The position numbers were made by a program, and so were the translations under genes. A DNA stretch of 64,000 bases from an uncultured Gemmatimonadaceae bacterium (lineage in GTDB: Bacteria > Gemmatimonadota > Gemmatimonadetes > Gemmatimonadales > Gemmatimonadaceae): the NCBI GenBank assembly GCA_963817955.1, contig CAWFQK010000004.1:1312001-1376000 (forward strand), written 5' to 3'. Below, piece by piece: positions 1 to 64,000 of this stretch (positions are counted from its first letter, which is position 1; each line of letters begins with the position of its first letter). Under the pieces are notes generated by a model. The model ran no database searches. It saw only the letters and a program-made list of their open reading frames with translations, and was not told the DNA's origin.

Positions 1-444
1 ACCGATATTCACGAGAAACGCGCCGATCTGATGATACGGACCGGTGACGCCGAGCTTGTACCGGTACGTGTCGAACTGATCCCCCTCGATCTTGCTGTCG
101 GGCTGCACGTCGGAGAGTTCCAGGCCCGCGCGGCGTGCCGCGCTGGAAATAGACTCGAGCAGCGCCGGCACTTCGTTCTCGGTGGGCACGAGGCGGCGGA
201 GCACGGCGAGCTCGCGCCCGTAGGCTTCGGCTTCCCGCTTCATCTTTGTGGAGTTGCCCTTTGCCGCGTCGGTCTTGGCGGCGCGGTTGAGCGAGTCGAG
301 CGTATCGAGTCGCGCTTCGATCGCCACCAGTTCCGCATGCTTCGGCGACCAGAGGTATTGATAGTACACACCCGTGAGGCCGAGTGCGAGAATGGCGACG
401 AACAGCAACCGTTGGCTGCGTGGGTTCTGAGGCAAGAGCGCCAT
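1..444 (-). CDS. pilO: Type IVa pilus assembly protein PilO (truncated by window edge)
   Basis: Manual translation from ATG 444: MALLPQNPRSQRLLFVAILALGLTGVYYQYLW...LVPTENEVPALLESISSAARRAGL...GPYHQIGAFL. N-terminal TM helix, coiled coil and PilO-like motifs; directly follows pilN. Confidence 0.85.
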   Translation of the reverse strand, partial: MALLPQNPRSQRLLFVAILALGLTGVYYQYLWSPKHAELVAIEARLDTLDSLNRAAKTDAAKGNSTKMKREAEAYGRELAVLRRLVPTENEVPALLESISSAARRAGLELSDVQPDSKIEGDQFDTYRYKLGVTGPYHQIGAFLVNIG

Positions 445-445
445 A

Positions 446-1198
446 CTACTTCACCGATAGGCTGACGGGCACGCGATGCAGCTGCAGCGTATCCGGGCGG
501 CTATATGCGAGCGTGAGCTGGAACTGCGTCACTTCCTTGCCCTGGTCGAGCGCGAGCTGCGATTGGTCGATCTGCACGTTGGAGAGGAACGGCGACGCTT
601 CGAGATCTTTCATGAAACGTGTCATCGCCTGAATGTCCACCGTGCGGCCCATGATGCGGATGGTGATGGGATCGAGCGGCACAGTGGTATCCAGTCTCTT
701 GGGCGGCTTGTTCTTGTTCTTCGCCGACGTGTCGGCGGGCGAACGCGGCAGCGCGACCACGTCGGTACTGCCCTGCGGGGTGCCGGCATAGCCGAGCACC
801 GTCAGCCAGGTGTACTGCGGCAGCGCGCGGCTCACCTCATCCATGATGTGCGGCCACACGAAACGATCGCCATCGAGCGTGCGGATGATGTTCACCTGGC
901 GCAGCAGCGTGTCACGCGTGGCTTCGGCGCGGTAGCGGTCCTTGAGGAAATGCGCATAGCGCGTGGAATCGCGAACGGCCGCTTCGTGCCGTTCGGTGAG
1001 CTGCGCTTCCGTTCTGCCCTGCGTCAGATACAGTCCGCCCACGGCGGCGGCGGCCGCGACGACGGCCGCGACGGCGACGAGCAGAAACGGGTCGCGGAAG
1101 TGGCCCGACATGCCGGCCACCATCGACTTCAAGTCCACAGATTGGCGGCGGCTCGATTTCTTCTTGCCCGCTCCGGGCAGGAGATTGATTTCGATCAT
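446..1198 (-). CDS. pilN: Type IVa pilus assembly protein PilN
   Basis: MIEINLLP start motif, TM helix, 'SRALPQYTWLT' and 'LEASPFLSNV' PilN-like motifs; lies between pilM and pilO. Confidence 0.88.
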   Translation of the reverse strand: MIEINLLPGAGKKKSSRRQSVDLKSMVAGMSGHFRDPFLLVAVAAVVAAAAAVGGLYLTQGRTEAQLTERHEAAVRDSTRYAHFLKDRYRAEATRDTLLRQVNIIRTLDGDRFVWPHIMDEVSRALPQYTWLTVLGYAGTPQGSTDVVALPRSPADTSAKNKNKPPKRLDTTVPLDPITIRIMGRTVDIQAMTRFMKDLEASPFLSNVQIDQSQLALDQGKEVTQFQLTLAYSRPDTLQLHRVPVSLSVK

Positions 1199-2235
1199 GC
1201 GATGTGACGCAGCGCCAGCCCAATGGGCAGCATGAGCAGAGGGGCGATCTCGTCCGTAACGAGCGACTCCAGCGCGCCGTCGCGCACCTTCAGATTCGCC
1301 AGTGGGTTCGCCTGCTGCACCGTGACGTGCAGTCGGTTGGCGAGCATGTCGTTGAGCCCCGGAATACGCGAGCCACCGCCACAGGTATAGATGGCGCGCA
1401 TGGTCCCGGCGCGAGCGTTCTGCGCCAGGAACGCGGCGGCGCGTTCGATGCCGACGGCGATCTCCTCGCCGCGCCCTTCGATGACTGACTCGAGGTGAGG
1501 CGAACGGTCGTACCCCTGGATGAGCTGCTGCGCCTCGTTGGCCGACAGGCCGCGCTCGCGCTGCAGGTCTTCCCGGAACCGACGTGTGCCGACGGTCAGG
1601 TCGCGTGTGAGCAGCGGCACCCCGTCGTCGAGAATGTTGATGTTCGTCACGTCGTGGCCGATGTTCACCAGGCCAACCACGCCGTTCATTGCGTCGGGAT
1701 GGTTCACCTCGAACGCGTTGTGGAGTGCGAATGCTTCGACGTCCACGATTCCTGGCTCCAGACCGGCGTCCGTGAGCACGCGCATCTTTGATTCGATCAG
1801 CTCACGCTTGGCGGCGACGAGGAGTACACTCATCTCCAGCCCGTCGCCGTCGGGATCGAGGATCTGGAAATCCAGTTCCACCGACTCCATGTCGAATGGC
1901 ACGTGCTGCTCGGCTTCCCACCGCATCAGTTCGCGCGCCTGTTGCTCCTTCACGCGTTCGATCTGAATCTTCTTGATGATCACGTCGCGACCGCCGACGG
2001 CAGTCACGACGCTTTTCGTTTTGACCCCCGCGGACACGAGCGCGCCCTGGATCGCCTCGGCGACGATGCCCGGGTCCATGACCTCGCCTTCGACGATGGC
2101 GTCGGCGAGCAGCGGCGTCACCGTGACGCGCACGAGTTCCGGCTCCCGCTTGGAATGGTCGATAACAGCGACCTTGATCAAGCCTGAGCCGATATCGAGA
2201 CCAACGGTTGTCTTACTCCGACCGAATAGAGCCAT
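1195..2235 (-). CDS. pilM: Type IVa pilus assembly protein PilM (actin-like)
   Basis: VGLDIGSGLIKVA, VNIGHDVTNINI and GGGSRIPGL motifs. Start placed at ATG 2235 (MALFGRSK). Confidence 0.93.
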   Translation of the reverse strand: MALFGRSKTTVGLDIGSGLIKVAVIDHSKREPELVRVTVTPLLADAIVEGEVMDPGIVAEAIQGALVSAGVKTKSVVTAVGGRDVIIKKIQIERVKEQQARELMRWEAEQHVPFDMESVELDFQILDPDGDGLEMSVLLVAAKRELIESKMRVLTDAGLEPGIVDVEAFALHNAFEVNHPDAMNGVVGLVNIGHDVTNINILDDGVPLLTRDLTVGTRRFREDLQRERGLSANEAQQLIQGYDRSPHLESVIEGRGEEIAVGIERAAAFLAQNARAGTMRAIYTCGGGSRIPGLNDMLANRLHVTVQQANPLANLKVRDGALESLVTDEIAPLLMLPIGLALRHIA

Positions 2236-2370
2236 GTGGGGCGCGACAGCTGAGGACGGCGATCGGACACTGTGACTGCATCTTCGCACCCCAGACGTCC
2301 TGTCTCACCGAACACGACCGACCCGGCTGCAGGTAACAGTCAGTACTACAAGTGACGGGCGTCACACATC

Positions 2371-3321
2371 TTAGAACAGCTCCGCCCAGCTCCTCTGGCG
2401 CACCGGATGGGGCGGCAGCGCGAGGCGGAGCGCGTGGGCGACCGCGCAGGGTGAATATCGGACGACCGCCCCCGATAGTCGCACGGCGACGCTTCCATCC
2501 GCTGGCGCGCCAAACGCCAGAAGGGCGCCGGTGATGACCAAACCACCGTTGGGTGACTCAACGCGGCCTCGCGCGATGACGAGCCCGGTCACCGCATACG
2601 GGCCGCTGATCGTGACCGAACCATCGGCGACCAGTATACCGACGAGGGAGCCGCCGGCAATGACGGTATCGCCGTGCACGTGATATACACGGCCACTGGA
2701 GTCCAGGGCCGCCAGCTGCCGCGCCAGGAGAAAATAGGTGGCCGTATCACCGGCCGCCGGCCGCTGCTCGACGCGGATGCTGTCGCTCGCCCTGACTACT
2801 GCACCGGGGGAAACGGCGACATCCGGCCCCACCGCCACGCATTCGGCATCGGCGCTCGTGGTGTCTGCGGCAAAGGCAACTGCATCCAGCCGCACGTCCC
2901 CCCGCGCGACAATCCCGGCCGCCGGCATCGCTGCCAGCGATGGAAATCGCGCGACCACATTCAGCCGGCGATGGCTCTCGTCCACACCGCTGAGCGATGC
3001 GTCTGCCGTTAGCCAGAGCACCCCAGCGCGCAGGCGCGTGACATCGATAGTCACCTGGTACAGTCCAGGCGATGCCGCACCGACGACGTTTGTCGCTCGA
3101 CCCAGTGGGAGCTCGGCCAAGCCAAAACCGACCGGATCCGCCAACACTGTGGCCAGGGCATAGTCGGCGGCCGCCGTCAGCTCGGCGTCGGCAAGCGCCA
3201 GCCGCGACGAGCGCTGCGCGACGAGCGAGGACGTCACACTCCCTGCGACAAGCAGGGCAATCAGCGCCATGAACCCCAGCGCCGCGAACAGGGCGATGCC
3301 ATGCCGTCTCCTCACGCTCAT
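2371..3321 (-). CDS. PilX-like minor pilin / pilus assembly protein
   Basis: RRHG|IALFAAL prepilin-like N-terminus lacking E5 (PilX type); coupled to the pilW/pilV-like genes. Confidence 0.65.
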   Translation of the reverse strand: MSVRRRHGIALFAALGFMALIALLVAGSVTSSLVAQRSSRLALADAELTAAADYALATVLADPVGFGLAELPLGRATNVVGAASPGLYQVTIDVTRLRAGVLWLTADASLSGVDESHRRLNVVARFPSLAAMPAAGIVARGDVRLDAVAFAADTTSADAECVAVGPDVAVSPGAVVRASDSIRVEQRPAAGDTATYFLLARQLAALDSSGRVYHVHGDTVIAGGSLVGILVADGSVTISGPYAVTGLVIARGRVESPNGGLVITGALLAFGAPADGSVAVRLSGAVVRYSPCAVAHALRLALPPHPVRQRSWAELF

Positions 3322-4229
3322 CGTCGATTCCTCAGCATGACCGAGATGACTGCCGAGTCCCGATGGCCGCCAGTGGACGTCGCGGCAGCGAGCGCCCGCG
3401 GCGCGAGCCTCGTCTGCGCGCGTACGGCGATACCGACGAGTGCTACCGCCCGCGTGTCAGCCACCGGGGTCGGAATGGCTCGGCCGGCGCTGTCGATGTA
3501 GGTGAATGCCAGTCCGCCTGATGCTGCCGATAAGAACGGCCCGCTCACGGGTTGGATGGTGTTGAAGCGCGACGACGCAGTATTCCAATCGCGCGCGCCC
3601 AGATACCACGCTCCGTCGGATGCGCGGTACAGACTGTATCGGAAGGGACGAGTGACTCGAACCGGCGTTCCGATGAGCGCAGCCAGCGCGGGCGGGGAAT
3701 CGAGCGACAGGGCAATACGCCCGGCCGTGGCGACGGCGCTGTCCGAGAGATGGGGACCGAGCGGAGAACACTGTCCCGCTGCAGCACCAGTCGCCGACGC
3801 CACGCGGTACGGACGCCAGACGTCGCCCGTGTCCATTGGCGTGAACACCCACGCGGTGTCGCCCGCCTGGATCGCGACCGCCACACTTCCGAATGTGCCC
3901 GCACCTCCAGTTGGAGGCGCGAGCAAGACATGACCAGATGACGTGTCGCAGCCAACGCCGCTGGCAATGGTGGAGCGCAACTCGATTGACGTATCACGCG
4001 CTTCGCCGCTGCGAACGTCTCCCGCCACCGCGGAGGCGGCACGCAGGTCGATGGGTAGAATTGCCGCCGCATCACGCAACTGACCGCCCATGGCTGCGGC
4101 ATCGGCGAGATCGCTGAACACGCGCTGCTGACGCACGCTGACGGCGGAAACGAGCCCGAGGGCCAGGCCGCCAATCACGATCGCAACCATCAACTCGAGC
4201 AGCGTGACGCCGCGCCGCACGCGCGGCAT
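3318..4229 (-). CDS. PilW-like minor pilin (type IV N-methylation motif)
   Basis: RRG|VTLLELMVAIVI prepilin cleavage motif. Confidence 0.75.
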   Translation of the reverse strand: MPRVRRGVTLLELMVAIVIGGLALGLVSAVSVRQQRVFSDLADAAAMGGQLRDAAAILPIDLRAASAVAGDVRSGEARDTSIELRSTIASGVGCDTSSGHVLLAPPTGGAGTFGSVAVAIQAGDTAWVFTPMDTGDVWRPYRVASATGAAAGQCSPLGPHLSDSAVATAGRIALSLDSPPALAALIGTPVRVTRPFRYSLYRASDGAWYLGARDWNTASSRFNTIQPVSGPFLSAASGGLAFTYIDSAGRAIPTPVADTRAVALVGIAVRAQTRLAPRALAAATSTGGHRDSAVISVMLRNRR

Positions 4230-4618
4230 CAGCACGACAGGCGCGTCCGCAGAACGACCGAGCGCGGCACGCCGCGAACCACAAAACCGACACTGTCGCT
4301 CACGTCGCGGGCGCCGCCCGCAATTAACACCACCATCCAGCGCTCTTCCTGCCCATCAGCTGAGCGGGCCTGCCCGACAAGCGGCGCACAAGGACCGGCA
4401 CCGAGCGCCTGCACACGGTTGGCGGCAGTACGTGCCGCCCGATCGCGCGCGTGCAATTCCGACGTCTGGCGCACAAGCACCGCGCTGCCGGCGACGAGCG
4501 CGAAGAGGCCGACATCTATGAGAATGACGGCGAGCAGGACCTCGAGGAGCGTGAAGCCGCAGCGAACGCCAGCGGAACCGGGCGACGCCCGTAGCGTGTC
4601 AATGCGATCGGCTTTCAT
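4229..4618 (-). CDS. PilV-like minor pilin
   Basis: G|FTLLEVLLAVILI motif; its stop overlaps the next gene's ATG. Confidence 0.72.
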   Translation of the reverse strand: MKADRIDTLRASPGSAGVRCGFTLLEVLLAVILIDVGLFALVAGSAVLVRQTSELHARDRAARTAANRVQALGAGPCAPLVGQARSADGQEERWMVVLIAGGARDVSDSVGFVVRGVPRSVVLRTRLSC

Positions 4619-4791
4619 GATGCCACAACACTACGCCTCGGCATGGCCACCCTGGCATCACGCGATGGCATGCGTCATCAATCAACCGCTCAATTTCTTC
4701 GTACGTCCATCGCGAGGTTCGCTAATCCGGAGCCATCCGGCCCTCGCGACGCCCGAAATCACTCAAACAAATCCTCGAAGATTCATATAAA

Positions 4792-4832
4792 GGAACGGCC
4801 CGGGAGCGACGATGGCGCTCCCGGGCCGTTCC
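4792..4832 (-). terminator. Intrinsic terminator after the major pilin gene
   Basis: 17-bp perfect stem GGAACGGCCCGGGAGCG/CGCTCCCGGGCCGTTCC followed by a T-rich tract on the minus strand. Confidence 0.8.
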
Positions 4833-4857
4833 GATCACAGCGTCCAGCGTCCGGGCT

Positions 4858-5238
4858 CTACTTACATACGGGTGCGCCGTCTGGTGCTGTCGCCACGACC
4901 GGGTTCGTCGTGTTCATGCCGATGCCGCAGCTCTGGCCAGTAAGCTGCGAGTGCGTCACGGTCGCCGTCCAGTAGCCGGTCCCGACGACAATCGTCGGAG
5001 TGACACCCGTGGAGCTCCGGACCTTGAGTGCGAGTGTGTCCTTCGTGTAGGACTGGCTGTCGGCGAAGAACGACTCTTCGGCCGTCATGAGGCTGTGGAG
5101 ATCCGACTTCATTGCCGTGAGGTACGCCTTGTCCTTCGAGTTAGCAAACCTCGGGATGGCGATCGCGGCGAGAATGCCGATGATCACCACGACGATCAAC
5201 AGCTCGATCAGCGTGAAGCCTCTGCGCAGTTTGGGCAT
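4858..5238 (-). CDS. pilA: Type IV major pilin (PilA-like)
   Basis: RRG|FTLIELLIVVVIIGILAAIAIP, C-terminal Cys pair, own sigma-54 promoter and terminator. Confidence 0.85.
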   Translation of the reverse strand: MPKLRRGFTLIELLIVVVIIGILAAIAIPRFANSKDKAYLTAMKSDLHSLMTAEESFFADSQSYTKDTLALKVRSSTGVTPTIVVGTGYWTATVTHSQLTGQSCGIGMNTTNPVVATAPDGAPVCK

Positions 5239-5290
5239 GGTCCGTGAGTGGGGAGGAGGGAAGAAAGCGGGGAGGAACGCAACGGCTATG

Positions 5291-5305
5291 GCAATGTGCG
5301 GGCCG
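5291..5305 (-). promoter_or_regulatory. Putative sigma-54 (-24/-12) promoter of the pilin gene
   Basis: Minus strand CGGCCC-GCACA-TTGC (GG-N10-GC), about 50 bp upstream of the pilin ATG; a PilR-like activator is encoded in the locus. Confidence 0.65.
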
Positions 5306-5351
5306 AAGCGAGCACAACAAATAATATGCTGTCACATAACCATTTACGAGA

Positions 5352-7109
5352 CTACTCCCCGCTCTTCGACCTGCTCGGGTGTCTGGCTTTTTGCACGGTA
5401 TCTCGCATTTTGCCAGACGATCCTGCCAATGACAGGGATCCCGGTGAGTGGTTCCCTGCCCGGGCCGCCTTGGCCGAATCGGCGAATACGATCATGCGGC
5501 GGAGCAGCTTGATCGAGCCTCCATTGGAGATCGCCTTGAGCGCCATCGCCTTGCCCTCGTCGTACTGTCCTTCATCCAGCAGGCAGCCCGCAAACCCGGT
5601 CCGACCCATTGGGAAATCCGGGTCCAGCCCCCACGCCCAGCGGTACAATGGAATTGCCGGCTTGCACAACCCCACCAGGCGGTACTGCTCCGCCATGTTG
5701 AATGCTAGAAATGGATCGTACGGAAACAGCGTCAGCGCCTTGTGCAGCTCGGCCTCACCCTCGCGCTTCCTCTTCATCTCGAAGTCCCAAAGCCCAAGCA
5801 TGTAGTGGGCACGATACGCGTCGGGGGAGTCGATGACCGCCTGTCGGAACAGCGTGATGTTGTCTTTCCAGACGCGCGTCCTGAGAGAACTGCGGACCGC
5901 GCCCGTGAGCAGCACCACTGCGCTCGCGGCCGCGGCGACGTACATGACGCGCCGCGAATCAGCGCCGCGCCGGCGCAATGCATCCGCGATCAACACCGCA
6001 ACTTCGCCCAGGACAAGCATGGCGCCCACGCTGGGCAGGAATAATGTGCGTTCGGCGAGAACGATACCGGCCGGGAGCACGAAATTGCTCGATGGGAGCA
6101 GTGCGATGCAGGTGAAGGCGATGCCGAAGCTGATGACGCGCTGGGTGCGGCGGAGGGCCAGGCCGAGGCCGAGCGTTGCGACGAGAAGCATCAGCCCAGG
6201 CAGTTGCGTGTAGCTGATGCCCTGCGCGATCTCGATGGCGGGCGGTCCGTACTCGGAAGACAGATGCGCGGGCCAGAACAACAGTCGTATCCATTGCGGG
6301 ACCACAGCCACCGCCGTGAGCACGCGATCCGGTCCACTGATCTTCAATGTGTTGAACGGCGTGAACGGCGCGAAGCCACCCAGGCCATGGTCGGCCAGCA
6401 CCGCCGCGCGAACAGCGACGAACGTTACGGCGACGAGCGTGAGCGCCAGATAGAACGGACGCAGCTGTCGCACGCGTTCCCGCCACCTCGCACGGTCGTC
6501 GTGGAACAACGTGAGCTCGGCCGCGCCGAGCACAGCGGGGAGCACGATGCCGTGCTCCTTGGAGAAGCATGCGAACGCGTAGAGCGCCAGGATGCCAAGC
6601 GCGGTGGGCAAGCGCAGCGGTCCCTGCTGTCGATCGCGCACGTAGAGAATCAGCGCGCCGAGCACGGCGACGGCGACGAGCAACTCCGACTGCCCCACGA
6701 TGTTGGCTACCGCCTCCACGTGCACGGGGTGCACGGCAAACAACGCCGCGGCGAGCCACGCGGCCCACTGCGGCAGCACGCGGCGCGCGAGCAGGTAGAC
6801 GAGCACCGATACGGCCGCGTACAGCAGGATGTTCGCCGCATGAAACGTGGCCGGAATACCCTTGCCGATCGCGGACTCGACCTTGAACGCGATGATGGTG
6901 AGCGGCCGGTAACCGTCGCCGCCCCAGTCCTTGGGCCAGTACGACTGCTGAAACGCGTGCCACCAGCCATGCAGATTTCGAGTGGCCGGGTTCAGCTCGA
7001 CGACATAGCGGTCATCGTATGTGAACCAGTTCACAATGCCGACCGCGGATGAGGCGAGCGCCAACAACGCAATTCCCCACGCCGGCCAGCGCAGCCGGAG
7101 GCCTCTCAT
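5352..7109 (-). CDS. TMTC-like GT-C membrane glycosyltransferase with C-terminal TPR repeats
   Basis: FTYDD, YRPLT, HPVHVEAVANIVG, SKEHGI, WPAHLSSEY, PSSNF..AERTLFLPS and VWKDNITLF motifs; many TM helices; TPR tail. Confidence 0.75.
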   Translation of the reverse strand: MRGLRLRWPAWGIALLALASSAVGIVNWFTYDDRYVVELNPATRNLHGWWHAFQQSYWPKDWGGDGYRPLTIIAFKVESAIGKGIPATFHAANILLYAAVSVLVYLLARRVLPQWAAWLAAALFAVHPVHVEAVANIVGQSELLVAVAVLGALILYVRDRQQGPLRLPTALGILALYAFACFSKEHGIVLPAVLGAAELTLFHDDRARWRERVRQLRPFYLALTLVAVTFVAVRAAVLADHGLGGFAPFTPFNTLKISGPDRVLTAVAVVPQWIRLLFWPAHLSSEYGPPAIEIAQGISYTQLPGLMLLVATLGLGLALRRTQRVISFGIAFTCIALLPSSNFVLPAGIVLAERTLFLPSVGAMLVLGEVAVLIADALRRRGADSRRVMYVAAAASAVVLLTGAVRSSLRTRVWKDNITLFRQAVIDSPDAYRAHYMLGLWDFEMKRKREGEAELHKALTLFPYDPFLAFNMAEQYRLVGLCKPAIPLYRWAWGLDPDFPMGRTGFAGCLLDEGQYDEGKAMALKAISNGGSIKLLRRMIVFADSAKAARAGNHSPGSLSLAGSSGKMRDTVQKARHPSRSKSGE

Positions 7110-7876
7110 GTGAAGAGGTTGTACTTGGTGATGTGCCAGAACGCGGCGAGACCGTCCTTCCAGCTGATCTTCTTCCCTTCGGCGTACGTGCGGCCCGAAT
7201 AGCTGATCGGCACCTCGAAGATGCGCGCTCCAGCGTGGGCCAGGCGCGCCGTGATCTCGGGCTCGAAGCCGAACCGCTGCGCGGTGAGCCGGGGCAGCAG
7301 CGACCGCCCCAGGTCACCACGCATGGCTTTGTAGCACGTCTCCATGTCGGTGAGGTTGAGATTCGTCAGCATGTTACTGTAGGTGGTGAGCAGCGAATTG
7401 CCCACGGAGTGCCAGTAGTAGAGCACGCGATGTGGTCCACCGAGAAAGCGCGACCCGAAACTCGCATCGGCGCGTCCATCGAGGATCGGCTCGAACAATA
7501 CCGGCCAGTCCGTCGGATCGTACTCCAGGTCGGCATCCTGCACGACCACGATATCGCCGCTGCTCATGGAGAGTGCCTGGCGCGTGGCAGCACCCTTGCC
7601 GCGATTCTCGGGATGTCGGAAGAGCTGATCGATCTTGCCTTGCGCAAGCAACGTCTCGAGGATCTGCTGTGTCCCATCCGTGGAGTGATCGTCCACGCAA
7701 ATGATTTCCTTGGCCATCGGCGTGGCACGCACCTGATCGACGATGATATCGATGGTGTCGCACTCGTTGTACACCGGGATGAGCACGGACAGCCTGACCG
7801 TCGCAGGGTCCAGCGGCGTGCGTGGGCGAAGAATGCTCGGACGGCCGTTCGGAACAGCGGACGCTGTTGGGATCAT
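7106..7876 (-). CDS. GT2 glycosyltransferase (polyprenol-phosphate sugar synthase-like)
   Basis: LSVLIPVYNE, VDDHSTDGT, NRGKGAA, QDADLEYDP, DMETCYK and EGKKISWKDG motifs. Confidence 0.9.
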   Translation of the reverse strand: MIPTASAVPNGRPSILRPRTPLDPATVRLSVLIPVYNECDTIDIIVDQVRATPMAKEIICVDDHSTDGTQQILETLLAQGKIDQLFRHPENRGKGAATRQALSMSSGDIVVVQDADLEYDPTDWPVLFEPILDGRADASFGSRFLGGPHRVLYYWHSVGNSLLTTYSNMLTNLNLTDMETCYKAMRGDLGRSLLPRLTAQRFGFEPEITARLAHAGARIFEVPISYSGRTYAEGKKISWKDGLAAFWHITKYNLFT

Positions 7877-9498
7877 CGCGGTACAGGTGAAAAGATCAGG
7901 CCATTCGGAAACGAGTCACGGAGCGCCAGTTCCGGCGGATGGTGCGATGCCATCTGCATGACGGCCGCGCTGAGCGAGTCGGCAGCCACGACGGCTACCG
8001 CATCCACGTGATAGGCAGCGAGAATCCCGCGCACCGCGTCTGAGCTCGCGGCTGCCGATGCAGGACGGAAGTAGTCGCTCGCCGAAAAGCTGGTTGCCGG
8101 CACGGTGCGCCGGCCCGTGTAGAGATAGAGCAGCGGCTCGACGTTCGACATGACGACTTCGTTGGGGCGCGTGTGCGCGGCAGTCCAGCGAACCAGCGGC
8201 CACACCCGCGCCGTGCCCTGCCGCGGAATGGTCGACCACCACCGGCCGCGGTAGCCGCGAGCGCTGTAGACCCCGTATCCACCCGCGGTGAAGACGACGG
8301 CCGCGAGCAGCACGTAGCGCACCGCACGCGTCCATGGCGCGGCGGGCCGCCATTCGCGCAGCCCGACCGCGCCCACCACCGGCAACGCGAACAGCAACGG
8401 CCACAATCCCCAGATGAACCGCGCCGGCGTGAACGGCCAGGTGAGAACGATCGCGAAGTAGCACACGATGAAGAGCGCGGTCACCGGCGCTCTCTGCCAC
8501 ACGCGCCACAGGCCCGCGCCGATCAGGGCGACGACGAATACCAGCAGCGCGACCCGTGCCGCTGGCATGGCAATGGTGGGCGCAGCGAAGGCGGCGAGCA
8601 TGGCGAGGATCTCGAGACTCGTGCGCCCCAACGTCCGCGCGATGAGCATGACGCCATCGTCGTGCAAACCGCGGAAGAGCCATGCCGTATACGATTCATA
8701 ATTCCCGCGCATCGGGCCGGGCACGAAGCCTTCATGCGCACGGACCCAGAGCTGCCAGGGGAGCATCACCACGACCGTGCACGCGACATAGACAGCGGCA
8801 TCCCGCCAGCGCCGTCGGTAGAGGAACAGCGCCGCGACCGCCGGCACCAGGGCGATGCCGTGGCTGCGGACGAGCGTGGCGACGCCGACCAGGGCACCGA
8901 GCGCAACCACCCGCCCGATGTTTCGCTGTCGATCTTCGACGATGCGTTCGGCATACAGCAGCAACGGCATGAGGAGCGCGAGGAACATCGGCTCCGACAT
9001 CACGAGGGTGCTGAGCACGAGCGTGGGAATCGCCAGACTGCCGCACACCGCCAGCAGCGCGGCGCCCCAGGGGCCGAATGCAAGCCGGCGACGTGCGAAC
9101 ACCACCACGCCGAACGCGGCAGCGGCGAGGAACGCCGCATTCAAGATCTTAAATGCAATAACATTTTGCGGAAACGCGGGGAACACCGTCCAGACCAAGG
9201 CGAGCACTGCCGGATATCCCGGGGGAAAGTGCGTGGCCGGCGGGGCGCCGGGTACGTGGAGCCACCGATACCCCTGTCCGGTCGCCAGCGATTTCGCGAG
9301 GATCACGTACATACCGTCGTCATGCACCGTGCCGACCGGCAAGCCGTCGACGAGCAGCAATCCCACGGCGAGCACGAGCCCGGCCACCATCCACGGCATC
9401 AGACGGGCTATTCGCGCCCCACCCCGCAGCGCGGCCGGCGCCGCAGCGGTCGCCTGCGTCACCGGCACGTCGTCGAGCAAGGCAACGCCAGTCGTCAC
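7873..9498 (-). CDS. Multi-pass membrane glycosyltransferase (GT-C, ArnT/PMT-like)
   Basis: HDDGMYVILAKSLATGQGY, FPPGYPAVLA and MSEPMF motifs; many TM segments; GTG start overlaps the pilR stop. Confidence 0.7.
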   Translation of the reverse strand: MTTGVALLDDVPVTQATAAAPAALRGGARIARLMPWMVAGLVLAVGLLLVDGLPVGTVHDDGMYVILAKSLATGQGYRWLHVPGAPPATHFPPGYPAVLALVWTVFPAFPQNVIAFKILNAAFLAAAAFGVVVFARRRLAFGPWGAALLAVCGSLAIPTLVLSTLVMSEPMFLALLMPLLLYAERIVEDRQRNIGRVVALGALVGVATLVRSHGIALVPAVAALFLYRRRWRDAAVYVACTVVVMLPWQLWVRAHEGFVPGPMRGNYESYTAWLFRGLHDDGVMLIARTLGRTSLEILAMLAAFAAPTIAMPAARVALLVFVVALIGAGLWRVWQRAPVTALFIVCYFAIVLTWPFTPARFIWGLWPLLFALPVVGAVGLREWRPAAPWTRAVRYVLLAAVVFTAGGYGVYSARGYRGRWWSTIPRQGTARVWPLVRWTAAHTRPNEVVMSNVEPLLYLYTGRRTVPATSFSASDYFRPASAAASSDAVRGILAAYHVDAVAVVAADSLSAAVMQMASHHPPELALRDSFPNGLIFSPVPR

Positions 9499-10871
9499 GC
9501 CTCGACTCCGTAGCGCGACAACTTCCGGTAGAGCGTGGACGGATCGATCCCCAGCACCTCGGCGGCACGCGACTTGTTGCTGTTCTCGCTCTGCAGCACC
9601 CACATGATGTACGCCCGTTCCACCGCGTCGAGCGTCGGGTTCGCCGGTGTCCGGGTGGAGACGAGCGGCTCGGCGCGACGCTCCGTGATCCGCTCGGGAA
9701 GCGCCGAGACGCTGATTTCCTCGTCCACCGACAAGATGACGGACCGCTCGAGTGCATTCTCTAATTCACGGACATTGCCGGGCCAGGCGTAGTCGAGCAG
9801 CACGGCCACCACGGCGTCACTGAGGCGTCGGGGAGCCTCGCCACGCTGAGCGGCAATACGTTGCAGGAAATGCTCGGCGAGCAGTGGGATGTCGTCACGC
9901 CGCTGCCGCAGCGGCGGCAGGTGCAGCGAGATGACGTTCAGGCGGTAATACAGGTCACTGCGGAAGTTGCCGGCACGAATTTCCTCATCGAGATCGCGAT
10001 TCGTCGCGGCAATCACGCGGGCGTCCACCGGCACAGCCTCTGTAGCGCCTACCGGGATCACCTCGCGGTGCTGCAATGCACGCAACAGCTTCACTTGCGT
10101 GGCTGGCGTCGTTTCGCCGATTTCGTCGAGAAAGAACGTGCCATGGGTTGCGGCGCCGAACAGGCCAATCTTGTCGCGAATCGCGCCGGTGAACGAGCCC
10201 TTCATGTGGCCGAACAACTCGCTCTCGAGCAGGCTTTCAGGGAGCGCGCCGCAGTTGATCGAGAGGAACGGTCCTTCCGTGCGCGATGAAAGCTCGTGGA
10301 GATACCGGGCTATCACTTCCTTGCCGGTTCCCGAATCGCCCTGGATCAGAACCGTCGAATCAGTAGGCGCCACCGTTTCCACGAGACGCAGAATATCCAG
10401 CCAGGACTTGCTCGTCCCCACGGGACGAGTGATGCCGCTGCGTTCGTGGCGCTTGATCGCTTGTTTCAGCGAACGGTTCTCGACCCGCAGCTTGCGATGC
10501 TCGGCGGCGCGTTTGAGGATCGCCACCAGCTCGTCGTTGCGGAATGGCTTCTGGATGTAATAGAAGGCGCCTTCGTTCACCGCCGCCATCGCCGACTGCA
10601 GCGTCGCCTGCGCAGTCATCAGAATCACCGGCACGTCGGAGTCGTTCTGTCGCGCGGCGGCGAGGATTTCCACCCCCGTGATGTTCGGCATACGAATGTC
10701 GGTGAGGACGATATCGGGCTTCATCTCGCCGAGCCGCTCCAGTCCCGCCTTACCGCCATGCGCGAGAAACGGCGTGAAGCCCTCATTGCGAAGCAGGATA
10801 TTCAGCGAATCGAGAATACCCATCTCGTCATCCACAACGAGCACGCTGGGCCTGGACGATGCATCAGTCAC
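9495..10871 (-). CDS. pilR: Sigma-54-dependent response regulator (PilR-like)
   Basis: REC domain, GDSGTGKE Walker A, GSFTGA loop, WPGNVRELEN and C-terminal HTH; paired with a kinase in the pilus locus. Confidence 0.82.
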   Translation of the reverse strand: MTDASSRPSVLVVDDEMGILDSLNILLRNEGFTPFLAHGGKAGLERLGEMKPDIVLTDIRMPNITGVEILAAARQNDSDVPVILMTAQATLQSAMAAVNEGAFYYIQKPFRNDELVAILKRAAEHRKLRVENRSLKQAIKRHERSGITRPVGTSKSWLDILRLVETVAPTDSTVLIQGDSGTGKEVIARYLHELSSRTEGPFLSINCGALPESLLESELFGHMKGSFTGAIRDKIGLFGAATHGTFFLDEIGETTPATQVKLLRALQHREVIPVGATEAVPVDARVIAATNRDLDEEIRAGNFRSDLYYRLNVISLHLPPLRQRRDDIPLLAEHFLQRIAAQRGEAPRRLSDAVVAVLLDYAWPGNVRELENALERSVILSVDEEISVSALPERITERRAEPLVSTRTPANPTLDAVERAYIMWVLQSENSNKSRAAEVLGIDPSTLYRKLSRYGVEA

Positions 10872-12550
10872 GAGACACTCCTGGATGGCTGGTGGGCGCG
10901 CGGCAAAATCACCGTGAACCGTGTACCACGCGTACCACTATCCACGAAGACCACCCCGCGGTGTGCTTCGATGGCGCGATGAACCACGGCGAGACCCAGA
11001 CCGCTGCCGTTGGCTTTCGTGGTGAAGAACGGGTCGAACATGCGATCTCGAATTTCCGCCGGAATGCCGGAACCGGTGTCCGTCACGCGCAGTGCTACGG
11101 AGTCGCCGTCGAACGGCAATCCCACGGGCAGCGGCTCGAAGCTTCCGCGCGCGATCTCGATGTGCACTTCTCCTTGCGGCGGCGAGGCCTGCACCGCATT
11201 CAATGCAAGATTGAACACCGCGCGATGCAACAGGTCTTCGTCCCCATCCACATGCATGCCGTCCTCAGGCATGAGGCAGGTCACACGGACGGTCGCGTCG
11301 CAATCGGGGTGCGCAGTCGCGAGGTCGGCCGCGCCGCGCGCCACGGCGACCAGGTCCACGGGCGTCGTGCGGACCACACGCACGCGCGCGAAGTCGAGGA
11401 ACTCGGACAGCAGCCGCGAGAGACGGTCAGACTCGCGCAGCACGAGCATGCTCAGGGTCTTGTGATCGTCGGAAATCGTCGGCATGCGCGAGATTTGCTC
11501 GACGGCGCTGCGGATGGACGCCAGTGGATTCTTGATCTCGTGTGCCAGCGACGCGCTGAGCTCCGCGATGCCCTCGAGGCGCTCGGCACGCAAGCGCAGA
11601 ACATCCATGCGCTTCTGGTCTGAGATGTCCTGGAAGATCGCCGTAGCGATACGGCCCGTGCCGGATTCTTCGTGATCGATGTACGTGGTCGTCACGCCGA
11701 CCGGAAACCGCTTCGCAACGTGGGACACGATGCCTTCGCCGCGCGTCGTTCGCACCTTCGACTGCGCCGCGCGCTGCACGGCATCTGCCAGCTCGGGTGC
11801 TACCTTGGCGATGGCGGCCAGCATCGGCTGGCCGATGCGGTCGAGCAGGTCGATGCCGAGCAGCTGCTCCGCCATGGGATTCGCATACAGGAGGCGGCCG
11901 TCCGCGTCCACCGTGACCACACCGCTTCGGATGTTGCGGAGAATATCCTCGGCCTGCAAACGCGTTTGCTCGAGCTCAGCGACCAGTAGCTCACGCCCCT
12001 CGCCACTCGCCCGCAACTGCGCACTCAGGTAGCGAATGCCGAGGGCGACGATCGCGATGACGCCGAGCTGGAGCCAGATGCCCTGCTCGATGTGTGGGGA
12101 GCCGAGGAACACCGCGATATCCGCGAAGTACAGCACCAGTCCAAGCGCGGCAACGAGGAGCCCGCCGCCCGCCGGCAGCAGTAGCGACGTGGTCGCGATG
12201 ACGAGGATGTACAGCGCCGAGAACGGCGAGTTGCTGCCGTTCGTCACATGCACCACGGCCGTGATCAGCAACAGGTCGAAGATTGCCTGGACGTACAGGA
12301 ACGTCGGGCTGATCCGTCGCCGATATATTTCCGCGTAGCCGGCCGACACCGCGGTGAAGATGGCGGAGAGCGCAAAGGCCAGCGACGCAACGAGCGTATT
12401 GCGCGAGTCGGCGATCGACCATCGCAGAATGGCGGCAATGAAGATCGCGCTCGCCAGACAGAGACGGCCAATGAAGACCCAGCGCAGCAACCGGCGCGGG
12501 TCAAGAATTGCCTGCAAAGCTGGGGGAGACGGCCGGGTGGCGAGTTGCAC
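10868..12550 (-). CDS. pilS: Sensor histidine kinase (PilS-like; TM, PAS, HisKA, HATPase)
   Basis: AHEIKNPL H-box, [11 protein letters not shown]-box, DPFFTTK and GSGLGL; six-TM PilS-type N-terminus. Confidence 0.82.
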
Positions 12551-12723
12551 GATGTTGAGGCAGCCGATCGGTGGCGGAATGCGCCGCGGATTGTCGGCCT
12601 CGCAAAGTGCAAGAGGTTAGCGACCGAAAGAATCCTTGCAATCTGCGACAGTATGTTGACGATCCCGCTTCCGCAGAGTTACACCCCAACCGGCATGCAC
12701 GACGCTGAAGGCCTTCTCTTCTA

Positions 12724-13155
12724 ATGAATGACGACGCCTACCTGAACGTCACCCCGGACGTCGCCATCCCCCGCCATGAGCTGCAATACCGCGCCAGTCG
12801 CGCTGGCGGACCCGGTGGCCAGCATGTCAACACGTCGTCAACGCGAATCGAGCTCTTGTGGGATCTGCCCCACTCGATCGCACTGACTGACGAGCAGCGG
12901 GAGCGCGTTCGAATGAAGCTCGCGGCGCGACTCGACTCTGACGGCATGGTGCGCGTGGTGGCGAGCGACCGACGAAGCCAAGGCCAGAACAAACAGGCCG
13001 CCGACGCCCGACTGGCGACACTGGTGCAGCGTGCGCTGCACGTTCCCAAGAAGCGCCGGGCAACAAAACCCAGTCGAGCGGCGAAAGAACGGCGCCTTAC
13101 CGAAAAGAAACACCGCTCGGATAAGAAGCGGACACGACGGTCTGATATCGAGTGA
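12724..13155 (+). CDS. arfB: Alternative ribosome rescue factor ArfB
   Basis: GGPGGQHVN (GGQ motif), RSQGQNK and a basic C-terminal tail. Confidence 0.92.
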   Translation: MNDDAYLNVTPDVAIPRHELQYRASRAGGPGGQHVNTSSTRIELLWDLPHSIALTDEQRERVRMKLAARLDSDGMVRVVASDRRSQGQNKQAADARLATLVQRALHVPKKRRATKPSRAAKERRLTEKKHRSDKKRTRRSDIE

Positions 13156-13525
13156 GGGGACGCGGGGACAATGGGTGTGATGAGTCGCAAATCTCCTGAG
13201 TGCTAGGCGCGTTAGTGATTCAATGATGACGCTTGGAGGGACCACGACGGCTCGGGTGTCCTTGAAGGAAGCGGCTGAGGCGAAGTGCCAGCTAGCGATC
13301 GAGGAACTTCAGCGAGCCCAGCGTTACTTTTACCTGAGGCCGGTGTAGCAGATTTTTCACCGGCAGCCTCGGGGGGTCACGCGGCAGCAGGGGACTCTCT
13401 CGGTGAATGGCAGTTCGTGAACGGCGGGCACGTCCCTTGCGCGCCCGGTAGGAAACCGACCCGGGCCCATCAGTCGCTCGGATGTCGGAACGACTCTTTG
13501 CTGCGGCTCGTCCGCGGGGCTTGCG

Positions 13526-16500
13526 ATGACCCGTCTTCGTATGCGTTGGGCGGTTGCGGTTGCACCGCTACTGGCGCTCGTTGTGTCCGTTCCGGTTCAG
13601 GCCCAGGCGTACTTCGGGCGCAACAAGGTCCAGTATGAGACCTTCGACTGGAAGATTCTGAAATCGGAGCACTTCGACAACTTCTTCTATCCGCCCGAGT
13701 CGACCATCGTACACGACGCGGCGAGGATGGCTGAGCGCTGGTATGCACGGCATTCCGACACGTTCCGGCACGCGTTTGACCGAAAGTCGCTGGTCTTCTA
13801 CGCTGACCATCCGGACTTCGAGCAAACGAATGTCGTGGGCGAGCAGCTGACGGAGGAAACGGGCGGCGTTACGGAGTCGAACCGCACGCGCGTGATCATG
13901 CCGTTCACCGGCATCTATGCGGACAACGACCATGTGCTCGGCCACGAACTGGTGCACGTCTTCCAGTACAACATCGCCGAAGGCACGCCGGGCGGCGGAT
14001 TGATGCGGCTGGATGCCCTGCCCCTCTGGCTCATCGAGGGTATGGCCGAATATTTCTCGCTCGGCCGTCAGGATCCGCTCACCGCGATGTGGATGCGAGA
14101 CGCGGTCATGCGCGACAAGTTCCCTACCATCAAGCAACTGACGACCGATCCGCGGTTCTTCCCGTACCGCTACGGCCAAGCCCTGTGGGCATACGTTGGC
14201 GGACGCTGGGGTGATCGGGCGATCGTCGACGTGTATCGATCCGCGCTCCGATTTGGTTGGGATGCCGCATTGGTGCGCGTCCTCGGAGAAAACAGCGACT
14301 CGCTCTCGAAGGACTGGGCGGCTGCAAACAAATCGATGTACCTGCCGCAGTTGGCGGGGCGGACGCATCCGGACAGCACTGGCACCAAGCTAGTCCCGCT
14401 GCAACGGGCCGGGGACATCAATCTCGCACCGACGATCAGCCCGGACGGCAAGCTGTTCGCCTTCTTCTCGAGCCGCAGCCTGTTCACCATCGACCTGTTC
14501 GTCGGCGATGCGACAACGGGCAAGATCATCAAGAAACTCGCTGGTCCGACGAGTGACCCGCACTTCGACGCGCTCAGCTTCATCAATTCCGCGGGCGACT
14601 GGTCGCCAGACGGCAAGCAGTTCGCCTTCATTGTGTACGCCGAAGGCCAGAACGAAATCGCTCTGCTGAACACGCAAACGACGAACATCGAGCGACGCAT
14701 CAAGCTTCCCGGGATTGGCGCGGTAAGCCACGTATCGTGGTCGCCCGACGGACGGACCCTGGCCCTGTCCGGTCAGGCGGGAGGCATTAGCGATCTCTAC
14801 CTCCTGGACCTGAGTGCCGGGACGATCCGTCAGCTCACGAACGACAAGTACGCCGACATCCAGCCGACATGGTCTCCCGACGGCAAGACGATCGCCTTCT
14901 CGACCGATCGCGGTCCGCAGACGGACTTCAACGCGCTCACGTACTCGCCGCTGCAACTGGCGACGTACGATCTGGCAACAGGCCGCATCAGCGTCTTCTC
15001 GCCATTTGCGCGGGGCAAGAACATCAACCCGCAGTTCTCGCCTGACGGCCACAATCTCTTCTTCGTGTCCGACCAGGATGGCTTTCCGGATATCTATCGC
15101 CTGAATCTGGCGAGCGGCCAGGTGTACCGCGTGTCGCGCCTCGCCACCGGGGTGAGTGGCATCACGACCGTGTCGCCGACCATTTCCGTCTCGCGGCAGA
15201 CGGGACGCATGCTCTTCACGACATTCTACAACCAGGGCAACGAGATCCGAGGATTCGAACCGTCGCAGACGGTCGGCACGCCGGTGATCGCGTCGGTCGC
15301 ATTCGAGGGCGCGCAGTTGCCGCCCCCCGAGGTCAAGGGCGGTGTGGTGTCGACGTATCTCGCCGACGCAGCGTCTGGACTGCCGTCTGGCGCCGATTTT
15401 GTCGTTGAACCGTTTCACTCCTCGTTCTCGCTCGACGCCATCGGGCAACCGAACATTGGCGTCGTCGCTGGCGGGCCGTTCGGCACTGGTGTGGCAGGCG
15501 GCGTGTCGATGATCTTCGGCGACCAGCTGAGCGACCGGCAGATATTCGCGGCAATTCAGGCCAACGGCACGGTGAAGGACATTGGCGGGGCACTACAGTA
15601 TTACAATATGAAGAGCAGGTGGAACTACGGCGGCGGCATCGAGCACGTGCCCTATCTCACAGGGGGCGTCTTCGTCGATACGGCGACGGTGAACGGCACG
15701 CAAGGCTACAGTGTGAATCAGCTGCTGCAGCGCATCTACATCGATCAGGCGATGGCGTTCACGCAGTACCCGTTCTCCTCCACCAAGCGACTCGAGCTGT
15801 CCGCCAGCGTGACACACTACGGCTTCAATACGGAGCTCTTCCAAAGCGTTTTTGACGTCAACAACAACTTGGTCGCGCAGAATGACTCGATGCTCACGTC
15901 CCAGTACAAGCCGGTAGTATTCGCCGAGCCGTCGGTGGCGCTGGTCGGGGACAATTCCTTCTCCGCGTTTACGTCGCCGGTGCAAGGCGAGCGATACCGG
16001 ATGCAGTTCACGCCGACCTTTGGGTCGGTGAACTACGAGACGGCAATCGCGGATTATCGACGGTACTTCTTCATGCGTCCCGTGACGTTGGCGATTCGTG
16101 GTCTGTCCCTTGGTCGCTATGGCAGCGGCGCGGAAGATGTGAACACGACCTGGCCGATCTACCTCGGCGACGAGACGCTGATGCGAGGGTACGGTTACAA
16201 CTCATTCACCAGTGACGAATGCACCGTGGCAGGCTCGACGACCACGCAGCAGCAGGCGGCAGGATGCCCGGCGTTCCAGCGGCTGTTCGGTAGCAAAGTC
16301 GGCGTGATCAACATCGAGCTTCGCATACCGGTGTTCGGCGTTGAAGGATTCGGCCTGATCAACTTCCCGTACCTTCCGATGGAGATGTCGCCGTTCTTCG
16401 ATGCCGGCGTGTCGTACACGAATAACCAGGCTCCGAACTGGCAGCTCACGCGGTTCGCCAACGACATCCCGTCGAGCTGCGCGGCACCGACGAGCTCGCA

Positions 16501-16678
16501 GCAAGCACAGCAGCAGTCGTTCTATCCCTGCGCGGACCGCATCCCGGTGTTCAGTACCGGCGTATCCTTCCGCTTCAACCTGATGGGCTACGCGATTCTC
16601 GAAGCATACGCCGCCCATCCATTCCAGCGGCCGACAAAGAACTGGGTTTGGGGATTCCAGTTGGCGCCGGGGTGGTAG
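13526..16678 (+). CDS. Omp85/BamA-TamA family outer-membrane protein with N-terminal zincin (HExxH) and TolB-like PD40 propeller
   Basis: Signal peptide, HELVHVFQ..WLIEGMAEY, repeated WSPDG, MRGYGY loop and C-terminal W. Confidence 0.75.
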   Translation: MTRLRMRWAVAVAPLLALVVSVPVQAQAYFGRNKVQYETFDWKILKSEHFDNFFYPPESTIVHDAARMAERWYARHSDTFRHAFDRKSLVFYADHPDFEQTNVVGEQLTEETGGVTESNRTRVIMPFTGIYADNDHVLGHELVHVFQYNIAEGTPGGGLMRLDALPLWLIEGMAEYFSLGRQDPLTAMWMRDAVMRDKFPTIKQLTTDPRFFPYRYGQALWAYVGGRWGDRAIVDVYRSALRFGWDAALVRVLGENSDSLSKDWAAANKSMYLPQLAGRTHPDSTGTKLVPLQRAGDINLAPTISPDGKLFAFFSSRSLFTIDLFVGDATTGKIIKKLAGPTSDPHFDALSFINSAGDWSPDGKQFAFIVYAEGQNEIALLNTQTTNIERRIKLPGIGAVSHVSWSPDGRTLALSGQAGGISDLYLLDLSAGTIRQLTNDKYADIQPTWSPDGKTIAFSTDRGPQTDFNALTYSPLQLATYDLATGRISVFSPFARGKNINPQFSPDGHNLFFVSDQDGFPDIYRLNLASGQVYRVSRLATGVSGITTVSPTISVSRQTGRMLFTTFYNQGNEIRGFEPSQTVGTPVIASVAFEGAQLPPPEVKGGVVSTYLADAASGLPSGADFVVEPFHSSFSLDAIGQPNIGVVAGGPFGTGVAGGVSMIFGDQLSDRQIFAAIQANGTVKDIGGALQYYNMKSRWNYGGGIEHVPYLTGGVFVDTATVNGTQGYSVNQLLQRIYIDQAMAFTQYPFSSTKRLELSASVTHYGFNTELFQSVFDVNNNLVAQNDSMLTSQYKPVVFAEPSVALVGDNSFSAFTSPVQGERYRMQFTPTFGSVNYETAIADYRRYFFMRPVTLAIRGLSLGRYGSGAEDVNTTWPIYLGDETLMRGYGYNSFTSDECTVAGSTTTQQQAAGCPAFQRLFGSKVGVINIELRIPVFGVEGFGLINFPYLPMEMSPFFDAGVSYTNNQAPNWQLTRFANDIPSSCAAPTSSQQAQQQSFYPCADRIPVFSTGVSFRFNLMGYAILEAYAAHPFQRPTKNWVWGFQLAPGW

Positions 16679-16710
16679 TGGAGCGAGGCATCAGACACTT
16701 GGAATTCGAG

Positions 16711-16740
16711 AAGCGCGGGCATGTGCCCGCGCTTTTCATT
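16711..16740 (+). terminator. Intrinsic terminator
   Basis: AAGCGCGGGCA-TG-TGCCCGCGCTT hairpin followed by TTCATT. Confidence 0.8.
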
Positions 16741-16773
16741 TGTGGGTCTTCGTGGAAATGCGTGGGCGAATTG

Positions 16774-17342
16774 CCTGTCATCCTGAGCGACGGGCTGTCA
16801 TCCTGAGCGAAGCGAAGGATCTCGGTGAACGGCGCAACAGCATTTAACGCAGAGGTCGCAGAGAACTGCAAGAGGTCGCAGAGAACTGCAGGAGAACTGC
16901 AGAGGACCGTGAAGGATTGTCTCGCTTGGATGTCTTGGCTGATGCCGTCGTGACGCTCCGATGGTATCGCCCAGGTCGTGATCATCAACGATATAGGCGG
17001 AATGCTTGTGGACTCGGCAATCACGGTTCATTCCACCAATACGCGCTTCCCTCTTCTGTACGCTTACAGTTCTCTTTTGCAGTTCCCTTTTCCAGTTCTC
17101 TCGCCGTTCTTCTGCAGTTCTCTTCTGCAGTTCTCTTCTGCAGTTCTCTTCTGCAGTTCTCTCTGCGTCCTCCTGCAGTTCTCTGCGACCTCTGCGTTAA
17201 AAAAAACAAGCCGTCCCGCCAACGAGACGCCCGAAGTGCGGTAAGAAAGACAAGCCGTCCTGCCCTCGAGACGCCCGAAGTGCGGTAAGAAAGACAAGCC
17301 GTCCTGCCCTCGAGACGCCCGAAATCACCCACACACAGTCCC
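16774..17342. repeat. Modular palindromic repeat element, copy A
   Basis: 2x TGTCATCCTGAGCGA 20-mer module, GCAGAGAACT arm, ~155-bp core, inverted AGTTCTCTGC arm and a 44-bp tandem tail. Homologous to copies at 36098, 40738, 45048 and 62796. Confidence 0.9.
17206..17323 (+). repeat. 44-bp tandem repeat (2.7 units) in the tail of copy A
   Basis: ACAAGCCGTCCTGCCCTCGAGACGCCCGAAGTGCGGTAAGAAAG units starting at 17206, 17250 and 17294. Confidence 0.9.
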
Positions 17343-17372
17343 TCATTTGGGCCGCTGAGCTCAGCGTGGGTT

Positions 17373-19670
17373 TCATTCCCACTCATACAACACGCGATAC
17401 AACGCCGCATTCCGCTGCACGATGCGCACGTAGTCTCGCGTCTCGGCGAACGGGATACGCTCGGCGAAGAGCTCGGGATCGTCCATGCCGGGTTTGGTCG
17501 CCCAACGCGTGATGCGCGAGCCGCCCGCGTTGTACGCCGCGAGCACGCGTGGCAGCGCGCCATATTGCGCCATGTACGATGCCAGATGCGTGGTGCCAAT
17601 CTGAAGATTGGCATCAGGGTCGTACAGGAGCGCGGGTGACCAGATCGGAAAGTTCAGCGCCCGCGCGACTTCGGCGCCGACGGTCGGCATGACCTGCATG
17701 AGGCCACGCGCTCCCGCCGCTGAGGTCGCGCGTGGTGTGAAGTTCGACTCCTGCCGAATGATCGCGGCGACGAGCGCCGGGTCGAGATCGTGCGCCCTCG
17801 CGTCGCGTGTCAGCTCGTCGCGATCGAGCACGGGATAGAGCAACCGATAGGTACGTCCATCGCGATGGCCGGCGTCGGCAAATTGCTGCGCCAGTCGAAT
17901 CGCCCGCGATGGCTGACCATGCTCGAGGAGCGCATGCGCCGTGGCCAGCAAGCGATTCGGTGAGCGGTTGGCCGATTCTTCGAGCGCGTCGTATTCGAAT
18001 CGCGTCTCGACATCCATCCCGAGCTGATCGAGCAGTGCGACGCGGGCAATCGCGCTGTCGACCGCTGGAACGTGCGGGAAGGAGTCGCGGCTCGCCGGCG
18101 GGGACCACGGAGCTTCGTTCAGCCGCTTCGCGGCCAGTCCGGCGTAATACGATGTCGGCTGCTGTGACACCACGCTACGCCATCGGCTGCGAGCAGTCGT
18201 CGTATCGCCCGCAGCGGCCCAGGCGCGCCCGCTCCAGTATCGCGCCGCGGGCGCTTCCTCGGACGTTGGTGCGATCGCCACGAGAGAATCGAACTCCAGC
18301 GCCGCCGTGTTGCCATTTCCGTGAACGAACGACAGGATCGCGGCCTGAAAGCGCGCATTGTCGGCACGGGGACTCGTCGGATAGCTGTGGTACAGTTGCT
18401 GGAAGAGCGCGCGAGCCTGATCATCGTTGCCGGCATCCGTGCTGAGATCGCCCAGCAGGTACAGCGATGCGCTCGCGGCGGTCGTGTCGCTCGGAAAACG
18501 CGTGACGACGTCGCGGAGTGCGGCGCGAGTCGCATCACCGGTGCCCGATGTCAGAAGAATGCGCGCTCGTCTATAGGCTGCTTCGCCGGCAAGAGGACCG
18601 GTCACCATCGCGAGTTGCGCGAGCGCGTCGCGTGATCGGCTCACACGCGTCAGCGCCTGGGCGTACAGCAGCCGATCGTTCGGCGTCACGAGCGTCGGCT
18701 GCGACAGCGCGCGTCCGAAGCCGAGGATCGCGCGTGCCCAAGGCCCCGACACCGCACTGCTTCGTGCGATGACCAATTCCTCGGAGGGTGACAGCGTCGT
18801 GAAACCCTTGTCGAGCACCTCGGCCGCTGCTCTGGCGTCGCTCGTGCCTGCGTGCCCCCGGATGTACTGGATCAACTGCGCCCTGATCGTATCTCGACGC
18901 GCCGTGTCCGGCGCCACCGAGAGGCGAAGCCTGAGCGCGCTCACCGTGGCGCCGAGCGCCGCGTAACGCGCCGCCGCCCCGAGCGCATCGCGGAACCGCT
19001 CGCGCGCCTGCGCCTCGGTCCACGGCACGCGAGAACGTGCAACCGCGAGGGTGACACCACCGAGCGACCGGGCACGCGCCATGGAGTCGCTCTGTGTCCC
19101 GGCCGCGCGGAGCCGGAGCCAGTCGCGCACCGGACGCAATTGTTCGGCGGCGCGGGCGTACACCGCCGCCGCACTGTCGAACATGTTGTTGCGCTCGAGC
19201 GCACGCGCGAGGAGCACGAGCCGCACGGGACGAGATTCGCCACGATGGACGTCGCGCACTGCGCGCGTCGCCTGGGAGAGCGCCAGGGTGTCGTTGCCCT
19301 GCTCCAACGCGGAACGTGTCAGGAGCTCGCGTCCTTCGCCATCGTACTGCGCATCGACCCAGCCCTCGCGGAGGAGCAGCTTGTCCACCTCACTCCACCC
19401 GTCCCATCCTGCAGCGGCGCGCGCCGCCAGGACGAGCGCCGCAGGCGTGCGCTTCTCTGGGTCGCGCAGCAGTGGCGCCAGGATCTGCGTCGCGCGCCAG
19501 GGATGCCCATCGTGGATGGCCGTCTGGGCCATCGTCAGCTCATCCGATTTCTGGATGGCTTGCTCGAGATCGTGATTGGACGTCGACACGACCTCTCCGC
19601 CTGCGCTCGCTTGGTGAGACGAGCCACATGCGCCGAGGACCAGACAGCACAGAACCGACAGAAATCTCAT
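17373..19670 (-). CDS. Soluble lytic transglycosylase (Slt70-like, TPR-rich lipoprotein)
   Basis: Lipobox LVLGAC; IRQESNF, GARGLMQVMP, AAYNAG and ETRDYV SLT motifs. Confidence 0.9.
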   Translation of the reverse strand: MRFLSVLCCLVLGACGSSHQASAGGEVVSTSNHDLEQAIQKSDELTMAQTAIHDGHPWRATQILAPLLRDPEKRTPAALVLAARAAAGWDGWSEVDKLLLREGWVDAQYDGEGRELLTRSALEQGNDTLALSQATRAVRDVHRGESRPVRLVLLARALERNNMFDSAAAVYARAAEQLRPVRDWLRLRAAGTQSDSMARARSLGGVTLAVARSRVPWTEAQARERFRDALGAAARYAALGATVSALRLRLSVAPDTARRDTIRAQLIQYIRGHAGTSDARAAAEVLDKGFTTLSPSEELVIARSSAVSGPWARAILGFGRALSQPTLVTPNDRLLYAQALTRVSRSRDALAQLAMVTGPLAGEAAYRRARILLTSGTGDATRAALRDVVTRFPSDTTAASASLYLLGDLSTDAGNDDQARALFQQLYHSYPTSPRADNARFQAAILSFVHGNGNTAALEFDSLVAIAPTSEEAPAARYWSGRAWAAAGDTTTARSRWRSVVSQQPTSYYAGLAAKRLNEAPWSPPASRDSFPHVPAVDSAIARVALLDQLGMDVETRFEYDALEESANRSPNRLLATAHALLEHGQPSRAIRLAQQFADAGHRDGRTYRLLYPVLDRDELTRDARAHDLDPALVAAIIRQESNFTPRATSAAGARGLMQVMPTVGAEVARALNFPIWSPALLYDPDANLQIGTTHLASYMAQYGALPRVLAAYNAGGSRITRWATKPGMDDPELFAERIPFAETRDYVRIVQRNAALYRVLYEWE

Positions 19671-19760
19671 ATCACTGAGGCATTCAGAATCCGTACCGGC
19701 GCACAACGGCCGGGTCCTCGACGATCGAGAACCCGGCCGATGCGTGGCGGAACGGCAGGT

Positions 19761-22010
19761 CTACTTATCCGCGGCAGCCGCTGCTGGCTTCTCGTTGAGC
19801 CAGTAGCCGAACCACTGCCGCAGCCGGCTGAGGCGATCCACGAGCAGCCAGGGCTCACCCGTGCGCGACAGGTCGTGATTCGACCGCGGATAGCGCACGA
19901 ATTCGGCAGGCACGTTCTGCTTCTTGAGCGCCATGAACCAGAGCTCCGCATTGCCGATCGGCGTACGGAAGTCCTCCTCGCTCTGCACGAGCAGCGTCGG
20001 CGTCTTCACCTTGTTCACGTAACGGATCGGCGACAACGTGTCGTACATGACCTGATTCTCCCACGGCTTGCCAAAGAACTCGCCCTCGGTGAGACTCTGC
20101 GCGTCGGAGGCCCCGTACCAGAAGGTCCACTCGCTGATCATGCGATCAGTTTCAGCAGCCTTGAACCGATTGGTCTTGGTGGTCACCCATGCCGTCATGA
20201 AGCCGCCGTACGACCCGCCGGTCACGCCCATCTTCGTCGAATCGACGTCGGGGCGCTTCGCGGCGATGTCCACCGCCTTCATGAGATCGGTGTAGTCCTT
20301 TCCGCCCCAGTCGCCGCGGCTCGCGTACGTGAACTCCGTGTTCGTGCCGCTCGATCCTCGCGGATTGGTGAACAGCACCCACATGCCCGCGCCGGCAATG
20401 TTCTGGAATTCGTCGAACCACGCTTCGTTGTAGTCGGAGTGCGGCCCGCCGTGGATGTACATCACGAGCGGGAATTTCTTCGACGCATCGTATCCGTATG
20501 GCTTCATCAGCCACCCTTCTACCTCGACGCCGCCGACCGACTTGTACTTGAATTCCTCGGCGTCAGACCAGGCGACTTCGCTATTCACCTTGTCGTTGAA
20601 CGACGTCAGCTTTCGCTCACCACTGCCGTCGGCATTGGCAATGAACAGTTCCGTCGGATGGGTCACGTCGGTCGAGACATAAACGATGTGCGACTGCGGC
20701 GCGTCGTAGATCGCGCCCGTCACCACGCGCCGGCCGCCGAGGATCGTCGTGATCTTCTTCGTGGCAGGATCGATCATGAACATTCCGCTGCTGCCGCCGC
20801 TGTTCGTCATCATCACGATACTGCCGTTCTTCAGCCATTCGATCGTTCCCGGCTCGTACGTCCACGTGCCCAGGATGTCCTGCGGCTTGCCACCAGTCGC
20901 GTCCACGACAAACAGGCGCTGGTTCCGGAATCGACCGGGCTGTCCGACGAACGCGATCTGCTTGCTGTCTGGCGACCAGGCGATCTGCGTCTCGTTTCCG
21001 TTGTAATCGATGCGGTGCGGCGTGCACTCCGCGCTCTGCGCCTCGCACGCGGCGATGGGCAAGAGGTACACGTCGGTGTCATTGCGAAGCTGCTCGTCAC
21101 GCTTGCGATCGGGTGGCAGCTTGGCGATGGAGTCGCGCTCGGCGGTCACGACGGAATCCGAACGCAGCCGGACGTCGGCAAGGAACGCCACCCACTTGCC
21201 GTCTGGAGACACGACGGCGCTGCGATGCGAATACTTGGTGCTGGTGAGCGCCTTGCGTGGCGTTCCCGGACGCTCGATGTAGATCTGTGAGACCACGGGA
21301 GCTGGCGTGCGCGGCGCGGTGCGCGGACCGGGCAACAGCCCCTGCCCGTTGGCTTTATACACCATCTGCGTGATCTGACGCCCGTCGAATCGCACCGGAT
21401 TCTCCGGCTTCGTAATGGCGTCGTATGGCGGCCGCGCCATTGGTTGCATGTGGGCAAACGGATCGTTCGGATTAGTCGACGAGTCGGGCGCGGGCTGTGC
21501 GCCACGGCCGCCGCCACGCCCACCGAAACCGCCACGCCCGCCGTTGTTGTCACCGCTCGTGATGGTGAAGCTCTTGTCGGCCGGCTGCGTACCCTGGCGG
21601 ACCTGCTGCGGACCCGTGGGTTGATACGCCTCACCCGCCGGCTGGTCCATCCGCAGGGCCCAGTTCGCGCCACGTCCGCCGGGACGTTGCGAGGTGAAAT
21701 ACAGAATCTTGCCGTCTTCGGAGAAGCGCGGATTGCTGCTCTCGAAACCCGGCGACGTATAGCGCATTGGCTCGCCACCCTGCGTGGGCACCAGCCACAC
21801 CTCGGAGTGTCGACGGTTCTCCGCTTCCGGAGTTGTGGTAACTGTGAACGCCACCTTGTTGCCATCGGGGGACAAGGCGGGAGTACTCACGGTGGTCACC
21901 TTGTACCAATCAGCCGGCGTGAAAGCGTGTTTCGCCGGCGCGGGCTGCTGCGCGGCAAGACATGCGACCGGCAGCGCGAGCGCGCCCACGACAATTGAGA
22001 AAGTCCGCAT
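19761..22010 (-). CDS. S9 family (prolyl oligopeptidase/acylaminoacyl) peptidase
   Basis: IHGGPH, GGSYGG nucleophile, EDFRT and NHDL; beta-propeller repeats; signal peptide. Confidence 0.92.
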   Translation of the reverse strand: MRTFSIVVGALALPVACLAAQQPAPAKHAFTPADWYKVTTVSTPALSPDGNKVAFTVTTTPEAENRRHSEVWLVPTQGGEPMRYTSPGFESSNPRFSEDGKILYFTSQRPGGRGANWALRMDQPAGEAYQPTGPQQVRQGTQPADKSFTITSGDNNGGRGGFGGRGGGRGAQPAPDSSTNPNDPFAHMQPMARPPYDAITKPENPVRFDGRQITQMVYKANGQGLLPGPRTAPRTPAPVVSQIYIERPGTPRKALTSTKYSHRSAVVSPDGKWVAFLADVRLRSDSVVTAERDSIAKLPPDRKRDEQLRNDTDVYLLPIAACEAQSAECTPHRIDYNGNETQIAWSPDSKQIAFVGQPGRFRNQRLFVVDATGGKPQDILGTWTYEPGTIEWLKNGSIVMMTNSGGSSGMFMIDPATKKITTILGGRRVVTGAIYDAPQSHIVYVSTDVTHPTELFIANADGSGERKLTSFNDKVNSEVAWSDAEEFKYKSVGGVEVEGWLMKPYGYDASKKFPLVMYIHGGPHSDYNEAWFDEFQNIAGAGMWVLFTNPRGSSGTNTEFTYASRGDWGGKDYTDLMKAVDIAAKRPDVDSTKMGVTGGSYGGFMTAWVTTKTNRFKAAETDRMISEWTFWYGASDAQSLTEGEFFGKPWENQVMYDTLSPIRYVNKVKTPTLLVQSEEDFRTPIGNAELWFMALKKQNVPAEFVRYPRSNHDLSRTGEPWLLVDRLSRLRQWFGYWLNEKPAAAAADK

Positions 22011-22071
22011 CGATCAACTCCGGTATGGTGGGGGGTGGGATGAACGTTGGTACATCCACCCGACTACAGCA

Positions 22072-23370
22072 TTAACGCATTGCTGGCACGGACGTTGGCG
22101 AAGGCATCCCGTCGCGGATACCAGTCCGCGGATCGCTCTTGCGACGTCCCTTTTCCTGATACATCGCGCGGTCTGCGCGCTCGATCGCAAATCCCAGGTC
22201 CTCGGAGCTCTCATAGTCCGCGGCACCAAGGCTCACCTGAAGCGGTACCGTTCCGGCGCCTGCGCCAGGCACCGGTCCGGCACTGTCGATGGCACGCTGG
22301 AGCCGCAGGAGGACGTCGGACGTATGCGCTGACGGCAGGATGAGCAGGAATTCGTCGCCGCCCCAGCGATACAACTTGTCGTACGAGCGGAGGGTTGCCC
22401 GCAGCACGTCAGCGCATCGACGCAACAGCAGATCGCCCGCCGAGTGTCCAAAGCGGTCGTTGACCATCTTCAAGTTATCGAGATCGGCGAGCACCACGGT
22501 GCCGAACGTCGCGCGAACCATTTCCAGACCGACGCCTTCAACGTAGGCCCGACGGTTCAGTGAGTCGGTCAACGCATCGTACAGCGCGGCGCGGCGTAGC
22601 TGATCATGCGTCACACGCAACTCGGCCTGCGCATCGTCCACCTCGCGCTTGGAGTCCTCCATGAGCACGAGGATCATGGCGTACCCCAACAGAAGGTTGC
22701 CCATGAGGTCGAAATATGAATTGAACGCGACCATCACTCGGGCACTATCCGCGAGCGATGTGGGAAATTGGCGGATCGACACTGCAAAGGCCCCTGCGTA
22801 CGCCAACCAGAGGCACGCGAGCGTCGCGAAGCAAATGCCTGTGGTGACGCTGCCAATCGTACGCCGCGGGCGCGGCAACCAAAGAAACGCAGAGGCGCAG
22901 TAGCCGAGCGCGGGGACGGCGAGCGCACTCTGCCAGATTACCATCTCGGCGAGGCCATGACTCGAACCAACCGTCGAAATAACCGCGAACAGTATCGCGC
23001 CAGCCCAGAGCCTGCGCGTGGCGCCGACGCCGGACGGCGCGCCAGCAACGTACATCAGCGTGCCGCGCAGGAAGAAGATGAACCCGAGCCCTTTGCTCAT
23101 CTGGTAGATGAAATAGAGGGCCCGAATCACTGGGTCCGACTCCGCCCGTTGCGCGCTGATAATGCCCGGGACGAGCAGGTACCGCACGGCCAGTGCAAAA
23201 ATGGCGACGGTCAGCGCCCCCCAAGCGGCCGCCCAGGCACTGAAGTAGGCCCGCCGGAGAACGAAGTGGCGCAAGATCAGAAACAGCCCAAGGAGCATCA
23301 GAGCGCCGACGAACTGCACGGCGACGCCAAGAAACACTAGTACTGGGAATGTCTGGGACGGTGGCTGCAT
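22072..23370 (-). CDS. Membrane-bound diguanylate cyclase
   Basis: ~7 TM N-terminus; DALT, NDRFGHSAGD, RSYD I-site and GGDEF. Confidence 0.9.
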   Translation of the reverse strand: MQPPSQTFPVLVFLGVAVQFVGALMLLGLFLILRHFVLRRAYFSAWAAAWGALTVAIFALAVRYLLVPGIISAQRAESDPVIRALYFIYQMSKGLGFIFFLRGTLMYVAGAPSGVGATRRLWAGAILFAVISTVGSSHGLAEMVIWQSALAVPALGYCASAFLWLPRPRRTIGSVTTGICFATLACLWLAYAGAFAVSIRQFPTSLADSARVMVAFNSYFDLMGNLLLGYAMILVLMEDSKREVDDAQAELRVTHDQLRRAALYDALTDSLNRRAYVEGVGLEMVRATFGTVVLADLDNLKMVNDRFGHSAGDLLLRRCADVLRATLRSYDKLYRWGGDEFLLILPSAHTSDVLLRLQRAIDSAGPVPGAGAGTVPLQVSLGAADYESSEDLGFAIERADRAMYQEKGRRKSDPRTGIRDGMPSPTSVPAMR

Positions 23371-23560
23371 GCGACGAGGTCGCCGGGGTAGCTACAGACT
23401 AGCCCGCTTAAGTTGTGTCCCCTTTCGTCCCACGTCCAGGGTTCCACGTCACCAAAAGACAACGGCCTGAAGCCGAAGCTCCAGACCGTTGTCTTTCCGC
23501 GGAGGGAGAGGACGTGCCCACCCGCACGCCCGGGCTCACTCTCGCGCCCCAATCGTACCC

Positions 23561-24058
23561 TTATGCGCCAGGACTGCGACGGCTGCCCTTCATCTTCTGC
23601 GCGCGCTGGGCGATCCGTTGCTTGAGCCGCGCGACATTGGCGTCGAAAGTGGGCTGATGCTCCGGCGTCAACGCGGCGCGAATGTCATTCCGCTCGGCCA
23701 TGAGGAGCTGTTTCGTCTGATCGCGTTGCGCGCTTGACTGCTGCCAGAGGGCCTTCAATGCCGCCGTGTCGCCACGCTGCCGTGCCGCGCGCGCTTCCAA
23801 CAGCTTGGGCTTCAGCTCCGCCCGGAGTGCCTTGATCTGCGGAGCGTACTTGGCTCGAACGGCCTTGAGATTCGCCTTCTCAGCGTCGCTCAGCGTGATG
23901 CCCCGGAACAACTGCCCTCGAAGATTCCTGGCGAGCCGGCCGCGGGCACCGTTGGCAAGCGGACGCTGCGGCGTCGGAGTCACCTGCTGCGCGGACGAGA
24001 CAACGGCCCCACCGAACACGAGCAGAGCAGCAGCAAGCGTGGAACGAATATACGTCAT
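23561..24058 (-). CDS. Spy/CpxP-family periplasmic helical protein
   Basis: Signal peptide; LSDAEK and LTPEHQ (LTxxQ-like) motifs. Confidence 0.7.
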   Translation of the reverse strand: MTYIRSTLAAALLVFGGAVVSSAQQVTPTPQRPLANGARGRLARNLRGQLFRGITLSDAEKANLKAVRAKYAPQIKALRAELKPKLLEARAARQRGDTAALKALWQQSSAQRDQTKQLLMAERNDIRAALTPEHQPTFDANVARLKQRIAQRAQKMKGSRRSPGA

Positions 24059-24140
24059 GGTGATCCTCCACCAGTTTATGGTCGGCGCACCTGCGCCGTC
24101 GAACTGGTAGACGCGGTGATCATGGCAGCGTTAATCCTGG

Positions 24141-24217
24141 GACACGGGACACGAGACACGAGACACGAGACACGAGACACGAGACACGGGACACGGGACA
24201 CGGGACACGGGACACGG
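24141..24217 (+). repeat. Heptamer tandem array (GACACGR)x11
   Basis: Eleven consecutive GACACGG/GACACGA units. Confidence 0.95.
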
Positions 24218-24278
24218 GACGCTCACCGACCGGCGAGAATGGGTTTAAGGACCCAATCTCGTCGGGCCCGGCCGGGCT

Positions 24279-24680
24279 CTACGCGTTTCCGACGTACGCA
24301 ACTGCGCTGACTTCCACCAGGATGTCTCGCAGACTCGCGCCAAGCGCAGTGCGGGTGGGGTAAGGCTGCGGCATCAGTTCCTTGTACACGGCGTTGAACG
24401 CTCCCCAGTCGTCGATGTCCGCGAGGTAGACGGTCATGGACACAACATCGGACAGCGACGCATGCGCCGCTTCGAGCGCTCGCCGTACATTGGCGATGAC
24501 CTGTTTCGTCTGCGATTCGATGTCCGGTCCGGCCATCTCGCCTGTTGCAGGGTCGCGTGGAACCTGCCCCGACACGAACACGAACCCACCCGCCCGGACG
24601 GCTGGAGAGTAGGCGCCCGCCGGCGGCGGAACTTCACCGCCGAGTCGCACCGGTTGCCACTGTCGTTCACCCTGTGTCAT
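24279..24680 (-). CDS. RidA/YjgF family enamine deaminase
   Basis: YSPAVRAG, VSGQVP, FNAVY, PTRT and VEVSAVA motifs. Confidence 0.9.
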   Translation of the reverse strand: MTQGERQWQPVRLGGEVPPPAGAYSPAVRAGGFVFVSGQVPRDPATGEMAGPDIESQTKQVIANVRRALEAAHASLSDVVSMTVYLADIDDWGAFNAVYKELMPQPYPTRTALGASLRDILVEVSAVAYVGNA

Positions 24681-24715
24681 TTATCGTTCTCCATTATTGA
24701 GGTTGCCCGTACGAC

Positions 24716-25840
24716 ATGTCGCTAAACATCGCTGAACTCGAAACGCCGGTGCCGGTAGTCGACCTGGACCGGATGACCCGTAATCTCGACCGCGCGGCGG
24801 CGTACGCAACCACGCACGGCCTCGGGCTACGCCCGCACATCAAGACGCACAAGTCACCGCGCGTCGCCAGCGAACAACTCGAGCGCGGCGCTGTGGGGCT
24901 CACCTGCGCGACCGCATTCGAGGCCGAAGTCATGAGTGCGGTCTGCGACGATATCCTGCTCGCGTACCCTCCGGTCGGCGCCACGCGGGCAGCTCGGATT
25001 GCGGCGCTGCCCGGGAGCACGAAGATCACGGTCGCGCTGGATTCGCTCGCGGCGCTGAAGTCCATTGCGCAGGCGGCGCATGATGCTGACCGGACGGTAG
25101 GCGTCTACATCGAGCTCGATCTCGGCATGCACCGAGTAGGATTGCCCGCAATCGACGACGCCGTGACCTTGGCGCGCGCCATCGCCGGGCCGCTGACGTT
25201 CGAGGGCATTGCCTTCTACCCCGGTCACGTTCGCGAGCAAGTCGGGCTACAATCGTCCAAGTTGGAGGAACTCGACGCCGCGATCACCACCGCCATCACC
25301 GCGTTCGATCGCGCGGGACTCCACCCGCAAGTGGTGAGCGGCGGCTCGACGCCAACGATGTGGCACACGCACGAACTGCGAGGTGTCACCGAAATGCGCC
25401 CAGGCACCTATGTCTACAATGATCGCACCACAGCCGCGATCGGCGCGTGCACCTGGGACGACTGCGCTCTCACCGTTCTCGCGACCGTTGTCAGTACCGC
25501 CGTGCCTGGACAGGCCGTGATCGACGCCGGCACCAAGTCGCTCGGTCGCGAGCCAATGCGCGGCGCGGATACAGCCGACGGGTTTGGCTCGCTGCTCGAA
25601 CATCCCGACGTGGTCGTAAAGGCCATGTCCGAAGAACATGGCACGCTCGATCTCTCGAAAACGAATTGGCGGCCAGTCATCGGTGACAAGGTGCGTGTCA
25701 TTCCGAACCACGTCTGCATCGTGGTGCATTTGAACGATGTCGTCGCCGGCGTCCGCGGCGATGTGGTGGAGACGAGCTGGCCGGTGACGGCGCGGGGGCG
25801 GGGGTACCGATTGGAGGAGGGAGCTCTCGGAGGTCGTTAG
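24716..25840 (+). CDS. PLP-dependent fold-type III enzyme (DSD1 / D-threonine aldolase family)
   Basis: LRPHIKTHK (PLP Lys), SGGSTPT, EMRPGTY, SEEHG and PNHVC motifs. Confidence 0.88.
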   Translation: MSLNIAELETPVPVVDLDRMTRNLDRAAAYATTHGLGLRPHIKTHKSPRVASEQLERGAVGLTCATAFEAEVMSAVCDDILLAYPPVGATRAARIAALPGSTKITVALDSLAALKSIAQAAHDADRTVGVYIELDLGMHRVGLPAIDDAVTLARAIAGPLTFEGIAFYPGHVREQVGLQSSKLEELDAAITTAITAFDRAGLHPQVVSGGSTPTMWHTHELRGVTEMRPGTYVYNDRTTAAIGACTWDDCALTVLATVVSTAVPGQAVIDAGTKSLGREPMRGADTADGFGSLLEHPDVVVKAMSEEHGTLDLSKTNWRPVIGDKVRVIPNHVCIVVHLNDVVAGVRGDVVETSWPVTARGRGYRLEEGALGGR

Positions 25841-25944
25841 TCGTGCTTTGTGCATGACGCGAGCGTGCGATTGGGCTCCGGGTTTTGACCGGCTGGGTGT
25901 CGCTGGCTGCTCCGTAGCGGTCGGCCCACCGGTCGGCGAGGTTC

Positions 25945-25999
25945 GAGTTTCCAGTTGTGAGTTGTGCGTTGTGAGTTTCTCGTGTCTCGTGTCGCGTGT
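25945..25999 (-). repeat. Degenerate heptamer array, including an inverted copy of GACACGR
   Basis: AGTTGTG-like units followed by TCTCGTG TCTCGTG TCGCGTG, the reverse complement of the 24141 unit. Confidence 0.65.
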
Positions 26000-27594
26000 T
26001 AGTGCGCCATGCCGCCCATACCGCGCCCTTTCCCGGTCTTGAACAGAAAGAGTAGTGGGAGACTCGCTAATAGAATCATGCCGCTCAATATGTAGATCCT
26101 GGAGAACGCAAGGACGCTGGCTTGGGCTTGGATCTGATGATCGAGAAACACGAGCGTCTGCTGCTTGGCCGTGATTGGATTGACGCCACGCGCGACCAGT
26201 CCGCGCGTAATGCCCTCGACGCGGCTGAGTGTCGTGGGATCCATTGTCGTTACATCCTCGGTGAGCAGCGCTTTGCGCACTGTCGTGAAGCGCGTGAGCA
26301 GCGTTGCCATGATCGCAATGCCAAGCGAGCCCCCGAGTTGGCGCGTGAGATTGAACATGCCCGTTCCCTGCGCCAGTTCTGACATCTTCAGCTCAGCCAT
26401 CGACGCATTGGTGAGCGGCACGAAGATCAATCCGAGCCCCACCCCTCGAATGATGAGCGGCCAGAACGTCTGTTCCGGACCGCTGGCCAACGTCATGCGC
26501 GCAAGTAGCCACATGGAAATGAAGAACAGGAACGCGCCGATCGCGACGGTGATGCGCGCGTCGAGGCGATTGGCGTTCTTGCCCACGAACGCCATGGTGA
26601 ACGCGGATGCGATGGCACCTGGCAGAATGACAAGACCAGTCTGATTTGCCGTGAGCCCATGCAGATTCTGCAGGAAGATCGGCAGCACGAAGATCGAGCC
26701 GAACAACGCGAGTCCCAGCACGGCGGCAATGCTCACCCCAGCGGCGAGCTGGCGGCTCTTCAACACGCGCAGGTTGATGATCGGCTCGTCAACGCGCAGC
26801 TCATGCCAGATGAGCCACACGAACGACACGACGGACGTGATCGCCAGGCTCGTCACGAATCGGGAATCGAACCAGTCGTACCGCTCGCCCTTTTCGAGCA
26901 TCCACTGCAGCGAGCCGACGCACGTTGCCAACAGGACGAAACCGAGCACGTCGATCTTGTCGGCACGCTCCTGGTGCGCCGCATCGTGCACGTACGTCAC
27001 CACCATGATCGCCGCGAGGATGCCGAGCGGCACGTTGATGTAGAAGATCCAGGGCCAGTTGTAGTTATCGACGATCCAGCCGCCAAGCGTCGGTCCCAGC
27101 GTGGGGCCGACCATCACGCCGACGCCGAACATCGCTTGCCCAATACCTACCTCTTCCGGCGGGAAGGACTCGAACAGCGTCGTCTGCGCCGTGGAGAGCA
27201 ATGCACCGCCGCCAATGCCCTGCACCACGCGCCAGAGGACCAGACCGCCAAGCGACGTCGCCGCGCCACACATGAACGAGGCGGCGACGAAGAGCAGAAT
27301 CGAGCCGGTGAGATAGCGCTTGCGGCCGAAATAGGCCGACAGCCACCCGGACATCGGGATGACGATGACGTTGGCGATGATGTAGCCCGTACTGACCCAC
27401 GAAATCTCATCAAGCGTGGCGCCGAGATTTCCCATCATGTGGGGAATGGCGACGTTGACAATCGAGGTGTCGATCAGCTCGAGCACCGCCGCGAGCGTGA
27501 CCGCGATGGCGATGAGATATTTGAACTTGTATTTGTCCTCGACCGGCGCAGCGATGTGCGCAGGCAGAGGCAGAGACAGCATGTCGGCAGGCAT
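25999..27594 (-). CDS. DHA2 (EmrB-like) MFS efflux permease
   Basis: DTSIVNVAIP, WVSTGY, GPTLGG and WPWIFYINVP; 14-TM pattern. Confidence 0.92.
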   Translation of the reverse strand: MPADMLSLPLPAHIAAPVEDKYKFKYLIAIAVTLAAVLELIDTSIVNVAIPHMMGNLGATLDEISWVSTGYIIANVIVIPMSGWLSAYFGRKRYLTGSILLFVAASFMCGAATSLGGLVLWRVVQGIGGGALLSTAQTTLFESFPPEEVGIGQAMFGVGVMVGPTLGPTLGGWIVDNYNWPWIFYINVPLGILAAIMVVTYVHDAAHQERADKIDVLGFVLLATCVGSLQWMLEKGERYDWFDSRFVTSLAITSVVSFVWLIWHELRVDEPIINLRVLKSRQLAAGVSIAAVLGLALFGSIFVLPIFLQNLHGLTANQTGLVILPGAIASAFTMAFVGKNANRLDARITVAIGAFLFFISMWLLARMTLASGPEQTFWPLIIRGVGLGLIFVPLTNASMAELKMSELAQGTGMFNLTRQLGGSLGIAIMATLLTRFTTVRKALLTEDVTTMDPTTLSRVEGITRGLVARGVNPITAKQQTLVFLDHQIQAQASVLAFSRIYILSGMILLASLPLLFLFKTGKGRGMGGMAH

Positions 27595-27603
27595 GATGCT
27601 TGG

Positions 27604-27645
27604 CTACTGATGACTGATGACTGATTACTGATCACTGATTACTGA
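27604..27645 (+). repeat. Heptamer tandem array (NNACTGA)x6
   Basis: CTACTGA TGACTGA TGACTGA TTACTGA TCACTGA TTACTGA in the gap between the HlyD and MFS genes. Confidence 0.85.
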
Positions 27646-27680
27646 CCGGCCCTGTGCCAGTCAGAACGACCAGTCCCAGC

Positions 27681-28808
27681 TCAGCACTTTCCGGCCGGCA
27701 GCTTCGTATCGACGTGCACCGTGACGGACATGCCGGGGCGAAGCGGGCGATCGTTGCCGAGGGCCTGCCGCACGCGGACGCGGACCGGCACGCGCTGTAC
27801 GACCTTGGTGAAGTTGCCGGTGGCGTTGTCGGGCGGCAGGAGGGCGAATTTCGAACCGGTTGCCGCACTCACGCTTTCCACACAGCCCGTGGCCGTGGCA
27901 CCGTCGTAGGCATCGACACTGATCTCCGCCGGCTGCCCGACGCGAATGTCGGCGAGCTGCGTTTCCTTGAAGTTCGCCGTGACGAACACCCCCGTGTCGG
28001 TGACGATCGTCAGGAGCGGCTGGCCGGCCTGAACGAGCTGGCCGGGCTCCACCTGCTTCCGCGACACGATTCCACTGGCCGGCGCGAGCACGCGCGTGTA
28101 ACTGAGCTGGAGCGCCGCGTTATCACGAGCCGCCTGCGCTCCGGCCAAGCGCGCCGTCGCCAAGCGTACGCCGGCTTGCGCGCCGGCGACCGAGCCCCCG
28201 GCGGCTGTGGTCTGCCGTTGCAGAGCCACCACGTTCGCCGCTGCCGCTTCCGCCGCGGCGGAGGCCGCGTCGAGCTGCATCTTGGACACGACCTGCTTCG
28301 CCGCCAGCTCTTCCATGCGGGCGAGGTCCTTCCGCGCCTTCAATTCGTTGGCGCGTGCGGCCGTGATCTGCGCATCGAGCGCTGCACGTTGGCCGGACGC
28401 CTGCTCCACCATGGCCTGCGCTTGGCCACCCGATCCGGCGCCTCCCGCCGAAGCCCGCGCAGCGGCGAGGTCTGCCTCTGCCTGCGCGACGCGCACCCGA
28501 TACTCGGCCGGATCGATCTGCACGAGCAGGGAATCCGTCGTGACGTGATCGTTGTCGCTGATGGTCACCGACTGCACGTACCCGCTCACCTTGGCGAGCA
28601 CTGGAACGAGATGTCCGTCGATCGCCGCGTCGTCGGTGGACTCATGACTGCGGCCATAGCTCCACTGCTTGACGCCCCAGATCGCTGCGATGAGCAGGAC
28701 GACGGCGACGATTGGAAGAACGATGCGCCGCTTGCCACTCTTCGGCGAGTCGGACTCGTCGACGGCGAGATCGCGCTGATCGACATCTTGCTTGAGGACG
28801 GTTGCCAT
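27681..28808 (-). CDS. HlyD/EmrA-family membrane fusion protein
   Basis: STDDA, ANFKETQL and LLPPDNATGNFTKVVQRVPV motifs. Confidence 0.93.
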   Translation of the reverse strand: MATVLKQDVDQRDLAVDESDSPKSGKRRIVLPIVAVVLLIAAIWGVKQWSYGRSHESTDDAAIDGHLVPVLAKVSGYVQSVTISDNDHVTTDSLLVQIDPAEYRVRVAQAEADLAAARASAGGAGSGGQAQAMVEQASGQRAALDAQITAARANELKARKDLARMEELAAKQVVSKMQLDAASAAAEAAAANVVALQRQTTAAGGSVAGAQAGVRLATARLAGAQAARDNAALQLSYTRVLAPASGIVSRKQVEPGQLVQAGQPLLTIVTDTGVFVTANFKETQLADIRVGQPAEISVDAYDGATATGCVESVSAATGSKFALLPPDNATGNFTKVVQRVPVRVRVRQALGNDRPLRPGMSVTVHVDTKLPAGKC

Positions 28809-28837
28809 TGGACAAAAACCAGGTCGATGGTGATCGG

Positions 28838-30235
28838 TTATCGAAGCTGCGAGACCGTGCCTTCGGCTCGAGCGAGCGAGACGCGGGCGGTCTGATATGC
28901 GGTCAGCGCGTCGATGAGTCCCGTACGCGCGCTATTCAACGAGGCCAATGCGGTGATGACATCGGCGTTACCGGATACGCCGGCACGGAAACGTTCCCGT
29001 GCCTGTTCTACTTCCTGTTCGGCGAAACGCTGCCGTTCCTGTGCCGCGTCCACGGCTTCGCGCGCCGAAGCGATATCGAGTATCGCGCCGCGCACGTCCA
29101 CCGCTACCTGCTGCTGCAGATCGCGACGGCGGACGTCGACGTCGTGCAAGACGGCTTCCTGTTCCTGCGCCTGCCCTTCCCGGTGGTGGCCTTCGAATAC
29201 CGGCCACGAGAGCTGAACACCGTAGGTATAGGTATTGAGGAGATGCTTGAAACCGAGGCCGTCGCTCACGCTGCCAGAGAGGCCGTTCGCGCCATCGTTA
29301 CCGAAGACGCCCACCGAGGGCAGGCGCGAAGCGCGCACGACAGCCATTTGCTGCTGGGCCGCGGCGAACTGCGCATCTGCAGCGCGAAGCTCCGGACGGT
29401 TGCGCAGCGCGTTGTCGACGGCGGCTTGCTCGCTCGCCACATCGGGTGGCAGCAACGCCGCCAGGGAGTCGGTGAGCTCGAGTGGAGTATCGAGCGCCAG
29501 ATTCAGCGAGCGCAGGAGATCCAGACGTGAACGATCGCGCTCGTTTCGGGCACCAATGAGCTGCGCGCGGGCGCCGGCCAGCTGCGATTGAGCCCGGGTA
29601 ACGTCGAGCGCAATGCCCACTCCGGCCGTGAGCTGATCGCGCGCGATAGTCAGCAGGTCGGCCGCGACGGTGGAGTCGGCAACACGTGCCAGGAGCGCCG
29701 CGCTGCTCCGCAGCGCGCGAATGTAGGCCATTGCCGCACCGGTGGCCGACTGCTGTGCCGCGACCGCGACATCCGCGTCAGCGGCCGTGACGCCCGAACG
29801 CGCGGCGCGCACCCGCTGGAATGCCGCGGGATTGAACACCGTTTGCGATACCTGACCCCGAAAGTCCCAGAGATTGACCGGACCAATGATCTGACCATTC
29901 GGATTGAGCAGGGGTGGTTGCCCTGGCGCAGACGGAAAGTTGAAGCCGAAGCTGGCGCTATTCAGCGTGTGACTCGTCCAATTGGGCGTCGCGTCGATTT
30001 CCGGCAAGAGCGCCGACCGCGACTGCGTGACCCGCGCTTGGGCCTCCTGGACGCGCGCCTGGGCACTCTGCACGCCGGCCGTTTGCATTGCGGCGAGCCG
30101 CGCGGCATCACCGAGCGACAGGCGGTGCGGCTGCGGCGTCTGTGCTTCCACCGAACGAACGAGGAATGCGAGGAGCGCGACGAGCACCGAGAGACAGGCG
30201 CCAATTCGAATGATCTTGGGATGCATCTTGTTCAT
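28838..30235 (-). CDS. TolC-family outer-membrane efflux protein
   Basis: Signal peptide, two OEP helical repeats (ALRNRPEL; ERFRAGV); operonic with the MFP and MFS genes. Confidence 0.88.
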   Translation of the reverse strand: MNKMHPKIIRIGACLSVLVALLAFLVRSVEAQTPQPHRLSLGDAARLAAMQTAGVQSAQARVQEAQARVTQSRSALLPEIDATPNWTSHTLNSASFGFNFPSAPGQPPLLNPNGQIIGPVNLWDFRGQVSQTVFNPAAFQRVRAARSGVTAADADVAVAAQQSATGAAMAYIRALRSSAALLARVADSTVAADLLTIARDQLTAGVGIALDVTRAQSQLAGARAQLIGARNERDRSRLDLLRSLNLALDTPLELTDSLAALLPPDVASEQAAVDNALRNRPELRAADAQFAAAQQQMAVVRASRLPSVGVFGNDGANGLSGSVSDGLGFKHLLNTYTYGVQLSWPVFEGHHREGQAQEQEAVLHDVDVRRRDLQQQVAVDVRGAILDIASAREAVDAAQERQRFAEQEVEQARERFRAGVSGNADVITALASLNSARTGLIDALTAYQTARVSLARAEGTVSQLR

Positions 30236-30909
30236 GGAAAGTCGGCAGCCTGCGCCCGCTGGTTGGCGGCGCACGACCTGATTGCGTAGAGGTAGAATTG
30301 CATCAGCTCATCGAGCACTTGATCATCGGTTTTCGCGGCAACGGAACCGAAGCATTCACGATGCGTGCACCAGAGCCCGTGCATGACGAACGGCGCCGTC
30401 AGCATACGTGCCGCCACTGAGGGGTCCACCTGTCGGAACTCCCCCGTTTCTATTCCGTGCGTGATGATGCTGGCAACCAGGCGATGTCCGCGCGCGACGA
30501 CTTCGTCGGCGTAGAAGCGGGCAAGGTCTGGAAAGTCATGAATCTCGGCATGGATGAGCCTGAAGATCGGCGCGAACTGCGCTGACCGGATGAAGGCCCA
30601 GTACTGGCGCATGAACAACGTGAGCGCGTCAGTCGCCGATCCACTGTTGTCGCTGAGCTGCCGCTCGCCTTCCTCGATTTGGGTGACGACGGTATCGCGA
30701 ATCACCTCGCGAAACAGCTCTTCCTTACTGGCGAAGTACAGGTAGATGGTGCCCTTCGAAAGTCCAGCCCGCTTGGCGATGTCCTCGAGCCTGGACGCGG
30801 CAAGCCCATGGTCGCCAAACACCGCGAGGGCGGCATTCAGGATTTGTCTGGGCCGCTCCTCAGGGAGACGGCGCCAACGGGGTTCTTGGCTGGAAACGGG
30901 CGAGGACAT
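30232..30909 (-). CDS. TetR/AcrR transcriptional regulator
   Basis: LEDIAKRAGLSKGTIYLYFASKEELF HTH. Confidence 0.92.
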   Translation of the reverse strand: MSSPVSSQEPRWRRLPEERPRQILNAALAVFGDHGLAASRLEDIAKRAGLSKGTIYLYFASKEELFREVIRDTVVTQIEEGERQLSDNSGSATDALTLFMRQYWAFIRSAQFAPIFRLIHAEIHDFPDLARFYADEVVARGHRLVASIITHGIETGEFRQVDPSVAARMLTAPFVMHGLWCTHRECFGSVAAKTDDQVLDELMQFYLYAIRSCAANQRAQAADFP

Positions 30910-30928
30910 CAGGGGCGCGAGTGAAATA

Positions 30929-30942
30929 ACTGACGCGTCAGT
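30929..30942. promoter_or_regulatory. Putative TetR operator palindrome
   Basis: Perfect 14-bp palindrome ACTGACGCGTCAGT, 20 bp upstream of the tetR start. Confidence 0.6.
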
Positions 30943-31021
30943 AATATATGGTGCGCACACGAGGATGACAGTGGACCGTCAGTCAGTTACCACGCCGACG
31001 ATCACCCTCGGTCCAGCACTC

Positions 31022-31669
31022 CTACTGCGACTCCTCTTCCTCGTCTTCTGATTCGTCCAGCCACTCGTAGGCGGCCGTAACGTCGTCACGCGTGAGCGTG
31101 TGACCGCCGGGCTGCCAAGCGAGCGTGACGTCGGCGCCGAACACCCGGAACAGATCGGCGAGTCGCTCGGGATGATCGTTCGGTACGATTGGATCGTTCT
31201 TCCCCGCTCCGATAAAGATCCGCGTGCCGTCGAGCGTCAGCGCGTTCTCGGGGATGAACGGCACCATCGGCCGAAAGAGCACGGCCTCGGAGAAGGTGCC
31301 AGGCGCCGTGAACAGGATACTCGAAGCGATGTTCGCGCCGTTGGAAAATCCAACGGCGACCACACGCTTCGGGTCGAAGTGGTAATGCTCCGCCGCCACG
31401 CCAATGAAGGCGATCAACTCTGTCGTGCGCGCGCGCAGATCTTCCAGGTCGAACACGCCCTCGGCGTGACGCTTGAAGAACCGCGCGGCGCCGTGCTCCG
31501 ACACCGTGCCGCGGGGACTGAGCAGTCCGCCATCGGGAACCAACATCTGCCCAAGCTGGATCAGGTCGTTCTCGTCGCCGCCGGTGCCGTGCAGCAGCAA
31601 GAGCGTGCGGTCGTCGTCCCCTTCCGGCGGGAGATATCGATGGACGTAAGTCTGGAGCGCGTCGGTCAT
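31022..31669 (-). CDS. Alpha/beta hydrolase (phospholipase/carboxylesterase)
   Basis: LLHGTGG, GFSNGA nucleophile, NDPIV and GHTL motifs. Confidence 0.9.
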   Translation of the reverse strand: MTDALQTYVHRYLPPEGDDDRTLLLLHGTGGDENDLIQLGQMLVPDGGLLSPRGTVSEHGAARFFKRHAEGVFDLEDLRARTTELIAFIGVAAEHYHFDPKRVVAVGFSNGANIASSILFTAPGTFSEAVLFRPMVPFIPENALTLDGTRIFIGAGKNDPIVPNDHPERLADLFRVFGADVTLAWQPGGHTLTRDDVTAAYEWLDESEDEEEESQ

Positions 31670-31701
31670 GTACTATTCAGTATAAACCGTCCCCGATCAC
31701 A

Positions 31702-32109
31702 ATGAGCCACTCCGACGAATCCAACCACGTTCGCCTCGACAAATGGTTGTGGGCGGCGCGCTTCTTCAAGACGCGTTCGGCCGCCACCGAGGCGATCGCC
31801 GGCGGAAAGGCCGAGGTGAACGGCGAGCACGCCAAGCCCGCCAAGGCAGTCAAGCCCGGTGACGAGGTGAGACTGCGACTGGGGCCATACGAGCACATTC
31901 TCGTCATACGTGCCCTTGCCGAGCGCCGTGGAACAGCGACGGTGGCGCAAGGGCTGTACGAGGAGACGGAAGCGAGCCGCCTGGCGCGCGAGCGATTGTC
32001 GGCGCAGCTCAAGATGGCGCCATCGGCCTTCGTCTATGAAGAAAAAGGCCGTCCGACCAAGAAAGACCGGCGCGAGCTGTCGAACTTCATCGATCGCAAG
32101 CGGCGCTAG
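31702..32109 (+). CDS. hslR: S4-domain ribosome-associated heat shock protein Hsp15
   Basis: RLDKWLWAARFFKTRS and GRPTKKDRR motifs. Confidence 0.9.
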   Translation: MSHSDESNHVRLDKWLWAARFFKTRSAATEAIAGGKAEVNGEHAKPAKAVKPGDEVRLRLGPYEHILVIRALAERRGTATVAQGLYEETEASRLARERLSAQLKMAPSAFVYEEKGRPTKKDRRELSNFIDRKRR

Positions 32110-32801
32110 ACCAAATCCGTCTGGAGCCGCGGGAACACGCCGCGATTCACGGCATGTCCGCCTTCGAACCGAATCACGTCATGGGGCAACCCGGCGGCGG
32201 CGAGGCGCGCCTGTTCGGCAGCCAGCTCCGGTTCGCCGACGAACTGATCGCGGCTACCGACGACGAGCGTGACCCGCGCGCCGCGCACGGTGTCGGCGCC
32301 GCGCGATAAGTCGGTTTCCGGCGGCATCAGGCCACCCCACAGAATAAGTCGGTCAATGCGGGGGTGGCCGTGGATGGCCCACCGAGTCGCCGTTGCGGCT
32401 CCCTGCGAAAAGCCGATCACGTTGATGCGGGCACCACGCGCCGCCGGCTCGGCCGCGACATCCTCATAGAGCGCGTCGAGGTACTCGACGTAATCGGCGA
32501 CTTCTGATTCGCGATCTTCTCGCGTCATCCATGTGGCGCCCACAGGACGATCGCGCGCCGGCACCTTGACCGGGTTCACCAGATAGAAGCGATTCATCGC
32601 CTCCGGCGCCACGAGCAGCGCTTCGTCGCTCGCCAGGTCCGAGAAGTACCGAATGAAATCGCTGGCGAGCTGGCCGTACCCGTGAAGCAGGAACCACACG
32701 ACACGAGCCGTCGACGGCGTACCGAGCGTGTAGTACCGCGCGGTGCGTTGGACGCGCAGATGGTGCGTGTGTGGCAGCTTGCCTTCAGTCTGGTCGGTCA
32801 C
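32106..32801 (-). CDS. Alpha/beta hydrolase (esterase)
   Basis: LHGYGQLA, GATWMTREDR, GFSQG and FEGGH motifs; start codon uncertain. Confidence 0.82.
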   Translation of the reverse strand: MTDQTEGKLPHTHHLRVQRTARYYTLGTPSTARVVWFLLHGYGQLASDFIRYFSDLASDEALLVAPEAMNRFYLVNPVKVPARDRPVGATWMTREDRESEVADYVEYLDALYEDVAAEPAARGARINVIGFSQGAATATRWAIHGHPRIDRLILWGGLMPPETDLSRGADTVRGARVTLVVGSRDQFVGEPELAAEQARLAAAGLPHDVIRFEGGHAVNRGVFPRLQTDLV

Positions 32802-32837
32802 CCCGTCAAGATACTCTCCGCTCGATCGGAGCAAAGG

Positions 32838-34424
32838 CTAGCGGGCGAATCCCGGCGGCGAGGACGATGCGGCAGCAAAGAGTTGGGCCTGGGATGTCGC
32901 GTGCTGGAGTAGCCCGATCGCTCTCGTCAGCTGATGGTCGGACGAAAGGCTGCGCGCCTTCGCCGCTACGTCGCCGAACGCGAGGTGCACCACGCGCTGC
33001 TCGAGATCGCGCATGAGGAACACGCGGCTGGTTGCATCGTATTTGGCGTCGATCTTCACCCCCGCGGCCGCAAGGCGACGCATTAGCTCCGCGGTCCACG
33101 CCGGCGGCACAACGAAGTCACGTGCCACGGTGCCCTTGAGCTCGAGCGCGTAGTCCTGGAGCACCGTGTTGATCGTCTGGCTCTTCGCCGCGACAGAACG
33201 CAGGAAGCCGAGTTCCAAGGCAGAGAGCGTGTCGTCCGCCACCACGATGTCGGGTCGAATGCCGCCGCCGCCATAGACCAGGCGACCGGCATCCGACTTG
33301 TACGCGGGACGCGGCATGGTGTCCGGACCCGCCGAATCAGGATGCACTTCCACGAAATCGCCATTCGGCAGCAACTTGCGCTGGCGATGAATAGAGCGGC
33401 CGCTCGGCGTATACCACTTACCCGTGGTGAGCTTGAGCTGATAGTTGTTCGGGAGCTCGTAGACCGACTGCACGAGTCCCTTTCCAAAGGACGTCGTGCC
33501 AACGACGAGCGCGCGATCATGATCCTGCAGCGCACCCGCGACAATCTCCGTTGCCGAGGCAGAGCCGCCGTCCACGAGCACGACGAGCGGAATGGAGAGC
33601 GCAAGGTGATGACCGGTCGACCGCACCGTTTCGGTGGGCTGATTGCGCGAGCGGACACTCACGATCTCCTGCCCGTCACCCAAGAACAGACTCGACGTCT
33701 CGAGCGCCTGCTCGACGATGCCACCGCCATTGTCGCGCATGTCGAGCACGAGTCCCTTCGCGCCCGCTCGAGTGAGCGAATCCACGGCCGCAGAAACCTC
33801 GTCGGCGGTGTTCTCGTTGAATGTCTGCAGCGGGATGTACCCGACGTGATCGCCGAGGAAGCCTGTGTACGCCACAGCCGGCACATGGACCACGCGCCGT
33901 GTGAAGTGCAGTTTGATCGGTTCCGCGACGCCTGCCCGCGTGTAGGTCACCGAAACCTGCGATCCCACTACACCGCGCAGCAGGTTCGACACCTGCGCTA
34001 ACGACAGGGTGGTCGTGGTAATCGTGTCCACCGAAACAACGTGGTCGCCCTCGCGCACGCCCGCATCCGCGGCAGGCGTATTCGGAAAGACGCGATCGAC
34101 GGCAATCACCCCGGGCGACGGCTCGCCGATCAGCATTCCCGTGCCGCCATAGCGCCCGCCCGTGGCGCGATTGAAGTCCTCTGATTGCTTGGGGGAAAGG
34201 AGTTCGCTGTACGGATCGTTCAGTTCACGCACCAACCCTGCAGCCGCCTTTTCGTACGCCAGTCCGGACGGCAGCGAATCGACGTACCGGTCGCGCACCA
34301 GCGTCATGACCTGATCGAACATCTGTGCGTTGGCGCGAACGGGAGGCTTCTGAAGCAGAAAGCCGCCCGCAACCATAGGAACAACGAGCAGCGTGGCTGC
34401 AGTCGCGGTACGAAAGCGTGGCAT
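32838..34424 (-). CDS. S41 carboxy-terminal processing protease (PDZ)
   Basis: DMRDNGGG, SASATEIVAGALQDHDRA and FGKGLVQ motifs. Confidence 0.93.
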   Translation of the reverse strand: MPRFRTATAATLLVVPMVAGGFLLQKPPVRANAQMFDQVMTLVRDRYVDSLPSGLAYEKAAAGLVRELNDPYSELLSPKQSEDFNRATGGRYGGTGMLIGEPSPGVIAVDRVFPNTPAADAGVREGDHVVSVDTITTTTLSLAQVSNLLRGVVGSQVSVTYTRAGVAEPIKLHFTRRVVHVPAVAYTGFLGDHVGYIPLQTFNENTADEVSAAVDSLTRAGAKGLVLDMRDNGGGIVEQALETSSLFLGDGQEIVSVRSRNQPTETVRSTGHHLALSIPLVVLVDGGSASATEIVAGALQDHDRALVVGTTSFGKGLVQSVYELPNNYQLKLTTGKWYTPSGRSIHRQRKLLPNGDFVEVHPDSAGPDTMPRPAYKSDAGRLVYGGGGIRPDIVVADDTLSALELGFLRSVAAKSQTINTVLQDYALELKGTVARDFVVPPAWTAELMRRLAAAGVKIDAKYDATSRVFLMRDLEQRVVHLAFGDVAAKARSLSSDHQLTRAIGLLQHATSQAQLFAAASSSPPGFAR

Positions 34425-34564
34425 GGACAAGTGGAGGGGGAAAATGCTCTTGCGAATCCAGACTACGTTCTTGATGCGCGGATGTCAACGCTAAGATGTT
34501 GTTCTGATTGCCTTTACGAGAAGTTGACAACTCGCCTGGCATCGCTAGCGTCACCAGATGACCA

Positions 34565-35935
34565 ATGCGCATGATCTCGAAACGTAGCGCCGAGCAATCG
34601 GAACTGATCACCACCGTACGGCTCGCCGTGCCGGTGGTTTTCGTGCAGCTAGGCTTCATGGGCATGGGTGTCGTAGACACGCTGATGGTTGGGCGGGTGT
34701 CGGCGCGCGTGCTCGCGGCTGTGGCACTCGGCAATCTCTATTTCTTCAACGTGTCCATCTTCGGCGCGGGCACCTTGATGGCACTCGATCCGATCGTCGC
34801 CCAGGGCATCGGCGCCGGTGACGACAATTCGGTGTCGCGGGCGATGCAGCGCGGTTTGGTCATTGCCGTCGCGCTGAGTCTCGGCACTGCCCTCCTGCTC
34901 GCGCCAGCCGCGCCGCTGTTGCGCGCGCTGCGCCAACCGCCCGAGATCATCCTGGACGCGGCGGCATACGTTCGTATCTCGATCGTCGGCGTGGTGCCGT
35001 TCTTCGCGTTCATCGTGCTGCGTCAGAGTCTTCAGGCAATGCATCGCGTGGCACCGATCGTCTGGACGGTAGTGGTGGCGAACATCACGAACGCGGCGTT
35101 CAACTGGGTGTTCGTATACGGACACCTCGGGAGTCCCGCACTTGGCGTCGCGGGGAGCGCCATCGCCACCGCGATCAGCCGCTGGGTGATGATGTTTCTG
35201 CTCCTCGTCATCGCGTGGCCCACCCTGCGACCGAACCTGTTGCCGGTGCGTCACGACACGTGGCACTGGGCGCCCATCCGGCGCATGCTGCGCATTGGCA
35301 TGCCAATTGGCGCACAGCAGGCATTGGAGGTCGGCGCGTTCGGCGCCATTGGTCTGTTGATGGGCGTGCTCGGCACCATCGAAATGGCGGCGCACCAGAT
35401 CGCGATCACGCTGGCGTCGTTGACGTTCATGGTGCCGGTCGGTGTCGCGACGGCAGGCGCGGTGCGCGTAGGCCATGCGATCGGCGCCGGCGATGACGGA
35501 CGGGCAAAGGAAGCGATCCGCGCGGCGTACCTCTGCGGCGTCGGCTTCATGACGCTCACCGCTGTCCTGTTCCTCTCCGTGCCGCGACTTCTGGCGGCAG
35601 CGTTCACGGGCGACGCGCGCGTCATGGCGCTGGCCGCGGTCCTGATTCCGATCGCCGGCGTGTTCCAGGTGTTCGACGGCGCGCAAGCAGTGGGAGCAGG
35701 CGTGCTGCGCGGATCGGGCGACACGACAGCACCGCTCTTCGTGATGCTCGGTGCGTACTGGATTATCGGAGTGCCGGTGAGCTGGTATCTCGGATTTCAC
35801 ACGCCGCTGGGCGCAGCAGGACTCTGGTGGGGATTCGTCTTCTCCCTCGCCTCTGTCGCGGTCTTCCTCTTCCTGCGCATTCGTGTGGTGTTCGGACGCG
35901 AGCTACGACGCGTTCACGTCGAGAGCCATGTATGA
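34565..35935 (+). CDS. MATE family efflux transporter
   Basis: GVVDTLMVG, AAHQIA and GVLRGSGDT motifs; 12 TM. Confidence 0.92.
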   Translation: MRMISKRSAEQSELITTVRLAVPVVFVQLGFMGMGVVDTLMVGRVSARVLAAVALGNLYFFNVSIFGAGTLMALDPIVAQGIGAGDDNSVSRAMQRGLVIAVALSLGTALLLAPAAPLLRALRQPPEIILDAAAYVRISIVGVVPFFAFIVLRQSLQAMHRVAPIVWTVVVANITNAAFNWVFVYGHLGSPALGVAGSAIATAISRWVMMFLLLVIAWPTLRPNLLPVRHDTWHWAPIRRMLRIGMPIGAQQALEVGAFGAIGLLMGVLGTIEMAAHQIAITLASLTFMVPVGVATAGAVRVGHAIGAGDDGRAKEAIRAAYLCGVGFMTLTAVLFLSVPRLLAAAFTGDARVMALAAVLIPIAGVFQVFDGAQAVGAGVLRGSGDTTAPLFVMLGAYWIIGVPVSWYLGFHTPLGAAGLWWGFVFSLASVAVFLFLRIRVVFGRELRRVHVESHV

Positions 35936-35944
35936 CGGGTCTTC

Positions 35945-36022
35945 GGGGATTTGTGTGGGTGATTTCGGGAGGCTCGAGGGGGAGGACGACTCTTTCTAAC
36001 GCAGAGTTCGCAGAGAACTGCG
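35945..36022 (-). repeat. Partial remnant of the repeat element (tail plus start of arm)
   Basis: GATTTGTGTGGGTGATTTCGGG...TAACGCAGAGTTCGCAGAGAACTGC is the reverse complement of the copy A/D right end. Confidence 0.75.
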
Positions 36023-36097
36023 CCCCCTTCTATAAGGCAGGCGGCCGGCCAGGGATCGTGATCGGCGACTCTGGTCAGGTCCGCACTATTGACCTTC

Positions 36098-36709
36098 ACA
36101 GACTGTTGAAATACGAGTGAATCGCCAGCAATCGGTTACGCGGCTGCGAAGATCGTGATCTGAGCGACGCCTGTCATCCTGAGCGACGCCTGTCATCCTG
36201 AGCGACGGCCTGTCATCCTGAGCGACGGCCTGTCATCCTGAGCGACGGCCTGTCATCCTGAGCGACGGGCTGTCATCCTGAGCGAAAGCGAAGGATCTCT
36301 GTGACCGATAGACCAGCTTTTGAACGCAGAGGACGCAGAGAACTGCAGGAGGTCGCAGAGAACTGCAAGAGAACTGCAGAGAACCGTGAAGGATTGTCTC
36401 GCCTGGGCGTCTTGGCTGATGCCGTCGTGAGGCTCCGATGGTATCGCCCAGATCGGGATCATCAACGATATGGGCGGAATGATTGTGGACTCGGCAATCA
36501 GGTTCATTCCACCAATACGCCCTTCCCCCTTCCGCACGCTTCCAGTTCTCTTTTGCAGTTCTCTGTTGCAGTTCTCTGTTGCAGTTCTCTGCAGTTCTCT
36601 TGCAGTTCTCTGCGTCCTCTGCGTTCAAAAGCTGTTGCGCCGTTTGCGTTAAAAGACCGTCCGGCCCTCGAAGTGATCTGACTCCTGTTCAGCTATTTCA
36701 ACAGTCTGT
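36098..36709. mobile_element. MITE-like modular element, copy B (complete, 612 bp)
   Basis: Perfect 16-bp TIRs ACAGACTGTTGAAATA/TATTTCAACAGTCTGT, 6x 20-mer module, perfect 34-bp internal inverted repeat (36314-36347 vs 36601-36634) and the shared core. Confidence 0.85.
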
Positions 36710-36824
36710 TAACGCTCGGAGTCCAATCCACGCTGTACCGACCAGCGATCGTGGCTTGCGAGCCAGGGCCACCCGCGCGACTACCCTGCACGATTGATGA
36801 GATTTACTCCGCGTTCCTCCACCG

Positions 36825-37337
36825 CTACCGTAGCAGATCGTCGATCGCGTGCACCGCGAGCGCACGCCGCGCTTGACGGTCGCCACGTATCTCCACGTTC
36901 GGCACTCCTGACAGGCGCACGGCATCACGGAACAGCTGCTGCATCGCGTCCCGCATATGGCCGCGGTCGCGTACGCCGTCCTGGACCCAATCGATGTCGA
37001 TGTCGCAGAGCAGGTACAGATCGGGCTGCCGGGCCGCGGCCGTCTCACGAATCCAATCGGGACAGCGACCGAAATAGTGATCGCAGTACACGACCGTGCT
37101 CAACAAGTCCGTATCCTGCACGATGAGTGGAGACGCTTTCGCGATGGCCGCGTCCTCTAGGGCGAGCTGGCCACGGGTGATCGGCCCGTGGTCGCTGAAG
37201 TCGATCGGGGCGCCTTTCTGCTCGGCGAAATCACGGACAAACTCCGGTACGAGCTCAGCCCCGTAGTGGCGCGTAAGCAGGTGCGCCATCGTGGTTTTGC
37301 CGGTCGACTCGGAGCCGGTGAAAACGACCCGCTTCAT
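36825..37337 (-). CDS. NadR-like AAA/kinase domain protein
   Basis: TGSESTGKTT P-loop, VPEFVR, QDTD and WVQDGVRD; coupled to pnuC. Confidence 0.85.
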   Translation of the reverse strand: MKRVVFTGSESTGKTTMAHLLTRHYGAELVPEFVRDFAEQKGAPIDFSDHGPITRGQLALEDAAIAKASPLIVQDTDLLSTVVYCDHYFGRCPDWIRETAAARQPDLYLLCDIDIDWVQDGVRDRGHMRDAMQQLFRDAVRLSGVPNVEIRGDRQARRALAVHAIDDLLR

Positions 37338-37933
37338 GTGGTCCGCTCCAGGCTTCGTTTCCAGGCAAGATGCCCGAGCACGGCGAGCACGAAATAGATC
37401 CCGTAGTTCGCCGCCGTGAGATACAGCCCCTTGAAGATGAACATGCCCACATACACCACGTCAACGGCAATCCACAGCGCCCAGTTCTCGATCAGTTTTC
37501 GTGTCATGAGGTACTGCGCGACCAGGCTGATCGTCGTGGTCGCGGCGTCTACATAGGGGAGTGCCACGCCAGGAAGCGCCGACGTGATCTTTCCGAGCGC
37601 CGCCCATACGATGACGGCGCTGGCGCCGAGGATCAGCCAGGTGCGAGACGGGGTACGCGACACGTGAAGCTCGGTGTGCCCCTTTCCGCCGTAGAGCCAC
37701 TCATACCAGCCGTAGAGCGACAGCGCGAAGTACACCACCTGCAGGCCCATGTCGGAGTACAAGCCTGACCGATAGAACAAGGCGAAATACAGCGCGACGT
37801 TCACCAGCGCAGTGGGCCAGCTCCAGATGTTCTCGCGCACGCTGAGGAACACGCTCACGATGCCGAACAACACCGCCACGAGCTCGAGACAACTCGAGCC
37901 ATGGGCCGTGAGCCAGGTGCATGCGTGCCACAT
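37334..37933 (-). CDS. pnuC: PnuC-family vitamin (nicotinamide riboside-type) transporter
   Basis: ENIWSWP, LQVVY, YGWYEW and KLIENWALW motifs. Confidence 0.88.
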   Translation of the reverse strand: MWHACTWLTAHGSSCLELVAVLFGIVSVFLSVRENIWSWPTALVNVALYFALFYRSGLYSDMGLQVVYFALSLYGWYEWLYGGKGHTELHVSRTPSRTWLILGASAVIVWAALGKITSALPGVALPYVDAATTTISLVAQYLMTRKLIENWALWIAVDVVYVGMFIFKGLYLTAANYGIYFVLAVLGHLAWKRSLERTT

Positions 37934-37934
37934 G

Positions 37935-39680
37935 TCAGCGCCCGAGCGTCGCGAGCGTCCGGTCGCCGGCTTGGGCGACCCGCGTTGCCGCGTGGTCGAT
38001 CGCGGCGATGGTTTCCGGCGACGAACCACCCACCTCGATGTCCGTCATCGTTCGCAGCGCCTTCACGTAGTAGTCGGCCCAGGTGCCGAGGATGTCACGC
38101 TCGACTTCCCTGCTGCCGCCCGCCGCGAGTGCGGCCTGGCTCAGCACAAGCTCGCGATCCAGGCGCGCCAGAGCGGCGCGTTCGACCTCGGCGACGAGCG
38201 CGCGCGCCGTTTCTCCATCGGCCGAAGTCAGCGTCAACACCGCGGCCAACCCTGCTGTGCCGACATTGGTGAGCTCCGCCACGGACACGTTGCCGAGCCG
38301 GTCGCCATCGGTGTGGTAGTAGACGTCGGTGAAATGCCAGAACAGCGCGCCGGGCTTCTTGAAGTCGAGGAATGGCGTGTGATCGCTTCCGCCCTCGAAT
38401 GGATTCGTGCGCACCAGCCAGCCAGTGACCGCGGCCTGGTCGAGGCAGCGGGCGAGCAGGAAATCGTTGTAATAGTGTGGCGCGAGTTGCGCCTTCGTGA
38501 TCGGACGTCCTCCCCATTCGCTGTGGTGCTCGTCGCCGCGCGTCCAGATCGCCGACGGGTCGGGCATCTTCTCGATGAGAAATGTTCCGCCCGTTTTCTT
38601 CGTGTCCTCACCCGTCATGTCGAGACTGAGACCCCAGCGCACCCCACGCGTGCGCACAGAGTCGTCGGCCAGAAAGTTGCGCGTCTGTGTAATCTCGAGG
38701 CCAAACAGCATCGTGATCGTACGCTTCGGGCGCACCACGCCCGTCTTGACGAGCGCACCGAGCACGCGCGCCATCTCGGTCAGGTCGCCGACGCCAGTGG
38801 CGTTGTCGTTCGTGCCCGGTTCCTGTACATGCGCGCTCAGGACGTAGCGCTCGGCGGGAGCCGTGGTGCCATGCACTTCCGCCACGAGCGTCATCTCGTC
38901 CGCGGGGTACATCGTCGTTCGCGTGCGCACGCGCACGTTCGTTGGCCCCTTCGCCAACGCCGATCGCAGGCGCACGACCGCGTCTCTCGACAGCGGAATG
39001 CCCCAGCTCTTCTTCGCGCTGTCATACGCGATCGACCCAAACTGGATGGAATGGGGATGTGTCTCCGGTTGCGTATACGCTGGCATGTTGTACGTCAGCA
39101 CGCCGAGCGCGCCACGCTTCTGCACCGCCTCGGCAAAGACGCGGCCCACGTTGCCGTCGGCCAGCACGATCTTCCCGGCAACCGGAGCGCGATCGTACTC
39201 GGCAGGCGTGCCCTTGCCGACATCGACGAGCGGCGCAAGGACGCCGCTGTCCGGCGTGGAGAAGGAGCTGATCGCCAGCATGTTGCGATTCGTCGCGAAG
39301 CGCAGCACCGGCTCGGCATCGCCGGCGATCGCCACGCTCGCGTCTACTGGCTCCCACGCCGGCTGGCGCATCGCCCGATGCTCAATGCGATAGGTGAGGA
39401 CGTTCGCCGGAGTCGCCGCCGACTCTTCGACGTACCCGGCTTCTTTTAGAATATCCTCAACGCGCCGAATGCTGGCGTTGAAGCCGGCATTTCCCGGCCA
39501 GCGGAAGTACTGATCCATGAACGCCACCTGATCGTACGCACGCTGGCCCGAGAAGAGGGGGCGGACCAGAGCGAAGTAGCGCTTGATGGCTGGCGGCGTA
39601 TCAGGCCGTTGCGCATCGAGGCGCGGCGAGACGATGGCGGCTGCGACCGTGATTCCCACGGCAACATGTTTGAGCGACAC
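37935..39680 (-). CDS. M28 family aminopeptidase with PA domain
   Basis: SAHVQEPGTNDNATG, GLE, SLDMTG, GSDHTPF and YHTDGD motifs; start codon approximate. Confidence 0.85.
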   Translation of the reverse strand: MSLKHVAVGITVAAAIVSPRLDAQRPDTPPAIKRYFALVRPLFSGQRAYDQVAFMDQYFRWPGNAGFNASIRRVEDILKEAGYVEESAATPANVLTYRIEHRAMRQPAWEPVDASVAIAGDAEPVLRFATNRNMLAISSFSTPDSGVLAPLVDVGKGTPAEYDRAPVAGKIVLADGNVGRVFAEAVQKRGALGVLTYNMPAYTQPETHPHSIQFGSIAYDSAKKSWGIPLSRDAVVRLRSALAKGPTNVRVRTRTTMYPADEMTLVAEVHGTTAPAERYVLSAHVQEPGTNDNATGVGDLTEMARVLGALVKTGVVRPKRTITMLFGLEITQTRNFLADDSVRTRGVRWGLSLDMTGEDTKKTGGTFLIEKMPDPSAIWTRGDEHHSEWGGRPITKAQLAPHYYNDFLLARCLDQAAVTGWLVRTNPFEGGSDHTPFLDFKKPGALFWHFTDVYYHTDGDRLGNVSVAELTNVGTAGLAAVLTLTSADGETARALVAEVERAALARLDRELVLSQAALAAGGSREVERDILGTWADYYVKALRTMTDIEVGGSSPETIAAIDHAATRVAQAGDRTLATLGR

Positions 39681-39754
39681 TGACGACTCCGGTGGCTGGA
39701 AAAGCGGTGCGGCTAAGATAGCGCTCTGTCTTCGCCGCCGACTACCTTCTCCGC

Positions 39755-40738
39755 ATGCCACGCGTCGAAGTCGATCCGCTCACTCCTGATCCGCAGGTCA
39801 TCGCCGAAGCAGCCCGCCTATTGCGCGCGGGCGGACTCGTGGCGTTTCCCACTGAAACGGTGTACGGCCTCGGTGCGAACGCGCTCGACGCCGCCGCTGT
39901 GGCGCGGATCTACGCCGCCAAGGGCCGCCCAGCGTACAACCCACTGATCGTCCACGTGGCGCAGGCTGAACAGGCGCTGGACGTGGTGCGAGAATGGCCG
40001 GATCGCGCGGCACGGCTCGCCCACCGGTTCTGGCCCGGTCCGCTGACGATGGTACTGCCAAAGCGTCCGTCCGTTCCGGATTCAGTGACCGCCGGACTGG
40101 ATTCAGTGGCGGTGCGCGTGCCGATGCACCGAGTGGCCCATGCGCTGCTCCTGGCGGCGAACATTCCGGTCGCCGCCCCGAGCGCAAACATTTCGATGAG
40201 TCTGTCGCCCACCACCGGCCGCCACGTCGCCAAGTCCCTGGGCGACAAGGTGGACATGATCCTCGACGCCGGTCCCACCCCGGTGGGCATCGAGTCGACC
40301 GTGGTCGATCTGACGACGCCCGTAGCGACCCTGCTGCGCCCCGGCACGATCGCGTTGCCGGAGCTCGAGGCGGTGCTTGGTCCCATGGCAGTGGGCGGTA
40401 CGTCGGACGACACCGGCGCGCGGCGTTCGCCGGGCATGCTCGATCGACACTACGCGCCGAGGGCACGGCTCATTCTGTCATCAGCCGGCGATCTCGAATC
40501 CGCGATCACCCGCGAGCGCATGGCCGGCCGAACTGTTGGCGCATTGGTCATGACCACCGCACTGCCAACCAGCGACACGGTGCAGTTGCCACATGAGCCG
40601 CACGAGTACGCGGCGCAGCTCTACGCAGCGCTCCACGCGCTCGATGACCGAGGATACGACGTCATTGTCGTTGAACGCGTGCCCAGCGGCCCCGAGTGGC
40701 TCGGCGTGCGCGACCGGCTGGAGCGCGCGGCGCAATGA
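39755..40738 (+). CDS. sua5: L-threonylcarbamoyladenylate synthase (Sua5-type TsaC)
   Basis: AFPTETVYGLGA, KGRP, NPLIVH, APSAN and SPGML..HYAP motifs; SUA5 C-terminal domain. Confidence 0.93.
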   Translation: MPRVEVDPLTPDPQVIAEAARLLRAGGLVAFPTETVYGLGANALDAAAVARIYAAKGRPAYNPLIVHVAQAEQALDVVREWPDRAARLAHRFWPGPLTMVLPKRPSVPDSVTAGLDSVAVRVPMHRVAHALLLAANIPVAAPSANISMSLSPTTGRHVAKSLGDKVDMILDAGPTPVGIESTVVDLTTPVATLLRPGTIALPELEAVLGPMAVGGTSDDTGARRSPGMLDRHYAPRARLILSSAGDLESAITRERMAGRTVGALVMTTALPTSDTVQLPHEPHEYAAQLYAALHALDDRGYDVIVVERVPSGPEWLGVRDRLERAAQ

Positions 40739-41291
40739 CAGACTGTTGAACTACGAGTGAATCGCCAGCAATCGGTTACGCGGCTGCGAAGATCGTGATC
40801 TGAGCGACGCCTGTCATCCTGAGCGACGGCCTGTCATCCTGAGCGACGGCCTGTCATCCTGAGCGAAAGCGAAGGATCTCTGTGACCGATAGACCAGCTT
40901 TTTAACGCAGAGGACGCAGAGAACTGCAGGAGGACGCAGAGAACTGCAGGAGGTCGCAGAGAACTGCAAGAGAACTGCAGAGAACTGCAAAAAGAGAACT
41001 GTAAGCGTACGGAAGAGGGAAGCGCGTATAGGTGGAATGAACCGTGATTGCCGAGTCCACAATCATTCCGCCTATGTCGTTAATGATCACGACCTGGGCG
41101 ATACCATCGGAGCATCACGACGGCATCATCCAAGATATCGGGATAAGATCTACTCGGTGTTCCTCTGCGGTTCTCTGCGTTCTCTTCAGTTCTCTGCGTC
41201 CTCTGCGTTGAAAAAAAGCCCTCCAACCCTCGAATTGATGCGCACGCCCTCGAGCTTCTGACTCGTGTCCAGCACTATTTCAAAAGTCTGT
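40738..41291. mobile_element. MITE-like modular element, copy C (core inverted)
   Basis: TIRs ACAGACTGTTGAACTA/TATTTCAAAAGTCTGT and 3x 20-mer; the core is reverse-complemented relative to copies B and E. Confidence 0.85.
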
Positions 41292-41317
41292 CCGGAAGAC
41301 GCAAGTGATCTAACCGC

Positions 41318-42388
41318 CTACCAGACCGCCTGGAACGCGGTGAGCAACACCGTGCCGGCGGGCACGTTGGGAACGTTGGGGAAGGTCTGGCGCACCACGT
41401 TGACGGCGAACTTGGCGATGCCACCGTCGATCAGATAGCTGCCGCCCGCCACGATCTGTTGCTCGAAGGCGTTGGAGAGGGACGTCTCGGCGCCGCGGTC
41501 GCGATCCCACGAATCGTACCGGGCGACGAACTGCAGATTCCGCGTGGGGCGCACGGCGCCGAGCGTGTACCAGCCGAATCGGCGTAGCGATCCATCGCGC
41601 GCCGACATCGCCTCGGCACGCAGCGTGACGCCTTCGCCACGGTATTGCACCTCGCCACCGGCCCGCTCCCTTCGTTGGAGTGTGGGGCCGCCCTCAAACG
41701 CGCCGGAACCGCCGAACTCGAGCTTCGGCAAACCCCAAGGGTGCATGACTACCCGGCCAATGATTGCCTTCTGGTCATTCGGGTCCGTGGTGCCCTGGCT
41801 CTCACCGGTCTCGTTGAACAGGCCCACGTGATACTCGACCACGTCCAGCGCGCGCCCATTGGCGGACACACCAATGTCGCGCACATCGCCCAGGCCAGTG
41901 CCGCGCGAACGCTCGACGATGAACATCGATCGCTCGATCGTTTCCACCTGCGACGTCGGAATGGCTCCTTCCAGGCTCAACGGCACGAGTTGCTGACCGA
42001 TGTCGAGTTGCAGATCGTGCGCCGCGAGGTAGGTCAGCGCCGCGTCCTGCAGAATTCGCGACCGCTGATCGATGTTCATGTCAGTCAACATCGATGACGA
42101 GTCGTCGACCGTCTTGCTGAGCGTCAACGCTTTGGCCGCATCGAACCCGATACGCCACCGTAAGTGCGGGGATAGATCGCCGCTGAACTTGAGGTCCGCC
42201 TTGCGAAGGCGGAAACCGTCGTTGATGGTGGGATCGCCGGCGCGGTAGTACACCTGAAGAAATCCGTGGATCTCTATAGGCGGCAGCACGCGCGCTGCTG
42301 ACGAGTCCTGCGCATGCAGCGCGCTACCGGTGGCGAAGGACGTTATGAGAGCGAGGACCCAAGGAGCGCGGACGCGACGGCGGGGCAT
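41318..42388 (-). CDS. Outer-membrane porin (OprO/OprP-like)
   Basis: Signal peptide, GFRLRKADL, DA..IGQQLVPLSLE and RDIGV; C-terminal W; start approximate. Confidence 0.7.
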   Translation of the reverse strand: MPRRRVRAPWVLALITSFATGSALHAQDSSAARVLPPIEIHGFLQVYYRAGDPTINDGFRLRKADLKFSGDLSPHLRWRIGFDAAKALTLSKTVDDSSSMLTDMNIDQRSRILQDAALTYLAAHDLQLDIGQQLVPLSLEGAIPTSQVETIERSMFIVERSRGTGLGDVRDIGVSANGRALDVVEYHVGLFNETGESQGTTDPNDQKAIIGRVVMHPWGLPKLEFGGSGAFEGGPTLQRRERAGGEVQYRGEGVTLRAEAMSARDGSLRRFGWYTLGAVRPTRNLQFVARYDSWDRDRGAETSLSNAFEQQIVAGGSYLIDGGIAKFAVNVVRQTFPNVPNVPAGTVLLTAFQAVW

Positions 42389-42511
42389 TGAGGCGAGATC
42401 TTCGAAATTTGGGAGAAACAGGCCCGGGAGGTTTCGCCGCGGCCGCAGGAAGGCACAGTATCTTACTCAGACGATCACCCTCGCCGAGAGCCACCTTTAC
42501 CCCCCTTCCAA

Positions 42512-44995
42512 ATGCTCCGGTCGGTCCTTCGCGCCGCCCTTCCCGCGCTTGCCATTGCCGCCTGTCGCCAGCCAACGCCGCAGGCGATCCGCGCCGGCGA
42601 CTCCTTGTTCACCGCGCTTCAGCCGCGTCTTCCAACCGGCGTGAAGCTCGATCCGGCGGCGCCACTCGCCACCATCGGTCCCATGCCGCTCACCGCCAGG
42701 CTTGCCCCAGAGGGCGACCGAGTGGTGTTGTCGCTCAGCGGCTATCGCGAACAAGGGGTGCAGGTGGTGGACGCAGCCACCGGACGCGTGTTGCAGGATC
42801 TTCCGCAGGCGTCGGCGTTCGTCGGTCTCGCTTTTTCGCCAGACGGCCACGCGCTGTACTCCTCTGGCGGTAACGGGGATGTCGTGTATCGCTATGACTG
42901 GCGAAACGGACGCGGTACGCTGCGCGACAGCCTCGTGCTCGCATCCAAGACGCCGAAGGCCAACGGCACGCGTTATCCCGCAGGCATCGCGTTGTCACCC
43001 GATGGGCGCTGGCTCTATGTGGCCGAAAATCTGGCTGACTCGCTGGCGGTGATGGACGTGGCGAGCGGGCGTGTGGTCGCTCGATTTGCGACGGAACGGT
43101 ATCCCTACGACGTCGTCGTCGATACGGGCGGCACCGTATACGTCTCGGCGTGGGGCGGCTATACGGTATCGATCTTCACGTCCGCCCCAGAGGGGCTACG
43201 CCCGGCTGGAAGCCTCTCCGTGGCGCGCCATCCGTCAGCCCTCGCGCTGAATCGTGACGGTTCGCGGCTGTTCGTCGCATCGGGGAGCACGGATCACGTT
43301 GCCGTCGTGGACACAAAGCGCCGGCGCGTCATCGCACGGCTGCTCGATCCGCCACCGGCCGGCCCAACGGAAGGCGCAACGCCGAACGGTCTGGCCCTGT
43401 CCGCCGACGGCACGCGCCTGTTCGTGGCCGAGGCCGACGCGAACGCGGTAGCCGTGTTCGATCTCTCGCCGGGCACGGCAAACATTACGACGGCAACTGG
43501 TACGGATCGATTGAGCGGTCGCATTCCAGCCGGCTGGTATACCTCCGCGGTGTTGCCCGTCGGCGACGCGCTCCTCGTGGCGAGTGGCAAGGGACGCGGC
43601 ACCATCGCAAACCCAAAGGGACCGCGGCCGGCGACATCGCTGCTCAACCAGGGTCGCGGCGACTACTACACGTTGAACCTGGTGGACGGTGGTCTGATGC
43701 GCGTGCCTCTCGCCGCAACGAGCGGCGAGGCGCTGACGCGCTTCTCGGCGCGCGTGTCGGCGGCGAACGGCTGGAACGACGCGTCGCGCCTGCACCGCTA
43801 TCCGCCGTTCGAGCACGTGGTCTACATCATCAAGGAGAACCGCAGCTACGACCAGATGCTCGGCGACATGCGCCAGGGCGACGGCGACACATCGCTCGTG
43901 TTCTTTCCCCGTCCGAACACGCCAAACCATCACGCGCTCGCCGAGCGCTTCGGGCTCTTCGATCGATTCTTCGTCAACGCCGAAGTCAGTCCGGACGGAC
44001 ACAACTGGTCGACTGCCGCGTACGCAACCGATTATCTGGAAAAGACGGTGCCGTCCAACTACTCCGGCCGCGGGCGTAGCTATGACTACGAGGGCACGAA
44101 CCGGGGCAACGGCATGTCGGCCATTCCCGAGGATGACGCCGCCGAACCGGCCAACGGGTATCTCTGGAACCTGGCCGAGAAGAAGGGGCTAACCTACCGG
44201 AACTATGGCGAATTCGTCGTCCCGGCGCGGCGCGGCGCCGCCGATGGCCTGCCCGCGGGCTATCGCGGCGACAAGCCATTCCTGTTCGCTAATACCAATC
44301 CTGCATACCCGGGGTTCGATCTGGCGATCACGGATCAGCATCGGGCGGACATCTGGATCGCCGAGTTGCAGGAATATGCCCGGCGCGGCGCCATGCCGGC
44401 GCTGGAGACGGTACGCCTGCCCAATGACCATACCTCCGGCGCCCAGGCCGACCGGCCCACGCCGCGCGCCGCCGTGGCAGACAATGATCTCGCGCTCGGG
44501 CGCATGGTCGAGGCGCTGTCGAAGTCGCCGTTCTGGAAGAACACCGTGGTGTTCGTACTCGAGGACGATGCGCAGAACGGTCCCGACCACGTCGATTCGC
44601 ATCGATCGCCGATGTTCGTCGTCTCGGCGTACAACCGTCCCGGCGCCATTCATCGTTTCGTGAACACCACGGATGTCTTGCGCACCATCGAGGAGATCCT
44701 CGGTCTGCCGTCGATGTCGCAGTTCGACTACTATGGACGCCCGTTGCGTGACATCTGGTCGAATGAGCCGGACCTGCGACCCTATGCGCTCCTCACGCCG
44801 GCGGTGCCACTCGACGAACTGAATCCCCGCGGCACGCGCGGCGCACATGAGTCGGCCCGTCTCGACCTGAGCATCGAGGACGCGGCCGACGAGTCGCTGT
44901 TCAACCACATTCTGTGGCGCGAGATCAAGGGGAATGGCGTGCCGTACCCAGGACCGCGGCGCGCATCGGCCCGGGAGCTTCGCATCGAGCCGTAG
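42512..44995 (+). CDS. YncE-like beta-propeller plus phosphoesterase/alkaline-phosphatase-family lipoprotein
   Basis: Lipobox AIAAC, YVTN-like repeats, IIKENRSYDQ, SPDGHNW, PNDHT and EDDAQNGPDHVDSHRS motifs. Confidence 0.85.
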   Translation: MLRSVLRAALPALAIAACRQPTPQAIRAGDSLFTALQPRLPTGVKLDPAAPLATIGPMPLTARLAPEGDRVVLSLSGYREQGVQVVDAATGRVLQDLPQASAFVGLAFSPDGHALYSSGGNGDVVYRYDWRNGRGTLRDSLVLASKTPKANGTRYPAGIALSPDGRWLYVAENLADSLAVMDVASGRVVARFATERYPYDVVVDTGGTVYVSAWGGYTVSIFTSAPEGLRPAGSLSVARHPSALALNRDGSRLFVASGSTDHVAVVDTKRRRVIARLLDPPPAGPTEGATPNGLALSADGTRLFVAEADANAVAVFDLSPGTANITTATGTDRLSGRIPAGWYTSAVLPVGDALLVASGKGRGTIANPKGPRPATSLLNQGRGDYYTLNLVDGGLMRVPLAATSGEALTRFSARVSAANGWNDASRLHRYPPFEHVVYIIKENRSYDQMLGDMRQGDGDTSLVFFPRPNTPNHHALAERFGLFDRFFVNAEVSPDGHNWSTAAYATDYLEKTVPSNYSGRGRSYDYEGTNRGNGMSAIPEDDAAEPANGYLWNLAEKKGLTYRNYGEFVVPARRGAADGLPAGYRGDKPFLFANTNPAYPGFDLAITDQHRADIWIAELQEYARRGAMPALETVRLPNDHTSGAQADRPTPRAAVADNDLALGRMVEALSKSPFWKNTVVFVLEDDAQNGPDHVDSHRSPMFVVSAYNRPGAIHRFVNTTDVLRTIEEILGLPSMSQFDYYGRPLRDIWSNEPDLRPYALLTPAVPLDELNPRGTRGAHESARLDLSIEDAADESLFNHILWREIKGNGVPYPGPRRASARELRIEP

Positions 44996-45047
44996 GCGGT
45001 CAGAATCTGTTGCCGCGGACGGCGGACAAGCTGTTTCCCGCAGACGG

Positions 45048-45388
45048 TGCAACAGCTTTTGAACGCAGAGGACGCAGAGAACTACAAGAGGTCGCAGAGA
45101 ACTGCAAGAGAACTGCAAGAGAACTGCAGAGGAACACCGCGTAGTCGCATCCGGATGTCTTGGATGATGCCGTCGTGACGCTCGGAGTCGCGAAACTGGG
45201 GGATGGGATTATCCGAATGGTGAATCGCCTCCAGTGTTCCCCCCTTCAGTTCTCTTTGCAGTTCTCTGCAGTTCTCTTGCAGTTCTCTGCGACCTCTGCG
45301 TTAAAAAAACAAGCCGTCCCGCCCCCGACCCCCTGCAATGCGGTAAACAAACAAGCCGAGACGCCCGAGATCACCCACACCGACCCCC
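45048..45388. repeat. Modular palindromic element, copy D (no TIR or 20-mer; alternative core)
   Basis: Same inverted GCAGAGAACT arms and same tail as copy A. The core shares GATGCCGTCGTGACGCTC and then diverges. Confidence 0.85.
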
Positions 45389-45400
45389 CATAAACAACAA

Positions 45401-45425
45401 ATCCGGGCTCGACTCGAGCCCGGAT
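45401..45425 (-). terminator. Hairpin terminator after infA
   Basis: ATCCGGGCTCGA-C-TCGAGCCCGGAT followed by TTGTTGTTT on the minus strand. Confidence 0.7.
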
Positions 45426-45459
45426 CACCAACGTTCATTCCACGGTCGTGGATCGCTCG

Positions 45460-45681
45460 TCAGGTCTTGTGGCGGAAGATGATACGTCCGCGCGTCAGAT
45501 CGTACGGAGACACTTCGATCGTCACCCGATCGCCCTGAAGGACGCGGATGCGGAAGCGTCGCATGTTGCCGCCGAGTGTCGCGAGCACCGTGTGCCCATT
45601 GGTCAACTGAACCCGGAAGGTTGCATTCGGCAGCACCTCGGTAACGGATCCTTCGAGCTGTATCGGTTCTTCCTTGGCCAT
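45460..45681 (-). CDS. infA: Translation initiation factor IF-1
   Basis: [24 protein letters not shown]...[13 protein letters not shown]. Confidence 0.97.
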
Positions 45682-45787
45682 GAATACTCGGGGAAAGGGG
45701 ACGAGAACCTACGAAGTATATGCCCTACGGGCGCCGGGAGCAAAACATGGCCTTCCTGGCATCTGCGATTGCACATCCACAAATGAC

Positions 45788-45822
45788 AAAAGACCGAGGC
45801 TCGGACGACGCCGGCCTCGGTC
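45788..45822 (-). terminator. Intrinsic terminator after the glycine-zipper gene
   Basis: GACCGAGGC/GCCTCGGTC stem followed by TTTT on the minus strand. Confidence 0.65.
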
Positions 45823-45845
45823 CTTCTGCGGTCTCGCCAACCGAA

Positions 45846-46337
45846 TTACGGCTTCTTCGTCTTATCGACGTTGTTGCCAATCACCCCGCCGAGGATTCCG
45901 CCGACGGCCGCGCCAATGACTCCACCTTTCACCTTGTTGTGGCTCGTCGTCGCGCCTATGACGGCACCGGCCACAGCCCCGATCTCGGCGTCACGCTTCG
46001 TATGCTTGACCACCGTTTCACGGCTCGTCGTGGTGGTCCCAACGGTCGATCCCGCGCTGCTGCCGGTGCGCGATCGGCTGCTCGAACGTCTCCTGTGGGG
46101 CACTGGCCGGGCCGACGATGAGTGAGACGCTGCCGTATCCGCGGTGCCGTTCAGCGCGTTGGGCGCGGCGGCGCGTTCCGCGGCCGACATGCTGTCCAGC
46201 GGTTGATAGGACCGCTGCTGGGCCGCGAGCGAAAGATCGGTGTTCAACGACGTATCCGCCGAGCGACTGCTCGTTCGGCTGCACGCGGCGCTTGCTGCCA
46301 TCAATGCAAGCGCGGTCGCGGAGATTATGCGGTTCAT
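45846..46337 (-). CDS. Glycine-zipper (YMGG-like) lipoprotein
   Basis: Lipobox SAAC; GAVAGAVIG...GAAVGGILGGVIG; SD GGGAGG. Confidence 0.78.
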   Translation of the reverse strand: MNRIISATALALMAASAACSRTSSRSADTSLNTDLSLAAQQRSYQPLDSMSAAERAAAPNALNGTADTAASHSSSARPVPHRRRSSSRSRTGSSAGSTVGTTTTSRETVVKHTKRDAEIGAVAGAVIGATTSHNKVKGGVIGAAVGGILGGVIGNNVDKTKKP

Positions 46338-46379
46338 GTGCGCCTCCCGGCTCAAAAGCGTACTCCGCACCTATCAAAG

Positions 46380-46394
46380 GCAGGGCCCGTGCCA
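46380..46394 (-). promoter_or_regulatory. Putative sigma-54 promoter
   Basis: Minus strand TGGCAC-GGGCC-CTGC (GG-N10-GC), about 45 bp upstream of the ATG at 46337. Confidence 0.55.
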
Positions 46395-46461
46395 TATCGC
46401 CGATCTCAGGCACAGCGTCGTGCGGCCGCACTCAGGCGCACGGGCAATTAGATTCTCTCTG

Positions 46462-46545
46462 CGACCGGGGTGCCTGCCCACTGAGGGTGCAGGCTGAGAG
46501 AGACCCGTAGAACCTGATCCGGTTCATACCGGCGTAGGGAGTCGG
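46462..46545 (+). ncRNA. TPP riboswitch (THI element)
   Basis: GGGGTGCC...GGCTGAGA..ACCCGTAGAACCTGATCCGGTTCATACCGGCGTAGGGA matches the TPP consensus. Confidence 0.93.
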
Positions 46546-46549
46546 AAAA

Positions 46550-48643
46550 ATGCTTTGTTCAGTCTCGCCGGCGGTGCGTCGCCGCGCCCGGAGCGTCGCG
46601 CTCGCGACGTCCGCACTCGTCATCCTCACATCCGTCACACAGGCCCAGGTCGCGTCAAAGGACAGCGCGCGAGCTGATTCCAGTCGCGCCCAGCGATTGG
46701 AGCGCGTGATGATCTCCGCGGTCCGCGGATCCGGTACCGCGCCAATTTCGCAGAAGACGATCACGGCGGCAGATATCAAGCCGCGGTATTTCGGACAGGA
46801 CGTTCCGCTCCTGCTGCAGGGCGCGGCCCCATCGCTCACGTCATACGCCGAAACAGGCAATTATTGGGGTTATAGCTACATCCGTCTGCGTGGCATCGAC
46901 CAATCGCGCATCAACCTCACGCTGGATGGGATTCCGCTGAACGACCCGGAAGACCAGGTCCTCTACTTCGCGGACTTTCCCGACCTCGCCAACAGCCTTG
47001 GGTCGGTGCAGATCCAGCGCGGCGTGGGAACGACGAGCAACGGTACCGCGTCATACGCCGGCTCGATCAACATGGAGACGATCCCGCTGGCGGCAACGGC
47101 ACGCGGCGGTGAGGCGCAATTCGAAAGCGGTTCGTTCGGCTCCAGGCGGGTGAGCGCCGAATACACGACGGGACTCCTCCCGAGCCGGTTCGCCGCGTAC
47201 GCACGCCTCTCGGCGCTGCACACCGACGGCTATCGCTATCACTCCGGCGTGGAGGGACGCTCGGCGTTCCTCAGCGCCGGGTATTTCGGTGACCGCGACA
47301 TCGTGAAGTTCACGACGACGACTGGCACCATGCAGGACACGATGGCGTACCTCGCGGTGGCGGCGTCGGACCTCGCGACGGATCGGCGCATCAACCCCCT
47401 CACGCCACGGGAGCGTGACGGGTTCACCGAGCGGCTGGCCGCGCTGTCGTACGTCCGGTTACTCTCGCCGTCGTCATCCTGGTCCACGACGGCGTATCGC
47501 ATCTCGTCGAGCGGCGACTATGACGTGCTCGTCGACTCGCTCGACAACTTCAATCTGAAGTTCGTCTGGTACGGCATCACGAGCGACTGGAACTACCGTC
47601 ACGACGGTGTTCAACTCGACGTGGGCGTGAACGCAAACACCTACGCGCGCGATCATGCAGCGTACCAGCAGCCCGACATCACGGATCCCCTGTACGTCAA
47701 CACGGGCCACAAGCAGGACGCCAGCCAGTTCGCCAAGCTGGCGTATACCGCCGGCGCCGCCACGCTGTTCGGCGACGTACAGACGCGCCAAGCCGAGTTC
47801 CGCTACACGCCCGATGCCCACGCGGGAATCCCCGAGCGATCCATCACGTGGACGTTTCTCAATCCGAAGGCCGGCATCACGTACGTACTCAGTGCCCCGC
47901 TGTCGCTCTATGCGTCCTACGGCAAGAACACGCGCGAGCCGGCGCGTAGCGACATGTTCGCCGGCTTTGATAATCTCGATACGTCGAATGTGGCGTTCGT
48001 CGGGGATCTCAGCCGCGTGAAGCCGGAGACAGTGCACGATCTGGAGACCGGCCTCACCTACCGCGGCACGGCGTTCGACGCGCAAGCGAACGTGTACTCG
48101 ATGGACTTCCGTAACGAGATCGCTCCGGTCGGAGCACTCAGTTACATCGGCACGCCCCTGCGAAAGAATGTTGCATCGAGCTATCGCCGCGGTGTCGAGG
48201 TGGACATCACCTATCGCGGCATTCCCCGTCTTCTCCTGTCGGGGAACGCTACGGGGAGCACGAATCGCATCCGGCAGTACACCGACTCGAGCGGGGACAC
48301 CGTCGCCACATACCACAATGCGCAGCCACTGCTCACGCCCCGTTTTCAGACATTCGCCCGCGGGGCTTTCACTGCCACGCGCGCACTGACGCTGGCGCTC
48401 GAATCTCGCTATCAGAGCCGCTCCTTTCTCCAGAACACGAGCGACCCGCAGTACGTGCTGCCGGCCGCGTTCAATCTCGACGGCAGCGTGTCGTGGCGCG
48501 TGGACCGTTACGAGTTGCTCGTCCGCGGAAACAATCTCACGAACAGCAAACGGTACGGCAGCGGCTACGGTTACGGCGGAATCTCGTACTATTATGTCGT
48601 GCCGCCGCGGAATGTATTTGTCACGGCGAAGGTGGACTGGTAG
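46550..48643 (+). CDS. TonB-dependent receptor, likely for thiamine or its precursors
   Basis: TonB-box-like LERVMISA, plug motif IRLRGIDQSRINLTLDGIPLND and C-terminal W; directly under a TPP riboswitch. Confidence 0.9.
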   Translation: MLCSVSPAVRRRARSVALATSALVILTSVTQAQVASKDSARADSSRAQRLERVMISAVRGSGTAPISQKTITAADIKPRYFGQDVPLLLQGAAPSLTSYAETGNYWGYSYIRLRGIDQSRINLTLDGIPLNDPEDQVLYFADFPDLANSLGSVQIQRGVGTTSNGTASYAGSINMETIPLAATARGGEAQFESGSFGSRRVSAEYTTGLLPSRFAAYARLSALHTDGYRYHSGVEGRSAFLSAGYFGDRDIVKFTTTTGTMQDTMAYLAVAASDLATDRRINPLTPRERDGFTERLAALSYVRLLSPSSSWSTTAYRISSSGDYDVLVDSLDNFNLKFVWYGITSDWNYRHDGVQLDVGVNANTYARDHAAYQQPDITDPLYVNTGHKQDASQFAKLAYTAGAATLFGDVQTRQAEFRYTPDAHAGIPERSITWTFLNPKAGITYVLSAPLSLYASYGKNTREPARSDMFAGFDNLDTSNVAFVGDLSRVKPETVHDLETGLTYRGTAFDAQANVYSMDFRNEIAPVGALSYIGTPLRKNVASSYRRGVEVDITYRGIPRLLLSGNATGSTNRIRQYTDSSGDTVATYHNAQPLLTPRFQTFARGAFTATRALTLALESRYQSRSFLQNTSDPQYVLPAAFNLDGSVSWRVDRYELLVRGNNLTNSKRYGSGYGYGGISYYYVVPPRNVFVTAKVDW

Positions 48644-48697
48644 ACTGGTACACATCCTGCCGCGAGAACGGCGCACCCTTTTTTGATCGGAGTAACC

Positions 48698-49105
48698 ATG
48701 GCCACCAGCGACCGTCGTGACAGCACCGAAACCCAACAAGAGATTTCGGACGAGCAGCAGCACGATGAGATGCAGGAATGCATCGAGGAGTGTCTGAACT
48801 GCCATGCCGTGAGCACCATCACGCTGCAGCACTGTATTGCGAGTGGCGGGGGCGAGCTCACGGAGGTGAACCTCGTCGGCATCCTGCTGGATTGCGCGGA
48901 AATTTGTCAGACGAGCGCCAACTTCATGCTCCGCGGATCGCCATATCACGTCATCACTTGCGCCTCGTGCGCTGAGCTGTGTCGTGCCTGCGAAGAGGCA
49001 TGTCGAACCGTGGCGGGAGACGAACAGCTCGCACACTGCGGCGATGTGTGCGCTGCCTGCGCGGAGGCCTGCGACCGCATGGCTCAGATGGGAAGCGAAG
49101 AGTAG
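48698..49105 (+). CDS. Cys-rich four-helix-bundle copper-storage protein (Csp3/DUF326-like)
   Basis: Repeated CxxxC and CxxC motifs (CIEECLNC, CAEIC, CAELCRACEEAC). Confidence 0.85.
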   Translation: MATSDRRDSTETQQEISDEQQHDEMQECIEECLNCHAVSTITLQHCIASGGGELTEVNLVGILLDCAEICQTSANFMLRGSPYHVITCASCAELCRACEEACRTVAGDEQLAHCGDVCAACAEACDRMAQMGSEE

Positions 49106-49125
49106 TACTCGGTGTACAACTCAGT

Positions 49126-49641
49126 GTGAGAGTCCGCATCCGAGCTCTGCTGTGCCCCGTGATTGGCTGTCTTGCGCTTGCGCCTGTGCCCGTGCATGCT
49201 GCGCGGGCGCAATGGTCGCGCCTGTTGCGGGGGAATGAGCCACTGACTCCATTCAGCGTCGCCGAGTTCAGCAAGCTCCGTTGGCTCGAGGGTTCGTGGC
49301 AGGCCGTGGCCCCCGGCGAAGCGCCGCTCTTCGAGCGCTACCATTTCGTGAGCGATTCCGCCATCGAGATCACCTACTTCAGGGACTCGACGCTCTCACG
49401 GCCTACGGGCACGGGGCGCATGTACCTCACGGTCGGGCGGATCTACTTCACATTCGGTCCCAACCGCTGGGGTGCCACGAACGTTGACGGTCGCGGGGCG
49501 TACTTCGTTCCCCAGCTGAACGCACACAATTCGTTCGAGTGGAGCGTTGAGTCGCCCGACGCTTGGACGTCGACGCTCCGAACCGGGATCAGCGGGCGCG
49601 AGCGTGTCACGGTCTTCCGAATGACCCGCATCAAGCACTAG
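49126..49641 (+). CDS. Secreted hypothetical beta-rich protein
   Basis: Signal peptide-like N-terminus and LRWLEGSW motif; start approximate. Confidence 0.6.
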   Translation: MRVRIRALLCPVIGCLALAPVPVHAARAQWSRLLRGNEPLTPFSVAEFSKLRWLEGSWQAVAPGEAPLFERYHFVSDSAIEITYFRDSTLSRPTGTGRMYLTVGRIYFTFGPNRWGATNVDGRGAYFVPQLNAHNSFEWSVESPDAWTSTLRTGISGRERVTVFRMTRIKH

Positions 49642-49702
49642 GCTCGGATCCCGCGTTCGCGAGACGCCCACCAAGGCGCTTCTCTTGCACTACTCGGAGT
49701 CG

Positions 49703-50584
49703 ATGTCCGAGCGTGCCTCCCCCACCGTCGTCGCGAACGAATCGCTGGTCGTCGAGCGCCGCCAGGCGGCGGACCGGCGCACCGAACCCGCCCCGGAGCG
49801 CCGGGGGTTGCAGAACAGCCCCTGGATGCGCTGGGTCGGGGCGGCCGGGCGCGATCTCCTGGTGATCGTGATCACGGTGAGCGCGATCGTTTTTTCTGTC
49901 CGGAGAATCCATCCGATCTTCGCCAACCAGCCGACACTGGCTGCCCGGCTCACCAAGGCGTTGCCGGTGGCACAGGCCGCTCTCCCCGCGTCACCAGCCG
50001 ACACGTCAAGAGTGGCAAAGCTCATCGCGTCGCCGCAATTTGCGCGCGACCGCGCCGCATTCGCGGCCGATCTCGTGAAGACCGGCCGCATGTCACAGGT
50101 GCGCGCCGACTCGATTTCGTTCTACGCGGTGCGCGAGGCGTATCTCAACGGCGTTCCCCCCGCAGTGGTGTTCGGGGTGATGCTCACCGAGAACGCGCTG
50201 TTCGTGAGCGGCGCCATGTCGAACGTCGGCGCGGTCGGCCTCATGCAGGTCTACCCAAAGGTGTGGCTCAAGGCGCTGAGCGCGAAGTTCGGGAAAGACC
50301 TGGCGAGCGATTCGACGAATTTGAAGTACGGCATCTTCATCCTCAGCCACTACATCAAATCCGACTCGGGCAAGGTGACGGCGCGCGACGTGAGCACGGG
50401 GCTGCTGCATTACAACGGGTGCGTGCGCGGCACGAACACGCCCAACTGTCGCACGTATCCAAACAAGGTGAAGACCTTCGTGGAGCGTCAGGGCAATGCG
50501 ATCTGCGGCGATAAGAGTTTCTATGATTGCATCGCCAAGCCGTTCATCACGGGATTGTTCGGCGGGTCTGCGCGGACGAAGTGA
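49703..50584 (+). CDS. SLT-domain lytic transglycosylase
   Basis: MLTEN, SNVGAVGLMQV, NLKYG and LLHYNG motifs. Confidence 0.82.
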   Translation: MSERASPTVVANESLVVERRQAADRRTEPAPERRGLQNSPWMRWVGAAGRDLLVIVITVSAIVFSVRRIHPIFANQPTLAARLTKALPVAQAALPASPADTSRVAKLIASPQFARDRAAFAADLVKTGRMSQVRADSISFYAVREAYLNGVPPAVVFGVMLTENALFVSGAMSNVGAVGLMQVYPKVWLKALSAKFGKDLASDSTNLKYGIFILSHYIKSDSGKVTARDVSTGLLHYNGCVRGTNTPNCRTYPNKVKTFVERQGNAICGDKSFYDCIAKPFITGLFGGSARTK

Positions 50585-50605
50585 GACACGGGACACGAGA
50601 CACGA
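50585..50605 (+). repeat. Short GACACGR heptamer array (x3)
   Basis: GACACGG GACACGA GACACGA immediately after the SLT stop codon. Confidence 0.7.
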
Positions 50606-50626
50606 CAGGGAGCGGACGGAGCATCC

Positions 50627-50941
50627 CTATCGCGCACTCCGTGTCCGTCGCTTGGTCACCCGGGCCGGTTTCGGGGCTTCGCCCGCGTCGAGCTTCGCGC
50701 ATAGGCCGGCCATCGAGTCTTCCCTGACCACGCCACGGCCGGTGCGAGCATCATCCATGGCGCGCACGGTGGTGGCGTTGGGCACGCGAAGATCGAACGG
50801 CAGACCGCGCTGCTGAACGATCTGCTGGTAGAAGAGCGTGATGGCGGTGGTAGCCGTCAAACCGAGTTGCTCCAGCAGCGCCTCGGCGCGGTCCTTCAGG
50901 TCTGGGGTTATGCGCGCACGGATCATGGCGCTCTTGGACAT
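50627..50941 (-). CDS. RelB/DinJ family antitoxin (orphan)
   Basis: MSKSAMIRARITPDLK...LGLTATTAITLFYQQIVQQRGLPF...PNATT; SD GAGGA. Confidence 0.88.
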   Translation of the reverse strand: MSKSAMIRARITPDLKDRAEALLEQLGLTATTAITLFYQQIVQQRGLPFDLRVPNATTVRAMDDARTGRGVVREDSMAGLCAKLDAGEAPKPARVTKRRTRSAR

Positions 50942-50955
50942 CGCATCCTCAGCAA

Positions 50956-50999
50956 ATGAGACAGGATGCAATGTATCTCATATGGGGCACAGATGCAAT
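50956..50999 (-). promoter_or_regulatory. Antitoxin promoter/operator
   Basis: Minus strand TTGCAT-N17-TACATT overlapping the inverted repeat ATGAGA..TCTCAT. Confidence 0.55.
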
Positions 51000-51081
51000 T
51001 TTCGCGACCCAGAGGTGATCTCGCAACGTAGCCGGAGCGGCGCGCCGGCCGCCGTGCATCGGCGGGCGCTGATTCACATCG

Positions 51082-51597
51082 TCAGGTCTTCGCCTTGTCC
51101 TTCTGGAACGGCACCTTCAGCTTCGTGCTGAGCCTGGTGAGGTCGTTGTCGCTCACCCGACGTCCGCTGGCGAGGAAGAGCGGGTTGAGCACGGCCTGGA
51201 CGTCCTTGCTCCACTTCATCTTGTCGACGCCGCCCGCTCGTCCGCGGTCGATCACGGCCTTGAGGGAAGCCTGTTCAGCGGGCGTCGTGAAGACAAGCGT
51301 GTGCGAGGTGCCGTTGACCACGAACACCGCGCCGCGTTTGCCGTCGACCTGGAGCAGCGTGCCCGGACTCATGGGCACACCCGCGAAGAAACAGATCACG
51401 CCATCAGGCAGGGGCTGGAAGGCATTTCACCCCAGGTCGTTATTCGTGCCCATCGTGACGCAATGCCCCGGCGCGTCGCAGAGCACGACGTCGGCCAGTG
51501 CCCGGCGCGGCGCCAGCGCGAGCGCGGCAACGGCGAGGGTGACCGCCAAGCCGATGTGAATGAAGCGGGCGAAAACGCGATTCGTGTGACCTGCCAT
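51082..51597 (-). pseudogene. Secreted Cys-containing protein interrupted by an in-frame TGA (codon 57): nonsense pseudogene or readthrough/Sec
   Basis: SD GGAG and ATG 51597, signal peptide ending ALA|D, TGA at 51427-51429; the same frame continues open to 51082. Confidence 0.6.
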
Positions 51598-51801
51598 GCG
51601 TACACTCCGTGGTGAGACGGACTGGGTGAGTCGAGCGCCCCGCCGACAGGTGAGCCCTACAATGACGGAGCGGTTTCCCTGACAGTCGTATGGGGGTGTG
51701 CCGCTACATTCGCGGCACTTCCGCAATTGACCCGCGGGCAAACGTCGGTCGTTGCGGGGTGGTGCGCCTGACCGCAACGCCGCTCCTGGAGACGAACGGT
51801 C

Positions 51802-52369
51802 ATGGCCCCTGACATTGCCGAGTCCGGCCCACGCGGGATCATTGCTCGCCTGAACGAGCAGCAAGCCCCCAGTTGTCCGCGCTGCGCCGCAGGATCGGCA
51901 CTGCCGAGATGCAGTCGACGTTGCGAGCGGTCGCCGACTTTTATGCCGCGGTCACTGCCGCACCCGGCGCCGGAGACATTCGCGCCGCCGGCGCACGTGC
52001 GTTCGTGACGCTCCTCCGCGAGCATCCCGCATTCGCTACTGGCGCGCCGCCGGTCGTCGCCCTGCCGGTGCATGGCGGGGCCGCGGATCCGGTGAGCCAG
52101 GACTACCGCACGGACGCGGCCGAGATACTGGTGATGGGCGCGGCGGCGCTTCGCTTCACCGGCGACGCCGGGGTCGGCGACGACGTCAGCACCTTGCAGC
52201 ACGTCGCTGTGGGAGCCGGCGCCTTCAACGCAACCCTGCGTGACATCCTGCGGGTCACACGGTGCGCGACGCCATCATCTGGCGCGTGCCGACGGTCGAA
52301 CTCGAAGTACGTGTCGACCTGAGCGAGGTGTTCGCGGGGCTCGAGGAGTGTCAGCGAGATCCGCGCTGA
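51802..52369 (+). pseudogene. Degraded/frameshifted hypothetical gene fragments
   Basis: SD and ATG at 51802; the protein-like frame shifts near 51870 to ORF 51873-52322, and another frame ends with VDLSEVFAGLE. Confidence 0.35.
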
Positions 52370-52420
52370 GCCAACGGCTGCGGGCTGCTGAAGAGTGCTG
52401 CGCGGCTCGCCCGACCATCA

Positions 52421-54181
52421 TCAAGCGATTGCGATCTTCTTCCATGAGAGCACGGTGCCGCTCCGGTCGTGTGGCCTCTCGATCGCACAGGCGCTCGCGC
52501 CGAGCACCCGCTCCACTTCCTCGAGCGACGTATCGCCCATCCGGACGCGATCGAGCGCCGAATCGCGCAGCGTGTGCATTCCCTGCCGATCGGCCTCACG
52601 CCGGAGATCAGCCGCGAGACCGCCATGTCCGATGATGTCGGAGAGCTCGGGCGACACGTCGAGAATCTCCATGATCGCGATCCGACCCAAGTATCCGTCG
52701 CGGCACTGATCGCACCCCGGCGCGGTGCGCCCCGGCAAGACGTCGTAGGCATCGGCAAGGGCCCGCTCGGCCTCCGGTAGATCGTCGAGACACGTCACCG
52801 GCCTCGCGCAGTGCGAACATAACCGCCGCACGAGCCGCTGAGCCACAACGCCCCGAAGGGTTGCGGCGATGCTCGCGCAATCGAGGCCGATGTCCATCAG
52901 GCGATGCGTAGTGCCGATAGCATCGTTCGTGTGCAGGGTAGTGAGAACGAGGTGTCCGGTCATGCTTGCTCGTACCGCCGTTTCCGCCGTCTCCAGGTCC
53001 CGCATCTCACCGACCAGGATGACGTCTGGATCTTGACGCAGGAGCGCGCGCAGCGCGCCGGCGAACGTGCGGCCCTGCTTCTCGTCCACCTGGATCTGCG
53101 TGATGCCGTTCAAGAGTTGCTCGACCGGCTCCTCGACGGTAGAGACGTTGAGCGCACCGATGGCGAGGTCCTGGAGCGCGGAATACAGGGTGGTGGTCTT
53201 GCCCGACCCAGTCGGTCCGGTGATGATGACGATGCCGGTCCTGTGTTTGAGCAGTGCGCGGAGGCCACTGATCTCGCGCGGCAGTAGGTCCAGTGCATCG
53301 AGCGAGAAGGAGTGCTGCGAGCGAGAAATGCGCATCACGCACTTCTCGCCGATCGTTGTGGGAACCGTCGACACGCGCAGATCGAAGGTCTCGGTGCCGA
53401 GCGTTATGCGAATGCGGCCGTCCTGCGGTCGCATGTGGTCGGCGATGTCCATGTTCCCGAGCACCTTGATACGCGATACGAGCCGCACGAGCGCCGCGAG
53501 CGGGAGGCGCATGAACCTCTCCAGCACGCCGTCCACGCGGAAGCGCACACGCCCACCATCCTGATCGGACTCGATGTGGATGTCGCTGGCGCGCGCCTTT
53601 ATCGCTTCGGCGATGACGAGGTTCGTGAGCTTGATGACGGGACCTTCCTCTGCCGCCTTCTTGACGTCGGGAACAAGCTCCGACCACTCGACGACCCGCA
53701 CCTCGGGTTCAGGCGCGTCGGGCATGCTCCTCAACAGCTGATCGACGACGTCGGTATTTCCGTAGGCGAGAGCAATCGCTTCCTCGATACGACCAGGCGA
53801 TGCCACTTCCAACATCACGCGCCGCCCGCAACTGAACGCGATCGCTTGCTCCGCCCCGAGGTCGACCGGATCGGAAGATGCGACGACGAGTGTTCCCTTG
53901 GTGGCCCGGAGTGGAAACACGTGGTATTTCCGCGCGACCTTTTCCGGAAGCACCTTGATCGCCGATGGCTCTCGATCGGCGAAGTTGGCTACTGGTAGCT
54001 TGAACTGCGCGGCGAGGCGTTTGGTGACTTCCTCCTCGCAGCTGCCGGACCTCGCCATCGCGTGCCACCCCGCCATGACGGGCGCCTCGGCGCCGGCGGC
54101 CAACGGTCTATCGGTGCCGCACGCAGCGTTCATCCCGTGCGTACCAACGGAGGCGGCAGTTCCAATCGCGGGCGACGCCAT
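52421..54181 (-). CDS. GspE/PulE (PilB-like) secretion ATPase
   Basis: ASDIHIE, RPQDGR, GPTGSGKTTT, LRQDPDVILVGEMRD, TGHLVLTTLHTND and a CxxC..CxxC zinc motif. Confidence 0.9.
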   Translation of the reverse strand: MASPAIGTAASVGTHGMNAACGTDRPLAAGAEAPVMAGWHAMARSGSCEEEVTKRLAAQFKLPVANFADREPSAIKVLPEKVARKYHVFPLRATKGTLVVASSDPVDLGAEQAIAFSCGRRVMLEVASPGRIEEAIALAYGNTDVVDQLLRSMPDAPEPEVRVVEWSELVPDVKKAAEEGPVIKLTNLVIAEAIKARASDIHIESDQDGGRVRFRVDGVLERFMRLPLAALVRLVSRIKVLGNMDIADHMRPQDGRIRITLGTETFDLRVSTVPTTIGEKCVMRISRSQHSFSLDALDLLPREISGLRALLKHRTGIVIITGPTGSGKTTTLYSALQDLAIGALNVSTVEEPVEQLLNGITQIQVDEKQGRTFAGALRALLRQDPDVILVGEMRDLETAETAVRASMTGHLVLTTLHTNDAIGTTHRLMDIGLDCASIAATLRGVVAQRLVRRLCSHCARPVTCLDDLPEAERALADAYDVLPGRTAPGCDQCRDGYLGRIAIMEILDVSPELSDIIGHGGLAADLRREADRQGMHTLRDSALDRVRMGDTSLEEVERVLGASACAIERPHDRSGTVLSWKKIAIA

Positions 54182-54558
54182 GAAAGGTTATTAGTAAAGA
54201 TATGGTAGCGAACGGTCGCTCGCATTTTCCGAGCGACGTGTGCTGATGAGAGTTCGATCCCGTGGAAAGCACTTGTCATGCGAGGCGCTGACTGCTTGCA
54301 ACACAGGAGTCAAAGCCCGGCTGAGCAACGGGTTAGAGCAGCCGGGTGCAGGACAACTGGGAATGCAGTGCGGCGGGTGTGCCACGATGGGTGCGGCACG
54401 ATGGGCACAGTAAGCACTTGATTCCCACAGCTCCGAGGGGGCCTTCGAGGGCCGGACGGCCTTCTTTAATCCTGCTTTGTCAGTGATACCTGCGGACGAC
54501 TGCCGCGCAGTCGGCGGATGATCGAGCGGGGGCTGGCGGGGGCTGGCGCAAGCGATCG

Positions 54559-54780
54559 GGACGACGGGTGACTGTGATCAGTCATCAGTGCGTGGGTCGT
54601 CAGTCCTCAGTGACTGAGGACCCCGACAGCCCTCGATCGGGCGAAGAGATCCGCGACCATCCACCACCAAAAAAGAACGCGCGGCCACGGAGGCTGGCCC
54701 GAGCGAGAACCCGTCGCGTAGCCGCGCGACTGATGACTGAGCACCGCTGACTGATGACTGATCACAGTCACCCGCCGTCC
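54559..54780. repeat. Heptamer-rich inverted-repeat element
   Basis: Perfect 25-bp IR CGGGTGACTGTGATCAGTCATCAGT (54565-54589 vs 54750-54774), extendable to about 31 bp; built from the ACTGATG-type heptamer. Confidence 0.85.
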
Positions 54781-54873
54781 AGATCGCTTGACCTCGCGTG
54801 GCGCCGCCGGACCCAGCCGAAGAGGTTCGCGTCGTTACCGCCGGGATCTTCCTGGGCGTGATGACGGGGCGCT

Positions 54874-55308
54874 TTGACTGAGCGGCCGCGCGCCCAGCAG
54901 CAGCGTCCGCTGCACGACGCACCCGTCGCGCGCAGCGCCATCGCAACCAGTCTTCGGCCCGTTGCCAACGGGCTCTTCGCCTTCGGCCTGAGCGAGTGGT
55001 CGCTGCTGGCGCTCCTCGTCGCGACGTGGATCAGTCCGGAGTTCGTCGAGCGCCTTCGCCCCGCCTTCGTCGCCGGCCTGCCGATGCTGTTCGTGACGGA
55101 GTTCGTGTTCAGTCATGCAGCCGCCGCCATGGGCGTGTCGGCGATGTTCAAGGGAATCGGTCGGTCGCTTTTTGTGGTGTTCCTGCTGCTCATATACGGC
55201 CTGTGGTTCTTCCTGCTGGTGAAATGGGGGTTCGGCATACAAGCCGCCTTTTTCCTGGCGTTCGATACGCTGCCCGGACCAGCCAGTAAAGTCGCCCTGG
55301 TGCGCTAG
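54874..55308 (+). CDS. Hypothetical membrane protein (possibly truncated)
   Basis: Four hydrophobic segments; no recognised family. Confidence 0.5.
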   Translation: MTERPRAQQQRPLHDAPVARSAIATSLRPVANGLFAFGLSEWSLLALLVATWISPEFVERLRPAFVAGLPMLFVTEFVFSHAAAAMGVSAMFKGIGRSLFVVFLLLIYGLWFFLLVKWGFGIQAAFFLAFDTLPGPASKVALVR

Positions 55309-55333
55309 CCGGCGAGCCGTGGCGCCGCCGCAT

Positions 55334-56323
55334 TCAACTGATTCGCAGCACTACCTTCCCGAACGTTGCGTTGGTGGCCAGTCGCTCATGCGCGGCGCGA
55401 ATCTCCTCCAGCTCGAAGACGCAATCGACCGTCGGCGCCACAACACCGCGCTCGATCAGTGGCACAACGTCGCGGGCGAAGGCCGCCGTCGCCGCCCGCC
55501 GTTCGCCAATGGGTCTGGCGCGCAGCACCGTGCCTTTGAGTGTGAGTCGCTTGCCGAGGACCACACCGATCGGGATGGTCGAAGTGGCGCCGGCGACGGT
55601 GCCCACCAGCATGATTCGCCCGTGCGCCGCGGACGCGCGAATGCTCGCCCCAACGTACGGTCCGCCGACGAGGTCGAGCGTCACGTCAATGCCCTTCCCT
55701 GCCGTCCACTGCTCCACGGCAGCAAGGATCACGTCCGTGTCATCACGTACGACGATGCCGTCGGCGAGACCAGCGGCGCGTGCGCGTTCGATCTTCTCAG
55801 GAGTGCGCGCTGTGCCGAACGGTGTCGCCGCATAGGCGCGCACGAGCTGCGTGGCCGCGAGCCCCACGCCGCTGCCGACCGCGTGAATGAGCACGTGTTC
55901 GCCGGCGCGGAGTCCAGCCTGTGTCACCATGGCGTCGTGCGCAGTGATGAACGCTTCGGGAATCGCCGCGGCATCGGTCCACGTCAGGTTCTCCGGCACC
56001 CGCACGATCGCATCGGCATCCGCCACGAGATACTCGGCATTGCCACCGCCGGCGACGATGCCGAAAACGGAGTCGCCCTCGCGCCACCTCTGCACATCCG
56101 ACCCGATCTCGGCCACTTCACCGGCGAACTCGAGGCCGGGAATGTCGGCCGGCGCACCGGGGGGCGCAGGATAACGCCCTTCGCGCTGCAACAAGTCGGC
56201 GCGATTGAGCGCCGATGCGTGGACGCGCACCAGTACCTCGCCCGGCCCGGCCTTGGGCGTGGGGCGCTCTCGCACCTCGAGGACGTTCGGGCCGCCGGGC
56301 CGAGTGATTACGGCAGCGCGCAC
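55334..56323 (-). CDS. NAD(P)H-quinone oxidoreductase (PIG3/zeta-crystallin family)
   Basis: NRADLLQREGRYP, PGLEFAG, PEAFITA, HAVGSGVG and GKVVL motifs. Confidence 0.92.
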   Translation of the reverse strand: MRAAVITRPGGPNVLEVRERPTPKAGPGEVLVRVHASALNRADLLQREGRYPAPPGAPADIPGLEFAGEVAEIGSDVQRWREGDSVFGIVAGGGNAEYLVADADAIVRVPENLTWTDAAAIPEAFITAHDAMVTQAGLRAGEHVLIHAVGSGVGLAATQLVRAYAATPFGTARTPEKIERARAAGLADGIVVRDDTDVILAAVEQWTAGKGIDVTLDLVGGPYVGASIRASAAHGRIMLVGTVAGATSTIPIGVVLGKRLTLKGTVLRARPIGERRAATAAFARDVVPLIERGVVAPTVDCVFELEEIRAAHERLATNATFGKVVLRIS

Positions 56324-56324
56324 G

Positions 56325-59300
56325 TCACGGCACGATTGCCGGCGCCGGCATCGTCACTCCCGGTACATTGAGCTCGCGCATGAGCGCGTTGAACGCAGCG
56401 AGATCGCGGGACTCGAACGCGTGCAGCCGCGCGATCTGCTGGTCCACCTTGGGCGCGATATCGCGATAGATGGCGCCCTCCTGCGCCGTCGGCGCGGCAT
56501 CAGCCGACTGCACCATGCCAGCGAGCGACAGCAGCATGTTGTAGTACCGCACCGGATAATGCAGCGTGATCTGATCGGCGTGCGAGTGGCTCTCGACGAG
56601 TGAATCGCGGATCGCGACGAGCTTGTCGCGCATGGGCTTCGCCGCATCCGACAGGCGCTTGGCGTACGACTGGCCCTTCGCCGCGCCGGTGCGCTCGCCG
56701 AGTGCATTCTCGATTGTCACAATCCGCTCGACCGCGTCTGACAATTCGTTGGTCTTTGCTTGCACCTCGAGTGCCAGCGCAAGCTGCGCATCGTACTCTG
56801 CCTGTGTCGTGTTGAGTCGCGGATCACCGCGCACGATGAACGGCTGCGTGTACGTCTTGCCGCCGGCAGTGAGGCGAACGGTGTACGCTCCCGGGGCAAT
56901 GACCGGGCCGCGCGTAGACCCTTCGTCATTCACGACATCCTTCACCTCGCGCGTATCCGGATAATGCAGATCCCAGACGAAACGGTTGAGTCCAGCGCGC
57001 ACGGTGACCGTGGAATCGCTCGGGGCAAAGGCGAGCGTGTCATCCTCCACGCTGCGCATACCGCGTGACTTCTCGGCCGCGGCAGAGGTGATCGAATCGG
57101 GTGCCGGCGCACTGGAGAAACTCCGAAGCACTTTGCCGGCTGCGTCGATGTATTCAATACGTGCACTGTCGTGCGGCGCGAGCGCGCGCTTCAGCCAGTA
57201 GTCCACGATCACGCCATCGGGCGGATTCTCGCCGGCCGTTTCCGTCCGCGCATGACCGCCGGCGAACCGGACGACGGTGTCGGGGGTGAACAGGTGTACA
57301 CTTTCGCCGCGCACGCCGTCGGTGAGCTGACGGAGCGGGGTGATGTCGTCGAGCAACCACATGGCGCGTCCGTGCGTCGCCGCGATCAGATCGCTGCCGT
57401 GGATATGCAGGTCACGCACGGCAGCGCGCGGCAGATTGAGCTGCAGCGACGTCCAATGCGCGCCGTCATCAGTCGAGTAGTAGATCCCTGTTTCCGTGCC
57501 GGCAAACAACAGCCCCCGACGTGCCGGATCTTCGCGAATGGTGCGTGTGTAGGCGCCGTTCGGAATGCCGGTCGTGATCTTCGTCCAGGTATGGCCGTAG
57601 TCAGTCGTCTTGTAGAGATACGGAGCGAAGTCATCCTGTTGGAATCGGTTCGCAGCCACGTACGCCGTGCCGGCATCGTAATGCGACGGCTCGATGATCG
57701 AGACACGTGTGTACGTGCCAAAATTTGGAGGCGTCACGTTGATCCACGTCTTGCTGCGATCGCGCGACAGGTGAATGAGCCCATCGTCCGAGCCGGCCCA
57801 GAGCACGTCGGCGGTGAGCGGCGACTCGGCGAACGCAAAGATCGACGCGTACCACTCGGTGCCCGTCATGTCGTAGGTGATCGGTCCACCGGCCGGGCCG
57901 AGCGTCTTGGGGTCGTGCAGTGTGAGGTCGGGGCTGATCGCCTCCCAGCTGTCGCCGTCATTCATCGAACGGAAGACTCGATTCGCCGTCGTGTACAGCG
58001 CGCGCGGATCGTGCGTCGAATAGAGAATGGGATACGTCCACTGGAAACGGTTCGGCACGTCGCGCGCCGCCCAGCCGTCGTAGTTGTTCAACCAGACCGA
58101 GATGTCCTTCGCCTGTTTGGTGCGCACGTCGTAGCGCGTCATGGTGCCGGTGTACGTGCCGGCAATGACGATGTTCGGGTTGCCGGGCTTGGGCGCGATG
58201 TATCCCGCTTCGCCGCCTCCAACCGCATACCAGTCCATGGCGGTGATCGTGCCGTCATCGGAGCGGCTGGCCATGGACAGGGTGGTATTGTCCTGTTGCG
58301 CGCCGAAGATGCGGTATGGCCACTGGTCGTCGGTCGTGACGTGATAGAACTGCGCCGTCGGCTGGTTCATGATCGACGACCAGTTCGCGCCGCCGTCGAG
58401 GCTCACCGTGGCACCGCCGTCGTTGCCGCTGATCATGCGACGCGAATCATGCGGATCAATCCACAGGGCGTGCGTGTCGCCGTGTGGTAAGCGGATGCGC
58501 GAGAAGGTATGGCCTCCGTCCGTGGACTTCCACGTCGACAGATTCATGACGAACACGGTGTTCGTGTCCGAGGGATCGGCGGTCACGACACTGTAGTACC
58601 AGGGGCGCACCATCCACTTCTGATCGCCGCTCGTGCGGTGCCAACTGGCACCGCCGTCGTCGGAGCGAAAAATGCCGCCGGTGGAGTCTTCCGGCGGACA
58701 CTCGATCGTCGCGTAGATGCGCTCCGGATTCGCCGGCGACACCGATACACCGATGCGGCCGAGCGGATTCTTCGGAATGCCGGGATTGGCGGTGAGATCA
58801 CGCCACGTGTCGCCCCCATCGGTCGTCTTCCACACGCTGCCGTGGCCGGCGGTGAACCCCCAGGGTGTGCGCTGCATGTGCCACATGGCCGCATACACGA
58901 TGCGCGGATTGCTGGGGTCCATGGCGAGGTCGATGGCGCCGGTGGAATCATCCACGAAGAGCATGCGCTCCCAGGTCCGGCCGCCGTCCTTGGAGCGATA
59001 CACGCCGCGCATGCCGTTTCGGCCGCTGGCATGTCCCATGGCCGCAACGAGCACGCGATCCGGATCGCGCGGGTCGATGACGATACGCGCAATGTGGCGT
59101 GCGTCATCGAGCCCAAGGTGCGTCCAGGTGCGGCCCGCATCCGTCGAGCGGTACATGCCGTCGCCGTACGTCCAGTCTTCGCGCAGATCCGCTTCACCGC
59201 CGCCGGCATAGATGACGTTGGGATCGGACGGGGCAACGGCAATCGCGCCGACCGACGAGATGTTCGATGTGCCATCCGTGATGTTCCGCCAGCTCGTGCC

Positions 59301-59591
59301 GCCGTTCGTCGACTTCCAGACGCCGCCATTCACCGAGCCGAAGTAGAAGACGCTCGGCTTGGTGGGATCGCCGGTCACGGCGACCGCGCGTCCGCCACGG
59401 AACGGCCCCACCAGCCGCCAGCGCATTCCGCGCAGCTCGCGCGGCGCGCTCGCGTACCGCGTCGAATCGAACGCGGCGGCCGGCGTCGGCGCCGGCGCCG
59501 GCGTGCGTTGCTGCGCGAGGCCAAGCGTTGGGGCGAGCAGGAAAGACACCAGCGCGAGCGGGCGGAGCATATGAATGCGGGTGAGGGTCAT
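56325..59591 (-). CDS. VPS10/BNR-repeat (sortilin-like) secreted glycosyl hydrolase-like protein
   Basis: Many S/TxDGGxTW Asp-box repeats, WRLVGPFRGGR and ATHGR; signal peptide from ATG 59591. Confidence 0.88.
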   Translation of the reverse strand: MTLTRIHMLRPLALVSFLLAPTLGLAQQRTPAPAPTPAAAFDSTRYASAPRELRGMRWRLVGPFRGGRAVAVTGDPTKPSVFYFGSVNGGVWKSTNGGTSWRNITDGTSNISSVGAIAVAPSDPNVIYAGGGEADLREDWTYGDGMYRSTDAGRTWTHLGLDDARHIARIVIDPRDPDRVLVAAMGHASGRNGMRGVYRSKDGGRTWERMLFVDDSTGAIDLAMDPSNPRIVYAAMWHMQRTPWGFTAGHGSVWKTTDGGDTWRDLTANPGIPKNPLGRIGVSVSPANPERIYATIECPPEDSTGGIFRSDDGGASWHRTSGDQKWMVRPWYYSVVTADPSDTNTVFVMNLSTWKSTDGGHTFSRIRLPHGDTHALWIDPHDSRRMISGNDGGATVSLDGGANWSSIMNQPTAQFYHVTTDDQWPYRIFGAQQDNTTLSMASRSDDGTITAMDWYAVGGGEAGYIAPKPGNPNIVIAGTYTGTMTRYDVRTKQAKDISVWLNNYDGWAARDVPNRFQWTYPILYSTHDPRALYTTANRVFRSMNDGDSWEAISPDLTLHDPKTLGPAGGPITYDMTGTEWYASIFAFAESPLTADVLWAGSDDGLIHLSRDRSKTWINVTPPNFGTYTRVSIIEPSHYDAGTAYVAANRFQQDDFAPYLYKTTDYGHTWTKITTGIPNGAYTRTIREDPARRGLLFAGTETGIYYSTDDGAHWTSLQLNLPRAAVRDLHIHGSDLIAATHGRAMWLLDDITPLRQLTDGVRGESVHLFTPDTVVRFAGGHARTETAGENPPDGVIVDYWLKRALAPHDSARIEYIDAAGKVLRSFSSAPAPDSITSAAAEKSRGMRSVEDDTLAFAPSDSTVTVRAGLNRFVWDLHYPDTREVKDVVNDEGSTRGPVIAPGAYTVRLTAGGKTYTQPFIVRGDPRLNTTQAEYDAQLALALEVQAKTNELSDAVERIVTIENALGERTGAAKGQSYAKRLSDAAKPMRDKLVAIRDSLVESHSHADQITLHYPVRYYNMLLSLAGMVQSADAAPTAQEGAIYRDIAPKVDQQIARLHAFESRDLAAFNALMRELNVPGVTMPAPAIVP

Positions 59592-59626
59592 GAGCACCGT
59601 CGTAAACGGCGTCGTCGTAGACGGCG

Positions 59627-61186
59627 TCAAGGTGCAATCAGCGCGGGTTGACTCGCAACGCCAGTGGCGCTGATCGCCGTGACGGCCACTTCGCTCGGGC
59701 CGGATGTGCCGATTGCCCCAGCGAGCAGATGCCCTTCGCCAGTCGGCGTCAACGAGGTGTTCCAGCGACCGTCGCGCCCCAGAGTTTGGACAAGCCACCA
59801 GCGAACGGGAACGGAATCTCCTGGGGTGATGCTCAGGGAGATTGGTTTGTCGCCGCTGACGACGGTCAGGAACGGCGGGGCGGGCACGGTGGCACCGAGC
59901 CACGGAAAGGACGGGACCATCGCGCGCTGCTGGTACATGGCCGACGCGAGACCCGCGCCAAGGCGATCGTTGTCGGCCAGCAGCGCGCTGAGGCGAAAGT
60001 GCACATGCCCTGGCGCGTCCGTGGTGCCGATACGCGAATCGCGAATCGATTCGATCTGCGTACGGATTGCGTCCGCGGGCCACGCATCGCGGCCGCCGTA
60101 GACGTGCGCCGTGTACAGGCCCGGCCACACATAGCGTCCAAGCGGATTCTCCGAGCGCCACCAGGCGTCGAGCACGCGGAATCGGTCCTCCACGCCGCCT
60201 ACCTCCCAGTAGAGCTGCGGCGTGATGTAATCGAGCCAGCCCTGCTCGAGCCAGCGCCGGGAGTCGGCGTAGATCTCGCTGAATGCGTCGAGCCCGGTGA
60301 TGCCGCGCGGCGTGCCGGAACGCCAGATGCCGAAGGGCGAGATGCCGACGAGCATCGCCGGCTTCTCGGCTTTCACACTTTTATAAAGTGATTGAATGAA
60401 CTGGTCGATGTTATCGCGCCGCCAGGCGTCGCGATTCGTAAAGCCCTCGGCCTTGCCGTACTTCTTCCAGGTCTTGTCGTCGGGGAATGGAATATCCTCG
60501 TGGACGCGCACACGCTTCCGGTGTACGCGCCGCGTGACCGTCCGCGACTCGCGATACGGATAGAAGTAGTCGTCGAGGTGGACGCCATCGATGTCATAGC
60601 GTTTCACGACATCGAGAATAGATGCAAGGACAAACTGGCGGGCCGCGGGGTCGCCTGGATCAATCCAGGTCTCCGACCCGTACTTGCGGATCCACTCCGG
60701 ATGACGCTTGGTGACGTGCGACGCCGCGGCCTTGCCGGCAAACACCGGCAGCATGGCGCGGAATGGATTGAACCAGGCGTGCAGTTGGAGCCCGCGCGCG
60801 TGCGCTTCGGTGACTGCGAACTCGAGCGGATCGTACGCCGGCGACGGTGCCACGCCAGACTTTCCGGAGAGATACACCGACCAGGGCGCGTACGTCGTCG
60901 GATACATTGCATCGCCGGCGAGGCGAACGTGCAGGATGATGGTGTTCAATCCAATCGCCGTCGCCTGATCGAAGAGCACGCGCAACTCGGCGCGTTGCGA
61001 GTCGGGCGACAACCCCGGGGCCGATGGCCAGTCCTTGAAGCCGCGGTCCCAGATGGGCGTGACCCACGCGGCGCGAAATTCACGGGGCACCGGTGGCGGC
61101 GGCAACAGAGGCACCCGCGCCGGCGGCTTTGGTGTGCCGTTGGTGCCGAAGGCGATGGCGAGAGCAAAGAGGGGCAAGAAACGCAT
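59627..61186 (-). CDS. GHL10/DUF187 glycoside hydrolase (YddW/DigH-like)
   Basis: REFRAAWV, YDPL...HAWFNPFR, DGVHLDDYFYPY, GISPFGIW and DYITPQLYW motifs. Confidence 0.9.
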   Translation of the reverse strand: MRFLPLFALAIAFGTNGTPKPPARVPLLPPPPVPREFRAAWVTPIWDRGFKDWPSAPGLSPDSQRAELRVLFDQATAIGLNTIILHVRLAGDAMYPTTYAPWSVYLSGKSGVAPSPAYDPLEFAVTEAHARGLQLHAWFNPFRAMLPVFAGKAAASHVTKRHPEWIRKYGSETWIDPGDPAARQFVLASILDVVKRYDIDGVHLDDYFYPYRESRTVTRRVHRKRVRVHEDIPFPDDKTWKKYGKAEGFTNRDAWRRDNIDQFIQSLYKSVKAEKPAMLVGISPFGIWRSGTPRGITGLDAFSEIYADSRRWLEQGWLDYITPQLYWEVGGVEDRFRVLDAWWRSENPLGRYVWPGLYTAHVYGGRDAWPADAIRTQIESIRDSRIGTTDAPGHVHFRLSALLADNDRLGAGLASAMYQQRAMVPSFPWLGATVPAPPFLTVVSGDKPISLSITPGDSVPVRWWLVQTLGRDGRWNTSLTPTGEGHLLAGAIGTSGPSEVAVTAISATGVASQPALIAP

Positions 61187-61551
61187 GCGATGATCGATGA
61201 GGCGATGGGCGACGGCTGCGGCGCGCGCGTCTGTATCGAATATACGCCCGCGTAACGGTCGGTGATCCACGTCACGTCGCCCGCCTGCCCGTCACCTCAT
61301 GGCACGAAGACTGCTTTACGAATGGCCGGCGACACCGCGAAAGGGAGAGCCGCGCAAGCGGTTGAAGGTGGGGCGCGGGTCGCCAGGTGGGGGGAGAGGA
61401 TGAGCTACGGGCAGCGGCGTGAGCCGCTGCCCGTAGTTTCATGGCAGCCGGCCTCGGCAAGGCAGCCACAGCCGTGGGCCCACGAGTTTCGGTGGTGGCG
61501 TTGGCGGTCGAACGGTCCCAGCGGCCAGACTCTATCGCGGATATTCCCGAC

Positions 61552-62565
61552 ATGTCCCAGCCGCCACTCATTCCGCTTGCGCATCTCACGGCCCTCCCCG
61601 ATCCGGAGCGCCGGTTCCGGTTGATGGAAATCGTGCGGCGGCGGTTGCGCGAACGTCGATACAGTCGCCGGACTGAGGAAGCCTACGTCCATTGGATCCG
61701 TCGATACATCATCTATAACGAGAGGCGCCATCCGCGGGATCTCGGGGAAACGGAGGTTCGACGCTTTCTCTCTTCTCTCGCGACCGAGGAGCGTGTCGCG
61801 GCATCCACGCAGAACCAGGCTCTTTCGGCCGTGACGTTTCTGTACGACCGCGTGCTCGAGCGACCGCTGACGCGCATCGAGGGCATTCAGCCGGCGCGGC
61901 GATCCCGGCATGTGCCCGTCGTGATGAGCGTGGCCGAGGTCCGCGCGATCCTGACGAAGCTCGAGACTCCGGTGCGACTCTGCGCCGCTATCATGTATGG
62001 AAGCGGCCTCCGGCTCATGGAGTGCATGACGCTGCGGGTCAAGGATGTGGACCTCGATCGTCGAGAGATCGTCGTGCGGGATGGGAAAGGTGGCAAGGAT
62101 CGCCGCACGCCGCTGGCGGAACGCTGCGTGGCACCGCTCATCCGGCTATTGGCCGCGGAGCAGGATTGCTTTCGACGCGACACCCGCGCTGGGGTGCGCA
62201 CCACCGACCTGCCGGCTGCGGTCTCGAGAAAGTATCCGAACGCCGAGGCGGAGTATCGGTGGCGGTATCTCTTTGCCGCTTCCCGTACCTTCACCGACGC
62301 CAACGGCGTCCGCCGGCGTCATCACCTGCACGAAAGCGCCGTGCAGCGTGCGTTCAAGAACGCAGTGACTGCGGCGGGGATCACCAAGCGCGCGACCTGT
62401 CATTCGCTTCGTCATTCCTTCGCCACCCACCTGCTCGAATCCGGCGCTGACATCCGGACAGTGCAGGAGTTGCTTGGCCACAGCGATCTGCGCACGACGA
62501 TGATCTACACGCCTGTCCTCAATCGCGGCGGCTTGGGCGTACGCAGTCCGGCGGATGCGCTGTAG
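61552..62565 (+). CDS. intI: Integron integrase (tyrosine recombinase)
   Basis: [32 protein letters not shown], the integron-specific RKYPNA..WRYLF..RRHHL insertion, and [21 protein letters not shown]. Confidence 0.95.
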
Positions 62566-62746
62566 GGGACTGTGCCCATCCTGAGCCTGCTCATGAGTTT
62601 TCTGTCCGTTTCTGCGTGTTACGCCGCGACCGCACGCAGCATAGCGACGGAGGTGCCGTTGGCTATCGAGGGGCAAGCGGTTGGGGCTGCGCAACATCCA
62701 ATGTGCAACCTCATATGTCGCCGTTGCTACGCCGCAAGCGTCGCGG

Positions 62747-62775
62747 TTGTCTTGTGCGCTTCTGCAGCGTATAGT
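62747..62775 (+). promoter_or_regulatory. Putative cassette promoter Pc
   Basis: TTGTCT-N17-TATAGT pointing into the cassette array. Confidence 0.55.
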
Positions 62776-62797
62776 GACCACCTACTTGGTGTTGGGC
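62776..62797 (+). other. Putative attI site (core GTTGGGC at 62791-62797)
   Basis: A GTTRRRY core after the putative Pc and immediately before the array. Confidence 0.55.
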
Positions 62798-63362
62798 CGA
62801 CTGTTGGAATACGAGTGAATCGCCAGCAATCGGTTACGCGGCTGCGACGATCGTGATCTGAGCGACGCCTGTCATCCTGAGCGACGGCCTGTCATCCTGA
62901 GCGAAAGCGAAGGATCTCTGTGACCGATAGACCAGCTTTTTAACGCAGCGGACGCAGAGAACTGCAGGAGGTCGCAGAGAACTGCAAGAGAACTGCAGAG
63001 AACCGTGAAGGATTGTCTCGCCTGGAAGGCTTGGATGATGCCGTCGTGAGGCTCCGATGGTATCGCTCAGGTCGGGATCATCAACGATATGGGCGGAATG
63101 ATTGTGGACTCGGCAAGCACGGTTCATTCCACCGATACGCGCTTCCCTCTTCCGTACGCTTCCAGTTCTCTCTTACAGTTCTCTGCAGCATTCTTTTGCA
63201 GTTCTCTTTTGCAGTTTTCTGTTGCAGTTCTCTGCAGTTCTCTGCAGTTCTCTTGCAGTTCTCTGCGTCCTCTGCGTTCAAAAGCTGTTGCGCCGTTTGC
63301 GTTTAAAGGCCGTCCGGCCCTCGAAGTGATCGGACTCCTGTTCAGCTATTTCAACAGTCTGT
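62796..63362. mobile_element. MITE-like modular element, copy E, at the attI/cassette-1 junction
   Basis: Near-identical to copy B with 2x 20-mer. Left TIR GCCGACTGTTGGAATA; right TIR TATTTCAACAGTCTGT overlaps GTTAGGC. Confidence 0.85.
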
Positions 63363-63388
63363 TAGGCGCACCATCGAGCACCTCTATC

Positions 63389-63709
63389 GTGAAACTCTCC
63401 CACATCGCCAGCGGTTTCAGTCTTAGTGCGCGCATCCTTCAAGGAGCCGGGATTTGCCTCGTCTGGACGGCATTCAATCTCGTCACACGCGGCGGCCGCG
63501 ACTTTTTTTCGGGCGGGATTTTTACGGCAACACTCATGCTTCTTGGTATGACGTTCAGCCTGGGCGGCGTCGCGGGAGCGACCTATTACTACACGGAGGG
63601 TTGGCGCCTCCGCGGTGGAGGGTGGCGAACGCTGGCAAACGTTACCTCCCTTTTGGTTCCGGCCCTGCTGTTCTTTGTCGTACTTGGCGTGATGAGTACT
63701 CACGAATAG
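63389..63709 (+). CDS. Integron gene cassette: hypothetical 3-TM membrane protein (106 aa)
   Basis: ORF between GTTAGGC (63361) and the attC; lower GC than the chromosome. Confidence 0.7.
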   Translation: MKLSHIASGFSLSARILQGAGICLVWTAFNLVTRGGRDFFSGGIFTATLMLLGMTFSLGGVAGATYYYTEGWRLRGGGWRTLANVTSLLVPALLFFVVLGVMSTHE

Positions 63710-63724
63710 ATCTGTATCCGGGGA

Positions 63725-63819
63725 GCCTAACACACGCTGAACCTGACAGCCGATTTGTTGTGTGCTCGCTGCGCTCGCCCTTATTTGACTCGGCTGCAGG
63801 TTAGCTGACCGCGTTAGGC
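63725..63819 (+). other. attC site (95 bp)
   Basis: R'' GCCTAAC (63725) and R' GTTAGGC (63813); L boxes GCTGAACCTGACAGCC / GGCTGCAGGTTAGC pair with extrahelical bases. Confidence 0.92.
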
Positions 63820-64000
63820 CGCGCCAAGCATCGTGATTAGCAATTGCTAGTCGCCCGCGAGCATCTTTAATTTCGGGCACCTCAGTCCGCGAAGCTCCGG
63901 ACCAGGTTTCGGGCACCCTTTCATTGATTGGACCTAGACCGGCGCCGCCTCCCAAAGGACATCGACCGGAACATTTGGATTCCATGCGAGCTCTGCCGTT
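63814..64000 (+). other. Start of the next integron cassette (truncated)
   Basis: Follows the attC crossover; a possible ATG near 63984 runs off the window. Confidence 0.55.

What the first reader, a model, noticed from the sequence alone, without database searches (positions are those of the whole stretch)
16774..63362. Family of five modular palindromic elements that look like internally deleted, non-autonomous derivatives of a GxxExxY-gene element
Seen in sequence: five copies at 16774-17342, 36098-36709, 40738-41291, 45048-45388 and 62796-63362, plus remnants near 35945 and 54445. They share long inverted arms built from GCAGAGAACT/GCAGAGG units (a perfect 34-bp IR in copy B) around a core. 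In copies A, B, C and E the core encodes (V/G)IIND(I/M)GGM(I/L)VDSAITVHS (16978-17037; frameshifted in B). In copy D the core shares the same leader but then encodes VAKLGDGIIRMVNRL (45187-45231). From recalled family knowledge, these resemble the N-terminus (NxIsgxIvdaAixVH) and C-terminus (xLkdGikRxvN) of GxxExxY proteins (TIGR04256, PD-(D/E)xK-like), whose genes are often bracketed by GCAGAG/CTCTGC repeats. Inference: opposite ends of one gene survive in different copies, implying a GxxExxY cassette that spreads as a unit and leaves MITE-like deletion derivatives. This suggests an uncharacterised nuclease-associated mobile or REP-like system.
Basis: partly seen in the sequence, partly recalled or inferred. 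Interest (0 to 1): 0.85.

Follow-up and report, generated by a model that had tools for sequence, protein, structure and literature searches.

The report
Deleted copies of nuclease-gene palindrome element
The five repeats are gutted, multiplied copies of a small palindromic DNA element whose intact form carries a tiny nuclease gene (GxxExxY), which ties a widespread gene of unknown role to a mobile-repeat family.

Summary
Observation and interpretation both hold. Each has inverted arms of GCAGAGAACT-type units (31-42 nt, 91-100% complementary) around a core.

The genome holds two intact GxxExxY genes (TIGR04256 4e-40; D67/E77/K79 present; dN/dS 0.09). Both sit between the same arms, behind the same leader.

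By BLAST, 54 loci carry core sequence:
- 2 are full length.
- 42 keep the leader plus about 19 N-terminal codons and share one deletion junction.
- 9 keep the leader plus about 15 C-terminal codons and share a second junction.
- 1 row is the other half of an N copy split by an IS3-family insertion sequence.

The N family forms a star tree (94% identity to its consensus). It is found in 0 of 30 congeners. Orthologous sites in congeners are empty (site C 4/4, site D 11/11, site B 7/12). So the deleted forms multiplied in this lineage.

In 78 scorable loci from many phyla, 37 GxxExxY genes have flanking inverted repeats of related units, against 1 of 133 shifted controls.

How the element moves is not shown. 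No target-site duplication could be resolved. No RAYT or IS630-type gene was found. Four-helix-bundle gene cassettes in the same genome share the layout without encoding a nuclease.

I found no published description. This scan holds 29 earlier notes on similar cassettes in other genomes.

The parts
16774..17342 (+). Copy A, N-type deletion derivative. It has H/K modules on the left and Y/R/X modules on the right.
16843..16905 (+). Copy A left arm: TTTAACGCAGAGG followed by GCAGAGAACT-type units.
   Evidence: I1/I2 (42 nt, 95% complementary to 17160-17201).
16906..16977 (+). Copy A leader, homologous to the 5' leader of the intact genes.
   Evidence: the core hit C4:1328892-1329034 matches FL1 165-307.
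16978..17034 (+). Copy A remnant of GxxExxY codons 1-19 (VIINDIGGMLVDSAITVHS). The deletion junction lies after 17034.
   Evidence: No codon-position bias, so it is a decaying pseudogene fragment.
17035..17067 (+). Copy A trailer (post-stop sequence of the ancestral cassette), shared by the N and C types.
17068..17201 (+). Copy A right arm: inverted TGCAGTTCTC-type units ending in CCTCTGCGTTAAA.
35945..36030 (+). Truncated solo arm plus outer X/Y-like module.
   Evidence: X- upstream of copy B.
36098..36709 (+). Copy B, N-type core inside an O-S-H(x6)-K-Q-T ... T-P-R-O composite.
36367..36510 (+). Copy B core: last arm unit, leader and N-terminal remnant, with a 1-nt deletion in the remnant.
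40738..41291 (+). Copy C, same outer composite as B and E but with the arms and core flipped. The element starts on the TGA stop codon of the upstream gene.
41034..41176 (-). Copy C core (leader and N-terminal remnant) on the minus strand.
   Evidence: C4:1353176-1353034 matches FL1 164-307.
45048..45388 (+). Copy D, C-type deletion derivative.
45117..45186 (+). Copy D leader with its last arm unit.
   Evidence: FL1 163-234.
45187..45231 (+). Copy D remnant of the last ~15 GxxExxY codons (VAKLGDGIIRMVNRL).
   Evidence: alignment, compared with FL1 about 579-625.
62796..63362 (+). Copy E, N-type core in an O-S-H-K-Q ... T-P-R-O composite. Its right end abuts the stop codon (TTA on the + strand) of a minus-strand gene.
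62986..63130 (+). Copy E core: leader and N-terminal remnant.
54437..54470 (.). Solo 'R' outer module.

Best explanation
The five window repeats belong to a family of palindromic cassette elements.

The complete unit is about 520-580 bp between the outer ends of its arms. In order, it consists of:
1. A terminal motif (..AGCTTTTGAACGCAGAGG).
2. An arm of tandem GCAGAGAACT-type units.
3. A leader of about 70-90 nt.
4. A 125-codon GxxExxY gene, which encodes a minimal PD-(D/E)xK nuclease.
5. A short trailer.
6. The inverted arm.

Shown:
- Two intact units, under purifying selection, exist in this genome.
- Two independent internal deletions gave an 'N' form (leader plus codons 1-19 plus trailer) and a 'C' form (leader plus the last ~15 codons plus trailer). 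The N deletion lies at a TTCC microhomology.
- Each deleted form was then copied to many places (42 and 9 loci) in this lineage only.
- All loci lie between genes, mostly at gene 3' ends. Related species have only a few bases there.
- The gene remnants decay neutrally.
- The arm-gene-arm layout, with related RCRCAGAGG-like units and a fixed polarity, is a family-wide property across phyla.

Inferred:
- The arms are the cis-acting sites.
- The intact GxxExxY nuclease, supplied in trans, starts the copying by cutting at or within arm DNA, possibly as a hairpin or cruciform.
- The cut is repaired from another copy, or the unit is excised and inserted elsewhere. Gene-less copies then behave as MITE-like or REPIN-like passengers.
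- Exchange between copies by recombination in the shared modules, and occasional flipping of the core between its own arms (copy C), also shape the family.
For: Intact genes inside the same arms:
- locate the genes and show the shared arms and leader.
- Family membership: TIGR04256 4e-40 and 2.7e-39; PF13366 1.4e-38.
- Invariant H18, G24, E27, Y30, E37, D67, E77, K79, H88 and Q91 in 43 sequences.
- AF2 model pLDDT 89.4. All top structural matches are PD-(D/E)xK nucleases: Cas4 SSO0001 E 1e-3, TMq 0.54-0.58; VIA Z up to 7.8.
- FL1 against FL2: 17 synonymous and 5 non-synonymous differences, dN/dS 0.088.

Derivative relationship:
- 54 core loci: 2 FL; 42 N (39 plus 3 with a partial leader); 9 C-type (four rows classed C, three 'C, no leader hit' and two 'lead only'); and one more 'lead only' row, C8:4668, which is the other half of the IS-split N copy at C8:6187.
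- All 42 N copies share the junction ..GTTCATTCC|ACC.ATACGCGCTTCCC...
- All 9 C copies share ..GACGCTCGGA|GTCGCGCAGCTGA...
- The N and C trailers are homologous.

Amplification in this lineage:
- N copies form a star tree (27 of 37 inner branches unresolved).
- Median identity is 94.4% to the consensus, with a best pair at 99.4%.
- The N core is found in 0 of 30 congeners.
- The junction 25-mer has 0 hits in genome contigs and 0 in metagenome contigs.
- The arm 13-mer occurs 155 times here and 0-6 times in each of 30 congeners.

Insertions:
- The orthologous intergenic spacers in congeners are 9-19 bp at site C (4 of 4; own 582 bp).
- They are -5 to 191 bp at site D (11 of 11; own 452 bp).
- They are at most 47 bp at site B in 7 of 12 (own 889 bp).
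- Conversely, a full cassette present at one locus in three congeners is absent here.

Other points:
- No 'empty' arm pairs: the 42 T+..T- pairs comprise 37 derivatives spanning 208-361 bp, the two full-length units at 522 and 581 bp, and three wider pairs (760-1042 bp) that I take to be chance pairings of motifs from different places. None is shorter than 208 bp.
- Context: 25 convergent, 27 tandem and 2 divergent of 54.
- Neutral decay of the remnant: substitutions per codon position 0.076, 0.060 and 0.071.
- Family-wide arms: inverted repeat of at least 30 bits in 37 of 78 diverse loci, against 1 of 133 shifted controls.
- In the genus, 7 of 11 loci exceed 30 bits, and the best of 200 random windows of the own genome scores 24.3.
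- The upstream arm is purine-rich in 32, pyrimidine-rich in 3 and intermediate in 9 of 44.
Against: - No target-site duplication or exact element ends could be defined. Congeners are only 70-77% identical, so the empty sites do not align base for base.
- Nothing shows that the GxxExxY protein cuts the arms or moves anything.
- Five four-helix-bundle (TIGR02436) genes in the same genome sit in analogous cassettes. Four of the five are flanked by long inverted repeats, with different arms. One arm type recurs at 16 loci, 10 of them gene-less with a common core. So this architecture spreads without an encoded nuclease.
- The two intact genes are only 79-88% identical to the N cores over the shared part. 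They are not the direct parents.
- The 99.4%-identical pair sits in different outer scaffolds, with identity ending inside shared modules. That fits gene conversion as well as transposition.
- Many copies lie inside larger composites bounded by ACAGACTGTTGAA ends. 17 of 27 such ends are preceded by TA. These composites keep a fixed internal order (S module upstream 10, downstream 1). So another layer may be the moving unit for some copies.
- The gene calls used for the context count are a crude GC3 heuristic.
Confidence: 0.55

Rival explanations
1. The cassettes and their derivatives are moved by some other, unidentified activity: a host recombination or replication function acting on long palindromes, or an unrecognised transposase. 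The GxxExxY gene is cargo, or a selfish passenger with another role such as defence, a toxin or RNA processing.
For: - Four-helix-bundle cassettes have the same layout, carry no nuclease, and have gene-less copies of their own.
- Other unit-arm palindromes without an obvious gene occupy site B in congeners.
- Composite O-ended units with TA-flanked ends and a fixed internal order suggest a separate MITE-like vehicle.
Against: - No Y1/RAYT (PF01797) and no IS630-type DDE_3 (PF13358) match in a 94%-complete genome.
- The arm-gene association and its polarity are conserved across phyla. That is hard to explain if the gene were incidental cargo.
- The arm dialect is abundant only in the genome that also holds intact genes with that dialect.
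Confidence: 0.27
2. There is no transposition. The core spreads by homologous recombination or gene conversion among pre-existing dispersed REP-like scaffolds (the H/K, P/Q and T modules). The shared deletion junctions then reflect conversion tracts rather than new insertions.
For: - The H motif is abundant on its own (241 hits against 3 for the reversed control). About 160 of 205 H/K loci have no core nearby.
- A 99.4%-identical core pair sits in different outer scaffolds, with breakpoints inside shared modules.
- The core tree does not follow scaffold type (13 changes against 13.2 in shuffles).
Against: - At sites C and D the congeners have 0-40 bp spacers with no scaffold at all. So whole composites arrived there.
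- No arm pairs without a core exist that could serve as recipients.
- The 181-column tree has little resolving power.
Confidence: 0.12
3. The repeats are host-beneficial structural elements, such as bidirectional terminators or mRNA-stabilising or RNase III-processed hairpins. They are kept at gene 3' ends by selection, and the gene fragments are incidental.
For: - 52 of 54 loci have at least one gene 3' end facing them and 25 lie between convergent genes.
- Very stable hairpins.
Against: - They are absent from orthologous sites in all the sampled congeners in which both flanking genes could be anchored.
- The core decays neutrally.
- Copy number and the sites occupied are lineage-specific.
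- A 3'-end bias is equally expected from purifying selection against insertions into promoters.
Confidence: 0.05

Closest known systems
REP/REPIN sequences with their RAYT gene ('REPtrons'; Bertels & Rainey 2011, PMC3116915 and PMC3337134; I saw search-listing abstracts only)
   Same: - Extragenic palindromic repeats in tens of copies.
- One or a few copies of an enzyme gene flanked by the same repeats in inverted orientation.
- Gene-less copies presumed to be mobilised in trans.
- A mostly lineage-specific repeat 'dialect'.
   Different: - The enzyme is a 125-aa PD-(D/E)xK nuclease, not an HUH/Y1 transposase. PF01797 has 0 matches in this genome.
- The arms are arrays of ~10-nt tandem units, not a single REP hairpin.
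- The gene-less copies are demonstrable internal-deletion derivatives that still carry both gene-flanking regions and gene termini.
MITEs derived from autonomous TIR transposons (Correia, RUP and the like; recalled, no paper read)
   Same: - Internal deletion of a gene-bearing parent.
- A shared deletion junction across many dispersed copies.
- Inverted termini.
- Intergenic location.
- Burst-like star phylogeny.
   Different: - The parent encodes no DDE or other known transposase.
- No target-site duplication could be resolved.
- The inverted 'termini' are 60-130-nt unit arrays that make the whole element a hairpin.
ORF-bearing intervening sequences of 23S rRNA (Coxiella burnetii IVS with S23p, PMC4990558; abstract seen in the search listing)
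   Same: - A selfish element of about 0.4-0.5 kb.
- Complementary ends form a long stem around a small ORF.
- The S23p/four-helix-bundle gene family occupies equivalent cassettes in this very genome.
   Different: - The elements here lie between protein genes, not in rRNA.
- The ORF is a nuclease.
- RNA-level excision was not tested.
Free-standing homing endonuclease genes (recalled general knowledge)
   Same: - A small selfish nuclease gene.
- Degeneration and loss of the ORF after spread.
- Copying by repair from a filled template would explain the conversion-like patchwork.
   Different: - There are many dispersed targets instead of one allele.
- No intron or intein.
- Deleted forms outnumber intact genes 51 to 2.
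- No cleavage site is known.

Membership tests
GxxExxY protein family (TIGR04256 / Pfam PF13366 PDDEXK_3) | The full-length HMM match exceeds the curated cut-off. | tested here: met
   Intact genes L001:1486-1860(-) and L002:1486-1860(-): 136.8 and 134.1 bits against a cut-off of 35. PF13366 gives 132.3 and 129.7 bits against 22. These genes lie outside the window, on contig C2.
GxxExxY protein family (TIGR04256 / Pfam PF13366 PDDEXK_3) | G-x-x-E-x-x-Y motif and the PD-(D/E)xK catalytic triad. | tested here: met
   G24, E27, Y30, D67, E77 and K79 are invariant in 43 aligned sequences. The fold is alpha-alpha-beta-beta-beta-alpha-beta. Structural neighbours are all PD-(D/E)xK nucleases.
GxxExxY protein family (TIGR04256 / Pfam PF13366 PDDEXK_3) | The window peptides themselves are recognised by the HMM. 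| tested here: inconclusive
   The 20-residue fragments window:16978-17037 and 45172-45231 gave 0 families. They are too short. Homology is shown at DNA level instead.
MITE-type non-autonomous derivative | Shares both ends with a gene-bearing element and differs by an internal deletion. | tested here: met
MITE-type non-autonomous derivative | The same deletion junction occurs at many unlinked loci, showing propagation after the deletion. | tested here: met
   42 of 42 N copies and 9 of 9 C copies. The loci lie on all nine contigs.
MITE-type non-autonomous derivative | Target-site duplication. | tested here: inconclusive
   None is visible at sites B, C or D against congener empty sites. Divergence of 23-30% prevents base-level alignment. 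TA precedes 17 of 27 O-type ends, but it may be part of the end itself.
MITE-type non-autonomous derivative | The parent encodes a recognised transposase. | tested here: not met
   The only ORF is the PD-(D/E)xK protein.
REP/REPIN-RAYT system | A RAYT (Y1 HUH transposase, PF01797) gene flanked by the repeats. | tested here: not met
   0 matches in the own genome (94% complete). The control search rings in 6 of 14 genomes.
REP/REPIN-RAYT system | Dispersed extragenic palindromes matching the repeats that flank the enzyme gene. | tested here: met
23S rRNA IVS-type cassette | Inserted in a 23S rRNA helix and removed from the transcript. | not tested
   I did not examine the rRNA operons of this genome. 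All 54 loci lie between protein-coding ORFs by the crude caller. No RNA data.
23S rRNA IVS-type cassette | A long terminal stem enclosing a small ORF. | tested here: met
   FL1 RNA MFE -393 against -267 kcal/mol for shuffles, z -16, with a stem of about 130 bp closing around the ORF.

The most novel reading that the evidence does not exclude
GxxExxY proteins are the mobilising enzymes of a previously unrecognised, phylum-spanning class of prokaryotic mobile element. The element is a palindrome-bounded cassette. Its unit-array arms are the nuclease's recognition substrate, as a hairpin or cruciform. It spreads by nuclease-triggered copying and gives rise to MITE-like derivatives. The four-helix-bundle ('23S rRNA IVS protein') cassettes would be a sister design that uses the same pathway.
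Probability: 0.33. Interest if true: 0.9.

Novelty: new variant of a known kind. Interest (0 to 1): 0.72.

Why it matters
GxxExxY/PF13366 is a very large family. One search returned at least 7,973 relatives. No function is assigned to it: it is listed as 'Unknown' in the PD-(D/E)xK census PMC3424549 (passage seen). Full-text searches for GxxExxY, PF13366, PDDEXK_3, TIGR04256 and TIGR02436 found nothing on its biology.

This genome gives an unusually clean genealogy:
- Intact genes, two independent deletion lineages and 51 dispersed descendants all share one arm dialect.
- Empty sites exist in relatives.

That turns a recurrent annotation oddity (small nuclease genes between GCAGAG-type repeats) into a testable model of a selfish element. 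It also names the candidate DNA substrate for the enzyme.

There is a practical side. These repeats are likely to break short-read assemblies: many of the homologues listed sit on contigs of about 1 kb. They also create spurious ORFs.

Tried and rejected
- HMM scans of the two 20-aa window peptides gave no hit. The queries are too short, so this says nothing either way.
- A sequence search of the PDB gave nothing significant (best E 0.66).
- Public runs: no RNA holder is listed. Four DNA runs from one study hold only small shares (0.06-0.10). Laying them gave unitig-sized pieces (mostly 32-184 nt) mainly over the repeat modules. One 'opposite strands' joint (40982/41135, one contig) probably comes from another copy with the usual core orientation. 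This gives no evidence on excision, inversion or expression at copy C.
- Rfam found only a TPP riboswitch at 46456-46557 and nothing on the elements.
- The sigma-70 consensus scan of the FL1 cassette found 0 promoter-like sites. That scan does not cover other promoter types.
- I tested whether the outer O-S-R composites form a clade in the core tree. They do not (13 changes against 13.2 in shuffles), but the tree is poorly resolved.
- I looked for gene-less 'empty' arm pairs as possible homing targets. There are none under 208 bp.
- I looked for a RAYT or an IS630-type transposase that could explain the TA-flanked O ends. Neither was found.
- I considered a functional micro-peptide from the N-terminal remnant. 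I rejected it: there is no codon-position bias, the consensus has lost the GTG start, and 8 of 39 frames are broken.
- The two fetched O-end loci L142 and L143 were not analysed further.

Full report
**The observation**

Each has two inverted arms built from roughly 10-nt units (GCAGAGAACT, GCAAGAGAACT and the like). The arms begin outside with TTT(T/A)AACGCAGAGG and enclose a unique core of about 160 nt.

The repeat finder gives arm pairs of 31-42 nt at 91-100% complementarity in all five copies. Copy D folds as ssDNA at -76.3 kcal/mol against -37.2 for shuffles (z -10.8). The arm 13-mer GCAGAGAACTGCA occurs 78 times on one strand and 77 on the other in the genome. The reversed control gives none.

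Two details were not in the finding:
- The core of copy C lies on the minus strand, so it is inverted relative to the outer modules that C shares with B and E.
- The 'remnant' near 54445 is only a solo outer module.

**The decisive test**

The window is G000:C4:1312001-1376000. A TIGR04256 search of the whole genome finds two intact genes, both on contig C2. Reading their surroundings shows that both genes are enclosed by the modules seen in the window copies, in this order:
1. GTCATCCTGAGCG / AAGCGAAGGATCTC (the H/K modules).
2. GAACGGCGCAACAGC-TTTTGAACGCAGAGG (the P and T modules).
3. GCAGAGAACT-type units.
4. The leader.
5. A GTG start and a 125-codon ORF.
6. A short trailer.
7. The same modules inverted.

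The flanking inverted repeat is 90 nt at 95.6% (147 bits) for both genes. The best of 200 random windows of the genome scores 24.3 bits. As RNA, the FL1 unit folds into a stem of about 130 bp around the ORF (MFE -393 against -267 kcal/mol, z -16).

The proteins score 136.8 and 134.1 bits on TIGR04256 (cut-off 35) and 132 and 130 bits on PF13366. They keep the invariant G24/E27/Y30 and D67/E77/K79. They differ by 17 synonymous and 5 non-synonymous changes, giving dN/dS 0.088. They are therefore functional genes.

An AlphaFold model (pLDDT 89.4) matches only PD-(D/E)xK nucleases:
- Cas4 SSO0001 is the best Foldseek hit (E 1e-3, TMq 0.54-0.58).
- VIA gives Z of at most 7.8 to restriction-endonuclease-like proteins, Cas4, Hjc and others.

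This gives the fold but no specific subfamily.

**Genealogy of the copies**

BLASTN of the FL1 core against the genome finds 54 loci on all nine contigs:
- 2 are full length.
- 42 retain FL1 positions about 163-307 (39 complete and 3 with a partial leader).
- 10 rows carry the leader alone, the last ~37 nt of the gene alone, or both. Alignment resolves these into 9 'C-type' copies. The tenth, C8:4668, is the left half of an N copy that an IS3-family insertion sequence has split.

All 42 N copies share the junction ..GTTCATTCC|ACC(G/A)ATACGCGCTTCCCTCTTCCGTACGCTT... All 9 C copies share ..GACGCTCGGA|GTCGCGCAGCTGA...

The trailer that follows the stop codon in C copies (..GCGTTCCACC.CTACGCGCTTCCCTC..) is the sequence that follows the junction in N copies. 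So the N deletion ran from codon 19/20 to just past the stop codon, at a TTCC microhomology. Six of the nine C copies also share an internal duplication of about 26 nt, and C copies have two leader variants. That points to sub-lineages and to exchange between copies.

**Amplification after deletion, in this lineage**

- N cores are 90% identical pairwise (median), 94.4% to their consensus and 83.8% to FL1. The closest pair is 99.4% identical.
- Their tree is a star: 27 of 37 inner branches are unresolved.
- The coding remnant shows no codon-position bias (0.076, 0.060 and 0.071 substitutions per site). The consensus has lost the GTG start. 31 of 39 frames are still open. It is decaying non-coding DNA.
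- The N core is found in 0 of 30 congeneric genomes. In the own genome that search scored only 27 of 84 candidates, a cap of the tool.
- The junction 25-mer has no exact match in genome contigs or in metagenome contigs.
- The arm 13-mer occurs 155 times here and 0-6 times in each congener.
- All 24 congeners in the first draw carry GxxExxY genes (2-9 each). Those whose flanks I read, ten loci from ten genomes, have other arm dialects, such as GCAGAGAC, CACAGAGG and GCAAAGG.

**Insertions**

Gene order around copies B, C and D is conserved in congeners, at 70-77% nucleotide identity. I projected the flanking genes onto the fetched loci:
- Site C: spacers of 9-19 bp in 4 of 4 relatives, against 582 bp here.
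- Site D: -5 to 191 bp in 11 of 11, against 452 bp here.
- Site B: at most 47 bp in 7 of 12, against 889 bp here. The other five hold 146-668 bp. Three of those are different unit-arm palindromes (GGAACGG or GAGGGT units) and two carry an extra ORF-like segment.

Conversely, a full cassette sits at one orthologous locus in three congeners (L003, L007, L012). That locus has only a spacer of about 110 bp with a terminator hairpin in this genome.

Elements therefore come and go at intergenic sites. At this divergence the exact ends and any target duplication cannot be read.

A crude GC3-based ORF caller puts 25 of the 54 loci between convergent genes, 27 between co-directional genes and 2 between divergent genes. 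Several copies abut a stop codon directly (copies C and E).

**Mosaic context**

In core orientation the usual order is [O][S][H]n[K][Q or P][T]-arm-core-arm-[T][P or Q][K][H]n or [R][O].
- The H motif is an abundant repeat in its own right: 241 hits against 3 for its reversed control. Only 46 of 205 H/K loci have a core within 500 bp.
- 17 of 27 O ends (ACAGACTGTTGAA..) are preceded by TA.
- The composites keep a fixed internal polarity: S upstream in 10 and downstream in 1 (copy C); H/K upstream only in 31 and downstream only in 6.
- Copy C is thus a rare flip of the core between its own arms, or an insertion in the opposite orientation.
- The 99.4% pair is identical from the K module through the core to ..AAAAGCTG, but lies in different outer scaffolds. 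So copies also exchange by recombination in shared modules.
- No arm pair lacks a core: no T+..T- pair spans less than 208 bp. Of the 42 pairs, 37 derivatives span 208-361 bp, the two full-length units span 522 and 581 bp, and three wider pairs (760-1042 bp) look like chance pairings of unrelated motifs.

**Generality**

Of 80 GxxExxY loci from many phyla, 78 could be scored. 37 have a flanking inverted repeat of at least 30 bits, against 1 of 133 windows shifted by 1.5 kb. The arms are again arrays of related units (ACGCAGAGG, ACCACAGAGG, CGCAAAGG, CGCAAGG). Among the 44 loci with at least 26 bits, the upstream arm is purine-rich on the coding strand in 32, pyrimidine-rich in 3 and intermediate in 9. 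The arm-gene-arm design and its polarity are properties of the family, not of this genome.

**Mechanism**

Shown: the derivative relationship, propagation after deletion, lineage-specific gain at intergenic sites, and neutral decay of the remnants.

Inferred: the arms are the cis sites and the intact nuclease acts in trans.

In favour of the inference:
- The ancient and polar linkage of gene and arms.
- The co-occurrence of the dialect's intact genes and its burst in one genome.
- The absence of RAYT and IS630-type genes.

Against it:
- The four-helix-bundle (TIGR02436) genes of this genome sit in equivalent cassettes with other arms. Four of five have inverted repeats of 48-122 nt.
- One such arm type recurs at 16 loci. 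Ten of them are gene-less with a common 97-nt core, and one lies in the window at about 54530-54790. So the architecture can multiply without encoding a nuclease.

I put the nuclease-driven model at roughly one in two within the accepted 'mobile cassette' frame. The rest is shared between an unidentified mobiliser and conversion-only spread.

**Comparison and novelty**

The closest analogies are REPIN-RAYT systems, MITEs, ORF-bearing 23S rRNA intervening sequences and free-standing homing endonuclease genes. None fits as a family; the membership rows give the tests.

Literature coverage:
- Full-text searches for GxxExxY (3 papers, none on function; passage read in PMC8934634).
- PF13366 and PDDEXK_3 are listed as 'Unknown' in PMC3424549 (passage read).
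- TIGR04256 and TIGR02436 gave 0 papers.
- Subscription journals are outside that library.

This scan has noted palindrome-bounded GxxExxY cassettes before in other genomes: 29 notes. I re-tested the cross-phylum arm claim myself.

What this window adds is the clearest genealogy so far: two deletion lineages with exact shared junctions, copy counts, age structure, empty sites and a dialect-specific burst.

A taxonomic hint only: close homologues and related loci carry Gemmatimonadaceae labels.

Noticed in passing
window 54530-54790; L014 (G000:C4:1054678-1054998); L015-L018: There is a second cassette family. Five four-helix-bundle (TIGR02436, '23S rRNA IVS protein' family) genes are present, and four are flanked by long inverted repeats (48-122 nt) with arms unlike the GxxExxY ones. 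The L014 arm type recurs at 16 loci. Ten of these are gene-less with a shared 97-nt core, and one lies in the window.
   Followed up: partly
L141 (G000:C8:4300-6700), insertion between about C8:4743 and 6187: An N-type element is split at about FL1 position 250 by a 1.44-kb IS3-family insertion sequence. OrfA is 128 aa and OrfB is 318 aa, the latter with an rve-like DDE core, judged by eye from the translation.
   Followed up: partly
window 36098-36113, 36694-36709, 40738-40753, 41276-41291, 63347-63362; 27 places in the genome: The outer ends ACAGACTGTTGAA(A/C)TA bound the B, C and E composites as terminal inverted repeats. 17 of 27 such ends are preceded by TA, often the TA of a gene's TAA stop codon. 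No IS630-type DDE_3 gene is present in the genome.
   Followed up: partly
window 36170-36285, 40808-40866, 62877-62905, 16776-16812; genome-wide: Tandem 18-20-nt repeats of CCTGTCATCCTGAGCGACGG (2-11 copies) are followed by AAGCGAAGGATCTC. The H motif has 241 hits against 3 for its reversed control, and most loci have no GxxExxY core. It is an independent REP-like family that also forms small stand-alone hairpins, for example at C9:35496-35574 and in congener L038.
   Followed up: partly
L020, L021, L024 (congener loci orthologous to window ~35936-36824): The same convergent intergenic site is occupied in other species by different palindromic elements. Their arms are arrays of GGAACGG or GAGGGT units around cores of 100-400 bp with no obvious gene.
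   Followed up: no
L010/L011 and L003/L007/L012 (congeners): GxxExxY cassettes inherited at orthologous loci have diverged in their arm units. Both arms of each cassette changed together (for example CACAGGGGA against CACGGAGAT units). This suggests concerted evolution, or selection for arm complementarity.
   Followed up: no
window 46456-46557 (+): A TPP riboswitch (RF00059, 76.6 bits) lies upstream of a 697-aa ORF at 46550-48643.
   Followed up: no
G000:C2:1120551 and G000:C8:4668: Two N copies share an identical left truncation junction (..CACTCGGCGCAGCGGAAGAACTA..) in place of the left arm. This is a further sub-lineage that was copied after a rearrangement.
   Followed up: no
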